Positions 1 through 64,000 of a stretch of DNA of 64,000 nt are shown piece by piece (position 1 is the stretch's first letter; every line of letters starts with the position of its first letter). The notes below the pieces were generated by a model. The model was not told the DNA's origin. It saw only the letters and a list, made by a program, of their open reading frames with translations, and made no database searches. Source of the stretch: a virus (Duplodnaviria > Caudoviricetes); the IMG/VR virus record IMGVR_UViG_3300036987_000310, positions 312,675-376,674 of that record. One strand, given 5' to 3'. Position numbers and translations under genes: made by a program.

Positions 1-1
1 A

Positions 2-421
2 TCTGACTTGAAAAAGGTTCCTCAAGTCGGAGCTAGACTTGCGCGCTATGACGGCGTTCAGGGTTTGTTTTTTATCGACCCGACAGCCTACGTCGATTAT
101 GGGCGAGGATGCGCTACTGGAGCAAAACACTTCCGGAAGCAGGGAGCTGAAAACGTTCTTGTTGGGGACTCTTGCGTTGGATGTTCAATGCAAACAGCCC
201 CTGGGTGGTGTTCAAAGTATTCGAAGTCACTGGTTCGAAAAATTCCTGACGCAGTCATTGTTGCAGCAGAGGACCTTCGAAAAATTACTGTTCCTGTTGA
301 CAACACCCCTGTTGAAAACCCGGTTGATAAATATGAACTTTCTTCCAGCATAACTGTCGAACCAAACAAGAAGATTTTCATGCCGGTCGTCAACTTTGCG
401 GACCGAAGTGTGACCAAATGA
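2..421 (+). CDS. Hypothetical Cys-rich protein, 5' partial
   Basis: Frame is open from the window edge (tct gac ttg...); CVGC..WC motif; same strand as the terminase module. Confidence 0.6.
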   Translation, partial: SDLKKVPQVGARLARYDGVQGLFFIDPTAYVDYGRGCATGAKHFRKQGAENVLVGDSCVGCSMQTAPGWCSKYSKSLVRKIPDAVIVAAEDLRKITVPVDNTPVENPVDKYELSSSITVEPNKKIFMPVVNFADRSVTK

Positions 422-442
422 CATAGGTACAGTTTTGTACCT

Positions 443-1045
443 ATGGACGATGACACAAAGCCGCCTTTTGACGACGAGGGCGCAAACAGCAAAAATGGAA
501 ACGGCCACCTCATAGTTTTTCCCGGTGGGAAGACTATGAACCCGAAGGACGTAGGAGCGGACTTCGTCGTTGGCGGGTCTGGGCAAGTCCCTACTGGAGA
601 GCTTCTTGACCCTGCAGACGTCAAGGCGAGTTTGCGCGATCGCGTATCTTATGTAAAAAGCCAACCCCTTGTGAAAGCAATGGCCGAGGGAGCTTCTTCC
701 GTGGCCATGGACACGCTTCTGCTGGAAATAGCAGAAGAAATATCCCACTTGAAGTGGGAGCGCAGGGAAGCGGCAAAGAGCGGAAGAAGCACGGCACAGC
801 ACACGGTTGCCAGAATAAACGGGCTTAGGGCGTTGGCTGAGACGCTAATACGTCGAAAAGAAGCAGCCATCGCCGAAAATTTAGATCTGAAGTCTCCTCG
901 GCTACAAAAGATTTTTAAAGTATGGATGCAGTTTTTCTATGAAGCCATGGAAAAGTCTGACGTTCCACCAGAAATCATAAATGTTGTTTTCCAGCAAATG
1001 AAGGCCGACATGATTGGATGGGAAAGGCGTATGGAGGCAGAATGA
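443..1045 (+). CDS. Hypothetical helical protein, possible terminase small subunit
   Basis: 200 aa, helical, two genes upstream of TerL; the function call is positional only. Confidence 0.35.
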   Translation: MDDDTKPPFDDEGANSKNGNGHLIVFPGGKTMNPKDVGADFVVGGSGQVPTGELLDPADVKASLRDRVSYVKSQPLVKAMAEGASSVAMDTLLLEIAEEISHLKWERREAAKSGRSTAQHTVARINGLRALAETLIRRKEAAIAENLDLKSPRLQKIFKVWMQFFYEAMEKSDVPPEIINVVFQQMKADMIGWERRMEAE

Positions 1046-1263
1046 TCGGGTCTATTGGCGTATCTTATGATATTGTTAAATCCCTGATCTCTGATTCGGT
1101 TTTTCAGATCCAGGCTGAAGAAGATCGCAGGATCTTTGAAGCTTTGGACGCGGCGTGTCTCCACAGCAACGATGGACTCGGGGTGTGTACTAAATGTTTT
1201 CTTCCGTTTATTTGTGGGGAATCATGTTTGATGTCCGACATTATGTACATCATGGACTCGTGA
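1042..1263 (+). CDS. Small CxxC protein with C-terminal tag (..SDIMYIMDS)
   Basis: ATGA overlap with upstream stop at 1042-1045; CTKC motif; tag shared with 12 other ORFs. Confidence 0.65.
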   Translation: MIGSIGVSYDIVKSLISDSVFQIQAEEDRRIFEALDAACLHSNDGLGVCTKCFLPFICGESCLMSDIMYIMDS

Positions 1264-1406
1264 TTCACAAGTCAATACCTGATCAAGCAGGTTGTGGCAT
1301 TGTTTGTACAAACGAGAAAGTTTTTCTTGGATTTTAGGGTTAGTTTCAATCACCCGTGGTGGCAGATATCTCGTTTTTCTGGTCTCCGAAATCGTGAAAT
1401 GTTGAC

Positions 1407-4400
1407 ATGCCTAGCACAGAAAAGAAGCAAAAGAGCGAACTTGTTAGCGTCATAGACAGCTTCTTGGACGAGAAGCAGGCTGGAAAAGATGAAAACAAGG
1501 TTGAGTTTCTATCAATAATAGATTTCATCGAAAGGTTCAAGCTTCTTCCAGATGGTCTTTTTCCGGTTCAAAAATTCATTCTGAAGTTATACTATAACAT
1601 ACCGCTGGACGACAAAGAAAAAACAATTAAAATAACTGACAGGTTCAACGTCAAAGTTCTTTACGAGTTCACTGAAGTAGAATATCTGGAATTCCTTCAT
1701 GACCAGGGAAGATGCAATATAAAAGCTCAGGACTCACATGTTAGACATGAACTGATTCTGGTTTTGGGGCGCAGGTCTGGTAAGTCCACTCTTAGCGCCA
1801 TCATATCCGCATACGAGCTGTACAAGCTTTTGCGTCGAGTGTGTCCTCAGGCGTTTTACGGCATACCAGTTAATAGCGAAATCCGAGTCCTTTGCATAGC
1901 AAACGACAAAGAGCAAGCGTCCATTGTTTACGGGGACATGGCTGGGTATGTTGATAATGTGGACTATTTCAAATCGTCCATGACAAATCAGACTCAGACG
2001 TTCATGAGGTTTCAGACCGATCAGGACAGGAAAAAATATGGTAAAAACGGCAGGTCAACCATTGCGGCCACTTTCAAAAGTTCAATAGCTAAAGGTCTTC
2101 GTGGACGCGGAATTATATGTTATGTTCTTGACGAAATAGCATTTTTTGTGGACGATGGTAAATGTGTGAAGTTGTCTAGTCTGGTGCGGACATCAGATGG
2201 TTTGCGCACCTTCGATGAAATCTTGGACACCAATAACGTGGACAGGTCCAAGACCGGATGGACTAGTATTCGTCCTATCGAGGTACTTCAGGAGTTAGGA
2301 CACACAGCTGTCGCCACCCGAGTCTATTACGGTGGTAGGCAGATGGTCAGAAGCGTTGTTACCAAGTCGCGCTATAATATAGATCCGACGCCTCAGCACA
2401 GACTGAAGGTGATGTCGGCTAGCGGCAATATCGAATGGAAGTATGTGAGAGATATCCAGGTAGGCGACTACGTTGGTATCAATCGATCTGCGCGAATTTG
2501 GCCTGGTAGATACGTATGCTGTTCGGAAGTTCATCGGGCCAAGAATGTGAGGTGTACGCAAGTAGCTAGGATTCCTGAGTTCTTGGATGATAAACTTGGC
2601 GAGTTCTTGGGGGTGCTAGTCGGAGACGGTACTTGGTGTTCTGGGGAAGATGACAACCTTGTGCAAGTCACTGGTGGGTGCGAGCAGTTTCTGCCGTTTG
2701 TACAGGAGCACTTTGCTAGATATTTTGACACTTTTCGAATCCACCATAAACCACCACATGAGCATAACACTTGCGAAGTGTCTCCGTGGTCGGTTACCAA
2801 GTGCTCGCAGCCGTTCAGGACCTTTTTGGACAGTCTGGGCTATCGCTTCGATGTGACCAAAAGCACAAAGTCCGTGCCATGGGTCATCTTCCAGAGCCCG
2901 AAATCGGTTGTGGCGGCATTTCTTAGAGGATTGTTTGAGACTGATGGTGGGTGTGAGCAGGGCGGCAGAACTGTCACGTTAGCGTCCGCCAGCGAGCAGT
3001 TGATGCGTGAGGTGCAGCTGCTTCTGCTGGATTTTGGCATCACTGCTAGTCGATATAGCAAATGGAATCGCAAATATCAGCGAACATACCACTACGTTCG
3101 CCTGATCGGGTATGAATCGCGCAAGATATTCGCGCGCGAGATCGGGTTCATAACTCCAAGGAAGCAGGCTGAATTGGCCATGGGGGTGCAGTCTGGCCGT
3201 GACGCGTCCAATATAATCCCCAATCAGACAGAGCGTCTGCGGAGGATCCTGCTGTCGGTGCCGAAAGCGACGACGCTGAGCCGAGGAAATGATGCCAGAA
3301 CGCGCATGATACGGCTTTGTTCCAGTTCTGCCAATCCGAAGCGGCGCAGCTCCATATCGTATGGCTTGGCTCGTCGCTTTGTGGACCTCGGTCGTAAGCT
3401 TGGGGCCGACATGAAGGCCTTGGCGGAACTCGATCACATCTGCCGCACGAATTATTACTGGGACAAGGTTGTCTCCGTGTCTGATAACGAAGCAGATGTT
3501 GCAGACTTACTGGTCCCGGATGGGCATGAATACGTCGCCCAGGGCATGACGAACCACAACTCGTCGGCGGAACAAATATATAGAGCCATCAATCCATCCA
3601 TAGCTCAGTTTTCTCCAAAAGATCCGAAGAACAAACACAAAGCGGTTGGTCCGTCTGATGGGCGAGCTATCATGATCTCGTCCCCAGACGCTAGAGATGG
3701 GTTCTTCTATAGACATTATCAGTTATCTCTTAGCGGAGGGCCTGCTTCAAAAAACATACTTATGATTCAGGCCCCCACTTGGGAAGTAAACCCCACTCTC
3801 GACAAAAGTTATTATGAAGTCGAGTTCAGCAAAGATCCGAAGTCGTTTACCACAGAGCATGGCGCGGAATTTTCTGACCGCGTTCGCGGATGGATAGAGG
3901 ACTCGAACGACTTGCTGGAATGTGTGAACCCTGAGCTAAAACCGATCATAAGGGGAGGCCCTCGAGAGCTTTTCTGGGCTGGAGTGGACTTCGGAATCGT
4001 AAGAGACGGAACTGCAATAGCACTTGTTCACTTTGTGAACGGAAAAATTGAACTGGCATACCACGAAGTTTGGTATGCTGGAAAAAATTGGAACGAGTCA
4101 AATCCACACCTGACTGTTCCGCTCACTGAGTATGCAAGAACGTTAAAGAGCGTTTCGCGTCTTGACATGTCTGAAATTTCTGAGTGGTTTCGCGTCTTGT
4201 CGACAAGATTCTATATTGAAAAGGGGATTTTTGATCAGTGGGCTGGTCCAATTTTTGAACAAGAACTGCACAAACGCGGGCTGAAGCAGTTTGAAATGAA
4301 AAACTTTTCTGTATCCGATTCGTCCCATGCTTATCACATGGCCAAAATGTGCATGTTTGGGCGTCAGTTAAGTATATACAATTATCCAATTTCTACTCAC

Positions 4401-4730
4401 ATTGTTACAGATTCCACGATGTTGAAACATTCTCCATTGGTGTCTGAGTTGTTGGAGCTTCAGGCGACATCTGGTGGGAAAAACATAACGATTGTTGAAG
4501 CGCCAAAAGTTGCTGGGAAACATGACGACATGTCTGACGCTTTTGTTCGTGGGGTCATGTTGGCTGTTGAATATGTGAAGAGTCATCCCGGGGTGTTGGA
4601 AACGAGCATGCGACATATTGTTTCTCCTGTGCAGCAAGCTCCAATGCCAGGGTCATATCATAGATACCACAGCATGCGGAAAAGAATGCACGGGGTTCCA
4701 GATCGTTTGCGAGACCCAAGCAGAAGATAG
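1407..4730 (+). CDS. terL: Terminase large subunit, intein-containing
   Basis: Walker A LGRRSGKS, Walker B YVLDEIAFF, RNase H-like nuclease motifs GVDFG and KHDDMSDA; upstream of portal. Confidence 0.93.
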   Translation: MPSTEKKQKSELVSVIDSFLDEKQAGKDENKVEFLSIIDFIERFKLLPDGLFPVQKFILKLYYNIPLDDKEKTIKITDRFNVKVLYEFTEVEYLEFLHDQGRCNIKAQDSHVRHELILVLGRRSGKSTLSAIISAYELYKLLRRVCPQAFYGIPVNSEIRVLCIANDKEQASIVYGDMAGYVDNVDYFKSSMTNQTQTFMRFQTDQDRKKYGKNGRSTIAATFKSSIAKGLRGRGIICYVLDEIAFFVDDGKCVKLSSLVRTSDGLRTFDEILDTNNVDRSKTGWTSIRPIEVLQELGHTAVATRVYYGGRQMVRSVVTKSRYNIDPTPQHRLKVMSASGNIEWKYVRDIQVGDYVGINRSARIWPGRYVCCSEVHRAKNVRCTQVARIPEFLDDKLGEFLGVLVGDGTWCSGEDDNLVQVTGGCEQFLPFVQEHFARYFDTFRIHHKPPHEHNTCEVSPWSVTKCSQPFRTFLDSLGYRFDVTKSTKSVPWVIFQSPKSVVAAFLRGLFETDGGCEQGGRTVTLASASEQLMREVQLLLLDFGITASRYSKWNRKYQRTYHYVRLIGYESRKIFAREIGFITPRKQAELAMGVQSGRDASNIIPNQTERLRRILLSVPKATTLSRGNDARTRMIRLCSSSANPKRRSSISYGLARRFVDLGRKLGADMKALAELDHICRTNYYWDKVVSVSDNEADVADLLVPDGHEYVAQGMTNHNSSAEQIYRAINPSIAQFSPKDPKNKHKAVGPSDGRAIMISSPDARDGFFYRHYQLSLSGGPASKNILMIQAPTWEVNPTLDKSYYEVEFSKDPKSFTTEHGAEFSDRVRGWIEDSNDLLECVNPELKPIIRGGPRELFWAGVDFGIVRDGTAIALVHFVNGKIELAYHEVWYAGKNWNESNPHLTVPLTEYARTLKSVSRLDMSEISEWFRVLSTRFYIEKGIFDQWAGPIFEQELHKRGLKQFEMKNFSVSDSSHAYHMAKMCMFGRQLSIYNYPISTHIVTDSTMLKHSPLVSELLELQATSGGKNITIVEAPKVAGKHDDMSDAFVRGVMLAVEYVKSHPGVLETSMRHIVSPVQQAPMPGSYHRYHSMRKRMHGVPDRLRDPSRR
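2163..3560 (+). mobile_element. Intein (466 aa) with LAGLIDADG homing endonuclease
   Basis: Begins Cys (CVKLSSLV), ends THN followed by Ser+1; LAGLIDADG blocks FLGVLVGDG and FLRGLFETDG; inserted just after Walker B. Confidence 0.93.
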
Positions 4731-4754
4731 CCCTGTTATCGAGGCAGTGTTTCC

Positions 4755-5021
4755 GTGAGTGTTGGAATCAAAGACACGACTGCGTGGCGCGTCATCGAAC
4801 AGATCCTCAAACATGTTTGGGGGCCCGGGGAGGAAATGAACGATGACGAAGCTTATGCAGTTTGCAAAATGTTTTGGAGATCCGGAGGATCTTGGAAACA
4901 ACTTGTTGAAGGAGATCCCGAACACGTAAGCATTCTTGAAGAGTGCATAAACAATGTGATCAGTGCCAGGAAGCTCAAAAAGATAGCTTTAAAGATCGCA
5001 AAGACGTTGGGTAACGTTTAA
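4755..5021 (+). CDS. Hypothetical protein
   Basis: GTG start, 88 aa, fills the gap between terL and the next gene. Confidence 0.6.
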   Translation: MSVGIKDTTAWRVIEQILKHVWGPGEEMNDDEAYAVCKMFWRSGGSWKQLVEGDPEHVSILEECINNVISARKLKKIALKIAKTLGNV

Positions 5022-5022
5022 C

Positions 5023-5370
5023 ATGCCAAGCGACGCCATCAAAGAAGCTCCGGAGTCTGCAAAATATGACGAAGAAGCCTTGAAACGTGTTTTTGCCGCA
5101 TACTCAGAAGTAATTGGAAAAATAGCAGAGGCGTCGGCGTCTTTGAAACAAGCGTCGGAAAAAATCGTGGCTGTCAATAAAGCGATTCAAGCCGCGGACC
5201 ACTTGGGGGGTTTAAACTTGACGCGAAAGCTTCGCATAAAGATTGTTTTGGGAGTCGTTTTTCCAGCCCATCAGCACCTGGATCGCTTGCTAGCTAGAAT
5301 GAAAGCGTGCGCGTCCTCAAAGGACGACATCCTGTCTGAAGTCGATCGTCCTAGACCGGCATTTGAGTGA
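5023..5370 (+). CDS. Hypothetical coiled-coil protein
   Basis: 115 aa, tightly packed before portal. Confidence 0.6.
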   Translation: MPSDAIKEAPESAKYDEEALKRVFAAYSEVIGKIAEASASLKQASEKIVAVNKAIQAADHLGGLNLTRKLRIKIVLGVVFPAHQHLDRLLARMKACASSKDDILSEVDRPRPAFE

Positions 5371-5378
5371 GCTAGACC

Positions 5379-7169
5379 ATGGCAAGTAAGAAAGTTGGAG
5401 TAAAACCAGGTCAGATTAGCGGAAAGATCACGCGCGTGGACAAGCAGAACGCTGTCCGTACGCCTCTTACCAAACTGGAAAAGCAAGCCCGTCGCGAAGC
5501 AAAAAGTCAGTCCATCAGAGTTGCTGCATACTATGGGGACATGGGCAATGCCGGGTCCATGGCAATATCTGAGGCAAATCAGAATTTCTACAGTCCTCAG
5601 CTTTCCACTGACTTTCTTGAACTTCCTCAGTCAGAAAGAGAAAAGCGAGAACTTCTTAGATTTTGGTATTCGACTCATCCCATCATTGGAGCGGCCATCG
5701 ACTTCCACACCGATGTTCCGATGTCCAAGATACGTTTGGCAGCCCCTAAAGGTAAGGACACGACTAGGAATAAACAAATTCTGCACTTCTATGAAAAAAT
5801 GTGCAGAAGGCTGCGTCTTTTCCAAACCCTATACGATGTGACGCATGAGTATTGGCTTCATGGGAATGTGTTTATTTTTTGCGAGGACCACGATCTTTCC
5901 GGAGAGGTTCCGGAAAGCTTAACATCGGACATAGAGATAAGTTTTGACTCAAACGAAGAATCTGACCAGGAAAATCAGGAAGAGAAGCGTGAAGGCCTCC
6001 TCAAGAAAATAAGGGAGGAAAGGTCAATATCTATACAAAAGTTTGTGGAAAAAGACTACGACGGGTGGCAACGTCTTCAAATCCTTCCGCCCGAGCAGGT
6101 GAAGCTGGAAATATTCCAGTATACAAATCGTGTTCAAATGGAGCTAATACCCAGTGAAAAAGACAGACTCGCTGTGTTGAAAGCTCAAGAACAAAACGAC
6201 CCTGATTCGCAGAAAATTGCTGAAGGTATCCCAGAGCAAATTAGGGAAAACTTGTTGAGCGGCCAACCCATTCCACTAAACACGACTCCATATGATGATT
6301 TTCTCTGTTCGTCATTTTGTTATCACTTGTCTCATAAGAGAAGCCCATACGACGACAGAGGCGTTTCCATACTGGAGAGGTGTCTTCGCACGCTTCTGTA
6401 TCAAGACAAGTTGCGACAGGCTCAAACGTCCATTGCTTCCAGGGCCATGACCCCAAAGCGCATAATCTGGGGCGACAAAATGTCCCAGCCGGACGTTGAC
6501 GATCTGAGAGATCAAATAGACCAGGCTCTAATAGACCCTGATTTCACAATCATTACGAACTTTGAGGTTCACTGGGACGAAGTAGGAGCCCGCGACAGGC
6601 TTCTTGACCTAGGGACCGAGTATGAAATAACGAACAAACTGTTATTCATCGGGCTCCGCATAACCGAGTCTATGTTGACTGGAGAGTCCACATACTCGGG
6701 AGAGCGGATTCACCTGGACGTCATGAACACGATGTATTTGCTATATCGTGAAACATTGGCGGATTTCGTTGAGCAGTATTTGTTTGCTCCCGTCGCGGAA
6801 AAGAAGGGGTTCTGGGAGGAGGACGAATATGGAAACAAAAATCTTCTTTTCCCTAGGCTTCAATTCACTCGGTTGGCTCTTCGAGACAATACAGAGATGC
6901 AAGACTTTATGTTCAACTTATATCAGAAGGGGTCGATGCCCATCGACTACATTTATGACCTGTTGAACATCGATTCTGAGGATGCTCACCTCCTTCTCGA
7001 TCGAGACATGTTCACTGCTAAGGATTCAACCTTCAACGAAATCACCAGAGCTCTGTACTCTCGCATCGGGGAAAATATGGCTGATAAAACAGACGCTATG
7101 GAGAGGGTTGCAAAAAACATGGGGCTTAACGTGACAGATGAAGATGGGGACCGTTTCGGAAAAGAATGA
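5379..7169 (+). CDS. Portal protein
   Basis: 596 aa downstream of terL; portal-like segments (IDFHTDVP, YWLHGNVF, RGVSILER, PKRIIW) and helical composition. Confidence 0.8.
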   Translation: MASKKVGVKPGQISGKITRVDKQNAVRTPLTKLEKQARREAKSQSIRVAAYYGDMGNAGSMAISEANQNFYSPQLSTDFLELPQSEREKRELLRFWYSTHPIIGAAIDFHTDVPMSKIRLAAPKGKDTTRNKQILHFYEKMCRRLRLFQTLYDVTHEYWLHGNVFIFCEDHDLSGEVPESLTSDIEISFDSNEESDQENQEEKREGLLKKIREERSISIQKFVEKDYDGWQRLQILPPEQVKLEIFQYTNRVQMELIPSEKDRLAVLKAQEQNDPDSQKIAEGIPEQIRENLLSGQPIPLNTTPYDDFLCSSFCYHLSHKRSPYDDRGVSILERCLRTLLYQDKLRQAQTSIASRAMTPKRIIWGDKMSQPDVDDLRDQIDQALIDPDFTIITNFEVHWDEVGARDRLLDLGTEYEITNKLLFIGLRITESMLTGESTYSGERIHLDVMNTMYLLYRETLADFVEQYLFAPVAEKKGFWEEDEYGNKNLLFPRLQFTRLALRDNTEMQDFMFNLYQKGSMPIDYIYDLLNIDSEDAHLLLDRDMFTAKDSTFNEITRALYSRIGENMADKTDAMERVAKNMGLNVTDEDGDRFGKE

Positions 7170-7197
7170 ACTTTCCTAGATAGGCTTTGAATGCACC

Positions 7198-9825
7198 ATG
7201 TCCATATTCATGGACATCTACGAGTCATTCATATCAACTTTCTCTTCTGTTCATACTGGGAAAGACCAGTATGAACATGAAGAGGCTGACGTTGAAGAGC
7301 ATATGACGGGACATAGGGACAGGCCCCACAGTCGCGATAACGCTGGGGTTGGGCTTCCTGCTACGTGGAACCGTAGAAAGCGCATACGCCAGAACGATTC
7401 GGACTCCCCCATGCCGGTGGAAGACGACAAAGATTTGTCTTTAAACTACAAAAGTTCTGCCGGAAAGAAAAAATCCGACAAACAAAGGAAAAACCCCGGG
7501 GGGTCCAACGCTTCATCTAGAGTTTCAAATCTTGAGAAACGGTTGGGAAAAATAAGCCCGAAATTCTCTGAAGCTTTTCAGAAAATTGATGCCGAAAAGC
7601 TATACTCTTTAGCCAAGTCTGATCCGTCGAAGTGTTTGTTCATATTAAACGAGAATGAGAAAAGCATAAACGAGGCAGCTTCCAGATATCATGAGCTCTT
7701 TTCTACTGGAAAAAATCTTCCCGATGTCATATCAGAAGCTTGGGGGAAAGCTAACAACGTCTATATTCGAGCTGGAATGGTTGAAGCTTTGCGCAAAGCA
7801 GCCATGGGGGTAAAACTTCCAGACTCGATCAAAGTTCCCATAATGAACTCTAGAGGAAGTAGGATCGGGGACTTATCTTCGATAAAAGCGATACTGAAAC
7901 CGAGAGAAAAGGTGTCGAAACTTCCCCAGGCTGATGTGGAGAAGCTGGTTTCTTTGGCGACGGCGTATAAATCTTTGTCGTTCAATCCGACGAGCATATC
8001 CCCAAATCAGGTTAAAGATGAGAAGTCATACAAAATAATTTTGAAACAGGTACAAGCGCTGTCGGATTTGGCGGCGATCACTTCTGCTTGGCACGGGGTT
8101 CTTTCCCAGTTCAAATCGGATGAATCCGGAAACATAGACATAAGCGAGGGAAACTGGGATGCCGTGCTTGGGAAGATAGACAGTTTTCTTCACAGATCTT
8201 CAACCCCATTGGTGGATTCAGACAAATATTTCAGCGAGATAGCTGAACAGATGAGAGAAAAATACGGGAACATTCCACCAGAGATGGAAGCCGTTCTGGA
8301 AGGATATGGAGCGAAGATTGGGAAGAAAAACTCTGACCAACCAGGTCGCTCGGATGAATATGAGGGAGAAGAATTCTCTGATAAGCAAAAGGAGAAAAGC
8401 CACTGGGACAAGGCTGTTGAAGAGGCGGAAAAAGATTTCTCCGACAAGAAACCCTCATGGTTGACTCGAGCTTATGAAGACGAGGTTGTGGAGGGAGCGA
8501 GAAAGGAACTCTCTGATAAGCAAAAAGAGAGGGAACGTCGAAAAGAAGAACAGGCCAAAAAATCTAAGAAGAACTCTCCTGTAAAACAGAACGAACACCA
8601 GACAGGTCAGCATGACAAGAATGTGGGGGAGGCGAGAAAAGGCCCCGGTGGTGAAGAAAAGCCAGATAATCGAGCAGAGGATAATGCTCTTGTGGCCGCT
8701 GGGGGTGATTCCGACCAGGGTGCGACCGAGTTTCCGTCAGCAGCTTCTAATAAAACAGTTTGTCGCAGAATGATAAATAAGTCAGCAACCTACCATGGCG
8801 TGGTTTGTCAGGGCCACCCGACAGATCCGGCAGGGTCTTCTCCGAAAACTTATGACAAAAGGTACTTCGGGAAGAAGCATTATGACTCGATCCTAGCCTG
8901 CGCTAAAGATTTTCTGAAACAAGATTGGCTGAAGTATGGATGGGGAGAAACTCCCGGGGATGTCCCGACAAGAGCAGCTCTCGATTTGGCCATACACACG
9001 GCCGATGATGGGTTATATCAGTCAAAAATCGACTCCATGACTTACAACATGTTGTTGAACAAATTGGCTGGTTGGGACTTTGATGTCTTTAACGAAACGC
9101 TTTTCGCCAAATCGGAAACTAGAAAGGCTTCAGTCATGGTCAGGAACTCTTCAGCCCAAGAAATTTTGAAGATTGCAGACAGTCTGCGATCCGCCCATCC
9201 TGATTTGTCGATTCAGATCATCAAAAATGTTCATGCGATCATGCGGGCTGCGGCAGAGTCTCAAGACCAAGGTCAGGCCTTTAGGCAAAGAGAAGAAAAG
9301 GATTTGGAATCCAAACTTACTTCTGTGCTTGAAGAGTTTGGAATGCCGAAGGGTCCGGAGCTGAGCCGTCTTATTAATGACGTTCTTGCTGAGATCGATA
9401 AGATTGATAAGCCAAAATCTGGAGAAAAGGTTTCTTCGGTTTCAAGGGCAAGAGTTTTCCAGGCCTTTATTCGAGTGGCTTTTGAAAAGCCAGAGTACAG
9501 GAAGCATGTTCCTGTTGTTCTGGCTGCCATTAAGAAGGATAAGTCCAAGGCCGACAAAGCCAAGGCCGACAAAGCCAAGGCCGACAAAGCCAAGGCCGAC
9601 AAAGCCAAGGCCGACAAAGCCAAGGCCGACAAAGCCAAGTCTGAAAAAGCTAAGGCCGACAAAGCTAAGGTCGACAAAGCTAAGGCCGACAAAGCTAAGT
9701 CTGAAAAGCCTTCGGCTAAAGAGAAGAAGTCCGATAAGTCCGATAAGTCCGACAAGTCCAAGAAGACCACCTCCAAAAAGAGGAAGGCCGGGGTCGTTTT
9801 GGCATCAAGCGACATTAACTGGTAA
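7198..9825 (+). CDS. Large low-complexity putative internal head protein with Lys/Ala-rich tail
   Basis: 875 aa between portal and protease; IRVAFEKPEYR motif; KADKA repeats; possible internal in-frame start at 8770. Confidence 0.6.
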   Translation: MSIFMDIYESFISTFSSVHTGKDQYEHEEADVEEHMTGHRDRPHSRDNAGVGLPATWNRRKRIRQNDSDSPMPVEDDKDLSLNYKSSAGKKKSDKQRKNPGGSNASSRVSNLEKRLGKISPKFSEAFQKIDAEKLYSLAKSDPSKCLFILNENEKSINEAASRYHELFSTGKNLPDVISEAWGKANNVYIRAGMVEALRKAAMGVKLPDSIKVPIMNSRGSRIGDLSSIKAILKPREKVSKLPQADVEKLVSLATAYKSLSFNPTSISPNQVKDEKSYKIILKQVQALSDLAAITSAWHGVLSQFKSDESGNIDISEGNWDAVLGKIDSFLHRSSTPLVDSDKYFSEIAEQMREKYGNIPPEMEAVLEGYGAKIGKKNSDQPGRSDEYEGEEFSDKQKEKSHWDKAVEEAEKDFSDKKPSWLTRAYEDEVVEGARKELSDKQKERERRKEEQAKKSKKNSPVKQNEHQTGQHDKNVGEARKGPGGEEKPDNRAEDNALVAAGGDSDQGATEFPSAASNKTVCRRMINKSATYHGVVCQGHPTDPAGSSPKTYDKRYFGKKHYDSILACAKDFLKQDWLKYGWGETPGDVPTRAALDLAIHTADDGLYQSKIDSMTYNMLLNKLAGWDFDVFNETLFAKSETRKASVMVRNSSAQEILKIADSLRSAHPDLSIQIIKNVHAIMRAAAESQDQGQAFRQREEKDLESKLTSVLEEFGMPKGPELSRLINDVLAEIDKIDKPKSGEKVSSVSRARVFQAFIRVAFEKPEYRKHVPVVLAAIKKDKSKADKAKADKAKADKAKADKAKADKAKADKAKSEKAKADKAKVDKAKADKAKSEKPSAKEKKSDKSDKSDKSKKTTSKKRKAGVVLASSDINW
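9547..9711 (+). repeat. 15-nt coding tandem repeat (AAGGCCGACAAAGCC; KADKA), 11 units
   Basis: 6 perfect units at 9547-9636 followed by 5 variants. Confidence 0.95.
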
Positions 9826-9867
9826 TACGTCTTCTATGTGAAGAAAAAGGAAGACTTGGAGACAATC

Positions 9868-10362
9868 ATGGAAAAGCGCCTCGCCAACAGGATCCTGACG
9901 AATCTCGAACACACTGCTACTGAACTGGAAAACCTTGCTAAAGCTGGGCACATTGATGCCCGTTTGGCTTCTGATCTTGTTGCAAAGATCGATGGGTTTT
10001 CGGATCAGTTCGAAATCGCAACGTTCGGCCCGGACTCGTTCAAGGCTCGTCAAGCAAGAGTGCTTCAGTCCGACAAGGATGAGCCTTACATGTCCACTTT
10101 CGACAATCCCAATAAGGTGATTCAGTCCGATAAGGATGAGCCCTACATGCACACGGCTCCTGCTGGTTTCAATGCGAAGGCTATTGGAACGTTTGATGTC
10201 GACGCGTCGTCCACTGTCACGGATCGGGACGAGTATAACGTTCGGGACCTGAACCCCCATGCTGGCGGAACAAAAAAGCAGCCGTCTTGGAATGGCGGAC
10301 CTGCTGGAAAAAGCACCCGCCAGGGTTCGTACGATAAGCCGGTAAAAACCTGGGCCCCCTGA
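9868..10362 (+). CDS. Hypothetical protein (putative virion protein)
   Basis: GGAGA SD before ATG 9868; internal duplication QSDKDEPYM x2. Confidence 0.7.
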   Translation: MEKRLANRILTNLEHTATELENLAKAGHIDARLASDLVAKIDGFSDQFEIATFGPDSFKARQARVLQSDKDEPYMSTFDNPNKVIQSDKDEPYMHTAPAGFNAKAIGTFDVDASSTVTDRDEYNVRDLNPHAGGTKKQPSWNGGPAGKSTRQGSYDKPVKTWAP

Positions 10363-10402
10363 GTCAATCCGGTTCTCGGATCAATCGATACAGGAGGATC
10401 AG

Positions 10403-11089
10403 ATGCGGCCGGTAATGGCGTTTGTTGACGAAAGGGCGCTGGCAAGAAATTTCAAGACCGGGGACGTGGTTCAAAAGGCCAGTCTTCGCGAAATGCTGCC
10501 TGCGCCATACTACGGCCGTGTTCTGTTTGCGAATGTCGAAACTGGCGTTGTCGTGGTCCAGTGGCCGTGGGGTGCTGAACAAGAATACCCGTCCACGTTG
10601 AATCCCGTTTTGGCTCAGGATGTGAAAAGCATTCTCGACTTGAATCAATGGTATTCAAACTGGGACGCCGCCAGACATGGAATATATGGGGACGAGCCGG
10701 ACCCCGGGTATTCTGCAATGTCTGCAAAAGTAGCTGCTGCTTATGAGCGAAAAACGCTTTCTCTGTGGCGAAATGCGTGCAAGCTCATGCATTACGGATT
10801 CGATGAACTTGGAGCTTTTAAACAATTGAGTTCTGAGTTTGGAGAAGAATTTGGGACTGACTCTGTGCGCAGAACCGTCGCCAATTTGTATGAAACATCG
10901 AGGCGCCTTGCCGTATACTGGCACGATTCAAACCGCAGATATCGCGTCACTCGAAAAGAAAGAGATTCTGGTGTTTACACCTGTCCCAGGTGCAAATCAA
11001 TCCTGAAACCAAGAACTTTTCGTCAAAATCAAAAAGTAATGGCATGTCGTTCGTGTGGTTTCACGATACACCCTCGAGATCTCGTATAG
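10403..11089 (+). CDS. Hypothetical protein with SH3-like N-terminus and C-terminal Zn ribbon
   Basis: AGGAGG SD; CPRC...CRSC. Confidence 0.7.
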   Translation: MRPVMAFVDERALARNFKTGDVVQKASLREMLPAPYYGRVLFANVETGVVVVQWPWGAEQEYPSTLNPVLAQDVKSILDLNQWYSNWDAARHGIYGDEPDPGYSAMSAKVAAAYERKTLSLWRNACKLMHYGFDELGAFKQLSSEFGEEFGTDSVRRTVANLYETSRRLAVYWHDSNRRYRVTRKERDSGVYTCPRCKSILKPRTFRQNQKVMACRSCGFTIHPRDLV

Positions 11090-11123
11090 GCTTAGTGGAA
11101 CACTCGCCTGGTGGGGTTCGATC

Positions 11124-11370
11124 ATGGACTCTGCCAAACCAACACGCTACATAGTTTACTGCCATACCCATATTGAGTCTGTACGCCGGTATACCGGGCT
11201 GACTAGGCGCACGATGGATAAGCGTTGATCTCAGCATGTGTGTCAGTCACGATATGCAAAGAATAAAAACGCACGTTCTTTTGTTGACGCGTATGTTCGA
11301 TCAAACGGAGAAAGAATTTTCAAGGTTTGTGTTAGGGAAAGAGATAAACGTAGAAGGGAATTGAGTACTT
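11124..11370 (+). pseudogene. Decayed GIY-YIG endonuclease, paralog of 45329-46207
   Basis: MDSAKPTRYIVYCHTHIESVRRYTGLTRRTMDKR* aligns with MDSPKPIRYTIYCHIHIESGRRYTGLTKKTMAFRW; TGA at 11226-11228 replaces the Trp; likely later frameshift. Confidence 0.8.
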
Positions 11371-11407
11371 GTCAGCAAGTAATAGCCTTGTTTTAGACCA
11401 TCATGAC

Positions 11408-12022
11408 ATGCTCAAACAAATGAACGCGTTATACCGAATTGCGTCAGAACTCGAAGCTATCGATCCACTGATTGCCTACGAATTCGATCAACATTTGCGA
11501 AGCCTCGTTTCAACAGATCGAAGTTTCATTCTTGAGCTGCTTCCTAGAGAGAAGAACCTGTCAAATCAACTTGACAGAGTTGAACTTGTTGAAAACAGGT
11601 CCGGAGGATGGGACTGGATACATACGAATGTTGACGGGCAGGGAACGCGCGATAAAACCGGGTGGCGCCTCCAGCCGAGTGAAATTTTGAAAATGATTGA
11701 TTCGTCTGTCGAGCCCGGCCCCATGACAGACGAAGTCAAAGCCCTTCTTGAGCAAGAAATGTCTGGTGGGAACCCTGGAGTTCCGCGTGGGTCCGAAATG
11801 ATCGGGGAACCGACGGCTCTTCCTGACGTCGACATGACTGAGACTCCTAGCGCCGTTGAAGAAAACTCTCATCCCTGGGATAGGGGATTCTCACTTTCAG
11901 ATCATGGCCTAGCCTCTCAAAAGCTTGTCAAAAAAGCCATACACGTTGCGTATTCTCGCCCTGACCTCCGTTCTTCTATTCTTCCAATATTGCGAAAAAT
12001 AATCAAGCACAACTCTCACTGA
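11408..12022 (+). CDS. Hypothetical putative internal head protein
   Basis: C-terminal IHVAYSRPDLRSSILPIL resembles the motif in 7198-9825; start could be the TTG at 11369. Confidence 0.6.
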   Translation: MLKQMNALYRIASELEAIDPLIAYEFDQHLRSLVSTDRSFILELLPREKNLSNQLDRVELVENRSGGWDWIHTNVDGQGTRDKTGWRLQPSEILKMIDSSVEPGPMTDEVKALLEQEMSGGNPGVPRGSEMIGEPTALPDVDMTETPSAVEENSHPWDRGFSLSDHGLASQKLVKKAIHVAYSRPDLRSSILPILRKIIKHNSH

Positions 12023-12048
12023 TAGACTTACTATTGGTTTGATTTGGC

Positions 12049-13746
12049 ATGGCTTTCCGAAGGTACGCTCATGCTATAACCACTGCCAAGGATGTGGCCT
12101 TTGACCAGTGGATGGAAGAGATTCGTTCCCAAAATGAGGGAATAGCTTCCAAAAATCACATGAATCGTGTCGCAAACACGATTCTTCGTAAAGCAGACCC
12201 TAAACAATATCTTTTAAGCCATGCAACCATAGTCGCATCAGTTGACGTGTATTCCCCAAAGGGAGTTAGAACTGGGAAGGCGACAAATCGTGGTGTTCAA
12301 ATTGATGTTCGGTATCCGGATTTCAGGATAAAGCCGGACGGACACGACATAGTTAACAATAACGGGGATGCGTGGGAACGATCGTTGCTTCTATCTACGT
12401 ACCGAAGCTTCATCGGAGCGCCGAATTACCTTGAGCACATTCAGCTCCCTCAGTTGTCAAAGGGCTTCATTATTGACGCTATTTCGAGAGATCTTGGGAA
12501 CACCTGTTACATAGATATTCTTGTTGGAACAGACAGGAAGCATGGAAAGCTGGTAGCTGACATCCTTTCAGGTGAAATGTCAGCACTGAGCATGGGATGC
12601 ATATCTTTGTTTACAATATGCACCAAATGTGGAAATATTGCAGCAGACGACGCTCAACTTTGTCCATGTGTTCAATATGAAGGAAAGGGAACCCCATATG
12701 CTGATGAGGATGGTGTACAGCATCCAATATCCGAGCTAATTGGACACGTCAGTGTCCCAAATTCAAATCAGTTTATTGAAGCTTCTTGGGTGAAAAACCC
12801 TGCTTTTCGTGGAGCTGTCAGGAGAAATTTCCTGAACGCTGACACTGTTGCTGTTGCTTCAAAGCTTGGAGAGGCCGCCAAAATTTATGAACTTCGTCGG
12901 AATGAAATTCATTTTGATGATGCAAAACGAGCAGCCTCGGTGAGGAAAGCTCAGGGGCAAGACCTTGGACAGGGGCAGAGTTCTGGGCAGTCTTCAGTTG
13001 ACGGACAAGGACAAGACACTGGACAGGGGGATTTTGGACAAGGACAAGACACTGGACAGGGGGACCTTGGACAGGGGGACCTTGGACAGGGGGACCTTGG
13101 ACAGGGAGATTCTGGACAAGGAGATTTTGACTTTGGCGGTGGCGGAGCGAGCGGTGGCGGAGCGAGCGGTGGCGGAGAATCGTCTGATTCCGGACAAGGC
13201 CAAGGTTCAGGTCAAGGTTTAGGCCAAGGCGGAATGGATGAGATGGTTGAAAAAGCACAGAGTCTTCTTTTGCAAAATTTGGTTAGAAATCTCGAAGAAA
13301 GACTGCAGCCGAAGCCAGAAGATGTTAAAGCTGTTGCACCGACCAACTCAATTGATTGGGAAAGCTCCGGTGGAAACGATAATATAGTGAGATCGTCTCA
13401 AGAATTTTCAAGACGACTACGTAGAATTTTCACAAGTAAAAAATTGATAAAATGGGCTGAAAAAGCTTACAAAACGGTTCATGTTGGTGGAGTTGGCAGC
13501 ATTCGATCAAACAACATGACTTCTCGAGATTTGATAGTCCTTTCATGGATTGAAGATTGTGTGAATGGACGCAAATACTCATCAAATCTTTACAAGATAG
13601 CCATGAATGTTGGCGCGTCCTCCGCTTATCCGAGTTCTAAATCGTTTGTTGCTGCTTGCAGCATGCGTCTCGGACGAGCTCCGACTACTGAAGAGAACAG
13701 ATTCTTCACCTGGAAGGGCAGAATCGCCTCTCTGGCTGAGTTTTAA
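12049..13746 (+). CDS. Prohead maturation protease-like protein
   Basis: FIGAPNYLEH (His) and ALSMGC (Ser) motifs; position before scaffold and capsid genes. Confidence 0.65.
   Translation: MAFRRYAHAITTAKDVAFDQWMEEIRSQNEGIASKNHMNRVANTILRKADPKQYLLSHATIVASVDVYSPKGVRTGKATNRGVQIDVRYPDFRIKPDGHDIVNNNGDAWERSLLLSTYRSFIGAPNYLEHIQLPQLSKGFIIDAISRDLGNTCYIDILVGTDRKHGKLVADILSGEMSALSMGCISLFTICTKCGNIAADDAQLCPCVQYEGKGTPYADEDGVQHPISELIGHVSVPNSNQFIEASWVKNPAFRGAVRRNFLNADTVAVASKLGEAAKIYELRRNEIHFDDAKRAASVRKAQGQDLGQGQSSGQSSVDGQGQDTGQGDFGQGQDTGQGDLGQGDLGQGDLGQGDSGQGDFDFGGGGASGGGASGGGESSDSGQGQGSGQGLGQGGMDEMVEKAQSLLLQNLVRNLEERLQPKPEDVKAVAPTNSIDWESSGGNDNIVRSSQEFSRRLRRIFTSKKLIKWAEKAYKTVHVGGVGSIRSNNMTSRDLIVLSWIEDCVNGRKYSSNLYKIAMNVGASSAYPSSKSFVAACSMRLGRAPTTEENRFFTWKGRIASLAEF
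12952..13230 (+). repeat. Gly/Gln/Asp-rich coding repeats (GQGDL, GGASG)
   Basis: GACCTTGGACAGGGG and GGCGGAGCGAGCGGT units. Confidence 0.85.
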
Positions 13747-13788
13747 AACATTGATGAGAAGAGTTTCCGATAGGAGGCATTTCAGGCC

Positions 13789-15006
13789 ATGCGTCAGCGA
13801 ACAACTTGGAAGCAGACACCACGCAGCGCTTCAACTGAGCGTCGTGCCGACGATCTCTACACGATGAACCGTGATGGTGGAAACCCCCAGCCAGCGGTTG
13901 ATGAGTACGAGAGCGGAGACCCGTCGACTTGGGCTGAAGACGTAAACTCCGGTTCGTCTGTGGAAAAGGAGTACGCAGGCGGTGCCGTGAAACGCAATGA
14001 AATTGGATTCCCTGAATTCAGGGAGGACACTTTCAATCATGCCGGCACTCGTCCATGGGGAAAGGGCGGCCAATACGACAACGCAAGGCTTGCCGCTCAG
14101 CGAAAAGCTGTTGCATGTGAACGTGTTGCGCGCGCTATCCTTCGTACGGATGACGTAAAACTGATTGAAGCAACGACGATGGATCTCATGAGTCTTCCTG
14201 CAAAGGCTCTTGTTGCCACCATCAAGCGCATGGATCAAATCTCCCCCTCCTCTTTGTCGGAAAACAGCCGTTATCGTCGTGCTTTGGCCTGCACGAAGTT
14301 GTCGGCTCTCCTTCTCACCGAGGAAGCTGAAGAAGAGGCGATTGAGCGTCTTGCAACGCTTTTCAACAGCATTGACGATTCTACGCTCAAGGGAATTCTG
14401 AGTGTGGTCGCAACTTCTCGCGTTTCCGGTGAGAGCAGCTCTGAAGAGGACGAGTCCGTCGAGAACAAAGACGAGACTGACGAGACTGAAGAGCCTAAAG
14501 AGACAACTGCTGCTGAAAAAAGCTCTGCAGAAGAGCAAAAAGAGCAGGGCGAAGAAGAGAATGAAGAGGAAGGTGTTTTGACCGATGCCGACCTCGACAA
14601 GCTCAAGGAAATGATGGAAAACGTCGTGGAAACTGCTGAAGCTGCTGAAGCCGAAGTTGAAGCACAAGGCGGAGACGTCGACGATCTTCAGCAACTTTTC
14701 GAGGGTGAGGACGAAGAAGCTGGACAGGCCCCAGCTGGACAAACTTCCAATTCCCCGGTCGACATCACTTTCGACGAAGGTGAAGAGGAGACAGCTGGAA
14801 CGGTGTCCATGGCGTCGGATCTCGATGGCTTGTTTGACACCGATGAAAACGTTGCCCAGCGTGAGCTGCGAGCTGCTCAAGCTAGCAACTTCAACCAGCG
14901 AACTGCTTCGAGCAAAGGTGCAAAAAAGCTTGGTCAAGTCAGAGCTGCGAAATCCGCATCTGTTGATGAAAACCTAGAAGCTTTGTGGGATCGCCCAGCG
15001 CAGTGA
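13789..15006 (+). CDS. Putative capsid scaffolding protein
   Basis: GGAGG SD; very acidic and helical; lies between protease and capsid genes. Confidence 0.6.
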   Translation: MRQRTTWKQTPRSASTERRADDLYTMNRDGGNPQPAVDEYESGDPSTWAEDVNSGSSVEKEYAGGAVKRNEIGFPEFREDTFNHAGTRPWGKGGQYDNARLAAQRKAVACERVARAILRTDDVKLIEATTMDLMSLPAKALVATIKRMDQISPSSLSENSRYRRALACTKLSALLLTEEAEEEAIERLATLFNSIDDSTLKGILSVVATSRVSGESSSEEDESVENKDETDETEEPKETTAAEKSSAEEQKEQGEEENEEEGVLTDADLDKLKEMMENVVETAEAAEAEVEAQGGDVDDLQQLFEGEDEEAGQAPAGQTSNSPVDITFDEGEEETAGTVSMASDLDGLFDTDENVAQRELRAAQASNFNQRTASSKGAKKLGQVRAAKSASVDENLEALWDRPAQ

Positions 15007-15011
15007 AACGC

Positions 15012-15044
15012 CTGATGACTCGAGGAATCTCTTTTAGTCATCAG
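15012..15044 (+). other. Stem-loop in ~200 nt intergenic region
   Basis: CTGATGACT (15012-15020) pairs with AGTCATCAG (15036-15044). Confidence 0.5.
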
Positions 15045-15211
15045 TTGATACGCATATAGGATACGCAGACAGGCGCAGTAACGGAGATTTGGTCAAAGGA
15101 AGAACTGTTTAGGATCTAAAGAGGCGACAGTTTCGCGGAAACGGACTGAAGCTACCTCTGAAGTGAATTGCAGAACAACTGGCGATCGGGTTTACGGGAA
15201 CTGGAGGAAAA

Positions 15212-15877
15212 ATGGGTAGCATCGGTGGTCTCGCATCAGGCGATTTTCGCCTCAGCCAAGGGGCCCTGCGTATCCTGTATTCCATGCAGAAGGACACCAT
15301 TCCGGTTCTTGCTGCTGACGGATACACGCAGGCAAACCCAAACGTCGTAACGAATGTACTTGCACGGTCAACAACTCTTCCTACGAATGTGAAGTTGGGC
15401 GTGATTGGTGGATCCGTTGCGTTCATCCGACCCGATTCCGGGTCCAACACGGTTGGCGGCGCTGTTCTTGTGAACGCAGCTTATGTCGTCAACACTCGTC
15501 CGGTGGGACTGTTCATCAACGACGCGCTCGGCAACGCGTTTGAGAACACTCCTGGCGTCGCGTCTGGCAAGGGACCGTTCCTTCGTGGTGGCGCTGTTGG
15601 CGTCAAGGTCTATGAGACGCAGCAGCAGACGACAGCCGGCGGTGGCGCTGTTGGCGATGCGCTAACTGCGTACGCTGCTGGGCAGAAGCTTTACGCTTCG
15701 GTCAACGGATACCTCACCAATCGGTGGCAGGACTCTTATGAGTACCAGTGGATCAACGGAGTCTCCGGCTCCGGAGCCGCTTCTGCCTGCATCGAGCCCG
15801 ATGTGACCTGCATGGGTCTCATCCTTTCGCCCCCTGATTCAACAAGCGCCGAGCTCTTCGCCGAGCTCAAGTACTGA
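15212..15877 (+). CDS. Putative capsid decoration/stabilising protein
   Basis: GGAGG SD; beta-rich, strongly biased codons; directly upstream of MCP. Confidence 0.55.
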   Translation: MGSIGGLASGDFRLSQGALRILYSMQKDTIPVLAADGYTQANPNVVTNVLARSTTLPTNVKLGVIGGSVAFIRPDSGSNTVGGAVLVNAAYVVNTRPVGLFINDALGNAFENTPGVASGKGPFLRGGAVGVKVYETQQQTTAGGGAVGDALTAYAAGQKLYASVNGYLTNRWQDSYEYQWINGVSGSGAASACIEPDVTCMGLILSPPDSTSAELFAELKY

Positions 15878-15891
15878 GAGGAGAAGAGATC

Positions 15892-16779
15892 ATGGCATTC
15901 GGCGTACAGGTTGTTGACAACACCATCAAAGAACAAACCGTCGACAAGTACATTGGTACTTCTGCCGGGCGTAAGCGCCTTGCTTCGTCGATGATCCAGC
16001 CTCTGCGTGAGCGCAGAGACTACTCGTCCGTCGGCCGCAAGACCTTCTTGGTTGAGCAGCTCCCGGATGGCGCACTCCCGATCTATGACAAGGATCCGGA
16101 CGTGATCGCGTACGTGATTGGCGAAGAGGGTGAGAGCATCACCGCCGTCGCCAAGCCGCGTCGCGTGATCTTCCCCTTGTTTGAGGTCGCGGCTCTGCCC
16201 AAGGCTCCGCTTACGCAAATCAAGGAGCGTCGCTACGACCTCTTGAAGCGCATGCAGGACCTCGGCAAGGCTCAGATCCAGGCTGCAGAAGACGATCGCG
16301 TTTTCTCGATCATGGATGCAATCGCGATCAACGGATTCGACTCGCTTCCGGGCGGGACGAACCCCGACATCCCCGTGGTTGCCCCGATTTCCCCAGCTGT
16401 CCTCGCGGACGCCTTCTCAGAGATCGAGCGCCATGACCTCAGGGTTGCTCGCGTTTACATGAACGCGGTCGACTACGCCGACATCAGGAAGTTTGGCCGC
16501 GATGTTCTTGACATCGAAAGTCAGGCGACCTTGTGGAAGACCGGCATGATGGCTACGGGCTGGAACGCCCAGTTCATCGTGTCTCGTCTTGTTCCGGCTG
16601 GCGTCGTGTACATCTGCTGCGAGCCCGAGCAGTTTGGACGCATTCCGGTCCGCACTGAACTGACTGTGCTTTCGGCGGACAACCCGGAAGAGCGCACCAT
16701 CGGATTCTCGATGTTTGAGAATCTTGGTATCGGTGCATACAATCCTCGCGGCCTCGTCAGGCTTATCGTACAGCGCTAA
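15892..16779 (+). CDS. Major capsid protein (HK97-fold expected)
   Basis: 295 aa, strong SD, high-expression codon bias, tandem TAA TAG stop followed by a hairpin; position after protease and scaffold. Confidence 0.8.
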   Translation: MAFGVQVVDNTIKEQTVDKYIGTSAGRKRLASSMIQPLRERRDYSSVGRKTFLVEQLPDGALPIYDKDPDVIAYVIGEEGESITAVAKPRRVIFPLFEVAALPKAPLTQIKERRYDLLKRMQDLGKAQIQAAEDDRVFSIMDAIAINGFDSLPGGTNPDIPVVAPISPAVLADAFSEIERHDLRVARVYMNAVDYADIRKFGRDVLDIESQATLWKTGMMATGWNAQFIVSRLVPAGVVYICCEPEQFGRIPVRTELTVLSADNPEERTIGFSMFENLGIGAYNPRGLVRLIVQR

Positions 16780-16796
16780 TAGCTCGCTACGAGTGT

Positions 16797-16832
16797 TGAA
16801 CCCCCAATCATTTCAATGTGATTGGGGGTTCA
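16797..16832 (+). terminator. Perfect 14-bp hairpin after MCP
   Basis: TGAACCCCCAATCA / TGATTGGGGGTTCA with 8-nt loop; U-tract is weak. Confidence 0.65.
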
Positions 16833-16835
16833 TGC

Positions 16836-16871
16836 ATGTTTGAGACACATGTTTGAGGTTTGATGTTTGAG
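16836..16871 (+). promoter_or_regulatory. Three direct repeats ATGTTTGAG upstream of the methyltransferase
   Basis: Copies at 16836, 16849 and 16863; -10-like TAAAGT at 16874-16879, 6 nt before the ATG. Confidence 0.4.
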
Positions 16872-16885
16872 TGTAAAGTCGCAAT

Positions 16886-18061
16886 ATGAGACTTTGCAAA
16901 AACTGCGGCCCTCTCCCTTCTGAACAATTCGCTACCCGATCTTCAGGTTATACCCCAAATGTTTGCCGCTCTTGCGAACGGCGTATGGCAGCGGCTTATA
17001 GAAAGTCGGCATATGCCGATGCCAGTCAACGTGTCAAAATTCAAAAACAAAATGCTGCATGGCGTTCAAAGAATTTGAACGAGCTGGCAAATAAAGCGAG
17101 GGATCGATATCGCACCGCATTGCACCGCGACGCGGTGCTGCGGAATGTTCCAGATGAATTGAAGAACTGGGCTGAAAAGTTTTCCAACACTAAAGAGATT
17201 CTGGATTTCATTAGGAAAGATGGGTTTTTGCCGGAACCTGAATCTGTGCAGGCCATATTCAAGCGGCTGAAGGACGTTTCTATTCGAGACCCGCTTCCTC
17301 AATTGCAAGTTGGCTTGTCGTATCTGGATAATGTCAACCCTCACAGGTATGACTCCTTCACAGAGGGGAAGCCAAGTTTGAGTCAGGCTTTCAATGACGA
17401 CGAGTCTATGATTCAGGTTTTGAACTACATCCTAAAATCTGGCCGGGAGCCTACCAAGGATCTGGTTCTTCGAAACCTAAAATTCAACGTCATGATGCCG
17501 TCTCACTTCTTTCCCAGCGCGGCTGCAGCGATCGTGAATGAATTTGCCAAGGGAGGGGTGGTTGCCGATCCGTTTCTGGGATGGGGAGGAAGAATTCTCG
17601 GATTCATGTGCTCCTCGGCCAAGTTATTTGTTGGAACAGATCTCAACGAACTCTCTGTTGCTGGTGCATGTCGCATATCGGAAGATTTTTCCAACGTGTC
17701 TTCTGCGAGCGCTACATGCATGCGCGCCGATTTTTCCGATTTCTTCAGGTCAACGTCAGACCGTTTCGATCTGATTTTGGCGAGCCCTCCGTTCTTTGAC
17801 TCGGAAAACTACGGCCCTGGCGTGTCGAGGTCGAGAGGCAGAGATTGGGTCTCCAGTGTGGCCAAACCACTCGTAGACGGAGCCATCAGAACGCTTGTTC
17901 CGTCCGGAGTCGTGGCCATCCATGCCCAAGATAGACCGAAGACTGCCGTCTTGAGCATCGTGCTGGCATGTTTTCTTGGAGCTGGATTTGAAGTTTTCTG
18001 TGAGTACAAATATGGGAAAAGGCCAGGTCAGTCAGTTTTGGTGTTCAGGAGACGTCCGTGA
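16886..18061 (+). CDS. Zn-finger-fused DNA amino-methyltransferase (m4C/m6A type)
   Basis: N-terminal CxxC..CxxC; SAM motif VADPFLGWGG; catalytic motif SPPF. Confidence 0.75.
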   Translation: MRLCKNCGPLPSEQFATRSSGYTPNVCRSCERRMAAAYRKSAYADASQRVKIQKQNAAWRSKNLNELANKARDRYRTALHRDAVLRNVPDELKNWAEKFSNTKEILDFIRKDGFLPEPESVQAIFKRLKDVSIRDPLPQLQVGLSYLDNVNPHRYDSFTEGKPSLSQAFNDDESMIQVLNYILKSGREPTKDLVLRNLKFNVMMPSHFFPSAAAAIVNEFAKGGVVADPFLGWGGRILGFMCSSAKLFVGTDLNELSVAGACRISEDFSNVSSASATCMRADFSDFFRSTSDRFDLILASPPFFDSENYGPGVSRSRGRDWVSSVAKPLVDGAIRTLVPSGVVAIHAQDRPKTAVLSIVLACFLGAGFEVFCEYKYGKRPGQSVLVFRRRP

Positions 18062-18612
18062 AAGTTGCGAAGGTCGGAAGATGTTATGTGTGCAAGACTG
18101 ATGGCTTGGACTTGTGCCAAAACGGAAAATGCAAAAGCTGCATGTCGGCATATAAGCGCATGTGGTATGAGCACAATAAAGCCACTATTCGCCCGAAGCA
18201 GGAGGAGTACAGGAAGGAGAATCTCGAGAGGCTCAGGAGCGCAGACAAGCTGTGGAGAGAGAACAACCAAGAAAAGGACGCTTTGCGGGTATCCAGCTGG
18301 GCGAAAAACCACCCTGATCGCCGTGCCGAGTCTCAACGCAGACGTCGTGCTCGAAAACTTGGAACACAAATACTCCCTATAACTCTCGCGATGTTGGCTG
18401 GAAGGCTCGAAGTTTTTGGAAACAAGTGCGCATACTGTGGCGGCCCGTTTGAACACTGGGACCATTTTAAACCGCTTGAACTTGGCGGACCTCATATGTT
18501 ATCCAACATGCGACCATCATGTGCAAAGTGCAATATTCGGAAAGGACGCATGAGTCATAAATTGTGGATGCGGAAGCTAATGAATAACTGCTCCAATTAT
18601 GCTAAGGAGTAG
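18058..18612 (+). CDS. HNH endonuclease
   Basis: CAYCG..WDHFKPL..GG..SNMRPSCAKCNIRKG; GTGA overlap with the MTase stop. Confidence 0.88.
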   Translation: MKVAKVGRCYVCKTDGLDLCQNGKCKSCMSAYKRMWYEHNKATIRPKQEEYRKENLERLRSADKLWRENNQEKDALRVSSWAKNHPDRRAESQRRRRARKLGTQILPITLAMLAGRLEVFGNKCAYCGGPFEHWDHFKPLELGGPHMLSNMRPSCAKCNIRKGRMSHKLWMRKLMNNCSNYAKE

Positions 18613-18704
18613 TGATGCTGAATGGTTGAGTGATGTGACAACACGCCTGGTAGAGTTCTCCATCCACCCATCTTGGGTGGTGATACACATACGGAGAATT
18701 CAAC

Positions 18705-27083: not shown

Positions 27084-27569
27084 ATGAGAAATCCATCCGA
27101 CGTATCTTTCGCTCTTCGCACAATTGCTGCGAAGCTCGAAAACTCAAATCAGCCCAGCATTGTGGCTGTCAAGAAAGACCTCAACGCGGTTCTCGTCGAC
27201 ATTTCTCCATATAGGAGAGCATGTAGGCGGATGGCTGCTCAGCTTGTTCTTTTGGCTGCTGGCGACGAGATGGACGATGCCACCAAAAAGGAGCTCATAG
27301 ACTTTGCGAAGGATAAAAGAGCAGAAGATGACATATCAAAGGATATGGCTAAAGAGATGTGGGACTCCGAGGCTGCAAAAGAACTGAAGACAAGCTGGGG
27401 TACAGCTGAAAGCGCGAGAACGGAAGACATCCTAAAACGGGCGTTAAAGAATGTTTCTGAAGATGCCATGGATTTCATCCGTGACCTTGAGGGTAAGAAA
27501 ACGAAGCGTCAGGAAAGGCGAGATGAAGGAGACGAGGACGTCTTCACTTCTGCCCCGAGGATGCGATGA
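27084..27569 (+). CDS. Hypothetical putative virion protein
   Basis: LRTIAAKLE motif; CTTTTGAT motif 14 nt upstream. Confidence 0.6.
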   Translation: MRNPSDVSFALRTIAAKLENSNQPSIVAVKKDLNAVLVDISPYRRACRRMAAQLVLLAAGDEMDDATKKELIDFAKDKRAEDDISKDMAKEMWDSEAAKELKTSWGTAESARTEDILKRALKNVSEDAMDFIRDLEGKKTKRQERRDEGDEDVFTSAPRMR

Positions 27570-27802
27570 TTCATCGTATAGCTGCCAGAATCGCTGCACT
27601 GTCTCAGCCTCTCTCTGAGAGATATGATTACGGAACGGCTCCAGAAGATTCTCTTTCAAGAGGAGAAGAACCTGAACGTTGCGAAAAATGTGGCCTCGAG
27701 CACAGTGAACACTCTTTGTGCGACCCTCAGGATTTTCGTTAGATTTTTAATTATAATTTCGCGATCGTCTTTGTAGAGTGTCTCTCGAATAGGAGAGACA
27801 TC

Positions 27803-28813
27803 ATGAGCATCAAATGGCAGCGCGGGAAGTACCTCAAGTTTTTTGCCAAGATGAAGATTCGTATTGGCGGAAAAGACAACACTGTCGACAAGATTGAGCA
27901 AGGGGACGAATTTGAATATGACGGCTCCATACTGAAGTATGCCGGGGCTGAAGTTTCATCCACTGGTCTTCGTGGAGCAATCGACGGCGGGTGGGCTAGT
28001 CTGAAAGAAGACGATGAAGACCCGATTGAGGCTTTCGTTCCTTCCAGAAACATCGCCAAAGCAACTACTGTGAACCGTGACCTTAGTCGGGTGCAGCGCG
28101 GTGGCGTCACGATGGACACCGATAGTCTTGACGAGGAAACTGTTTTGGAAGTTTCCGACCGCGGAAAAATGGAAAAGGCCAGTGGTGGGAATAGTCCCAA
28201 AGTGCTAACGAAGAGTGACAATCGTCGTGGCATATCTATGGGTGTGAGTGAAGCTGACTCTCAAGAAGGCGTGACCGTCGGGCGTGTTAGATCTTCTGCT
28301 AAAGTTATAGCCGATGTTGCCGCGAATCCAGGCCTTGCGTCATCGATTGAGAATCGTGGACTCGGAAAGCCCATTCTCGCTAAAGGAAAGACGGTTCAAA
28401 CGGAAGGCATCACGATGAAGGTGAGTGTTTCCGACATGGACCGTGGGCAAGTTGTTGGCGGAGAAGACGACGGGACAGTTGTTGGGAAAGTTCGTCATAC
28501 AAAGAAAGCCTCGACGGAAGGCATCGAAATTAAAGACACTAGCAACATTCGCGCTGGGTCAATTGCGGATGAAGCTTCAAAGCCTCGAAAAATCAAAATC
28601 GATACGAAGGTTTCCCCAAAGATCCGAATGGCTCGTCGGATTGACCCGAACTTTCCGGTAGATTGGTCTTTCAAGGGACGTCTTTCTGATCGCTTGGCTG
28701 CCGCCAAGTCTCATGGAATCACGCCTGAATTCCTGGAAGCCCTTTACGCGGCCGAGGGGGACCAATTCAGAAAGCTTCTAGAAAAGACTTTCCCAAAACA
28801 GTTTAGTTCTTGA
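27803..28813 (+). CDS. Hypothetical protein
   Basis: 336 aa; GGAGAG SD. Confidence 0.7.
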   Translation: MSIKWQRGKYLKFFAKMKIRIGGKDNTVDKIEQGDEFEYDGSILKYAGAEVSSTGLRGAIDGGWASLKEDDEDPIEAFVPSRNIAKATTVNRDLSRVQRGGVTMDTDSLDEETVLEVSDRGKMEKASGGNSPKVLTKSDNRRGISMGVSEADSQEGVTVGRVRSSAKVIADVAANPGLASSIENRGLGKPILAKGKTVQTEGITMKVSVSDMDRGQVVGGEDDGTVVGKVRHTKKASTEGIEIKDTSNIRAGSIADEASKPRKIKIDTKVSPKIRMARRIDPNFPVDWSFKGRLSDRLAAAKSHGITPEFLEALYAAEGDQFRKLLEKTFPKQFSS

Positions 28814-28846
28814 CGTTTTCGCTTTTGATGCTCCGGGCAGTTCGAC

Positions 28847-29194
28847 ATGACAACAAGAATTGCCGGGGCCATGGTGTACGTCCAGGAAGAGCTTTCTGAC
28901 GCTCGTTTGAGATGCGATGAGCTGAAGCATCTCATGGCGGAAGCGTTGGAGATGATCAATGCCAGCAGCAAAAGCGATCACTTCTATGCTGTTGCTGGAG
29001 ATACGATTTATTCTGCTCCGCAGATACTGACGAAGCTTGAAAAAGCTTTAGATGCAGCCGCTATGGCTGTTAATAAAATAGACTATGAAGAAATTCGTCA
29101 AGTTCTTAGACCTGAAAAGGTTGACGAGCTTGAACGAGTTCTTGACGATGTGCGCATGAGGATACCGCGCAGAACTGGAACGACTGAGGACTAA
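28847..29194 (+). CDS. Hypothetical helical protein
   Basis: 115 aa; CTTTTGAT motif upstream. Confidence 0.65.
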   Translation: MTTRIAGAMVYVQEELSDARLRCDELKHLMAEALEMINASSKSDHFYAVAGDTIYSAPQILTKLEKALDAAAMAVNKIDYEEIRQVLRPEKVDELERVLDDVRMRIPRRTGTTED

Positions 29195-29195
29195 C

Positions 29196-30335
29196 ATGAA
29201 AGAACCCAATGCCCCTCCGAGTGGATTTATCCTCAGCGATGCTGCAATGTATGCGTTCCAATGTCAGGACGTCTTTCCTGACTTGTTGAGCTTTGCTTCT
29301 GCAATACCTGACCACCTGAAGCCATTGTTTTTAGTCCCGGTGTATGTTCAGGTGGCTTCTGAATCCGATGCTGTGTTATCCATAGCTGCGAGAGTGGCCG
29401 AATTGGCTGAAACGGGAGACAGCGACGCCGCCGACCTTTTCAGTTATCAGAGCTTCGTAAACTATGACAACGAGCCGTCAATAACCCCTGGAAACGAGGG
29501 GTCGATTTACGATGCATATCAAACCCCGGACGACATTCCTGCAGCTCAACCTGGGGATCAGTTTGTTGGCGGGTTCCCGAGGTATGACGCTATCGAACAC
29601 CCACCGTCTGACACAAGCTTCATGACGGACGGGGATAGTACTGACTTGCTCATCAATGAGGGTTACCCATATCGGACGAACGAACAGGTCCGCCACTCTT
29701 TTACTAAACCCATGAGGGTTCGCATAGCTCTGAAGCCTGAAATGCTTCAAGAGCATGCTCCTGGAAAGACGAAAGACAGAGCAAAGACTTGTTCAGTTCA
29801 ATTTGTGTCGTATTACAAACCGAATCGCATGTACACATTCTCGGTGAATTGCGGGAATGTTCCACACATGGTCAGGGCGGTTTTGTCCGAAATTGATGAA
29901 ATCACAATGACGTGTGACTGTCCGTTTTGGCGTTGGGGAGGGCCTGAGTTTCACGCCAAAGCCCACAGTTTCTTGTTGGGAAAGCCGCGAGGAACGGCTG
30001 GGCCTCCTGATGTTAGGGACCCGAATCGAGAGCACTGGCTGTGCAAGCATGCATACTCAGTGCTTAGACGCCTTGAGCATCATGTCCAAGAGGTTGTAGA
30101 CGAGCATTGGGACGAAGATGAAGACGATCTTTTGAATAGCATAGATTCCGAATGGGATCGTCTTAGTGAAGAAGTTGAGATTCCACTTGAAGACCTCGAG
30201 GCAAAAGACCCAGGTTTTGAGATCGTGGAAGAGGAACCGGAACCGGAACCTGAGCCTGAAGAGGAACCGGAACCGGAAGAGGAACCGGAACCGGAACCTG
30301 AGCCGGAAGAGTTTCTAAAGTATCCCCTTCGGTAA
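29196..30335 (+). CDS. SWIM-type Zn-finger protein with acidic EP-rich tail
   Basis: CDCP..W..LCKH; IAARVA motif. Confidence 0.7.
   Translation: MKEPNAPPSGFILSDAAMYAFQCQDVFPDLLSFASAIPDHLKPLFLVPVYVQVASESDAVLSIAARVAELAETGDSDAADLFSYQSFVNYDNEPSITPGNEGSIYDAYQTPDDIPAAQPGDQFVGGFPRYDAIEHPPSDTSFMTDGDSTDLLINEGYPYRTNEQVRHSFTKPMRVRIALKPEMLQEHAPGKTKDRAKTCSVQFVSYYKPNRMYTFSVNCGNVPHMVRAVLSEIDEITMTCDCPFWRWGGPEFHAKAHSFLLGKPRGTAGPPDVRDPNREHWLCKHAYSVLRRLEHHVQEVVDEHWDEDEDDLLNSIDSEWDRLSEEVEIPLEDLEAKDPGFEIVEEEPEPEPEPEEEPEPEEEPEPEPEPEEFLKYPLR
30229..30310 (+). repeat. Glu/Pro coding repeat (GAGGAACCGGAACCGGAA..)
   Basis: EEEPEPEPEP units. Confidence 0.85.
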
Positions 30336-30343
30336 CGTGGCAT

Positions 30344-30736
30344 ATGATTTATGAATACGTTTGCACTGAATGCGGAAACGTTCAAGACGAGGAGTGTTCT
30401 GTGAACTCTTTCAAGGAGTTCAGACCACCTTGTGTAGAATGCGGGTCTGATTGCGAATACCGTTTTTGTCCATCAAAAGTGCATTTTGTGTTGAAGGACG
30501 GTCCTTCAGGATCATGGCCCTCGAAGGGGGAACGGTTTAAAAAATTTCGCGCAAAAGCTAGTGAAACGGCCGCCAGAAGGCAAAAAGACAGATACGCGAC
30601 TCCATCTCTTGTCCCAAATTTTCGCGGTAAAGAAACCGGAACATGGCGGGATGCCCAAAATGAAGCTATGAAGGAAGCCGGGTCTGCTGCTGCATCCACT
30701 TATGATGACAAAGTTAAAACTGAGATGCCGCAGTAG
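30344..30736 (+). CDS. FmdB-like Zn-ribbon protein
   Basis: MIYEYVCTECG..CVECG..LKDGPSGSW. Confidence 0.75.
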   Translation: MIYEYVCTECGNVQDEECSVNSFKEFRPPCVECGSDCEYRFCPSKVHFVLKDGPSGSWPSKGERFKKFRAKASETAARRQKDRYATPSLVPNFRGKETGTWRDAQNEAMKEAGSAAASTYDDKVKTEMPQ

Positions 30737-30809
30737 TCTGTCAGTCTTTTATCGATTGCGAGGTGTGGACGCCAATCGGTTGGTTAGTCATACCTGAAGG
30801 GAACGGTCG

Positions 30810-31436
30810 ATGCGCCAGCTGTCAATTAATCGCCGAAAGCCACACCTCGTCGACTTGCTTGTGGACAAAACCCCTGGAGCTTATTCATACAAACTAAAAT
30901 GGGGTGCGAACTTTGACACTTCACCGTTCGCTGATTTTCTGACATCCCCTCTTTCCGGTTTCAGGGACTCGGCTGTTGACGATGCAAGCAACATAACAAT
31001 ATATGGCGACAGGGTGCGAATTCTTTTCGATCCGACAACTTACGGAATTCCTGACAATACAGTTTGGTGGATCAAGTCTTCCCCATTAAATTCTGCGGGA
31101 GCGGAAATGTCGACGTCGGCCGCGCTCATGATTCTCCCGTCCCATCCGGGCGGAGCTTACTTTCCTCAGTTGACGATAACTGGGTCTGCGCCAAACGTTG
31201 CTACTTTAGCAAATTCCCTTGAAATCAACTTCCCTCAGCAGATGAGAGACGTTCGGATACAAAGCACGGCTGCGATTTGGGCTGCTTTTGACCCAAGTGG
31301 GCCGGAAATTCTGTTGCCGGGGGACCCTCTCCCCAAGGACATAAGTCGGTGGTCGACGCAGTCGGCGCTGTTTGTCAGAGGAAACGGGGCTGCTGTTCCG
31401 TTTTCATTGGTATTCACTCTGGCTTATACGCAGTAA
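30810..31436 (+). CDS. Putative structural protein
   Basis: Beta-rich, 208 aa, start of the structural block. Confidence 0.55.
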   Translation: MRQLSINRRKPHLVDLLVDKTPGAYSYKLKWGANFDTSPFADFLTSPLSGFRDSAVDDASNITIYGDRVRILFDPTTYGIPDNTVWWIKSSPLNSAGAEMSTSAALMILPSHPGGAYFPQLTITGSAPNVATLANSLEINFPQQMRDVRIQSTAAIWAAFDPSGPEILLPGDPLPKDISRWSTQSALFVRGNGAAVPFSLVFTLAYTQ

Positions 31437-31445
31437 GAGGGTTGA

Positions 31446-32288
31446 ATGCGGTTTTGGACCGTATTCTCCCGGTGGGTTGGTCCGGGCGGTCCGCCACTTG
31501 GCGGGGACACGCCACCATCCGGGGTTCCCAGTTCGCAAGACAACTTGCTGTTGGGAGACAAGTCTCTTACATACAGGGAAACCGGTCAGACTCATAGGGT
31601 CGCGGTTGCTTATGCTGGGTCTGGTCAGATATCGGCAGATCTGTACATATATGAGGAGGCAACTGCCTCTTGGTATAAAATAAGTGCTTCTCCGGTTGTT
31701 CTTCCGGCAAACACAATAACTTTTTTTGACGTTGCCGTTCCACTAAGCACGGCTGAGCGAATTCAAGGGGACACGACCAAACCTGGTGGTGAGCTCCAAT
31801 GCGTGCTTGTGCCATACAACCCGGGAGGCCTTGCAAACGGCGAGTATAAATTCGCCATGGCCCCAAATTTGTCCGAACCGTCGGACACTACCGGTGGTGG
31901 GGCGTCGTCTAATGTCACAATCGTTTCACCAATTCCTCTTCCCGTCTCATTTAGCACACCATCTACTTATTGGAATCCAACAACTGTTGGGTCCCTTGCA
32001 AACTCCGGCGTTTTTAAAAATTCTTCTGGAAAATTTTATCAGCTAATAGGGTTCAGCGACAAATCGTCAAGAAGGTATTTGATGCTTTTTGACTCTGCGA
32101 CAGTTCCTGCGAATGGGGCACTGTCGTGGACATGTCTTAGCGTTCCTGGGGGAGGAACTTTTTCCATTGATCTTCCTCGCCCGAAAAGTTTTTCTTCAGG
32201 ATTGTCATGGGCTGTTAGCACAACACCAAACATCCTCACAATTGATGTCACTGCTGGTTCTTTTTGGGCGCAAGCTGAAATGGAGTGA
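31446..32288 (+). CDS. Putative structural/fibre protein
   Basis: Gly/Ser/Thr-rich, beta-sandwich-like C-terminus. Confidence 0.55.
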   Translation: MRFWTVFSRWVGPGGPPLGGDTPPSGVPSSQDNLLLGDKSLTYRETGQTHRVAVAYAGSGQISADLYIYEEATASWYKISASPVVLPANTITFFDVAVPLSTAERIQGDTTKPGGELQCVLVPYNPGGLANGEYKFAMAPNLSEPSDTTGGGASSNVTIVSPIPLPVSFSTPSTYWNPTTVGSLANSGVFKNSSGKFYQLIGFSDKSSRRYLMLFDSATVPANGALSWTCLSVPGGGTFSIDLPRPKSFSSGLSWAVSTTPNILTIDVTAGSFWAQAEME

Positions 32289-32291
32289 CAA

Positions 32292-32579
32292 ATGGCAGTT
32301 TATGTCAGCCCTCCACCTCCCGCTCAACTTGTTGAGGGTGAAGTTTTAACTGGAACAATTGACGGAATAAACAAAACATTCACCACGACAGATAAGTTTA
32401 CCATGGAATTCGGTGGTGTTAACATAAAAGTTCATGTAAACGGGGTCAGACAAAGGTTCACCGACGATTATTCTGTGTCTGAGAGTGCTCCGGGAGCCGG
32501 CTTCGACACAATCACGTTCGTTGTTGCCCCGAAGCCGGGGGATAATCTTTTGGCTGATTATGAGGTGTTTACTGTTTGA
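32292..32579 (+). CDS. Small structural protein
   Basis: LTGTIDGINKTF..VNGVRQ..DDY..DNLLADY, a domain type seen in phage tail/fibre proteins. Confidence 0.6.
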   Translation: MAVYVSPPPPAQLVEGEVLTGTIDGINKTFTTTDKFTMEFGGVNIKVHVNGVRQRFTDDYSVSESAPGAGFDTITFVVAPKPGDNLLADYEVFTV

Positions 32580-32653
32580 ACATTCACCTCTTTATTTATG
32601 ATTTTCATTGTCGACATAAATCACAAACGCTAACAATCAGCAGGTAGGTTGAA

Positions 32654-34594
32654 ATGGGACGCACGTTTCTTCGTCAGGACACTCAGATCCGTCGTTCGGA
32701 TGTTTACGATGACACCGTAGCCCCGACTGAAGCGGCGTACGAGACCAATCCGGTCCACATCGAAGAGGACCTGAACAATCTCCGGTCTCAGGTCCAGAAC
32801 ATCCTGAACCGCAACGGCGCGTCGATGCCGGCGGGCAATTGGTACGACAACATCGTCGCTCCCAGCACGTTCGAGAGCGGTACCCAGCGGGGCGTCTCGG
32901 AGATCAACCAGCAACTACATGATCTGGAGCGCAAGCGCGTCCTCGTCGAGAATCACATCCTGACGGACATCACGGTCCCCGCGTCAGTAGCGGCCACGGG
33001 TAGCTTGGATGCCACAGGCGGCAACTTTGCGGCGGGCGAGACCGTCACGACCGGCACCAAGACCTACACGTTCACGAGCCCCCTCGGGTCCAATGACGGT
33101 GACGTGCTCCTCGGCGCGACGGCTTCGGACTCCCTGGATAACCTCATCGCCGCCATCAATCTGGCGGCGGGTAGCGGTACCCTGTATGCGGCTGCGACGA
33201 CGGCCAACGGCTTCGTGTCGGCGGCGGCCGGTGCGGGTGACACGATGGATGTCACCGCCCTGGTAGCGGGTTCGGGCGGCAACGTCATCGCCACTACGGT
33301 CATTTCGACGAACGTTGTTTGGGGTGCTGCAACTCTCTCAGGTGGTGCAGGCGATGTGGTGGTCCTGGCCCTTGGGGAGCTTCCCACCAACACCACGGCA
33401 GCGGTCGGGGCTGTCACGACCCTCGGCACCGTGGCTGCCTACAACTCCGTGTTCCCGAATCGGAGCCTCGCGGAGGTCGGCGGCACGACGGCCATCAGCC
33501 CGAAGAACCTGTCGATCATCGTGGACGCGGACACTCGCGATCCGATTATGTCAGGCGGTCGGGTTGTCTACGCCTTGTTCCAGACGGAAACCGCCACAGA
33601 CGGCCACACGATGACCGGTACGACTCCGAACCGGGCCATGCTTTCCTTCGTGCGGATCAACGCAGCGGGTGATGACCTGGAGTTCGTTCCTGCCTCGGAC
33701 ATCGCGGGCAAGGACATCAATTATACGACCAAGACCCGCAAGGCCATGGAAGACCTCACCGAGCAGGACTTTCTGCGAGGTGCGGAGATCGACGTCCCCA
33801 GCTCTGCGACGGTTACCCGGCAAGTGGCCTACGACAACCAGGGTACGGTCCCGGTTGACCTCACGACCAATGCGACCCTCGATCTGGAAGGCGCAGGTCT
33901 CATCTGGGCGATCCGGGACGACTTGGAAGCCAACCTCTTCAGGGTTGTCGAGGGTTCGGCTGGCGGGACGAGCACCGTCGAAGTCAGCGCTGGGGTGGAC
34001 ACCTTCGACGTCAACGCCGTGGTCAACGACTTCAACGCGGGAGCCACGATCAACTCTGGTGGGACTCGCCCCATCGCAGTGGGCGTGACTGATGGCGTCA
34101 TCGAGAGTACGGCAGGAGACCTTCGGGTCAATGCGACCACGGAACTCTTCCTCGACGACGGCAACCAGACGGGATCGACCTGGGCACAGACCGATGGAAT
34201 CAAGCTGTCGGAGACCACGACGGAGTGGGACGACTTCGAGACCATGTTCGGTGAGGTCTCTCTGCTCAACGCGATCCACCAGGCTGCCACCATGGGTGGT
34301 CGCAAGACCAAGGTCTACGCCAACGTCACGACTACGACGGTAGCGAACAATGACGTGGGTGGCGTGGGCGGCGGTGCAAACCTCGACGCCCAGCTCCCCG
34401 ATATGTCCGCGAACGTCTTCTTGACCGATTACGACGTGTTCTTGAACGGCAACCTGCTTCGTCCGGGTGCAAATGCGGCTGCGAACAACGACTACTACCC
34501 CGGTACGAGCCTTGCGAATGGTCAGCTCATGTTCGAATTCACGGTCAAGGTCAACGACGTGCTCTGCGTGATTCCGTACGGACCAGCGGTATAG
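32654..34594 (+). CDS. Putative virion structural/fibre protein
   Basis: 646 aa, Gly/Ala/Thr-rich; C-terminal DVFLNGNLLR..DY module; high GC3. Confidence 0.65.
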   Translation: MGRTFLRQDTQIRRSDVYDDTVAPTEAAYETNPVHIEEDLNNLRSQVQNILNRNGASMPAGNWYDNIVAPSTFESGTQRGVSEINQQLHDLERKRVLVENHILTDITVPASVAATGSLDATGGNFAAGETVTTGTKTYTFTSPLGSNDGDVLLGATASDSLDNLIAAINLAAGSGTLYAAATTANGFVSAAAGAGDTMDVTALVAGSGGNVIATTVISTNVVWGAATLSGGAGDVVVLALGELPTNTTAAVGAVTTLGTVAAYNSVFPNRSLAEVGGTTAISPKNLSIIVDADTRDPIMSGGRVVYALFQTETATDGHTMTGTTPNRAMLSFVRINAAGDDLEFVPASDIAGKDINYTTKTRKAMEDLTEQDFLRGAEIDVPSSATVTRQVAYDNQGTVPVDLTTNATLDLEGAGLIWAIRDDLEANLFRVVEGSAGGTSTVEVSAGVDTFDVNAVVNDFNAGATINSGGTRPIAVGVTDGVIESTAGDLRVNATTELFLDDGNQTGSTWAQTDGIKLSETTTEWDDFETMFGEVSLLNAIHQAATMGGRKTKVYANVTTTTVANNDVGGVGGGANLDAQLPDMSANVFLTDYDVFLNGNLLRPGANAAANNDYYPGTSLANGQLMFEFTVKVNDVLCVIPYGPAV

Positions 34595-34766
34595 TCTGAG
34601 TATCGCAGCCTCCCACAGGACCCCTGATGAGTATAAACTCGTGTCACCTTGTGGCTTGTTTCCCTGTGAAGGGATATACCAGACGTAGAGCTGGGCTGTG
34701 GGTTCCGACCTGAAGGGGTCAACGGGTCGGAACACTAAGGCTGTGACCTAATTTATGAGGTAACGG

Positions 34767-35279
34767 ATGGACAAGGGCGAGATCAAGGCGGCAACCGTTC
34801 ATGAGATTGGTTGCAAGTTCGAGGACATGTTGGAAGCGGCGAAGCTTGACGAGTCCCGCAACGAGGGGGCCAAGACGGCTTTACTGGTAGCTTCCAAGAA
34901 GGTGTCGGAGTTGAGTATCCACGTGGACAAGGACCTTGATGAGGGGGTCTTCGGGAACGTGGATGGTCCTCTCGCGGTTGCTGTCTTGATCAAGAAGTAC
35001 ATTACCCGTGCTGCGGCTGTTCTGGAGAGTGGGGCTGCTTCGGCAGAGAACCACCGGCTCATGTCTGCGGGGAGGTCTCAAGCCTTCCAGCAGATGATCG
35101 AGAACATGCGCAAGCTTCACGACCTCGAACTGGAGAAGTCGGCTCAACGGAAGCTGGCCGAGGTCGAAGGAGAGCGCCGCACTCTGGGGGTACATCCCGG
35201 AGCTTCCTTGAAGGAGCAGCGTTTGACCGAGGAGGTCCCGCCAGCCGTCAAGAAGCGTCCGAAGAAGACGAACAAATGA
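34767..35279 (+). CDS. Hypothetical coiled-coil protein
   Basis: GAGG SD, 170 aa. Confidence 0.7.
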   Translation: MDKGEIKAATVHEIGCKFEDMLEAAKLDESRNEGAKTALLVASKKVSELSIHVDKDLDEGVFGNVDGPLAVAVLIKKYITRAAAVLESGAASAENHRLMSAGRSQAFQQMIENMRKLHDLELEKSAQRKLAEVEGERRTLGVHPGASLKEQRLTEEVPPAVKKRPKKTNK

Positions 35280-35431
35280 CACCGACTCTGAAGGACATTC
35301 TAGAGCGACTGGACAGCGCCATTGGTGACTGGCAGGTCGGCTATGTCAGCTCGGCCCTGACCCAGATCATCGACTTGCGGGACGAGTTGCTGGAGTTGGT
35401 GGGGGGAGAGGACAATGCCCCCGACTCCTGA
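35276..35431 (+). CDS. Small hypothetical protein (51 aa, MTPTLKDILERL..)
   Basis: ATGA overlap; below the ORF-track cutoff. Confidence 0.55.
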   Translation: MTPTLKDILERLDSAIGDWQVGYVSSALTQIIDLRDELLELVGGEDNAPDS

Positions 35432-35660
35432 CAGAAAACCAGGGCGGTTAGAGGAAGACGACGAGCTTTTTTTCGTACCCAACACCACTCCCCCATCTGA
35501 AGCCGGGGCCATGAACTACGATGGCACCAGCTTCCAGATGAAGGACTCGTTAGGCACGTTTGACCCCAGATCTGGGTCGGCCAGCTTCGACGACATCGTG
35601 CTCGATGACTTCGGACGGATTGTCTACGTCGGCAACGGCGTGTTCGTGATGAGGGGATGA
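35415..35660 (+). CDS. Small hypothetical protein
   Basis: GAGGA SD; precedes the fibre gene. Confidence 0.6.
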   Translation: MPPTPDRKPGRLEEDDELFFVPNTTPPSEAGAMNYDGTSFQMKDSLGTFDPRSGSASFDDIVLDDFGRIVYVGNGVFVMRG

Positions 35661-35663
35661 CGC

Positions 35664-38600
35664 ATGGCTCTGCACCGCACCCTGACAGCCTCTGATGGCA
35701 TCCACATCGCGTTTGCCTTTTCCTACGCCGACGAGGCAGCACGTACAGGTGCGACCGGACTGACCGCCGACGACGTGGGCAAGATGGCCCAGCAGGTCGA
35801 CAACAAGACCTACTGGATCCTGTCGAACCATTCCCCCGTGACTTGGATCGCTGTGGCGGGTGGCCTCACCAACCCGATGACCACGCGGGGTGACGTGATC
35901 TTCGGTGGGACCGGAGGCAGCCCGAGCAGGCTGGCCGGTGTTGCAGGGGCCTACCTGCGCTCGGGTGGATCTGCTGCTGACCCGACTTTCGTTCGGGCCG
36001 TGGACGCTGACAGCCTCATTGCCAGCGCGACCGTGGGGGCTACGCCTGATGCGTCAGCCATCCTCCAGGCTGATAGTACGACCAAGGGCTTCCTGATGCC
36101 TCGGATGACCGAGGCCCAGCGCAATGCCATCACGACCCCCGCCGTTGGGCTCATGGTCTACGAGCCTATCGCCAAGCGAGTGTGGTTCTACGACGGGTCC
36201 GTGTGGTGCAAGCTCGTGGTCGGGCAAGCCAAGGTTGTCACGGTGGCGGCAGACGGAACGGGTGACTTCACCGGCATCCAGGACGCCATCGACAGCATCC
36301 TGGATGCAGCCGACCTGAACAGGTACGTCGTGGAGGTATCCCCCGGTGTCTACAACGAAGATGTGGTTATGGCCGACTACATCCAGGTCAGTGGTGCTGG
36401 ATGGGACTCCTTGGTTCAGGGGCAGATCGTATGCTCGGGCCTTGAGTACACACAGATCAACGATATGCGGGTCGAGTCGGAGAACAAGCCCGCGCTCGAT
36501 GTCGACTCCGTGGGCGGCGAGGTGAACGTCACCGGGTGCTTCCTGTTTGCTGGCTGGGACGACACGGCAAGCCCGGCCACGGTTCGGTGCTGCGTGGAGA
36601 TCGAGGCGGGAACGGTCTACCTCTACAAGGAATCAGAGGCTACCTGCTCGAATACGGATGCGGTGAACACTGCCCCGACCACGATCCAGACCGTGTACCA
36701 CTTGCAGGGCACGGACGAGATCTATCTGGAATGCTACGGGCAGTACGACTACATCGAGACGGTCAACGGCGGCAACACCCTGTGCTGCATCTACTCGACG
36801 AATACGAGCGAGGACACCGAAGTCCTGAACCAGCTCGGAAACATGGACTTCGCTGGGCTCGGGACGCACAGCAACCCCATCAGCCTGATCAAGCACGTCG
36901 GGGCGAACGGGGCTACAGGCTTTGCCTACAAGCAGGTTGCTGGAACCATGGGTTCTGGGGGCACGCCTTCGTTCATCGTGGCCGACTGCTCAAACTCCCC
37001 GGCCGCTTCCGTGATCCGAACTGCTTTTTGTCGATCCCGCGTGGCGGGCATTGCGGACGCCGACACCTACACGGCTCGGTCCACGCATGCGACGGACAAG
37101 GTGTGGGTGTTCAATCACCTGTTCTCCCGCATCGCCGACACGCTGCCTGGAAGAAACACCTCCGGGGGCAGCGCGGGAGCCTACTACTACACGATCACCA
37201 ACACGTTCGGGACAGGAAGCTCCTCGGGCCAGTTCAACGGCGTTGAGCAGGGCGCGGACGTGACCGATTGGACGAACGTGTCGGCAGCCCTCGGCGGGCA
37301 GGCGGGGGCAAACGCGGCCTACGTGTTCCAGAGCGATGGGGCTGGTGGTGGCACGATGGCGCCCAACGTGGCAGCCATCACCCGCAGGCTCAAGGTTGGC
37401 CTTGGCGGGGGTGTCCAGTACACGAGCATCAAGTCAGCCGTGGATGCAGCCATTGCGGGAGGAGCTTCTGCCACTAGTCCGTGGCTCATCGAGGTCTACC
37501 CCGGAACGTACACGGAGGCTGCGTTCAACCTCCAGTCGGGCATCGTGCTTCGGGGTACGGACGTACGTATGGATACGGTGTTCGTGGTTGCATCTGACCC
37601 AACGAACGACCTCATCACCAGCACGGGCGGGTACATCGCGGGGCTTAATCTGTCCGGAGTCACCACGTCGGGAAAGTGCCTCATTCGTTGTGCCACGGCC
37701 TTGTCCCTGACGGTACTGCATGGTGTCTCCCTGCGGAAGTGTGATCAGGGGTTGGTGGTGTCCAACGGTGCCAAGTGCATCGCCACGAGCTTCTCGATCA
37801 ACCTGAACGGTGTTGGGCAGACTGTCGGAACGGGCCTCTTCGTGACGGGCTCGGGAAGCTACTTTGCTGTCACAGGCGGGTTCTTTTCGTGCCCTTCAGC
37901 CTTGTTGCCGGGATACGCGGCCAACCCCATCCAGACGGGGGTGAAGGTGGCCGACTCGGCCAAGGTCTTCTTGACCTCCTGCACCTTTCAGATCGCCTAC
38001 AAGACAACGGATGCAGATGCGCTGTTCGTCGAGACCGGCGGCGAGGTTGGTCTATTCTCGTCCGAGGTTTCCGGCTGTGCAAACGCCACGCACATCGGGT
38101 CGTCAGGCACCGGGTCCAGGTTCATCATTCAGGCGGCCAGCTTCCAGGGGAACGTCAAGAACGGCTTCTGCGAGTCGAGCACTGGCCGGTACTTTATCCT
38201 GGCATCCGCTGAGGAACTCAAATGGGATGCGGTATCAGGCTCGGGGCTCAGCGGCATTACGCAGCTCCGAAGCTCCAGTAAGACCTACATCATAGGAGCG
38301 GCGGCCTACAGCTTCCCCACAGGGGTATCCGCAGACTTCCAGGGCTTCTTTCACGATCAGGTGTCCACTGGGCTTGGCGTCGGTGGAGAGGTCACGGCTG
38401 CCACTGGACTGACTGTGGACGTAGCAGCCGGGGATGGTTGGATCACGCGGCATGACCCCGACCATGACAGCTTCAACGTGTCCTGGGATGCGGAGGCATC
38501 CCTTGATCTGACGGCCAGCTCGACGAACTACGTGGTCTACAACTCGGTTACGTCTGGGATTGAGGTGTTGTTGTCCTCCCCTGGGGAGACAGCCATCCTG

Positions 38601-40472
38601 CTGGCGACCGTGGTGACGGACGGTTCGGGGATCCGGTATTTGCACCAGACCCGCAACGTCGTCCACAACGAGAGCTACATTCTGCACAACTACCTGCTCA
38701 ACGTGCGGAAGATCAGGCTCAAGAGCGGCCTCGGTGTGGTCGAGGGCAGCACAGCCAGGAAGTTCGATGTCGGCTCGGGCGTGTACTATCGAGCCCTGGA
38801 CGAAATCAGCTACGCGGGTGGTTCTGATGTCACCTTCAGTTCGTTCTACGGGACGAACGGGGCGACAGAAGTGTCGGGGCAGACCGAGCTGAACATCACC
38901 CAGTATGACAACGCTGGAACCTTGACCTCGTTCACGACCGGGTACTTTCGCTCGGACACAGTGATTCTGACCAGCGACGGCAGGGTCAACGTCGTCTTCG
39001 GCACGGCGCAGTACGCTTCCCAGGTTCTTGCCGAGGCCGCTTCCGTTGGCAACGTGCCGACGTTCATGGAAGCATCTGCTTGCACCTTGGCCCAAGTCAT
39101 CGTGGAAGAGGGGGAAGGCATCGTTTCCGTGCTGGACCGTCGACCGACCGATGCGGGAAGCGGTGGAAGCGCCGGGGGTGTGAGCGTCCATTCGGCTTTG
39201 GCGGGACTTTCAGCGGACGACCACACCCAGTACCTGCTGGTGTCAGGCACGCGGGCGATGTCCGGGGCTCTCAACATGGGGAGCCAGAACATCACGAGCG
39301 CCGGAACGGTCAACGGCGTGACCGTCGAGGGCCATGCCTCCAGGCACAACCCTGGCGGGACAGATGCCCTGGCCTTGGGGACTCCCGTGGCTGTGCAGAT
39401 CGGCGCTTCGGCTGCCGAGGGTAGTGCGGCCAGTCTTGCTCGGAGCGACCACCAGCACGGTGTCACGGCAGGCACTCCGGTTGCTGTTGGCACGGCGAAC
39501 TCCGCTGGGTCCGGTACAGACGGCGTCCGGGCGAACCATGTCCATGACCACGGTAGCCAAAGCACGGCGACCCATCATGCCGTGTGTACGACAGGGGCCA
39601 ACGGCTTCATGTCGAGCACGGACAAGACCAAGCTCGATGGCGTCGCCACGGGGGCTACGAACACGCCCCTGACCAGCACGGCTCCGGTGAATGTGACCAA
39701 GGCTGCGGCTGTGGTTGGCGTGTCCACCGAGGCCGCCCGGCAGGACCACAAGCACGACATCACGACGGGCTCCCCGGTTGCTGCCGCCATCGGGGACACG
39801 CAGGCTGAAGGGACAGCGACTTCTCTTGCCCGAAGTGACCATCGGCACGCAGTTTCAGCGGGAACCCCTGTGTCGGTTGGGACAGCGAATGCGGAAGGGG
39901 CTGCTGCGACTTTTGCCCGCAGCAACCATGTTCACAGCGGCCTGACCCGAGGTGCGGCTGACATCAACAGCTTCACGGAGAAGGCGACGCCGGTCAGTGC
40001 GGATGTGCTTCTCATCGAGGACTCTGCGGACTCCTACAACAAGAAGAAGGTACAGGTCGGGAACCTTCCGGGAGGCGGGACTGCTCCGGTATTCGGAACG
40101 GAGTTTCAGCAGAGTAGCAAGGATGGTACGGAAAGTGTCACAGGAACGGCTTGGACTCAGTACCACAGGTTCACCACAGCGAGCCTTCCGGCAGGAACCT
40201 ATCGGATTGGCTTCTGGCACCAGTTTGCGCATGGTTCTACGAGCAACAGCTTTGAGTCCAGGGTGCAGGTGGACGACACGACGGAGATCCTGACCCATGT
40301 GCAAGAAATACAAGACCCCGCAGGTGCGCAGAGGAATACGATTGCGGGTTTTGCCTACGTGACGTTCTTGACGAGCACCACGCATAACATCGACGTGGAC
40401 TACAAGGCCGGGTCTGCGGCGACGACAGCCTACATGCACCTAGCGGGCATTGAAGTTTGGAGGGTCGCCTGA
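35664..40472 (+). CDS. Large tail fibre/spike-like protein with two beta-helix (pectin-lyase-like) regions
   Basis: 1602 aa; V-x-x-x-G-x-G-x-F/Y-T-x-I-x-x-A beta-helix caps twice; ARxDHxH repeats. Confidence 0.75.
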   Translation: MALHRTLTASDGIHIAFAFSYADEAARTGATGLTADDVGKMAQQVDNKTYWILSNHSPVTWIAVAGGLTNPMTTRGDVIFGGTGGSPSRLAGVAGAYLRSGGSAADPTFVRAVDADSLIASATVGATPDASAILQADSTTKGFLMPRMTEAQRNAITTPAVGLMVYEPIAKRVWFYDGSVWCKLVVGQAKVVTVAADGTGDFTGIQDAIDSILDAADLNRYVVEVSPGVYNEDVVMADYIQVSGAGWDSLVQGQIVCSGLEYTQINDMRVESENKPALDVDSVGGEVNVTGCFLFAGWDDTASPATVRCCVEIEAGTVYLYKESEATCSNTDAVNTAPTTIQTVYHLQGTDEIYLECYGQYDYIETVNGGNTLCCIYSTNTSEDTEVLNQLGNMDFAGLGTHSNPISLIKHVGANGATGFAYKQVAGTMGSGGTPSFIVADCSNSPAASVIRTAFCRSRVAGIADADTYTARSTHATDKVWVFNHLFSRIADTLPGRNTSGGSAGAYYYTITNTFGTGSSSGQFNGVEQGADVTDWTNVSAALGGQAGANAAYVFQSDGAGGGTMAPNVAAITRRLKVGLGGGVQYTSIKSAVDAAIAGGASATSPWLIEVYPGTYTEAAFNLQSGIVLRGTDVRMDTVFVVASDPTNDLITSTGGYIAGLNLSGVTTSGKCLIRCATALSLTVLHGVSLRKCDQGLVVSNGAKCIATSFSINLNGVGQTVGTGLFVTGSGSYFAVTGGFFSCPSALLPGYAANPIQTGVKVADSAKVFLTSCTFQIAYKTTDADALFVETGGEVGLFSSEVSGCANATHIGSSGTGSRFIIQAASFQGNVKNGFCESSTGRYFILASAEELKWDAVSGSGLSGITQLRSSSKTYIIGAAAYSFPTGVSADFQGFFHDQVSTGLGVGGEVTAATGLTVDVAAGDGWITRHDPDHDSFNVSWDAEASLDLTASSTNYVVYNSVTSGIEVLLSSPGETAILLATVVTDGSGIRYLHQTRNVVHNESYILHNYLLNVRKIRLKSGLGVVEGSTARKFDVGSGVYYRALDEISYAGGSDVTFSSFYGTNGATEVSGQTELNITQYDNAGTLTSFTTGYFRSDTVILTSDGRVNVVFGTAQYASQVLAEAASVGNVPTFMEASACTLAQVIVEEGEGIVSVLDRRPTDAGSGGSAGGVSVHSALAGLSADDHTQYLLVSGTRAMSGALNMGSQNITSAGTVNGVTVEGHASRHNPGGTDALALGTPVAVQIGASAAEGSAASLARSDHQHGVTAGTPVAVGTANSAGSGTDGVRANHVHDHGSQSTATHHAVCTTGANGFMSSTDKTKLDGVATGATNTPLTSTAPVNVTKAAAVVGVSTEAARQDHKHDITTGSPVAAAIGDTQAEGTATSLARSDHRHAVSAGTPVSVGTANAEGAAATFARSNHVHSGLTRGAADINSFTEKATPVSADVLLIEDSADSYNKKKVQVGNLPGGGTAPVFGTEFQQSSKDGTESVTGTAWTQYHRFTTASLPAGTYRIGFWHQFAHGSTSNSFESRVQVDDTTEILTHVQEIQDPAGAQRNTIAGFAYVTFLTSTTHNIDVDYKAGSAATTAYMHLAGIEVWRVA

Positions 40473-41635
40473 TGGCACAGACCACGTACATATATTCCAT
40501 CTCGACGGACTTTCCGAACCACAAGGTCGAGCCGGGCAGGTTGGTCGGGGAGATCCAATCAAGCACCATCGTGATTGCCTGTGACGGCATTCTCACCGCA
40601 GGCGACGTGTGCAGCATTCTGTTCAAGGCCGACATCGGAGCGGACAAGACCGTTCTTGATGGTCTCGTGGCAGCGCACTCGGGGGAACCCCTTCCGCAAC
40701 CGGGGTATGAGTCCGACGGTACCCCCATCGTCACCTTGAAGCATCGTCAGGATGATGGGGTACCCACCCAAGCCGCCTCCCCCAGGACGGGCAGCGAGAT
40801 CGTCGTTGGAACGCACAACTTTGCGGACCCTACGACGTGGTTCGGGGACTCCGTGAGGGTTGAATCCGAAGCCCTCTCCGATTCGGGGGATGGTCTGGTG
40901 TGGGGGTCAGCCCACGTCAACTGGATCGACATGCGGACGGGGAGGATGCATAACCAGGAGCATTGGCGGGAGCAGGTGGACCATCAGTACGCTGTCGAGG
41001 TCAAGGTAGACGGGGTGGTCATGACCCACTGCTTCCCCTTCACATTCACCTCTGCCACCGGGGACTACTGGGTGGACTACGACGAGGGCAAGGTCCACTT
41101 CTTCGTCTCCCAGGCGGGCAAGCTCGTGACGGCAAGCTACAGCTACGCCAATGGCAGCACGTTCTACGTCCGTCCCCTTGCAGGCAAGATGCTGCGCATC
41201 GAGGACGCCGAGGCCGACTTCAGCAAGGACAGCGTGTTGACGACGTGCTTTGGGTACATCGTGATGGGGTACGCGGACGTGTTCGCTCCCACTATGGTGC
41301 CTGACCCCCTTCCTCCTGGGACCCTGGTGCCCCTCCAGACGGACTACTACCTGAGGGTCAGCCAGATCGTGACGGAGGCCCGAGGTTCGCTTCCTCCCAT
41401 CGACCCCATTGGAGCGACGCCTGAGGAGCTGCTTATCGAGGATCTCAAGGAGTTCCGTCGCAAGAGCCGTGGGATGAAGAACTCGGTTCAGGCCATCCCG
41501 TTCAACTATGCGACGGCCAGGGACTTGCACTCGTCCTATGGCATGGAGCTGCATGTGAAGATAAATGACGGACAGCCAGTGCAGGGCGAGCATATGACGA
41601 TCACGTTCTATTGCACGTCCAAAGACGAAAGCTGA
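40472..41635 (+). CDS. Putative structural protein
   Basis: TGATG overlap with the fibre gene; beta-rich. Confidence 0.6.
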   Translation: MAQTTYIYSISTDFPNHKVEPGRLVGEIQSSTIVIACDGILTAGDVCSILFKADIGADKTVLDGLVAAHSGEPLPQPGYESDGTPIVTLKHRQDDGVPTQAASPRTGSEIVVGTHNFADPTTWFGDSVRVESEALSDSGDGLVWGSAHVNWIDMRTGRMHNQEHWREQVDHQYAVEVKVDGVVMTHCFPFTFTSATGDYWVDYDEGKVHFFVSQAGKLVTASYSYANGSTFYVRPLAGKMLRIEDAEADFSKDSVLTTCFGYIVMGYADVFAPTMVPDPLPPGTLVPLQTDYYLRVSQIVTEARGSLPPIDPIGATPEELLIEDLKEFRRKSRGMKNSVQAIPFNYATARDLHSSYGMELHVKINDGQPVQGEHMTITFYCTSKDES

Positions 41636-41692
41636 ACCCCGAAACGATGGCTCGATACGTCGAGACTACTGCACAGCCAAGGATGAAGTAGC

Positions 41693-42562
41693 ATGAGAGC
41701 ATTGGTTCTGTCTGGCGGGGCCGTCAAGGGAGCCTACGAGGCGGGTGTCATCAGTCGTTGGATGGGCGAAGATCGTGTCGACTACGACATCCTGTGTGGG
41801 GTCAGCGTGGGGGCTATTAACGCGGCGTTTTTGTGTCAAACGCCTCTTGGGAGGCCCAACAAGGCGTCCCAAGCACTTCTCGATCTATGGCTCCGGGTCG
41901 AGACTAGTAAGGTTCATCGGTCGTGGCTTCCCTTTGGTCCCCTGGAGGCCCTTTGGAAGCCGTCGGTGTTCAATTCTGAGCCCCTTCAAGCATGGATCCG
42001 GGGAGAGCTGGACGCCAAGGCCATCGCAGGCTCAGGGCGTAAGCTGCGGGTTGGTTGCGTGGCTTGGGACAACGGGGAGTATCACTGCGGGACCGACCAG
42101 GACGAGAACATCGCCGACTGGGTCATCGCTTCGGCAAGCTTTCCGGTGTTCTTATGCCCCGTCCAAATCGGCAGTCGCCTGTGGTCGGACGGGGGTCTGC
42201 GCAACGTCACGCCCCTTGGCGAGGCCATCCGGCTCGGAGCCGATGAAGTGGACATCGTCATGTGCTCGAACCCGGATCTGCCTATCCCGTGGGATACGGA
42301 TGCAGCAGCCGTCCCTGGTTTCATGATGCGGGCTATCGAACTGATGGGCGATGAGGTGATCCGGTCAGACCTTCAGGTCTGTGGGCTCAAGAATGACCTG
42401 GTGGAGTTGAAGCCCCAGTACCGGAAGGTCAAGGTTCGGCTCGTGCAGCCAACGGTCAACCTTGTTGAGAACTCTCTAAAATTCGAACAACCGGACATCC
42501 AGCGGATGATCCGACAGGGTTATGAGGACGCGGGCAACGTGCAGGCAATCACGCTGTTGTAG
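41693..42562 (+). CDS. Patatin-like phospholipase
   Basis: LSGGAVKG oxyanion loop, GVSVG nucleophile elbow, DGG catalytic Asp. Confidence 0.9.
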   Translation: MRALVLSGGAVKGAYEAGVISRWMGEDRVDYDILCGVSVGAINAAFLCQTPLGRPNKASQALLDLWLRVETSKVHRSWLPFGPLEALWKPSVFNSEPLQAWIRGELDAKAIAGSGRKLRVGCVAWDNGEYHCGTDQDENIADWVIASASFPVFLCPVQIGSRLWSDGGLRNVTPLGEAIRLGADEVDIVMCSNPDLPIPWDTDAAAVPGFMMRAIELMGDEVIRSDLQVCGLKNDLVELKPQYRKVKVRLVQPTVNLVENSLKFEQPDIQRMIRQGYEDAGNVQAITLL

Positions 42563-42632
42563 AAGTTAGCACTGTCAAACGGCGTGCATGATTTTATATT
42601 TTTTATCATAACGCAAATTTCAGGAGAAGCCA

Positions 42633-44018
42633 ATGCCCATCACGCTAATTCGAGTCATCAACCAGCAGACAATCAATCGCTCAATCTTGCTGGACAAGCT
42701 TGATGATGGTCAGTCCAACACTGAAGGGTACGCAAACCTTCCTAAGCAACAGGTTTACGTTCCATATTCAAATCCGGCTAATGTAGCTGTCAAAGGGTAT
42801 GTTGACTTGGTTCCGACCGATCGCGTCTTGCTTTCTGCCGATCGCGGAACCATTGCTGGCTTGAAGTCTGCTGGCCGAACTGACCACTTTGCCTTCAATT
42901 CTGCTTTGATTTCTACGCCAACAGTTTCTGCCGTGTCAAATCTTGGAACTGACACGACAATTGACGGCACCACGTTCTTGTCAGTAACTCCAGACGTCAC
43001 ATATGTGAAGTTTACAAACACGCTCGGCGCTTCTCAGTTTGTTCCTTCGTCTGCGTTCTCCGTGTTTAACGCTACGCAGATCGTGGTCCCAGATGCAGCC
43101 GTGTCGATTGGAACTCCTGGCGAGGGTTGGACTGTTGCCGTGGTGGCAAATTCGAAAACTAGCAATTTGATGCCGATCGGAAATGTTGCAGTCATCACTA
43201 CCGCAGTTTTGCTAGCTGGCGATGTGACGATCACTGGCGTGGACTTCCTGTCGACTTCCCCACTAACCTCATCTGTGGTGTTCACCGGAACCGGGGCTGT
43301 GACACTCACCCAGGCAGCGATCACTGGAGGCGGCGGCACGTTCAACAATACTACGATCGTCATCCCGACAGCATTGATCCCGGGCGTCGTCGAAGGGACA
43401 ACTTCTGTTGCCGTGACAGCCGAAGGATTCACATCGGCGGCCAAGGCTCTCATCGTGACTCCAGTTCTCACGATCGCTCGGCTGAACATGCCGACCTTGG
43501 GAGACATAACGATCACAGGAACGAGCTTGCTGTCGAATGTTGGCGACTCTTCGGTGGCGTTCTCTTCGCCGTTGAATCTAACTCAGACAGACATCACTGG
43601 CGCTGGCGGAACGTTCAACAACACGACCATCGTCATACCAGCAGCTTTGGCTGCTGGAGCAGTTTCTGAATCTGACTCTGTTGTGGTTACGGCAGACAGC
43701 CTTGCTTCTAGTTTGATTTACGTTCTGGCCGTTCCAATGATTGCAAGCGCTTTGATTGACACCCCGCTTGCTGGCGATTTGACTATCTCCGGCACCGGCT
43801 TCTCTTCGGTTGTTCCGACGAACACCAGTGTCACTATTACAGGAACTGGTGCGATTGTTTTGACTCAAGCCACCATTGTTGGCGGCGCCGGGACGGTCAA
43901 CGACACGACAATTGTCATTCCGGCAGCTTTGTTCACTAGCGGCCCGATTGCTGCTGCGACCTCTTCAGCTCAGATTACGGCTGACTTCCTGAATTCGGAT
44001 GTCGTCGCTGTGGCGTGA
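42633..44018 (+). CDS. Virion surface protein with four IPT/TIG (Ig-like) repeats
   Basis: Repeats of P..GD(V/I/L)TITG..F..S.V.F...TTIVIP; AGGAG SD. Confidence 0.7.
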   Translation: MPITLIRVINQQTINRSILLDKLDDGQSNTEGYANLPKQQVYVPYSNPANVAVKGYVDLVPTDRVLLSADRGTIAGLKSAGRTDHFAFNSALISTPTVSAVSNLGTDTTIDGTTFLSVTPDVTYVKFTNTLGASQFVPSSAFSVFNATQIVVPDAAVSIGTPGEGWTVAVVANSKTSNLMPIGNVAVITTAVLLAGDVTITGVDFLSTSPLTSSVVFTGTGAVTLTQAAITGGGGTFNNTTIVIPTALIPGVVEGTTSVAVTAEGFTSAAKALIVTPVLTIARLNMPTLGDITITGTSLLSNVGDSSVAFSSPLNLTQTDITGAGGTFNNTTIVIPAALAAGAVSESDSVVVTADSLASSLIYVLAVPMIASALIDTPLAGDLTISGTGFSSVVPTNTSVTITGTGAIVLTQATIVGGAGTVNDTTIVIPAALFTSGPIAAATSSAQITADFLNSDVVAVA

Positions 44019-44409
44019 CGCACTTCTTGCACGCAACCGAAAAACCGTCTGGAAAATGATTTCTCCTTAAAGTTGCGCATCGGCGCGCCCCTAGCCTTTT
44101 TCCGGCTGCATCAAGCACCATCAAGTTTTTCTTCAACCCGCATCTCGGGCATGCTAAAGCGGGGCAGTATGCAGTTATAGCCTCCATTTGTGCTCGGCGT
44201 CTGTAGCTTTTCTGTCGATCGGCTGCACGGGACGACTGTCTTTTCATGATTTTCTTTGCATTGTTTTCGTAATACTCTCGTTTGCAAACCGAACATCTCC
44301 ACTGAATAGTCTCCATTCCGGAGCAGTTCATGGCTTTTGCTTCGTAGAATATTTGCATCCCATGTTTTATGCAGTTTCGAATAACTATTTCCATGTAGAA
44401 CCATACCAA
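43975..44409 (-). pseudogene. Degenerate HNH-like endonuclease
   Basis: CSVC, EAITAY..CPRCG, FPDGFSVACKKC; the expected DH and terminal N residues are absent. Confidence 0.45.
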
Positions 44410-44481
44410 ATGCGTTATTTTCCTTGGTTGAAGCTATTATGATTTGCGTTCATGCAATTCAGCCAGTTAGGTAGGTGAACC

Positions 44482-45291
44482 ATGCGTGTAGGAATCGTTC
44501 GATCCGACATCCAGAAGATCTTTCTCAACGACATCGAGTCTCGATCTCAGCGCTGCTTTTCGAAGGAGCCACCCGGTCAGACCAGATATCTGCACAAGCC
44601 GACGGATGCGGAGCTTCTTGCTGTCCTGAACGGGTATGCGAATTTGACGATTCGCGGCTCGGACACGGCTGCAACGGTCGACACCACAGTGGCCAACGGA
44701 ACCAAGCTCAACATCAGGACGAGTCCGACCGCAGCATACACTCAAGTGACTGTGACGTCGAATGCGGCACTCGCCAAGACCCAGATCGTCACCGAGCTGA
44801 ATGCAGCTTTCACAGCCGCAGGCCTAGGTTTGGTCGCCCGCATCAGCGGAACAAACCAGCTGACCATCGACACGACGTCCAAGGGCCCGAATGCTTACGT
44901 CGCAGTCAGCGCGGGCAGCCCCAGCGCTGGCGCTTTGCATACCGTCCTTGGTCTCGCAGCCGCCGCCACGTCTGGTTTGTCTGTCGCTGCTCTCAAGGTG
45001 GCGGTCTATCCGACCAGCGTGACGATCAACGTGGCCCCTGCGACAATTAACGCCCTGTCAACGTTCACTCTGATGGCAACCGCTGCTCAGACTGCGCTAG
45101 ACGTAGCGATTGCTGACGTTGTCGCGCCTCACCTGGTTGAAACTGGAATGGCGTTGCTATCGTTTGCATATGGAAACATGTCGAAGATGCGTTCCACCAG
45201 CTTCCAGCCCGGCGGAACGCGCAGCGGCCTTCCTGCTGGCATCTGCGCTGCGATCGTCGATGACGATGGGCACACGCCCTTCGTAGTGTAG
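44482..45291 (+). CDS. Putative structural protein
   Basis: Ala/Thr-rich, high-expression codons. Confidence 0.6.
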   Translation: MRVGIVRSDIQKIFLNDIESRSQRCFSKEPPGQTRYLHKPTDAELLAVLNGYANLTIRGSDTAATVDTTVANGTKLNIRTSPTAAYTQVTVTSNAALAKTQIVTELNAAFTAAGLGLVARISGTNQLTIDTTSKGPNAYVAVSAGSPSAGALHTVLGLAAAATSGLSVAALKVAVYPTSVTINVAPATINALSTFTLMATAAQTALDVAIADVVAPHLVETGMALLSFAYGNMSKMRSTSFQPGGTRSGLPAGICAAIVDDDGHTPFVV

Positions 45292-45328
45292 TACTCACGA
45301 ATATTGGTTTCGCTCGGTAGAGTTCTTT

Positions 45329-46207
45329 ATGGACTCCCCCAAACCAATCCGCTACACGATTTATTGTCACATTCACATCGAATCCGGTCGCCGCTACACA
45401 GGTCTGACGAAAAAGACCATGGCGTTTCGGTGGAACCAGCATCTTCAGAATGCATTGAAGAAGCGCGGCAAGGGATGCGCCCATTTTTGGGCTGCGATTC
45501 GGAAATATGGCAAGGACGCCTTTTCTCACGAAGTGTTGGAAACTTGTAGTGACTTGGACCAATCCAATTTGGCCGAAGAATGGTGGATTCGCTGGTTTAG
45601 AACAAGAGACCCACAGTTCGGATTCAATTTGAAGCGTGGGGGCAGTCATACCCCACACCCAGTGCGTAATCCTTGGGATCGTCCCGAGTTCCGCGAAAAA
45701 GCTCTTGCACTATTGGCTAAGGCGAATAATGTTTCCCTTGAGGAGCGTTCAGAGCGCACAAGAAAACTCTGGGAGGATCCTAAATTCCGTGAACGAGTGT
45801 CAGACATGTTGCGCAACAACATGGCGGACCCAGCGGTTAAGAAGCGCGCCACTGAAGCCATGAAGACTTCTTTCGCCACTCCAAAGTCCAAAGCCAAGCG
45901 CTCCGAGTCTACACGGCGGATGTGGCAATCCGATGAATATCGTGCAGCAAATGCTGAACTATGGAAAGATTCAGATTTTCGCGCTCGTTGCGAATCTGGT
46001 CTTAGACATGGTGCTTCAGTAAACTCTAACAAGACTCGCTGCCCCCACGGTCATGAGTATTCACTCGAGAACACGGTTGTCAACAGCAGAGGCTCGAGAG
46101 AGTGTTTAACTTGCACACGAAAGTCAAAGAGAGAGGGAGCCAGAGCACGTCGTGCCAAGGCTAAAGACGTCACCATGAAATTGACCCATCAAACGCCAGA
46201 TTCTTGA
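45329..46207 (+). CDS. GIY-YIG homing endonuclease
   Basis: TIY..RYTG, RWNQH, EEWWI, GFNL; helical W..P/D..FR repeats; C-terminal CPHGH..CLTC Zn finger. Confidence 0.8.
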   Translation: MDSPKPIRYTIYCHIHIESGRRYTGLTKKTMAFRWNQHLQNALKKRGKGCAHFWAAIRKYGKDAFSHEVLETCSDLDQSNLAEEWWIRWFRTRDPQFGFNLKRGGSHTPHPVRNPWDRPEFREKALALLAKANNVSLEERSERTRKLWEDPKFRERVSDMLRNNMADPAVKKRATEAMKTSFATPKSKAKRSESTRRMWQSDEYRAANAELWKDSDFRARCESGLRHGASVNSNKTRCPHGHEYSLENTVVNSRGSRECLTCTRKSKREGARARRAKAKDVTMKLTHQTPDS

Positions 46208-46241
46208 TCAGTATGAAACCAGTCGACAGTTCGAAACCTGC

Positions 46242-46583
46242 TCAGCACTTGGGCGTCCACACCCAGCGCTTCTTACCAAGATCCCAAATTTTTCTGTACC
46301 CTTGGGCTTCGCGCATTTCGGCTTCTGTCAAGGGGCTGTCTCGCTCTTGGCCGCGCTTGCGCAGCCCTGACTTGTTGCATTTTCCGCACGATTTCACATG
46401 GCCGCGTGTCACATCGATGATGGATTTCAATGCCTCTTTGCCGCAATCGCACACCCGTATGACCTTTCGACCTGACGCGCGTGTGAACGCGCCGGGGTTT
46501 TTCATTCGCAGTTTTCCGAATCTGGAATTTTTCCAGATTTCTGGGGCGATCTCGCCACGTTTGTTTTCATGGAATTCCGGCAT
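46242..46583 (-). CDS. Homing-endonuclease-associated Zn-binding module without nuclease
   Basis: FGKL..CDCG..G..KSCGKC. Confidence 0.5.
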   Translation of the reverse strand: MPEFHENKRGEIAPEIWKNSRFGKLRMKNPGAFTRASGRKVIRVCDCGKEALKSIIDVTRGHVKSCGKCNKSGLRKRGQERDSPLTEAEMREAQGYRKIWDLGKKRWVWTPKC

Positions 46584-46606
46584 CCATACGCCTTTGGTAA
46601 CGTTGT

Positions 46607-46864
46607 TTGTTTAGGAACATACACATGAACACTGAAGACCAAGAGTTTGAAACGCACGATATTTATCTGGCTGCTTATTTGAAGGTCTGCTCTTGCCAGT
46701 TGTTGCGTAGGCGAAAACAAGCCAATCGTGTATACTTTGTTTTTACAAATTCTGCTGGCTCGATCAAAGACCTCCGTGAAGCGTTCTTTTCCGGACAAGC
46801 TAAAGTCCCAGCACACCAATACGCAATGGAAATAGTGTCGGTCAAGCAGCTTTGTTTCGAGTAG
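46607..46864 (+). CDS. Small DUF5659-like protein
   Basis: FETHDIYLAAYL..RVYFVF. Confidence 0.55.
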   Translation: MFRNIHMNTEDQEFETHDIYLAAYLKVCSCQLLRRRKQANRVYFVFTNSAGSIKDLREAFFSGQAKVPAHQYAMEIVSVKQLCFE

Positions 46865-47008
46865 CGCCGCGAATATCGGTTTTTTCGCCAAAATGGGAAA
46901 ACGGTGAACACCGGGCACTTTTCTGACGAAAAGGATGCCGCTCGCGTTTACGATCGCGAGGTTGCGGTGTGCTTCGGCGACAAAGCACGTCTGAATTTCT
47001 CACCTTGA
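46865..47008 (+). pseudogene. AP2/ERF DNA-binding domain fragment, in frame after the amber stop of 46607-46864
   Basis: GKTVNTGHFSDEKDAARVYDREVAVCFGDKARLNF; has no start codon of its own. Confidence 0.65.
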
Positions 47009-47031
47009 ACTTCTGATTGTTGTTCTTTCAT

Positions 47032-47397
47032 ATGGCGAGGACAATTTTTGCCGGACGTTTGGCATTTGGGCAAACTGATTTTTTCGAATCCGGGGCTCGC
47101 AAGACCGGGCTTGTTTGGTCAGACTTGCAAATGCAAATGTTTGTCGACGGGAGCCTTTTAACCTGGGGCCTGTCTGACGGAGCGTCTGTCGCGGATTCCA
47201 GCATTGGGGCAGGGTTTGTGTTTTTTAACGAGATTTCCGGTGCTTCCGGCTTCTACCTCGTTCGATTTTTTCCAGACAGGCCGGGGTTTTGGAGAATCGT
47301 TCTTCGGCACCCGACGCTTGGCGAAGTCGTCAGCGAGTTTGACGCAGTTCCGACCGCGCCATCTTTTTCGGGCCTTCAAGCATCATTTGGATCATGA
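47032..47397 (+). CDS. Putative structural protein (Ig-like)
   Basis: GFYLVRFFPDRPGFW motif; CTTCTGAT upstream. Confidence 0.55.
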   Translation: MARTIFAGRLAFGQTDFFESGARKTGLVWSDLQMQMFVDGSLLTWGLSDGASVADSSIGAGFVFFNEISGASGFYLVRFFPDRPGFWRIVLRHPTLGEVVSEFDAVPTAPSFSGLQASFGS

Positions 47398-48092
47398 CGG
47401 CATATCTTCGCCAATCGTGTTTGTCCTCTGGCGGGCTGTCGCTGACGCTCAGAAATGAAGACGGGCAGCTTCAGGACGCTCAGTGTGTTAGATGGACCAT
47501 CTCTTCGGCTCATGACGGCAAGCGCGTATCTGGGATTGGGATGAACGCCGTTCGCCGAGGCGTTGGGCAATATTACGCCCCTTGGTACGCAGACGACCCC
47601 ACTGGCGCTTTTGAGATTGAATGGGAATATCAGCGAGATTGGCTTTCGCCGATTGAAAAAGCTGTTGAACGGTTCTTTGTCATGGATTTGGACGATCCGA
47701 CGAATCAAGCCGGACACATCAGGGGCCTGCCTCCCCCTGGAGGCCATGTGTTTGAGCCCGGAGTTCGTGTCAGCGGCCACGACACGACTCTTCGTTTGAC
47801 AAACGCCAACGGCTCTCCGGCCAACGGCTACTCTGTCACATGGAGAGTCGAATGTTCGAATCGTTGTGTTTTGATACCATGGAGCCCGGCCAGAACCCTG
47901 GGGGTTGGCGTATATGGCGTTGAGTTTATCGTGACCACCAATGGTGGAGAATATTTCCTTCGTTGGCGGTGGTCAGAGTCGATCGGGTCTCCATTGCAGG
48001 AAGCAGTTGACGTTTTCCAAGTGGTCAACCCGCGTTGTCCAAAACTTGGGGTTGAAGTGGTCGGGTATAAGGTTCAGCCAAAGGGTGCGTGA
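47394..48092 (+). CDS. Putative structural protein with duplicated Ig-like module
   Basis: Two GxGxY..GxF/Y-x-I/L-x-W-x-W halves, similar to the N-terminus of 50996-51895. Confidence 0.55.
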   Translation: MTAYLRQSCLSSGGLSLTLRNEDGQLQDAQCVRWTISSAHDGKRVSGIGMNAVRRGVGQYYAPWYADDPTGAFEIEWEYQRDWLSPIEKAVERFFVMDLDDPTNQAGHIRGLPPPGGHVFEPGVRVSGHDTTLRLTNANGSPANGYSVTWRVECSNRCVLIPWSPARTLGVGVYGVEFIVTTNGGEYFLRWRWSESIGSPLQEAVDVFQVVNPRCPKLGVEVVGYKVQPKGA

Positions 48093-48112
48093 GACGAAGC
48101 CAAGTTTTGTGG

Positions 48113-48421
48113 TTATTTCATGCTGGCTATGACTAGCCCAGCTGCGCCGAGCAGACACCCTATCAGTTCGTTTCTGCTCGGCCATTCTTTGAAAATCATG
48201 GCAATTAGCATTGGCTCGATGATCAAAATCGTTCCTATGCTCGTGGCTGTGATTTGCCATATCCCGTTTGTTTTATACCCTGTCCAATAACCCCATACTA
48301 GAAGAGGCCATGCGACAAGCCCAAAGGCCAATCCAAAAAATGGTCGGCCTTTGGCCGCAACCATTTCCCCCAGAATTCCGAAAAACTCCCCGAAGAAGAT
48401 TGCTAAAACAACTTTTGTCAT
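48113..48421 (-). CDS. Small multi-pass membrane protein (SMR/DMT-like size)
   Basis: About four hydrophobic segments in 102 aa. Confidence 0.55.
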   Translation of the reverse strand: MTKVVLAIFFGEFFGILGEMVAAKGRPFFGLAFGLVAWPLLVWGYWTGYKTNGIWQITATSIGTILIIEPMLIAMIFKEWPSRNELIGCLLGAAGLVIASMK

Positions 48422-48569
48422 GTTTCATTGCGCCATTGTTTTTTGGGCGAGCCACTATCCGGGCCCTTCTTCGAAGGAGACGCAGTGGTCGGAGTCAAAC
48501 AGCCTCATGCAAATGAACGGGACACAATTCTCTTAGGTTTTGGCTTGGCCCAAAGCCTCATGGTCTGCT

Positions 48570-48902
48570 TTAGTCGTACATCACCCTCTGTACCATCCAC
48601 TCATTCGTCCCCTCCATCAGCGGGACGCACCTGTCGGAGCTGAACGTGCCCTTTTCCACTGCATAGGCAACGGCGCGCTGGAGATGATACGGGCAGAGCG
48701 CTCTGAGGTGTCGGTTCAGGCCGAGACGGAAGAACATGTGCGAGATGTTCCCGCACCCCTCGACTGGCTGTAGTTTTTGAAACCGACGCTCATTTTCCCC
48801 AATCAGCCTCCCAATGGATTCGCATCTGATCGGGCGTTCTCCGCAGAACGGGCGGGCGTCGGTTCCTGCTTCGTACATGTTTGTTAAAAACTCGCCCATC
48901 AT
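48570..48902 (-). CDS. Small Zn-finger protein with C-terminal tag (..WMVQRVMYD)
   Basis: C..C..LCPYH. Confidence 0.6.
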   Translation of the reverse strand: MMGEFLTNMYEAGTDARPFCGERPIRCESIGRLIGENERRFQKLQPVEGCGNISHMFFRLGLNRHLRALCPYHLQRAVAYAVEKGTFSSDRCVPLMEGTNEWMVQRVMYD

Positions 48903-48906
48903 CGGA

Positions 48907-49152
48907 TTACATTTCCATGATCAAAAGAATTTCTAGCTCTTCGTCAGCCACCCTACGCGGTCGCTCCGTAGAGAAACGACCCCTCTTCCATTCGCAGAAC
49001 TTGTTTGCATGGTGTTCGCACAGACATAACGGTTGTTTTCTTCCTGGAACAACCCAAACCTGAGTGACTTGATTAGCACAATAAAGGTGCGCGCCTGCAC
49101 AGTTAACGTTGCACCGTAGTTTCACCCATACGCCGAAAGGGCTACTCTTCAT
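48907..49152 (-). CDS. Small Zn-finger protein with C-terminal tag (..ELEILLIMEM)
   Basis: C..C..LCEHH; start inferred from overlap with the upstream stop. Confidence 0.6.
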   Translation of the reverse strand: MKSSPFGVWVKLRCNVNCAGAHLYCANQVTQVWVVPGRKQPLCLCEHHANKFCEWKRGRFSTERPRRVADEELEILLIMEM

Positions 49153-49366
49153 GGACCAGGCACACCATTTCCTCTTCCGGGGACATTCTGGTGGAGAAAT
49201 TTGTTCCAGCATACCCTGACATGTTCCAGTGCAGAAAGTTTTCTATGTGGTGTTGGCAGACAAACAGGGTTCCGTTGCTGGTTCTCCAGCATTGGACGGC
49301 TTTTTCATTACATAAACGATAACTCATAGCCCCAATACTGCATATCTTGTAGTAATTGCACTTCAC
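49142..49366 (-). CDS. Small Zn-finger protein with C-terminal tag (..EEMVCLVHEE)
   Basis: C..C..VCQHH; ATGA overlap with the ligase-like gene. Confidence 0.6.
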   Translation of the reverse strand: MKCNYYKICSIGAMSYRLCNEKAVQCWRTSNGTLFVCQHHIENFLHWNMSGYAGTNFSTRMSPEEEMVCLVHEE

Positions 49367-49995
49367 CTGATTTGCCCGCTATCCATGCCATCAAACACCA
49401 CCTTAACCCAATCCGGGTGGTCAATGGTGCGGGTCGGGTGATCTCTTCGGGGAGACCCGAGCTTCTTGAGAACCACTCCGTGAACAAACCCGGACTTCGA
49501 GTCGGTTGAGCTCCGGTGCTCTCGAGCCGATTGAAGAATTTTTTCAAACGATTCGACTGTTGCCGGATGCTGCTGAATGGCGACGATGTTTGGCGCTTTG
49601 TCGCCCACAATGTCAACCAGCCTTTCGTGACGTTTCTCTAGCCTCTCCTGGCTCAAGTCTTCTGTTCCGGCCCGAATGACGTCCCAGAATGCCAAGTTGC
49701 AGACGACTGTCTTGTCGTGTCTCCACGACCCCCTCTTTGTCGGGGTCCATATCTCTCCATCCAGAACAGTTCCTGCAGGAAGTTCCAAAGACGCAATCTG
49801 CTCTCGAAGATTATCGGGCATGGCGATTGGTTTGCGCTCGCGGGTCCATAGCTGGTTTGACCCGTTAACAATCAGGATGGCCCTATACCCATCCCATTTG
49901 GACTCCATGACCCATTTAGACCAATCCGTGGCGCGGAAGAGGCGTTCTGTGACTCGGGTCGGCTTGAACGGGTAAGACCACCACACATTGTTCAT
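49363..49995 (-). CDS. ATP-dependent ligase-like nucleotidyltransferase domain, stand-alone
   Basis: Motif I SKWDGYR, III LDGEI, IIIa FWDV, IV HGVVLK; no OB domain. Confidence 0.75.
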   Translation of the reverse strand: MNNVWWSYPFKPTRVTERLFRATDWSKWVMESKWDGYRAILIVNGSNQLWTRERKPIAMPDNLREQIASLELPAGTVLDGEIWTPTKRGSWRHDKTVVCNLAFWDVIRAGTEDLSQERLEKRHERLVDIVGDKAPNIVAIQQHPATVESFEKILQSAREHRSSTDSKSGFVHGVVLKKLGSPRRDHPTRTIDHPDWVKVVFDGMDSGQIR

Positions 49996-50080
49996 AGCTG
50001 TGCATACCCGTTCAAATTTTCGATTTCCGCTTCATACCGGGTTCGCAGGGTTCGCAGTTTGTCTAAACGTAAAATGCTAC

Positions 50081-50488
50081 ATGTCCAAAATCGGATACGA
50101 CGTCTGGGCTGAGCGCAAATACTCTTTTAGATTTGTTCGCATGGCGAGCAACGGTTCTTTCGAATTCGCTATTGCTGACAAAAACGGCCACCAGTTCAAC
50201 TTGCTTTGCTACGAGGACGGCAGGATTGCTGTTGGACAACAAATTCCTTGCCACAGCATGACTTCCCGACAAAAGTCCGGCTTCGAACAAGCGCTGGCTC
50301 GGTTTGTTTCAAGATGCGAAGCCCCGGAGCTCGAGAAAGCTCGAAAAGACGCTATTAAGCGCAGTTGTGACCGTCTTCGAGAGTCATTCTTGTCCAGTGT
50401 CGACGCTATGATCCAAATTGGAATTAGCGCTGCAGAAGTTCGCCAAATGCTTGACGAGCATTTGGTGTCCTATGTGATGAGTGCATAG
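50081..50488 (+). CDS. Hypothetical protein with C-terminal tag (..EHLVSYVMSA)
   Basis: TAAAAT 5 nt before ATG 50081. Confidence 0.6.
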   Translation: MSKIGYDVWAERKYSFRFVRMASNGSFEFAIADKNGHQFNLLCYEDGRIAVGQQIPCHSMTSRQKSGFEQALARFVSRCEAPELEKARKDAIKRSCDRLRESFLSSVDAMIQIGISAAEVRQMLDEHLVSYVMSA

Positions 50489-50543
50489 CTCCATGTTCCA
50501 AATTATCACGGGAAACATGCATTCTTAATGTCTGATTTGGAAC

Positions 50544-50957
50544 ATGGAAAAAACCGCTGTCATAGACCAAGATTCAAATGGAAAATACTATGTCAGGGGA
50601 GAGCCTGGCAAAAAATTTGATTCATATGAAGGTGCAAAGAAGAGGCTGAATCAGATTGAGATGTTCAAGCATATGAAGGGCAAAAAGCGCAAGAGCTTCA
50701 TGGAAATTGTCGCCCGAGTTGCCGGAATCGTCCCGGTTAGCGGAAAAGCGCCCGGCAAAGACGAAATGAACCTGGCGCTGAAGCAGGCAGCCGAAAAAGA
50801 CCCCCGCCTGGCTTCCATGCTCGGGTGTGACCCATGCGGACAAAAGTGTCCTGTGTGTGGCGCCATAATGGTGTATGACGACGGGCGCGACGCCCATGCA
50901 TGTCCGTGCGGATACTCAGAGCCAAATGGTCCGGCGCTCGTTTCGTTTGACGAATGA
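50544..50957 (+). CDS. Putative virion protein
   Basis: MEKTA start, AKKRLNQIEMFKH motif, IVARVA motif, C-terminal CPVC..CPC. Confidence 0.6.
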   Translation: MEKTAVIDQDSNGKYYVRGEPGKKFDSYEGAKKRLNQIEMFKHMKGKKRKSFMEIVARVAGIVPVSGKAPGKDEMNLALKQAAEKDPRLASMLGCDPCGQKCPVCGAIMVYDDGRDAHACPCGYSEPNGPALVSFDE

Positions 50958-50995
50958 CTTGGTCATCGAGCGATCCTTAATCAGTAGCGTTCAGC

Positions 50996-51895
50996 ATGAG
51001 CGTCGTCTTCAAGCGTTGCCAAGAGCTGATCAGATCCGACGGACTGAACATCTTCTTGAAAAAGAAGGATGGAACCCCGAAGAACGCAGCTGAAATCTTT
51101 TACAACATTTACGACTTTACGACAGGCGTTGAGGTTCTGCTTCCTCCAGAAAATCGCCTTCCGCAGAATCCGGCGGTTGGGGAGTTTTTTGCGGCGTTTC
51201 GGATACCTGCCGACGCCAACATCGGAAAATATCGGATCAGGTGGAAGTTTCGCGAGTATTTGAACTCGAAGCAGGTCGAGGTTCTTCAAGAGTTTGCGAT
51301 TGTCGGAGACGCCACTCAGGTGATCACCGTTCCTGGCGTGACTCCGATTGAGCTCGATCTCATTCGTGGCTTGCGCATAATGTTGCGCGACAACAATCCG
51401 GACAGAAACTACCACTTTGTTCCTCCGGCCGGGGAGGAGTCCATAAATCAGTTCACGCGCGTGTTTGGGTACTTGTGGCTGGACGACGAGCTTAAAGAAT
51501 TTCTGCAGGTGTCGCTCGACTCAATCAACATGTACGCCCCTCAAACTTTTTACGACACGCTGGACCAGCTCATTCTTCAGCACAGAAATTGGCGCACTCT
51601 GTTGTTCACTGGAGCAATGGTGCATTCGATCAACGCGCTGGCGCTCAATTGGGTTGTGGATGAATTTAATTATTCGATTGGCGGCGTCTCGCTTGACTTG
51701 GAAAAATCGTCAAAGTATCAGTCTATGGCAAATGATGCTCAAACGAGATTCACCGATATGGTCACCGCTGCAAAAGAGACGGTGAAAATAATCCGCGGTT
51801 TGAAGCAGTCGAGATATGGTCTAGGAATTCGTTCTTCATTTGGCCCTAGTGTGGGCCGTGGCGCACTTACTCCGCGCAGGTTTCTTGGCGTCTAA
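50996..51895 (+). CDS. Putative head-tail adaptor/neck protein
   Basis: Ig-like N-terminus, LRIMLRD..WLDDEL..FNYSIGGVSLDL; position and motif pattern. Confidence 0.55.
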   Translation: MSVVFKRCQELIRSDGLNIFLKKKDGTPKNAAEIFYNIYDFTTGVEVLLPPENRLPQNPAVGEFFAAFRIPADANIGKYRIRWKFREYLNSKQVEVLQEFAIVGDATQVITVPGVTPIELDLIRGLRIMLRDNNPDRNYHFVPPAGEESINQFTRVFGYLWLDDELKEFLQVSLDSINMYAPQTFYDTLDQLILQHRNWRTLLFTGAMVHSINALALNWVVDEFNYSIGGVSLDLEKSSKYQSMANDAQTRFTDMVTAAKETVKIIRGLKQSRYGLGIRSSFGPSVGRGALTPRRFLGV

Positions 51896-52020
51896 GTAAA
51901 CAAAGTATTCTTTTCCGTGAATAATCTAATGGTAGGTCCGAGTATTTCTCATACTTTAGACCAATCATTAGACTATTTGTTCTAGTATTCTTATGGACGG
52001 CCCGGAATGTAAAAAACAAA

Positions 52021-53904
52021 ATGTATGAATGTGAATACTGTGGCAAAAAATTCAATAAGCCGGTAACCTCAGGCCACAAGCGAAAGTGTCTTAAATTTCT
52101 TGAAGCAAACCCGGATAGAACTCCGCCAATCTGCCTGTGCGGTCATGAGAGTACCTCCCTCACACAAATGAAAAGGCATAGAAGAAACTGCGAAAAATGG
52201 CAGTCTAGGGATAAAAACGCCATCGCGTCAAAACGCTCGAAAGACACTTGTGAAAAGAAATACGGGAACGGGATGACAAACCCCATTCATGTTCCTGAAA
52301 TCCAGGCAAAAAAAGCTGCCACAATGAAAGCTAAGTATGGGGCGGAAAATCCGTTTTCGAGGGAGTCGGTGCTGTTTGAACGTGTTCAGTCTCATTGGAA
52401 CGGGAAAGATAGGACTGCACACTTACCAAAAGATAATTTTGCAAAGCCTGAAATAAAGAAAAAGATTAGGGAATACTGGCTTTCTAGACACGGGGTTGAA
52501 AATCCGTCCCAAGTTCCAGAAATTCGAGCTCGACAACTTGCCACCAATCTTGAGCGTTATGGGGATGAGCAAACGCTTCGTGTTAAAGAAATTCGCGACA
52601 AAGCTACGAAAACAATACTGGAAAAGTATGGAGTCGGACACGTCATGCATGTTGACTCTATTGTTGAAAGGGTTGTCCAAACAAACCTGGAAAGGTATGG
52701 CGTTCCGTGGACTACGATGGACCCGGAAGTTAGAGAGCGGATGAACGCCAGTCAAATAGAACGATGGGGGACGATGTTTTTCAGTAGTGACGCTTGGGCG
52801 AACATGGCTTCAGCGTCATTAAGCAAACGTTTAGAGTCTTACCAGAGTACATGCATTGCGCGGTATGGATATCCACATCCAATGCAAAATCCTGATTATG
52901 CTAGAGATCATCTTAAACACGAACGTAGATCGGGCCCGAATAGAATTGAGAAAAAATTCGGTTCCATGTTTCCAGAGTTCTTGTTTGTTGGAGATGGGAC
53001 ATACTGGAGGTTTTTACCGAGACTTGGCGGAAACAAAAACCCAGACTTTATTCTTCCAGGTTTGACTCAAGATCATCCATTTCGAGATGTGAAAGTCGTA
53101 GTTGAGATTTTCGGGACATACTGGCACTCCGACATTTTCACGGGGAAATCGAGCGTAGATCACGAAACTGAAACTGTTGCTGCGTGGGCAGATGTCGGAA
53201 TAAAATGCATCGTCATATGGGAAAGTGAATTTTCCTCTTTACAAAGTTTGAAGCTAAAAATTTCAGCGTGTATGACTGAAAAACCTTTGACGTCCAGGCT
53301 TTCGGAATTGAAGCCGAATTATGAACAGGTTGACTTTGACCTCAAAGATGTTTCGTATTGTGTTGGGTGCACGGATGACGCACGAGAATTTCTTGAAGAA
53401 CATCATTATGCTGGGTATGGCCGTGCCGGAAATCCTGTGTACATAGCAATTCTTAACGACTCAGTTATTGGAGTTGTGAAATTTGCTCCTCCGATACGCC
53501 AAGGAGTTGCTGCATCTCTTGGGATAAATAACGAAAACCTGATGGAGCTAGACAGGTTTTGCATTCATCCAGCATACCACAAAAAGAACTTCGCTTCACA
53601 CTTCATGGCAAAGGTGTTGAAAGAAGTCAAAACAAACTTTCCGTGTGTGAGGAAACTTGTTTCGTTCGCTGATCCCCGTTTTGGTCATTCTGGGACCGTG
53701 TATAAATCGTCAAATTGGATTGATGTTGGAAAAACAGCGTCGAGTTACTACTACTCCGACTGTGAAGGGAAAGAAGTTAACAAGAAGACCCTGTACGAGC
53801 ATGCAAAAAGGTTGTCTATGACAGAGCGCCATTATGCTAACACGTTCGGGTATGTCCGCGTTAGAATACCTCCCAAGATCAAGTTTATTTACGATCTCCG
53901 CTGA
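52021..53904 (+). CDS. Zn finger + (E/K)xYG repeats + Vsr-like PD-(D/E)XK nuclease + Mom-like GNAT domain
   Basis: CEYC; EKKYG/ERYG repeats; NPDF..VEIFGTYWH; FLEEHHY, ELDRFC, VSFADPRFGHSGTVYKSSNW. Confidence 0.75.
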   Translation: MYECEYCGKKFNKPVTSGHKRKCLKFLEANPDRTPPICLCGHESTSLTQMKRHRRNCEKWQSRDKNAIASKRSKDTCEKKYGNGMTNPIHVPEIQAKKAATMKAKYGAENPFSRESVLFERVQSHWNGKDRTAHLPKDNFAKPEIKKKIREYWLSRHGVENPSQVPEIRARQLATNLERYGDEQTLRVKEIRDKATKTILEKYGVGHVMHVDSIVERVVQTNLERYGVPWTTMDPEVRERMNASQIERWGTMFFSSDAWANMASASLSKRLESYQSTCIARYGYPHPMQNPDYARDHLKHERRSGPNRIEKKFGSMFPEFLFVGDGTYWRFLPRLGGNKNPDFILPGLTQDHPFRDVKVVVEIFGTYWHSDIFTGKSSVDHETETVAAWADVGIKCIVIWESEFSSLQSLKLKISACMTEKPLTSRLSELKPNYEQVDFDLKDVSYCVGCTDDAREFLEEHHYAGYGRAGNPVYIAILNDSVIGVVKFAPPIRQGVAASLGINNENLMELDRFCIHPAYHKKNFASHFMAKVLKEVKTNFPCVRKLVSFADPRFGHSGTVYKSSNWIDVGKTASSYYYSDCEGKEVNKKTLYEHAKRLSMTERHYANTFGYVRVRIPPKIKFIYDLR

Positions 53905-53933
53905 GGTGTAACCTCCTGACATAGGAGGTTCCC

Positions 53934-54155
53934 ATGTCAACAGTTAGAGGTGATCCGCAAGTCGACGTCGACGTTTTGAACTCTGTGAGATCGGCGGAAA
54001 AGCTTGTGAAAACTGCCGCCAAGAATTTGGACGACAAGACCCTCGCGGACATCGCTTCCGCTGCCCACTCGATGCTGGCCATCACTTCGAAGTATCAAGG
54101 CGTGAGACAAGCGCAGCGCACCGCGGTTGTCGGCGGCGCCCGCCGCAAGCGCTAA
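53934..54155 (+). CDS. Small hypothetical protein
   Basis: AGGAGG SD. Confidence 0.65.
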   Translation: MSTVRGDPQVDVDVLNSVRSAEKLVKTAAKNLDDKTLADIASAAHSMLAITSKYQGVRQAQRTAVVGGARRKR

Positions 54156-54190
54156 ATCTTCTTCAACTCGCCTTGATGTATGATCTCTGC

Positions 54191-54556
54191 ATGCAGTGGT
54201 GCCATTCTTGTAAAAAATTTGCCGACTTGAAAGTTTACCCTGGCGGGTCGTTTGACTGTCCCACGTGTGGTCGCGTGGAAGTTCCTCGTCACATGCACTG
54301 TGCCAGATGCGGGTTTGCGTGCCCTCATGTTGAATGCGCGGGGATTCACTGCTGTCCAAACTGCGGAGATCCGAAGCCCGTTGGTTCGCACTACGTAACG
54401 TATGAATTTGGGCAAGGTTGCGATATATGTGGCTTGGAAGGACATCCGCCAAAGTCAGGGTATATGGAGTCGGAGCCGTGCGGCTCTCCTCGCGTCGGCC
54501 TTGGCCTCGCGCCAGGGTTTCATGAAGAGGATGTGAAAGAGATAATGGAGGAATGA
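54191..54556 (+). CDS. Multi-CxxC protein with C-terminal tag (..EDVKEIMEE)
   Basis: Five or more CxxC pairs; TATGAT 6 nt before ATG 54191; start could be 54173. Confidence 0.65.
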   Translation: MQWCHSCKKFADLKVYPGGSFDCPTCGRVEVPRHMHCARCGFACPHVECAGIHCCPNCGDPKPVGSHYVTYEFGQGCDICGLEGHPPKSGYMESEPCGSPRVGLGLAPGFHEEDVKEIMEE

Positions 54557-54810
54557 TGCGGTGTTCTACGTGCGGGTTTAGAACCTTCTCAAGCATTGAA
54601 ATGGCAAAGCACCTTGTGGGGTGCGGCAACGTGGACTTGGCTTTGTTTAAGCAGAAAGAAGAGTGCGACGTCATTCTCCTTCGGAAGGTTCAGCCGACGA
54701 AGGTCGACACTGACGCTATTGTGGACGATGAAATTGAGGGGGCGGACCCGAAGGACAGAAGAAATGCAATTGAAGAAGACATGTCGGTTTTGAAAATCAT
54801 GAACCAATGA
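54553..54810 (+). CDS. C2H2/CxxC small protein with C-terminal tag (..MSVLKIMNQ)
   Basis: ATGA overlap. Confidence 0.65.
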   Translation: MMRCSTCGFRTFSSIEMAKHLVGCGNVDLALFKQKEECDVILLRKVQPTKVDTDAIVDDEIEGADPKDRRNAIEEDMSVLKIMNQ

Positions 54811-55271
54811 TTTCTGATGATGTTAAAAAAGCTTTGATCACGGCTCACATGGATGGGGAACGGTGTCCAGAGCTTGAGCGCGAGAAGCTTCTTGAAAAGA
54901 TGAGCGACTTGAAGCCGGTTCGTGCCGTTCTTGTCGCTATTCACGAAGAATATGCCGAGTGGGAACTGCCTAGCGATCAGTCAGGCAACGCTCTTTTGAG
55001 CGGGGGTAAAATAGAGTCGCGATACCACGGGAACTATGGAAAGTTGTTTTCGTATGAGGTTCTCGAAAACGGGCCGCTCGACAGTGCGTTCCGCGGATGG
55101 CTCCGAAGCTCAAGATCCGTGCTCATTAAAAGTGGCAGGAACCCTGAAAAACTGTCTTCTCCAGGGATGCTGTCTTTGAGTCACAACATGAAGCTTATTG
55201 TTGGGTGGCAAGAAGACTATGTGGACCAAGACTCCTGCATTCTTGCCATGAGTGAAACTATGGACGAGTGA
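54807..55271 (+). CDS. Hypothetical protein with tag-like end (..LAMSETMDE)
   Basis: ATGA overlap. Confidence 0.65.
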   Translation: MISDDVKKALITAHMDGERCPELEREKLLEKMSDLKPVRAVLVAIHEEYAEWELPSDQSGNALLSGGKIESRYHGNYGKLFSYEVLENGPLDSAFRGWLRSSRSVLIKSGRNPEKLSSPGMLSLSHNMKLIVGWQEDYVDQDSCILAMSETMDE

Positions 55272-55489
55272 ATTTTTTCTGCTCGAGTTTCATTATGAAG
55301 CGCGAATGTTTGTGTAAAGCATGCTCGGAATTCATGGACGGCCTTTTGATCAAGTATAGGACTTTGACGTTCACAAGAATCGGTGAGAAGGAGGTTGTCT
55401 TGAGGATCGTGTCAGATCAAGACCCGAATTCTTCTCGTCTGATTGAAGACAACAATATCACAAGCTGCATAGAGCGCATTCCAAAGTAG
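55268..55489 (+). CDS. Small hypothetical protein
   Basis: GTGA overlap; CxCxxC. Confidence 0.5.
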   Translation: MNFFCSSFIMKRECLCKACSEFMDGLLIKYRTLTFTRIGEKEVVLRIVSDQDPNSSRLIEDNNITSCIERIPK

Positions 55490-55511
55490 GCTGTTTTTGG
55501 TCGTTTTCAGG

Positions 55512-56249
55512 ATGACTCACCTTGAGCTTTTCCTGAAAATTGTTTTGTGCGCTGCGGCCTTCGTCACTGCGTTCTTAGGCATTTTCAAAAAGACAATAGA
55601 CGACAATGGGCGTTTGACTAACTATGGGAAGACATGCGTGGCCTGCGTTTGTCTGACGTTTTGTCTCGGCGTTGGAAACGAGGTTTTGAACCTGTCGAAG
55701 GAGGCCGAGTCGTCCGCGGAGAAGAAAGCTGCGAACGATAGAGTCCTTGTCATGCAAGGGAAGCTGGATCAAGCTTCTGAAGATGGAAAGAAGCGTTGGA
55801 AAGAAACAAAGGCGTACATGATAGAAGCTGAAAACGCCAGGAAACGCTTGTCAACGCTTCAGGAAAAGTTGTCAGCACTTCAGGAAAAGCTGTCCGCCAT
55901 AAACGAACGTGTTTCCGATCCGACTCTTAGCCGCATGATTCTTGATGTCAAGCGCCTGGCCGGAGACGACATAAATCTGACAAAAGAGCGTTTGTCTGTT
56001 GTGATATCGGCTATCTCTGAAGTAAATAGTAGTCTTGGAGAAGCTAGGGTTGTTTTGGATGAAAACAAAAACAACTCTCAAAAAATTAAAAACGACATGG
56101 ACTCCATAATGTCTGACATTAACACAATCAAGCTAGAAATGGGCCAGATAAAATCCGCTGTAACCGCTCCGACTCCGACAGTTGAACTGGAGGGTGCGGA
56201 CTCTGGAGACGGATTGGACGCCGCGTTGAGCCGTTTGGACGCTGAATAG
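55512..56249 (+). CDS. Membrane-anchored coiled-coil protein
   Basis: Two N-terminal TM segments followed by long heptad repeats. Confidence 0.65.
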   Translation: MTHLELFLKIVLCAAAFVTAFLGIFKKTIDDNGRLTNYGKTCVACVCLTFCLGVGNEVLNLSKEAESSAEKKAANDRVLVMQGKLDQASEDGKKRWKETKAYMIEAENARKRLSTLQEKLSALQEKLSAINERVSDPTLSRMILDVKRLAGDDINLTKERLSVVISAISEVNSSLGEARVVLDENKNNSQKIKNDMDSIMSDINTIKLEMGQIKSAVTAPTPTVELEGADSGDGLDAALSRLDAE

Positions 56250-56293
56250 GCTTTTATGACTGGGTAAACACAATAACCATGACAGGATTGAAA

Positions 56294-56755
56294 ATGATAA
56301 GCGCCATAGCATCTCGTGTTGCTACCCAATGGCTCTGCAAAAAGATTGCGTTGCAAGAGGATAGCAACATGTCTTTGGAAGATGCCAAGGATTTTTTCGA
56401 AAATCCGGTACACCCGGATGATATACTGCCGTATAAAGATATAGAGTCATTTGCAGAAGCGTCTTTTGACGAGGGTGAGACCACCTTCAATTTGAGCGAC
56501 GTCCGAATACTGTACACTAGCTATCTCAGAAAATGGATTGACGCTGGGAGACCGGACCCGAAAGACCCGAACAACCCCATTCGCCCCAAGGACAACCCCC
56601 AAATCATCGCCGAGTTGAAAGGGTATGGCCTTACGTGGTTGCCGCAGGGAACTAAGAGTGCGCCAGCCCGGCTTGTGTCGGAGCCCATCCGACCTCCCGG
56701 GCCAAATCCGCAGAAGCCTCGTCCGTTTGACCGTCGTTCGCTAGTTAAGTCTTGA
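56294..56755 (+). CDS. Hypothetical protein with IASRVATQW motif
   Basis: CTTTTATG upstream; start 56294 or 56279. Confidence 0.65.
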   Translation: MISAIASRVATQWLCKKIALQEDSNMSLEDAKDFFENPVHPDDILPYKDIESFAEASFDEGETTFNLSDVRILYTSYLRKWIDAGRPDPKDPNNPIRPKDNPQIIAELKGYGLTWLPQGTKSAPARLVSEPIRPPGPNPQKPRPFDRRSLVKS

Positions 56756-57149
56756 CTTTTTTCTCAGGAAGTCTTCTAAGTCTCTCTGATCTGACTGCGT
56801 CGTTCAGTTGCACCAGAAACGTGCTTATCTGAAAAGCAACGAAAGCTTCCGAGTTTGCCATTAAAGCAAGTTCGAACTCTTTCTTTCGTTGGCTTCTGAT
56901 TTCGATCACCTCTTCCGGGAGAGCTTTTGGGGGATCCAAGCCAAGTTTTGACACCCAAGCCAGCATCAAGCGTTGGTCTTTTTTCAAATGGGCTGAGACT
57001 TTTTTCTTGGCCTCTTTTATCCGGGTCGTAAGAGTTGCGGACAGCTCTTTCATGTTGTCGTCTGACAACTCGCTCAGACAGTCAATTTCAAACTGCATAG
57101 TACATACTACACTGAACGGAAACCTGGCCGTTTGTAAAATAACAATCAA
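56745..57149 (-). CDS. Hypothetical helical protein
   Basis: Fills the gap, divergent from 57150; true start is probably internal. Confidence 0.5.
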   Translation of the reverse strand: MIVILQTARFPFSVVCTMQFEIDCLSELSDDNMKELSATLTTRIKEAKKKVSAHLKKDQRLMLAWVSKLGLDPPKALPEEVIEIRSQRKKEFELALMANSEAFVAFQISTFLVQLNDAVRSERLRRLPEKKVKT

Positions 57150-57506
57150 ATGGAATTTCGGTTTTCAGAATTCGAGATGAAGAGCGTGATGCGTGTCGGC
57201 GACGTGGTCGACCTCTTCAATAACCTCGTTGTTCCAACAAAAGTTTTGGAAAAGCTAAAGAAGCTTCTTTGCAAATATGACGATGTGCTTTTCGGGCATG
57301 CTGTTTTTGAAGACAGGAGAGAGTTCTGGACCGTCACATATACGATGAAGTCCTCAAAGGACCCAAAAGTTATCGTGAAGCGCACGGAAGTCATGCTTTC
57401 GGACGGAAACCTGGCATTCAAGGGGAAGAGAGAAGCGCGCGGCACCTTGTTTAGCATGGAGGGTCGCCGCGAATCTAGGGTCGTCAAATCGGTTATGAAA
57501 TCATGA
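57150..57506 (+). CDS. Hypothetical protein with C-terminal tag (..RVVKSVMKS)
   Basis: Overlaps the next gene by ATGA. Confidence 0.6.
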   Translation: MEFRFSEFEMKSVMRVGDVVDLFNNLVVPTKVLEKLKKLLCKYDDVLFGHAVFEDRREFWTVTYTMKSSKDPKVIVKRTEVMLSDGNLAFKGKREARGTLFSMEGRRESRVVKSVMKS

Positions 57507-57853
57507 CCGAACGTTCTTACACAACGGCTGGGTCTGTTTCGAAATCTGTTCGGCCACAGGTTTGGAAAGATTGGGAGCGTTTTTGGAGGAGGCTTTATCG
57601 GGGTTTTTCTACAAGAGAACGTTTGTTTGAGTTTGAATTCGGAACCGTCATCACTGTGGAAAACACCAATTTTCTCCTTCAGTACAAACCTGCCATGGGG
57701 GTTTTTGAAATATCTCTCCGCGATCTTTGTTTTGACGGTATGAAGGAAACGGTTAAAGGCTCTCTGTCTTTAAACGGAAAGCCATACACATTCATGGACG
57801 ATTTCCAAAAAGCTTTGGACTCCCTGGTTGTTAAAAGCATCATGGCTTCTTGA
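57503..57853 (+). CDS. Hypothetical protein with C-terminal tag (..LVVKSIMAS)
   Basis: ATGA overlap. Confidence 0.6.
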   Translation: MTERSYTTAGSVSKSVRPQVWKDWERFWRRLYRGFSTRERLFEFEFGTVITVENTNFLLQYKPAMGVFEISLRDLCFDGMKETVKGSLSLNGKPYTFMDDFQKALDSLVVKSIMAS

Positions 57854-57875
57854 ACTTTCATTGCCTTTCCATGGC

Positions 57876-58295
57876 ATGGATTTCGTCCGCATAGCCCGTC
57901 GTGTTAGTGACAAGTCTAAAGCCAAGGCTAAACCAGCTCCGAAAAAGCCTAGGAATACCAAAAAGAAGCCTGACAGAGTTGCCGAGCCGGTTCAACAGCC
58001 TGAGCCGGAAGTTCCGGATGTGTCCATGGACGTTCTGGACCCGGGCGTTGAATACTCTTTCAAGGTTGACTTGTCTTTAATCGTGGATTTTGAAGGGGAC
58101 ACGTCCGAGGTGTCTGAACCCCGTCTTCGGAAAAAGCTGAAAGCTGAAATGTTGGCCGCCATAAAAAGCGCCACTCTTATGGCGGCCAATGACTTCGGGC
58201 TGCGAGCGAACAACATCAAAGTAAATCCAATTTCAGTCAGTTCTGCTATGAACGACCAAACCTCTGTTGGTGAGAGGGGCGCTGGTAACGTCTGA
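57876..58295 (+). CDS. Hypothetical protein with RIARRVS motif
   Basis: CTTTCATT 13 nt upstream of ATG 57876. Confidence 0.6.
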   Translation: MDFVRIARRVSDKSKAKAKPAPKKPRNTKKKPDRVAEPVQQPEPEVPDVSMDVLDPGVEYSFKVDLSLIVDFEGDTSEVSEPRLRKKLKAEMLAAIKSATLMAANDFGLRANNIKVNPISVSSAMNDQTSVGERGAGNV

Positions 58296-58296
58296 C

Positions 58297-58581
58297 ATGA
58301 GCGAACAACTGAAATTGGAACTGAAGCCTGAGACTACCGAAAAGATCGAAAAGATCGATAGCGCGATTTTGTACTGGTCTGTGCAACTATCGCAAGCCAT
58401 GATCAAACTTCGAGAAGTCGAGTCTCAAATCGGAAACCTTTACGATTTCAAGAAAACGGCAGTTTTGGAAGATCTTAAAGCTCAAAATGTCGACATTGAC
58501 GGGTGCGATGTTTCCACGACGGATTCAAAAAACGTTGTGATTACAAAACCAACGAAACCACAAACTCCGCCTGGAGACTGA
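58297..58581 (+). CDS. Small coiled-coil protein
   Basis: Packed 1 nt after the previous stop. Confidence 0.6.
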   Translation: MSEQLKLELKPETTEKIEKIDSAILYWSVQLSQAMIKLREVESQIGNLYDFKKTAVLEDLKAQNVDIDGCDVSTTDSKNVVITKPTKPQTPPGD

Positions 58582-58582
58582 C

Positions 58583-59887
58583 ATGCCATGGCCTAGAGAT
58601 AGGCTTCCAGACCCGAGAGAACGCATGAGGCCAGCTCTTCCACTGGCTCCTCTCAAAGCTTTTTGTTTGTCCGGCCTGCAACAAGGCGTATACGACCTGA
58701 GGTGGTCAGACCCCGCAGAGCTTCCGGGTAACGGCAGGTTCAGCATTATGGGAGTGAACATATACCGGAGCTTTGGGTCCGAGTTCGGCCCATTTTATCG
58801 CGTCAATGCTGTTCCTGTCGGAGCTTTGTTCTGGCGAGACATGGCCACGACAAAAGTGGTCCTGCAAGAGGATGTGTCGCAAAATTTTGCCATAGGGCCG
58901 GATGGCGAATATGTTTTCAATACTAAACATAGTCCGATCATAATTGATCCGATTCCTGGCGGCATAAACTGCGTTAGGATGAACATGCGCGTCACTGTGG
59001 ACGGAAGTTACGCCGTCGTTGACTGGCTTGACTCCGTGAATGGCATATTCAGACTATCCAGCCAGAACGTGTTTGACGTTATCAATCAACAAACCACTCC
59101 TGCTGTTCTTCCAAATTCAGATGGCAGCAGCGTGGTTTTGGCTTCATATAGATATGTCGACAACCCGATTCCGGACACCCTCGACAAAAGGGTTTTTTAC
59201 CGGGTAACAACCGTGGCGTACGACGTTGACGGGAATCTTCTGGAAACTCCAATAGACGAAGCCGCCACAGCAAACAGTTATGAAGTTGAGAAGTTAAACT
59301 ATATCTGGAGGGAAGCTGTTCGCAGGAACAGCTGGATTCTAGATCACGGCGGAGAAAGAGTAAAGGTCTTCATCCGGAAAAACGGCGGAACTCCTTGCGG
59401 ATGTCAATCAGACCTCCATGGTCAGCCAAAATCAGACTGTGAGTCATGTTTCGGAGCCGGATTTGTTGGCGGGTATGACGGTCCATATGATATAACCATT
59501 GCTCCTGACGATGCGGAAATGAATTTTAAACAGGAGATCCGTGGAAGATCCATGGTGAAACAGTATGAAACGTGGACCGGTCCGAGCCCCTTGTTGTCTC
59601 AACGAGATTTCGTGCTGAAGTTGAATGGGGACAGGTATGGCATAGGTCCTGTGCGCATGCCAAGCAATAGGGGCATGCAGCTTCAGCAGTTTTTCGTGAC
59701 GTCTCACTTGGATTCGGCAGACATCCGTTACAAAGTTCCAGCCATAAGCCCAGCGACTCTCATTTTTCCAGCCACTAGATATGCAATTCCTGGACGCGGC
59801 GGAGCAACCCCCATGATTACAAATGCCGATCAAATTCCAGCTGAGAGACAAGATCGCGGGAACACTGTGACTTATGAGAACGAGTAA
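58583..59887 (+). CDS. Putative neck/head-closure protein
   Basis: FN3-like N-terminal part; GGERVKVFIRK..CGC..CESCFGAGFVGGY. Confidence 0.55.
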   Translation: MPWPRDRLPDPRERMRPALPLAPLKAFCLSGLQQGVYDLRWSDPAELPGNGRFSIMGVNIYRSFGSEFGPFYRVNAVPVGALFWRDMATTKVVLQEDVSQNFAIGPDGEYVFNTKHSPIIIDPIPGGINCVRMNMRVTVDGSYAVVDWLDSVNGIFRLSSQNVFDVINQQTTPAVLPNSDGSSVVLASYRYVDNPIPDTLDKRVFYRVTTVAYDVDGNLLETPIDEAATANSYEVEKLNYIWREAVRRNSWILDHGGERVKVFIRKNGGTPCGCQSDLHGQPKSDCESCFGAGFVGGYDGPYDITIAPDDAEMNFKQEIRGRSMVKQYETWTGPSPLLSQRDFVLKLNGDRYGIGPVRMPSNRGMQLQQFFVTSHLDSADIRYKVPAISPATLIFPATRYAIPGRGGATPMITNADQIPAERQDRGNTVTYENE

Positions 59888-59918
59888 AATTCTTTCATAA
59901 AGTGGGCAATAGTAAGTA

Positions 59919-60572
59919 ATGCCATCAGATGACATATCGACTTCGCTTCATGCGGAAACGCAGCGAATAATAGATAGGCTCATGAGCAACATAGCCAAAG
60001 AAGGCTTGTCCGCTTTGAAGCAAACTCTTGATGACTCTGGGTTTTCTGAAAAGTTAAAACAGTATGAAGCCTATTCCCACGTGGCTGGAGACTCCGTAAT
60101 ATTTGAACTCGTGGTCGACTCGTCGCAGGTTATTGCCACCGACGCTAAAACTGTAGAAGCTATTCGCGAGCAGGAGTCCAAAGCACGACAAGACATGATG
60201 AGGCGCGTGACTAAGACGTTTGAGCTTGGAGTCAGCGGTCCTCGCCGCGTTGTTCGTGACGCCAGGAGATTCCAGTCTGACGCCAGATCTAAGACATCTG
60301 ATGCCAGGGTCTCAGCTCGCGACGCCAGGACCCCGGCTCGCGACGCCAGAGTTGATAGGGTCATAGAAAATCCCCGAGGCATGGACATAACCTATGATGG
60401 AAAAATGTCTCTCACGTTGGAAAGGTCCTCTGTCGTCAAAGGATCAGACACAACATTCCCAAAGGGGTCGTTTCAAGGGCTCATGGGGGACTTCATGAAC
60501 CGGTTGAATAAAGCTGCCACAAAGAATTTTTCGGGGGAGCTTGAGAAAATAATTGCGAGGCACTTAAAATGA
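59919..60572 (+). CDS. Hypothetical (possible tail-completion) protein
   Basis: (S)DAR short repeats; lies in the neck module. Confidence 0.55.
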   Translation: MPSDDISTSLHAETQRIIDRLMSNIAKEGLSALKQTLDDSGFSEKLKQYEAYSHVAGDSVIFELVVDSSQVIATDAKTVEAIREQESKARQDMMRRVTKTFELGVSGPRRVVRDARRFQSDARSKTSDARVSARDARTPARDARVDRVIENPRGMDITYDGKMSLTLERSSVVKGSDTTFPKGSFQGLMGDFMNRLNKAATKNFSGELEKIIARHLK

Positions 60573-61135
60573 TGATGTGCCGAATCTCAAACATAACTCC
60601 GATGAACATAGTCATTGAAGATCTTGGGATTCGGCTTCAACCTGTTGGAGGAAAAGGAAGTCACGCGCTTGTCCGGGCAGACATGGCTCGAAGATCCATG
60701 GATTTGGGGCGCAACACTCAATGGGTCAGGATAGAAGAGTTCGAAGTTGTTTCTCCAAATGCCCCGAAGGTGCCGCATCCTGTTGCGGTGGTTGTGCCCG
60801 CAAAGCCTCCTGTTGTGCCAGAAGTTTCCCAGCTTCCTCAGTCTTCACAGCCGCAGTCATCTGAACTAGAAGAACTGAAAAAATCCTTGGACGGCATGGT
60901 GGCTCGGCAGGAAGAGCTTTTTAAGCTGCTTCAGTCAGCTGTTCAAAGGCCGATAACGTACGCGCATGTTCCCACTGCACATGTTGGAAACTTTTCGAGT
61001 GATGACGAGATTATTCTCCCAGGAAAGCTCGTTCCCGAATCTGTGGAAGTGAACGTTAAAGTTCGCGAAGATGAACACTCGGCGGACGATTTTGACAATG
61101 CTTTGGCAGCTTTGAAGAAAGCAAAAAATAAGTAG
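60569..61135 (+). CDS. Hypothetical protein with Pro-rich linker and coiled coil
   Basis: ATGA overlap; precedes the actin-like gene. Confidence 0.6.
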   Translation: MMMCRISNITPMNIVIEDLGIRLQPVGGKGSHALVRADMARRSMDLGRNTQWVRIEEFEVVSPNAPKVPHPVAVVVPAKPPVVPEVSQLPQSSQPQSSELEELKKSLDGMVARQEELFKLLQSAVQRPITYAHVPTAHVGNFSSDDEIILPGKLVPESVEVNVKVREDEHSADDFDNALAALKKAKNK

Positions 61136-61164
61136 AGTTTGGCATACGCATAGCGGAGACGAAA

Positions 61165-62172
61165 ATGTCGAAAAATGAAAAAGAAGAGTTTGGCGCTGGT
61201 CTTGACGTTGGAACCATGAACTTCGTCGCAGCCAGACGAAACAACGGCAAAAATGTAAAAACCGTCAGACTCAGGAATGCTTTTCTTGATCTTCCGCCAG
61301 AGCAGAAGCGGATGCTGAAACTGTCTAAAACTAGCTACATCGAATACGATGGGCGACTTTTGGTGATGGGGGACGAAGCGATATCCACTGCTAACTTGTT
61401 CAACAAAGAGGCGCGGCGTCCAATGTCGTCTGGCATCATTTCAGCGGGTGAAATAGATGCTCAGGGAGTCATGGCCGTAATAGTGAAGCATTTGCTTGGG
61501 GAGCCCAGACATGCCAACGAACAGTGTTGTTTTTCGGTTCCTGCTTCTGCTGTCGACGTGCCAGATTCGGACACAACATACCATAAAGCTGTTCTGTCAA
61601 AAATTTTGACAGAACTCGGGTATTCTCCAAACCCCGTGAACGAAGCCCTCGCAGTGGTGTATTCAGAATGTATGTCTGAGAATTTTTCCGGTCTGGCACT
61701 ATCTTATGGGTCTGGCATGACAAATGTTTGTTTGGCATACAATGCCATGTCTGCTTTGGAGTTTAGCATAGCTAGAGGCGGAGATTGGGTTGACAAGGGT
61801 GCAGCACGAGCAACCGGAACAACATCTGCAAAAATATGTATGATTAAGGAGGGCGGAGTTAATTTGTCGGCTCCGAAAAACAGGGAAGAAGAGGCTGTGA
61901 CTTTATATGTTCAGTCGCTCATCGATTACTCGATCGATAGTATCATAGCGCATTTCGCAAAAGTGCGGCGCGAAATTCTCATCCCCAAGCCCATTCCTAT
62001 TGTTGTGAGTGGCGGAACCTCTTTAGCTGAAGGTTTCGTTGAAAAGTTTAAAGAAAGGTTTGAACTTTTCAGAGGAAAGTTTCCGATTGACGTGTCTGAG
62101 GTAAGACCCGCAAAAGACCCGATGACGTCGGTTGCTTCCGGTTTGCTTCTGTACGCTCAGATGGAAGACTAG
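61165..62172 (+). CDS. Actin-like ATPase (MreB/FtsA/Alp superfamily)
   Basis: Phosphate-1 GLDVGT, connect-1 NEALA, phosphate-2 SYGSGMT, adenosine VSGGTS, connect-2 PMTSVASG. Confidence 0.8.
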   Translation: MSKNEKEEFGAGLDVGTMNFVAARRNNGKNVKTVRLRNAFLDLPPEQKRMLKLSKTSYIEYDGRLLVMGDEAISTANLFNKEARRPMSSGIISAGEIDAQGVMAVIVKHLLGEPRHANEQCCFSVPASAVDVPDSDTTYHKAVLSKILTELGYSPNPVNEALAVVYSECMSENFSGLALSYGSGMTNVCLAYNAMSALEFSIARGGDWVDKGAARATGTTSAKICMIKEGGVNLSAPKNREEEAVTLYVQSLIDYSIDSIIAHFAKVRREILIPKPIPIVVSGGTSLAEGFVEKFKERFELFRGKFPIDVSEVRPAKDPMTSVASGLLLYAQMED

Positions 62173-62197
62173 AACCCTTTAATTAGGTGCAACACAC

Positions 62198-62488
62198 ATG
62201 AACGGATTCAAAGGTCTAAACATCCCGGTCTTGACTGAGGCCGATTTATATGAAATTCAAGGGAAGTCTATCGGGGTAAAAACTGGAACGGGAAAGCAGA
62301 AACAACAGTCAAAGTCCGTTATGCCCGATCCCGAGCCCGTTATGCCCGAGCCTGATCCCGATCCCGAGCCTGATCCCGCTATGCCCGAGCCTGATCCCGT
62401 TATGCCCGAGCCCGAGCCCGATCCCGTTATGCCCGAGCCCGATCCGAAAAAGCCAACTTCGAAAAATAGAAAAAAGCCCTACAAGTGA
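62198..62488 (+). CDS. Small protein with VMPEPDP repeats
   Basis: Imperfect tandem repeats at about 62318-62445. Confidence 0.6.
   Translation: MNGFKGLNIPVLTEADLYEIQGKSIGVKTGTGKQKQQSKSVMPDPEPVMPEPDPDPEPDPAMPEPDPVMPEPEPDPVMPEPDPKKPTSKNRKKPYK
62318..62445 (+). repeat. Coding tandem repeat GTTATGCCCGAGCC(T/C)GA(T/G)CCC
   Basis: Five imperfect units with no unique spacers. Confidence 0.85.
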
Positions 62489-62491
62489 GTC

Positions 62492-63703
62492 ATGATGAAG
62501 TCATGGCTTACAAATGCTACGAAGAGAAGGCTCATTGGGGAGCTGCGAAGCATATTATATGAGCATCCCAAATATAGGGGCGATTCAAACAACGTAGTAA
62601 ACAAATTTTCTTTCAAAGAGCGTCCACAACGCGGGATCATAATTAGTGGCACATCCGGAGACAGAGTTGGACTATCTGCCAATGATTACATAGGACGGTT
62701 GACATCCTTTGTCATGCTTACCCCCTATCAGGACTTTCCCGGAACCACCATAGAATGGGTTCGGGAGAATTTTCCTCTTCTAGAGCAGTATTCGAAAAGA
62801 AGAGACATATTCCCGAGTCCGCCCGGTGCATATCTTATTGAAATTCAAAGTCTCCCAGATTTAGCTAATAACACGCCAGGAAAGTTCACTGTTAAACCAT
62901 ATCTGACGGTGAATGGCGAACCACTTTTAATACTGACAGACCCGGCCGGGAATGAAGCTCAAATAACGAACACCCCTCTTTATGAAGGTGCGCTTCGTTT
63001 GTGGCTTAATGGAAGACGTCCGCTTTTGCAAGACGTGGATTACAGCATTGATTGGAAAGATGGGGCCATAACATTTTTGAAGGATCTTCCATCTAACGCA
63101 GTTATCGAGGCAGATTATAGATACTCAACTCCTGAACGGGGGCCATTCAGTTTTGATTTGGAGAGGGCAAACCTTGACGCAATCCCCGGAGCAGTCATAG
63201 CGTTTGGGGATAGAGCACAAGACTGTGACAAAATGGTTGTTGTGGTTACCGACAGCCGAGCAGAAGTTGCTGAAGTTTTTGGTGGAAAGTTTGAAATACA
63301 CTTTGATTTAACTGTGTTTTCGAGAGACGCAGAAGATCGAGAAAAACTTTCTGACTATGTCATCCATAGGGTGTTGGATAAAAAGCTGGCATGGGGATAT
63401 GAGGGACTCGAGCTCTTGGATATATCCCCCGGTGGCGAGAGCGAAGAAATATACAACGCTGAGATTGACGACTATTACTACGATAGCGCTGTTTCTTTGA
63501 CGATTCGCGTGGACTGGGAGTCATATGTGTCTCTTCCTGTTCAGAACTTTAGGATAGAACAGACGTCTGCGGCGGAAGAGCAGGCAAAGGGATACGCTGA
63601 TGGCTCGTTCGTGCTGGATCTTCTCAGAATGGGAGATTTGACCGACATGGCGGGCGTGTCGACAACTATCGGCAGGAAGATAACATTTCCAAGAATCAAG
63701 TGA
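62492..63703 (+). CDS. Putative tail terminator/completion protein
   Basis: FEIHFDLTVFSRDAEDREKLSDYV motif; position in the neck/tail module. Confidence 0.5.
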   Translation: MMKSWLTNATKRRLIGELRSILYEHPKYRGDSNNVVNKFSFKERPQRGIIISGTSGDRVGLSANDYIGRLTSFVMLTPYQDFPGTTIEWVRENFPLLEQYSKRRDIFPSPPGAYLIEIQSLPDLANNTPGKFTVKPYLTVNGEPLLILTDPAGNEAQITNTPLYEGALRLWLNGRRPLLQDVDYSIDWKDGAITFLKDLPSNAVIEADYRYSTPERGPFSFDLERANLDAIPGAVIAFGDRAQDCDKMVVVVTDSRAEVAEVFGGKFEIHFDLTVFSRDAEDREKLSDYVIHRVLDKKLAWGYEGLELLDISPGGESEEIYNAEIDDYYYDSAVSLTIRVDWESYVSLPVQNFRIEQTSAAEEQAKGYADGSFVLDLLRMGDLTDMAGVSTTIGRKITFPRIK

Positions 63704-63730
63704 TTCGGTTGTTTATTATGTAGCGTTCTC

Positions 63731-64000
63731 ATGAGTTTGAAGCTAGAACGTATAGCTTCGCGCGTTGCGACCGGCCGATTAGCTTCGTCCGAGTATGAAG
63801 AAATGTTAGACGACTTCATGGAGCGGCTTGTCGATGCTGATCGCTTCTTGAATGTCATACAAAGCAACACGCCGTCCAAGGAGGGAAAGGTCATTGTTAT
63901 GGGAGTTCATCAAGACCTTTTCCAATTTGTTGCAGACGCGCGAAACTGGGTGAGAAAATTGAAATTCCTGGGTCGATCAGCTCCTGAAAAGAAGTCCTCT
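63731..64000 (+). CDS. Hypothetical protein with RIASRVA motif, 3' partial
   Basis: ATG 63731 (MSLKLERIASRVATGRLAS..), open to the window end; not in the ORF track. Confidence 0.6.
   Translation, partial: MSLKLERIASRVATGRLASSEYEEMLDDFMERLVDADRFLNVIQSNTPSKEGKVIVMGVHQDLFQFVADARNWVRKLKFLGRSAPEKKSS

Follow-up and report, generated by a model that had tools for sequence, protein, structure and literature searches.

The CbbQ-CbbO system combines a MoxR-class ATPase and a VWA/MIDAS partner, and relies on a few residues at the very end of its client: for CbbQO this is a C-terminal H/KR motif, which is required and is common to two distant Rubiscos, only about 30% identical to each other (Tsai et al. 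2015, reviewed in PMC5437159). In the NorQ-NorD system, it is the extreme C-terminus of the VWA partner NorD that docks on NorQ, at the post-sensor-1 loop; without its final one or two residues NorD gives a weaker complex or none, deletion of the last two abolishes co-purification, and in NorQ the helices at the C-terminus form a hydrophobic docking surface (PMC13036017). For group 2.2 jumbo phages, the relevant sections of Iyer et al. 2021 (PMC7824862) describe a MoxR AAA+ protein with a vWA protein carrying an N-terminal zincin metallopeptidase, propose the pair for virion assembly and structural-protein processing, and mention there no shared client tag. The bacterial vWA-MoxR ternary peptide modules of the FxSxx-COOH and related types have one or few precursor genes per system and radical-SAM or AP-ATPase partners, the released peptide being the proposed product (Kaur et al. 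2020, PMC7159879).

Short terminal amphipathic peptides carried by unrelated cargo and recognized by one reading structure are also represented by the T4 internal-protein capsid-targeting sequence and by encapsulin and microcompartment peptides. The PRANC domain of poxviruses, about 40 residues long, lies at the C-terminus of ankyrin-repeat proteins, is F-box-like and binds the host Skp1.

We analysed a window of 64,000 nucleotides from the 376,674-bp genome of an uncultured phage, together with the whole genome. About one fifth of the proteins of this 377-kb phage, otherwise unrelated, end in one shared tail, with the consensus E(-10)-x-x-V(-7)-x-x-[VI](-4)-[MHQ](-3)-[EDN]-[SEA]-COOH, ten residues placed at the very end of the protein. 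The genome also encodes a MoxR-class AAA+ ATPase, which lies beyond the window at genome 234511-235617, and a partner in which a zincin-like peptidase (DUF2201_N) is fused to a VWA domain (genome 229187-230722). As in CbbQ-CbbO, the motif is common to divergent clients, but that system serves one enzyme family, whereas here a different motif is found on about 100 unrelated proteins, the ATPase carries an additional helical domain at its C-terminus and the partner has a zincin peptidase domain. With NorQ-NorD the phage shares a sensitivity to register at the extreme C-terminus, seen on the phage side in the sequences, and a C-terminal docking surface is likewise what we propose for the phage MoxR; unlike in NorQD, the phage tails are spread over many clients, and it is the added C-terminal domain that holds the co-varying residue. 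The gene pair is of the kind described in jumbo phages. Like the modules of Kaur et al. 2020, the phage has small diverging proteins, a peptide defined by xx-COOH and an association with zincin-like peptidase and vWA-MoxR genes, but its carriers are about 100 folded proteins. The T4 capsid-targeting sequence sits at the N-terminus and is cleaved off by the prohead protease, whereas the phage tag is C-terminal. The logic also recalls that of the poxvirus ankyrin/PRANC proteins, many variable binders with one C-terminal docking motif leading to a common machine, by analogy and not by homology; the phage tag is shorter, about 10 residues, and its candidate hub is encoded by the phage. In the literature searched, we found no published description of such a shared tail as an address label.

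The pattern [VI]-[MHQ]-x-x-COOH ends 103 of the 511 genes of the whole genome, where about 3-6 are expected. With the narrower pattern [VI][MH]xx$ we counted 79 of 511 genes; when the last 15 residues of each protein were shuffled (1000 shuffles), the mean was 3.8 and the maximum 12, a strong enrichment over shuffled C-termini, and a control reading 5-44 residues upstream of the C-terminus gave a count of 2.5. The register is strict: in this genome (G000) and its relative G001, the motif stops precisely 2 residues short of the protein's end 150 times, while offsets 0, 1 and 3-7 account for 0-4 cases each.

An earlier note on the window had listed thirteen C-termini sharing a tag with Met or His third from the end, preceded by V/I or once by T. 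All thirteen are present as described, position -3 being occupied by Met in 11 and by His in two, and position -4 by V/I in 12; its sequences are correct, but the numbers given with them mark the low end of each ORF and not where the tail lies. On the plus strand, the 81-aa ORF 1018..1263 ends in ..SDIMYIMDS, its tag occupying the last 10 codons (1231-1260), and the G001 orthologue (38% identity) in ..QIMDS. The 86-aa ORF 21023..21283 (+) ends in ..NLVREIHGS, with His at -3, and its G001 orthologue in ..VRMVQES, an H to Q swap with the register unchanged. For the 81-aa ORF 23217..23462 (+), ..GIAEVMEE corresponds to ..GIANVMEE in G001 (44% identity). The 135-aa ORF 50081..50488 (+), which matched no Pfam family, ends in ..LDEHLVSYVMSA and shows the full consensus E-10, V-7, V-4 and M-3. 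The Cys-rich ORF 54173..54556 (+; '54191' in the earlier note, its start being uncertain) ends in ..EEDVKEIMEE and its G001 orthologue (65% identity) in ..EQDVEEIMNE; it is followed by the 85-aa ORF 54553..54810 (+), ending in ..MSVLKIMNQ, and by the 154-aa ORF 54807..55271 (+), ending in ..LAMSETMDE, the one with T at -4. For the latter, all 11 homologue representatives (28-91% identity) end in [TIV]-M-x-x-COOH with M152 invariant, and an AF2 model (pLDDT 75) places the tag inside the terminal helix, residues 141-153. The 118-aa ORF 57150..57506 (+) ends in ..RVVKSVMKS and the 116-aa ORF 57503..57853 (+) in ..LVVKSIMAS; the latter matched no Pfam family, and its body is paralogous to a tagged gene at genome 214110-214490.

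On the minus strand, the 110-aa ORF 48570..48902 ends in ..EWMVQRVMYD and its G001 orthologue in ..EWVVQAVMLS; a collection of 5.8 billion proteins holds just 2 close homologues of it. The three other items are open frames omitted from the codon-model gene set owing to overlaps; they sit in a same-strand gene run and are plausible genes there. ORF 25023..25298 (-), with its C-terminus (..ETIVKRVMEK) at the low coordinate, overlaps its neighbours, and its true start is probably an ATG near 25226, giving 67 aa. ORF 48907..49212 (-) ends in ..ELEILLIMEM and probably has an internal start, given the overlap of its 5' part with the next ORF; the 74-aa Cys-rich ORF 49142..49366 (-) ends in ..EEMVCLVHEE, with His at -3. 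A possible fourteenth candidate in the window, 35415-35660 (..VFVMRG), has no hydrophobic residue at -7 and may be due to chance.

The earlier note proposed a modular docking or address peptide on many unrelated accessory proteins, and protein-level selection supports this. Indeed, the tag is kept in 21 of 23 G000-G001 orthologue pairs, with M, H and Q interchanged, and by all five window proteins having a G001 orthologue, indicating that selection acts on the peptide and not on the DNA. The tail might otherwise be the mere translation of a DNA signal at the gene end, such as a ribosome-binding site, promoter, terminator or start/stop overlap; the common ending GTCATGGAGTCATGA includes GGAG and the ATGA overlap, and among the Ser codons at -1 there is an excess of TCA (15/34 vs 13% genome-wide). 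However, synonymous positions in the tag codons vary as elsewhere in the genome, the codons at -4, -7 and -10 following genomic usage, and at -3 ATG, CAY and CAR alternate, the codons of M, H and Q being unrelated. Tagged and untagged genes are alike in their distance to the next gene, the neighbour is convergent for 19 of the tagged ones, and the same peptide is found at GC contents of 36%, 51%, 57% and 61% across lineages. For these reasons the DNA-level constraint, which had been considered capable of explaining the motif, fails as an explanation, and we regard a DNA signal as extremely improbable.

The carriers are small, fast-evolving accessory proteins whose bodies are mostly unrelated: with the tail cut off, a BLAST comparison at E 1e-3 finds no paralogue for 73 of the 90 tagged proteins compared, in agreement, at the BLAST level, with the claim that the bodies differ. 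That they include Zn fingers applies to some only, at least 2 CxxC pairs being present in 4 of 103 tagged proteins. Tagged genes represent 97 of the 351 genes inside accessory regions vs 6 of the 160 outside (Fisher p 7e-12). As a contrast set we took the head module (5379..21023, +; PHROGs); its portal (5379-7169), head maturation protease (12049-13746) and 772-aa phrog_2426 protein (18705-21023), all on the plus strand, are without tag, as had been stated for the putative structural genes. We consider it very unlikely that the tail is the last helix of one highly divergent superfamily of deep paralogues, kept for folding. Clear paralogues do occur among the carriers: the phage's five ankyrin-repeat proteins, every one of them tagged (hence the poxvirus comparison), have about 40 C-terminal residues in common. 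In the single model made, moreover, the tail forms the last helix of an alpha/beta domain; but besides the scarcity of paralogues, the carriers are between 40 and 308 aa long with ankyrin-repeat, Cys-rich and alpha/beta bodies, the information content of the tail drops to background beyond -10, and a folding helix needs no fixed two-residue spacing from the free end.

The phage MoxR consists of a CbbQ/NorQ-like core followed by a further helical domain (258-368, about 110 residues) at the C-terminus, which is absent from the nearest solved structures, CbbQ2, the closest, and NorQ. In the partner, HExxH and the VWA MIDAS DxSxS are invariant in 51 sequences, and the two genes are conserved neighbours embedded in tagged arrays. 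In some lineages, L, I or V replaces M, H or Q at -3 of the tag, and this follows MoxR residue 359, situated in helix 353-367, the last of the helical domain. With Tyr at 359 (33 lineages), position -3 is M86, H28, Q13, L4, I3 and V1; with Phe (15 lineages), L30, M22, I18, V4, H1 and Q0; with Val (3 lineages), L6, I5 and V5; with Ser (1 lineage), L9, I1 and M1, the tag types being assigned by a regular expression to genes called as longest ORFs in 4-21 kb flanks. Column 359 is the sole one without disagreement among 271 variable MoxR columns (32 lineages); it was chosen out of many, as one of six flagged in the first 9 lineages, and the association held in the lineages added afterwards. On the MoxR tree, the tag type and the Y/non-Y state each change 7 times, and independent contrasts agree in 5 of 5 pairs on supported branches, for which the sign test has a p floor of 0.0625; the use of all branches gives 7 pairs. 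Chemically, the switch makes sense, the Tyr hydroxyl being lost along with His and Gln at -3.

Since tag residue -3 changes in step with residue 359, MoxR is the likely reader, which points to one common partner as the earlier note had claimed, a chaperone being among the partners that it listed. Column 56 of DUF2201 shows one disagreement but is scorable in just 21 lineages, and the zincin-VWA partner may be a co-reader; the covariation could also pass through a third protein touching both. We think it rather probable that the tail serves as a portable docking tag read by the extra helical domain of MoxR, together with the zincin-VWA partner; direct binding of the tag to MoxR, and anything downstream of it, we infer. 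The tail, shared by about 100 small accessory proteins, 13 of them in the window, and set at a fixed distance from the free C-terminus, would be a short C-terminal amphipathic helix. Residue 359 would line a pocket for residue -3, Tyr favouring Met, His and Gln, and Phe, Val or Ser favouring Leu, Ile, Val and Met. MoxR would act with its HExxH zincin-VWA partner on clients that could be remodelled or cleaved; alternatively, the clients could be interchangeable adaptors delivering host targets to the MoxR machine.

A genuine address label could also have another reader, either the prohead interior or scaffold, for capsid cargo, or a host AAA+ protease, for which it would be a degron; residue 359 would then co-vary indirectly only, and this appears possible but rather unlikely. 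As a capsid-cargo label, the tag would be a C-terminal counterpart of the T4 sequence, and Glu at -10, enriched and often found within L/W-D/E-E, could be a prohead-protease site, a head maturation protease being encoded by the phage; Glu is nevertheless present at -10 in only about 40% of tags. A few tagged genes are located within the window's head/tail module, and injected anti-defence cargo typically consists of small, fast-evolving proteins, which the carriers resemble. The virion-assembly role proposed for the jumbo-phage pair, in the sections of Iyer et al. 2021 (PMC7824862) cited above, also favours such a reader. However, upstream signals differ from those of structural genes: tagged genes have a strong GGAGGTGA Shine-Dalgarno (19 vs 0), and a promoter-like motif, GCGTAT[CT], precedes tagged operons and is common to the MoxR gene. 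Lineage-specific switches at -3 speak against a universal host reader, ClpP, S41 peptidase and PDZ_2 domains were sought in the phage genome and none is encoded, and another reader leaves the single MoxR column tracking position -3 unexplained.

The tag is restricted to one clade of uncultured huge phages. In about 75 phage loci outside this clade with more distant DUF2201/MoxR genes, 11 of 1988 ORFs (0.55%) match, and in the cultured phages found, the identity of MoxR-like proteins does not exceed 28%. Relatives with a MoxR 50-82% identical carry the tag, among them G001, L008, L009, L039, L051 and L053; in G001, 77 of 456 genes are tagged.

All thirteen C-termini listed in the earlier note are present in the window; the coordinates given in the note are the low ends of the ORFs. 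In a first gene set, made of the longest ORFs, Met at position -3 (counted from the free C-terminus) was found at 4.6 times background and His at 2.2 times, with Ile/Val at -4 and -7 at about twice background and Glu at -10 at 2.1 times. Gene calling with a self-trained codon model then yielded 511 genes for the complete genome. The pattern [VI][MH]xx-COOH ends 79 of these 511 genes, compared with 3.8 for shuffled tails (maximum 12 in 1000 shuffles) and 2.5 when the same pattern is read 5-44 residues upstream; chance is therefore rejected, and the shared tail holds against the shuffled control. When Gln is also admitted at -3, 103 of the 511 genes match the tag. Its logo reads E(-10), V(-7), V/I(-4), M/H/Q(-3), E/D/N(-2), S/E/A(-1), with little information upstream of -10.

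The register of the tag relative to the free C-terminus is exact. Indeed, when this genome and its complete relative (G001, 362,524 bp) are taken together, [VIL]xx[VI][MHQ] stops two residues short of the C-terminus in 150 proteins, and offsets 0, 1 and 3-7 each account for 0-4 proteins. Of the 173 ends that have the form [VIL]xx[VI]xxx-COOH, 150 carry M, Q or H at -3. In the tagged proteins of both genomes we also observed that Cys is enriched two- to threefold at -12 and -11, directly before the tag, and that in many carriers a Cys-containing module adjoins it. In the literature, we found no account of a single ending common to a large part of a phage proteome.

A signal at the DNA level was considered as the origin of the tail and was rejected. 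Synonymous codon usage at -4, -7 and -10 is the same as that of the genome, the codons at -3 switch among ATG, CAC/CAT and CAA/CAG, and the identical peptide is found in relatives with a GC content of 36%, 55-57% and 61%. In addition, the distance to the next gene is the same for tagged and untagged genes, and 19 tagged genes have a convergent neighbour. The sole trace at this level is an over-used TCA at -1, which is due to ATGA start/stop overlaps. Simple paralogy was rejected as well: once the tail is removed, 73 of 90 bodies have no paralogue at E 1e-3, in agreement with the view that the bodies are mostly unrelated.

Several known kinds of signal were also tried. The capsid-targeting sequence of T4 type is N-terminal and cut by the prohead protease at L/I-x-E; the tag is C-terminal and has E(-10) in only 72 of 180 cases. 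An ssrA/ClpX or tail-specific-protease degron has a non-polar, LAA-like end, and here the last two residues are mostly E/D/N followed by S/E/A; in a search confined to the phage genome, neither CLP_protease nor Peptidase_S41 has a match. A PDZ-domain ligand has a hydrophobic last residue, and most tags end in S, E or A; PDZ_2 has no match in the phage genome either. Finally, a sliding-clamp-binding motif with the phage clamp as hub finds no support, since there is no DNA_pol3_beta_3 match; a search with the gp45 family, whose control matched nowhere, is uninformative on this point.

The carriers are small proteins (median 114 aa, range 40-308 aa) and they cluster in two stretches of the genome, 100-280 kb and 360-377 kb, with 97 of 351 genes tagged there versus 6 of 160 elsewhere (Fisher p 7e-12). 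When about 20 tagged proteins were scanned against Pfam or PHROGs, ankyrin repeats were the only family recognised. All five ankyrin-repeat genes of this genome (genome 208420-209913, 219540-220088 and 221146-221619) are tagged, with the ending ..QKVM[SNG][AT], and the five proteins have about 40 C-terminal residues in common. The family has no detectable homologue in G001 and is for this reason taken as a recent expansion. More generally, the tagged genes turn over fast: a reciprocal best hit in G001 was found for 23 of 103 tagged genes versus 216 of 408 untagged ones. Nevertheless, the tail itself is kept, since 21 of the 23 orthologous tagged genes retain it, with M, H and Q interchanging. 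For the window carriers, G001 orthologues exist for five of the thirteen and all five retain the tag at the extreme end.

Single carriers were also followed. The protein encoded at window 54807-55271 (+) has 11 homologue representatives, with identity down to 28%, and all 11 end [TIV]-M-x-x-COOH. In its AF2 model (pLDDT 75) the tag lies within the terminal helix, and a Foldseek search of this model against the PDB gave nothing significant. An ESM Atlas search with 57503-57853 (+) returned nothing usable, and the homologue search with 48570-48902 (-) found only two close matches.

Two conserved genes without a tag lie within the tagged arrays. The first one (genome 234511-235617) encodes a 368-aa AAA_5/MoxR-like ATPase, 82% identical to its counterpart in G001. 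It has an AAA+ core of MoxR/AAA_5 type: the Pfam match to AAA_5 has an E-value of 8.5e-5, just over the cut-off, and the best structural matches of its AF2 model are CbbQ2 (6l1q) and NorQ (9qh4-9qhg), with a probability of 1.00. The second one (genome 229187-230722) encodes a 511-aa protein with a zincin-like DUF2201_N domain and a VWA-like DUF2201 domain, and in this genome and all relatives examined such a gene is found at most about 4 kb from the MoxR gene. In 51 sequences of this partner (48-86% identity) the zincin HExxH motif is intact, with H96, E97, H100 and the further ligand H105 invariant; the VWA MIDAS (DxSxS...D; D383, S385, S387, D468) and a four-Cys ribbon are invariant as well. 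A complex prediction restricted to this partner (51-row alignment, Zn and Mg) and the last 40 residues of window 50081-50488 (+) gave a score of 0.00, which speaks neither for nor against binding.

Some lineages carry L, I or V at -3 in place of M, H or Q (loci L038, L054/L058, L164, L167, L171-L174 and L176), and L157 and L181 are mixed. In a first scan of nine lineages, covering conserved proteins encoded nearby, we looked for columns that do not vary among the M/H/Q lineages yet differ in both V/L/I lineages. MoxR has six such columns, residue 359 among them, and a 75-aa protein ending [FW][VI][FY]G[DT] has one. In the same scan no such column was found in DUF2201 or in a DUF6011-like protein, and in a BRCT protein no column changed to the same residue, two changing to different residues. 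In 21 lineages, DUF2201 gave column 56 only, a weak candidate.

Tag types were then assigned per flank at 79 metagenome loci with MoxR relatives. The types were derived from short flanks by crude gene calling. On this basis, residue 359 is Tyr in each of the 18 pure M/H/Q lineages, and in each of the eight V/L/I lineages it is Phe, Val or Ser. Among the 271 variable MoxR columns (32 lineages with at least four tags), it is the sole one with zero disagreement, the next best having 3-4. The 33 lineages with Tyr have at -3 M 86 times, H 28, Q 13, L 4, I 3 and V 1; the 15 with Phe have L 30, M 22, I 18, V 4, H 1 and Q 0; the three with Val have L 6, I 5 and V 5; the one with Ser has L 9, I 1 and M 1. 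Tyr lineages added later were of M/H/Q type in three cases out of three. On the MoxR tree the tag type changes seven times, and so does Tyr/non-Tyr. The number of independent contrasts behind the covariation is five to seven: well-supported branches give five pairs, all five in the same direction (sign test p = 0.0625, the lowest value attainable with five pairs), and the full set of branches gives seven.

In the AF2 model of MoxR (pLDDT 85), residues 258-368 form an all-helical domain, and residue 359 belongs to its last helix (353-367). CbbQ2 and NorQ, the solved structures closest to MoxR, are without this domain, to which several of the next-best columns (327, 335, 339, 342 and 347) also map. 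A third protein in contact with both MoxR and the tag could give the same pattern of covariation. The Tyr hydroxyl is lost together with His and Gln, the two residues capable of hydrogen bonding, as direct contact would predict. We therefore propose the MoxR ATPase as a specific candidate reader of the tag, a proposal that is new here. More broadly, the suggestion in the earlier note that the tail is a docking peptide gains support at the level of sequence, since a DNA-level cause fails, the tail is kept between orthologues and position -3 co-varies with MoxR residue 359.

MoxR/VWA machines are widespread and poorly understood, and to our knowledge each of them has so far been linked to one client. 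In NorQD, NorD docks on NorQ through its extreme C-terminus, co-purification being abolished without its last two residues, and NorQ's C-terminal helices bind NorD as well, at a hydrophobic surface (PMC13036017). CbbQO requires a MIDAS-acidic contact and a C-terminal H/KR motif common to two Rubiscos that are about 30% identical (PMC5437159); the phage tag likewise stands at a fixed distance from the free C-terminus of its carriers, at offset 2 in the 150 proteins. Kaur et al. (2020) described systems in which zincin peptidases and vWA-MoxR genes accompany small proteins that diverge but keep a conserved xx-COOH peptide (PMC7159879). The phage carriers resemble this FxSxx-COOH system in that they diverge fast with a conserved tail; however, that system has small precursors, whereas the phage has about 100 carriers of 40-308 aa. 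A MoxR and vWA-peptidase gene pair was reported in group 2.2 jumbo phages by Iyer et al. (2021), who proposed a role in virion assembly; the part of that article consulted does not mention a client tag (PMC7824862).

In each genome, the tag picks out about 100 proteins as a client set. If MoxR is its reader, this would be the first MoxR/VWA machine known to us with a proteome-scale client code. One fifth of the genes in a whole clade of huge phages are orphans of no known function, and a shared address label gives a first handle on them. It might serve to find clients in metagenomes by sequence alone, or as a portable docking peptide.

The upstream signals of accessory and structural genes differ. 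A promoter-like motif with GCCGCGTAT[CT] heads about 18 accessory-region operons, that of MoxR among them; MoxR and many tagged operons have GCGTAT[CT] in common upstream. At genome 212-257 kb this motif takes the form ..TCGGAGC..N..GCCGCGTAT[CT].., about 25 nt 5' of start codons, and is followed by a strong GGAGGTGAC ribosome site, of which we counted 19 versus 0 upstream of structural genes. We also observed GTGTAAAC 13-14 nt 5' of the ATG starts of several genes (genome 105-138 kb and 262-272 kb), with a variant, GAGTGTAA, at window ~16869; it suggests a second promoter class with leaders that are very short or absent.

The clients may be cleaved or remodelled, may act as adaptors, or may be loaded into the capsid. 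We tentatively raise, as a possibility with the odds against it, that the tagged proteins are not substrates but exchangeable adaptors that plug into a machine encoded by the phage; what favours the adaptor reading is that ankyrin proteins are among the carriers and that there is co-regulation with MoxR. The fast-evolving bodies (ankyrin repeats, Cys-rich modules, small alpha/beta domains) would each bind a host target of their own, for example a defence protein, and the constant tail would dock the adaptor on the MoxR ring, at its extra C-terminal domain. Remodelling or cutting the target thus captured would fall to the zincin-VWA partner, and a simple Tyr/Phe specificity switch would keep the tags private to each lineage. 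Such adaptors, if real, would be the bacterial-virus counterpart of the ankyrin/F-box strategy of poxviruses.

The tag also occurs in relatives of this phage. In G001, 77 of 456 genes are tagged, with the same logo, and loci full of tagged genes, such as L039 with 23 of 43, come from further uncultured huge phages (up to 436 kb) whose MoxR-like and DUF2201 genes are related. In phage loci outside the clade, M/H/Q-type ends occur in 11 of 1988 ORFs, and phages whose MoxR-like protein is just 36-47% identical have no tag. It is also absent from 70 genes of the Sinorhizobium phage Phosso, a cultured, distant MoxR/VWA jumbo phage.

Other endings were noticed during this comparison. Near the AAA-ATPase/VWA pair of Phosso (L036, PV764938.1 140000-189999), at least eight proteins whose bodies are unrelated by BLAST end ..DA-h-h-F-K-L-x-[HWF]-x, for example L036 29484-29909, 34921-35277, 35712-36026 and 36029-36424; the distance to the C-terminus varies from 2 to 11 residues, and the pattern resembles a strand-helix element common to their C-termini more than a tag of fixed register. 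In L069 (IMGVR_UViG_3300035696_000016, 15184-37226), 16 of 52 ORFs end K-[LY]-x-[LV]-L-x-COOH, as in ..KLLVLK and ..DKYQLLM, and adjoin a DUF2201 homologue (33% identical); they may represent a further lineage-specific tail or a tandem paralogue array. Within the clade, a small conserved protein near the MoxR genes (genome 239843-240247; L008 6535-6939; L039 5413-5811; L038 13319-13720) always ends [FW]-[VI]-[FY]-G-[DT]-COOH, a different ending borne by a single orthologous family. Across the clade, the MoxR/DUF2201 genes also have as a conserved neighbour a stand-alone BRCT protein, about 115 aa long (genome 223159-223398 (L040); L008 17127-17483; L009 14408-14761; L038 15340-15678; L039 11989-12330). 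In nine lineages, none of its columns followed the tag type.

The window is the final 64 kb of a complete virus record of 376,674 bp, with direct terminal repeats and a GC content of 51%. Megablast and tblastn searches of cultured phages with window genes gave no match, and the nearest MoxR-like proteins among 50,697 phage records do not exceed 28% identity; there is no close cultured phage. The head module includes the portal protein (window 5379-7169), the head maturation protease (12049-13746), a 772-aa phrog_2426 protein (18705-21023) and a 1107-aa protein with an intein and a LAGLIDADG endonuclease (1407-4730 (+); Pfam Intein_splicing, LAGLIDADG_3). To judge by where it sits in the head module, the protein that hosts this intein is probably the large terminase. 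A 335-aa protein of the neck/tail region (61165-62172 (+)) has actin/ParM-like sequence blocks; it ends ..AQMED, which was not counted as a tag because it lacks V/I at -4. A 611-aa protein (25211-27046 (-)) has a transglycosylase domain at its C-terminus and a weak YhdP-like match at its N-terminus. Finally, a 627-aa protein with DUF7487 and a Mom-like/GNAT domain (52021-53904 (+)) has tagged genes on either side and may be a DNA-modification enzyme.
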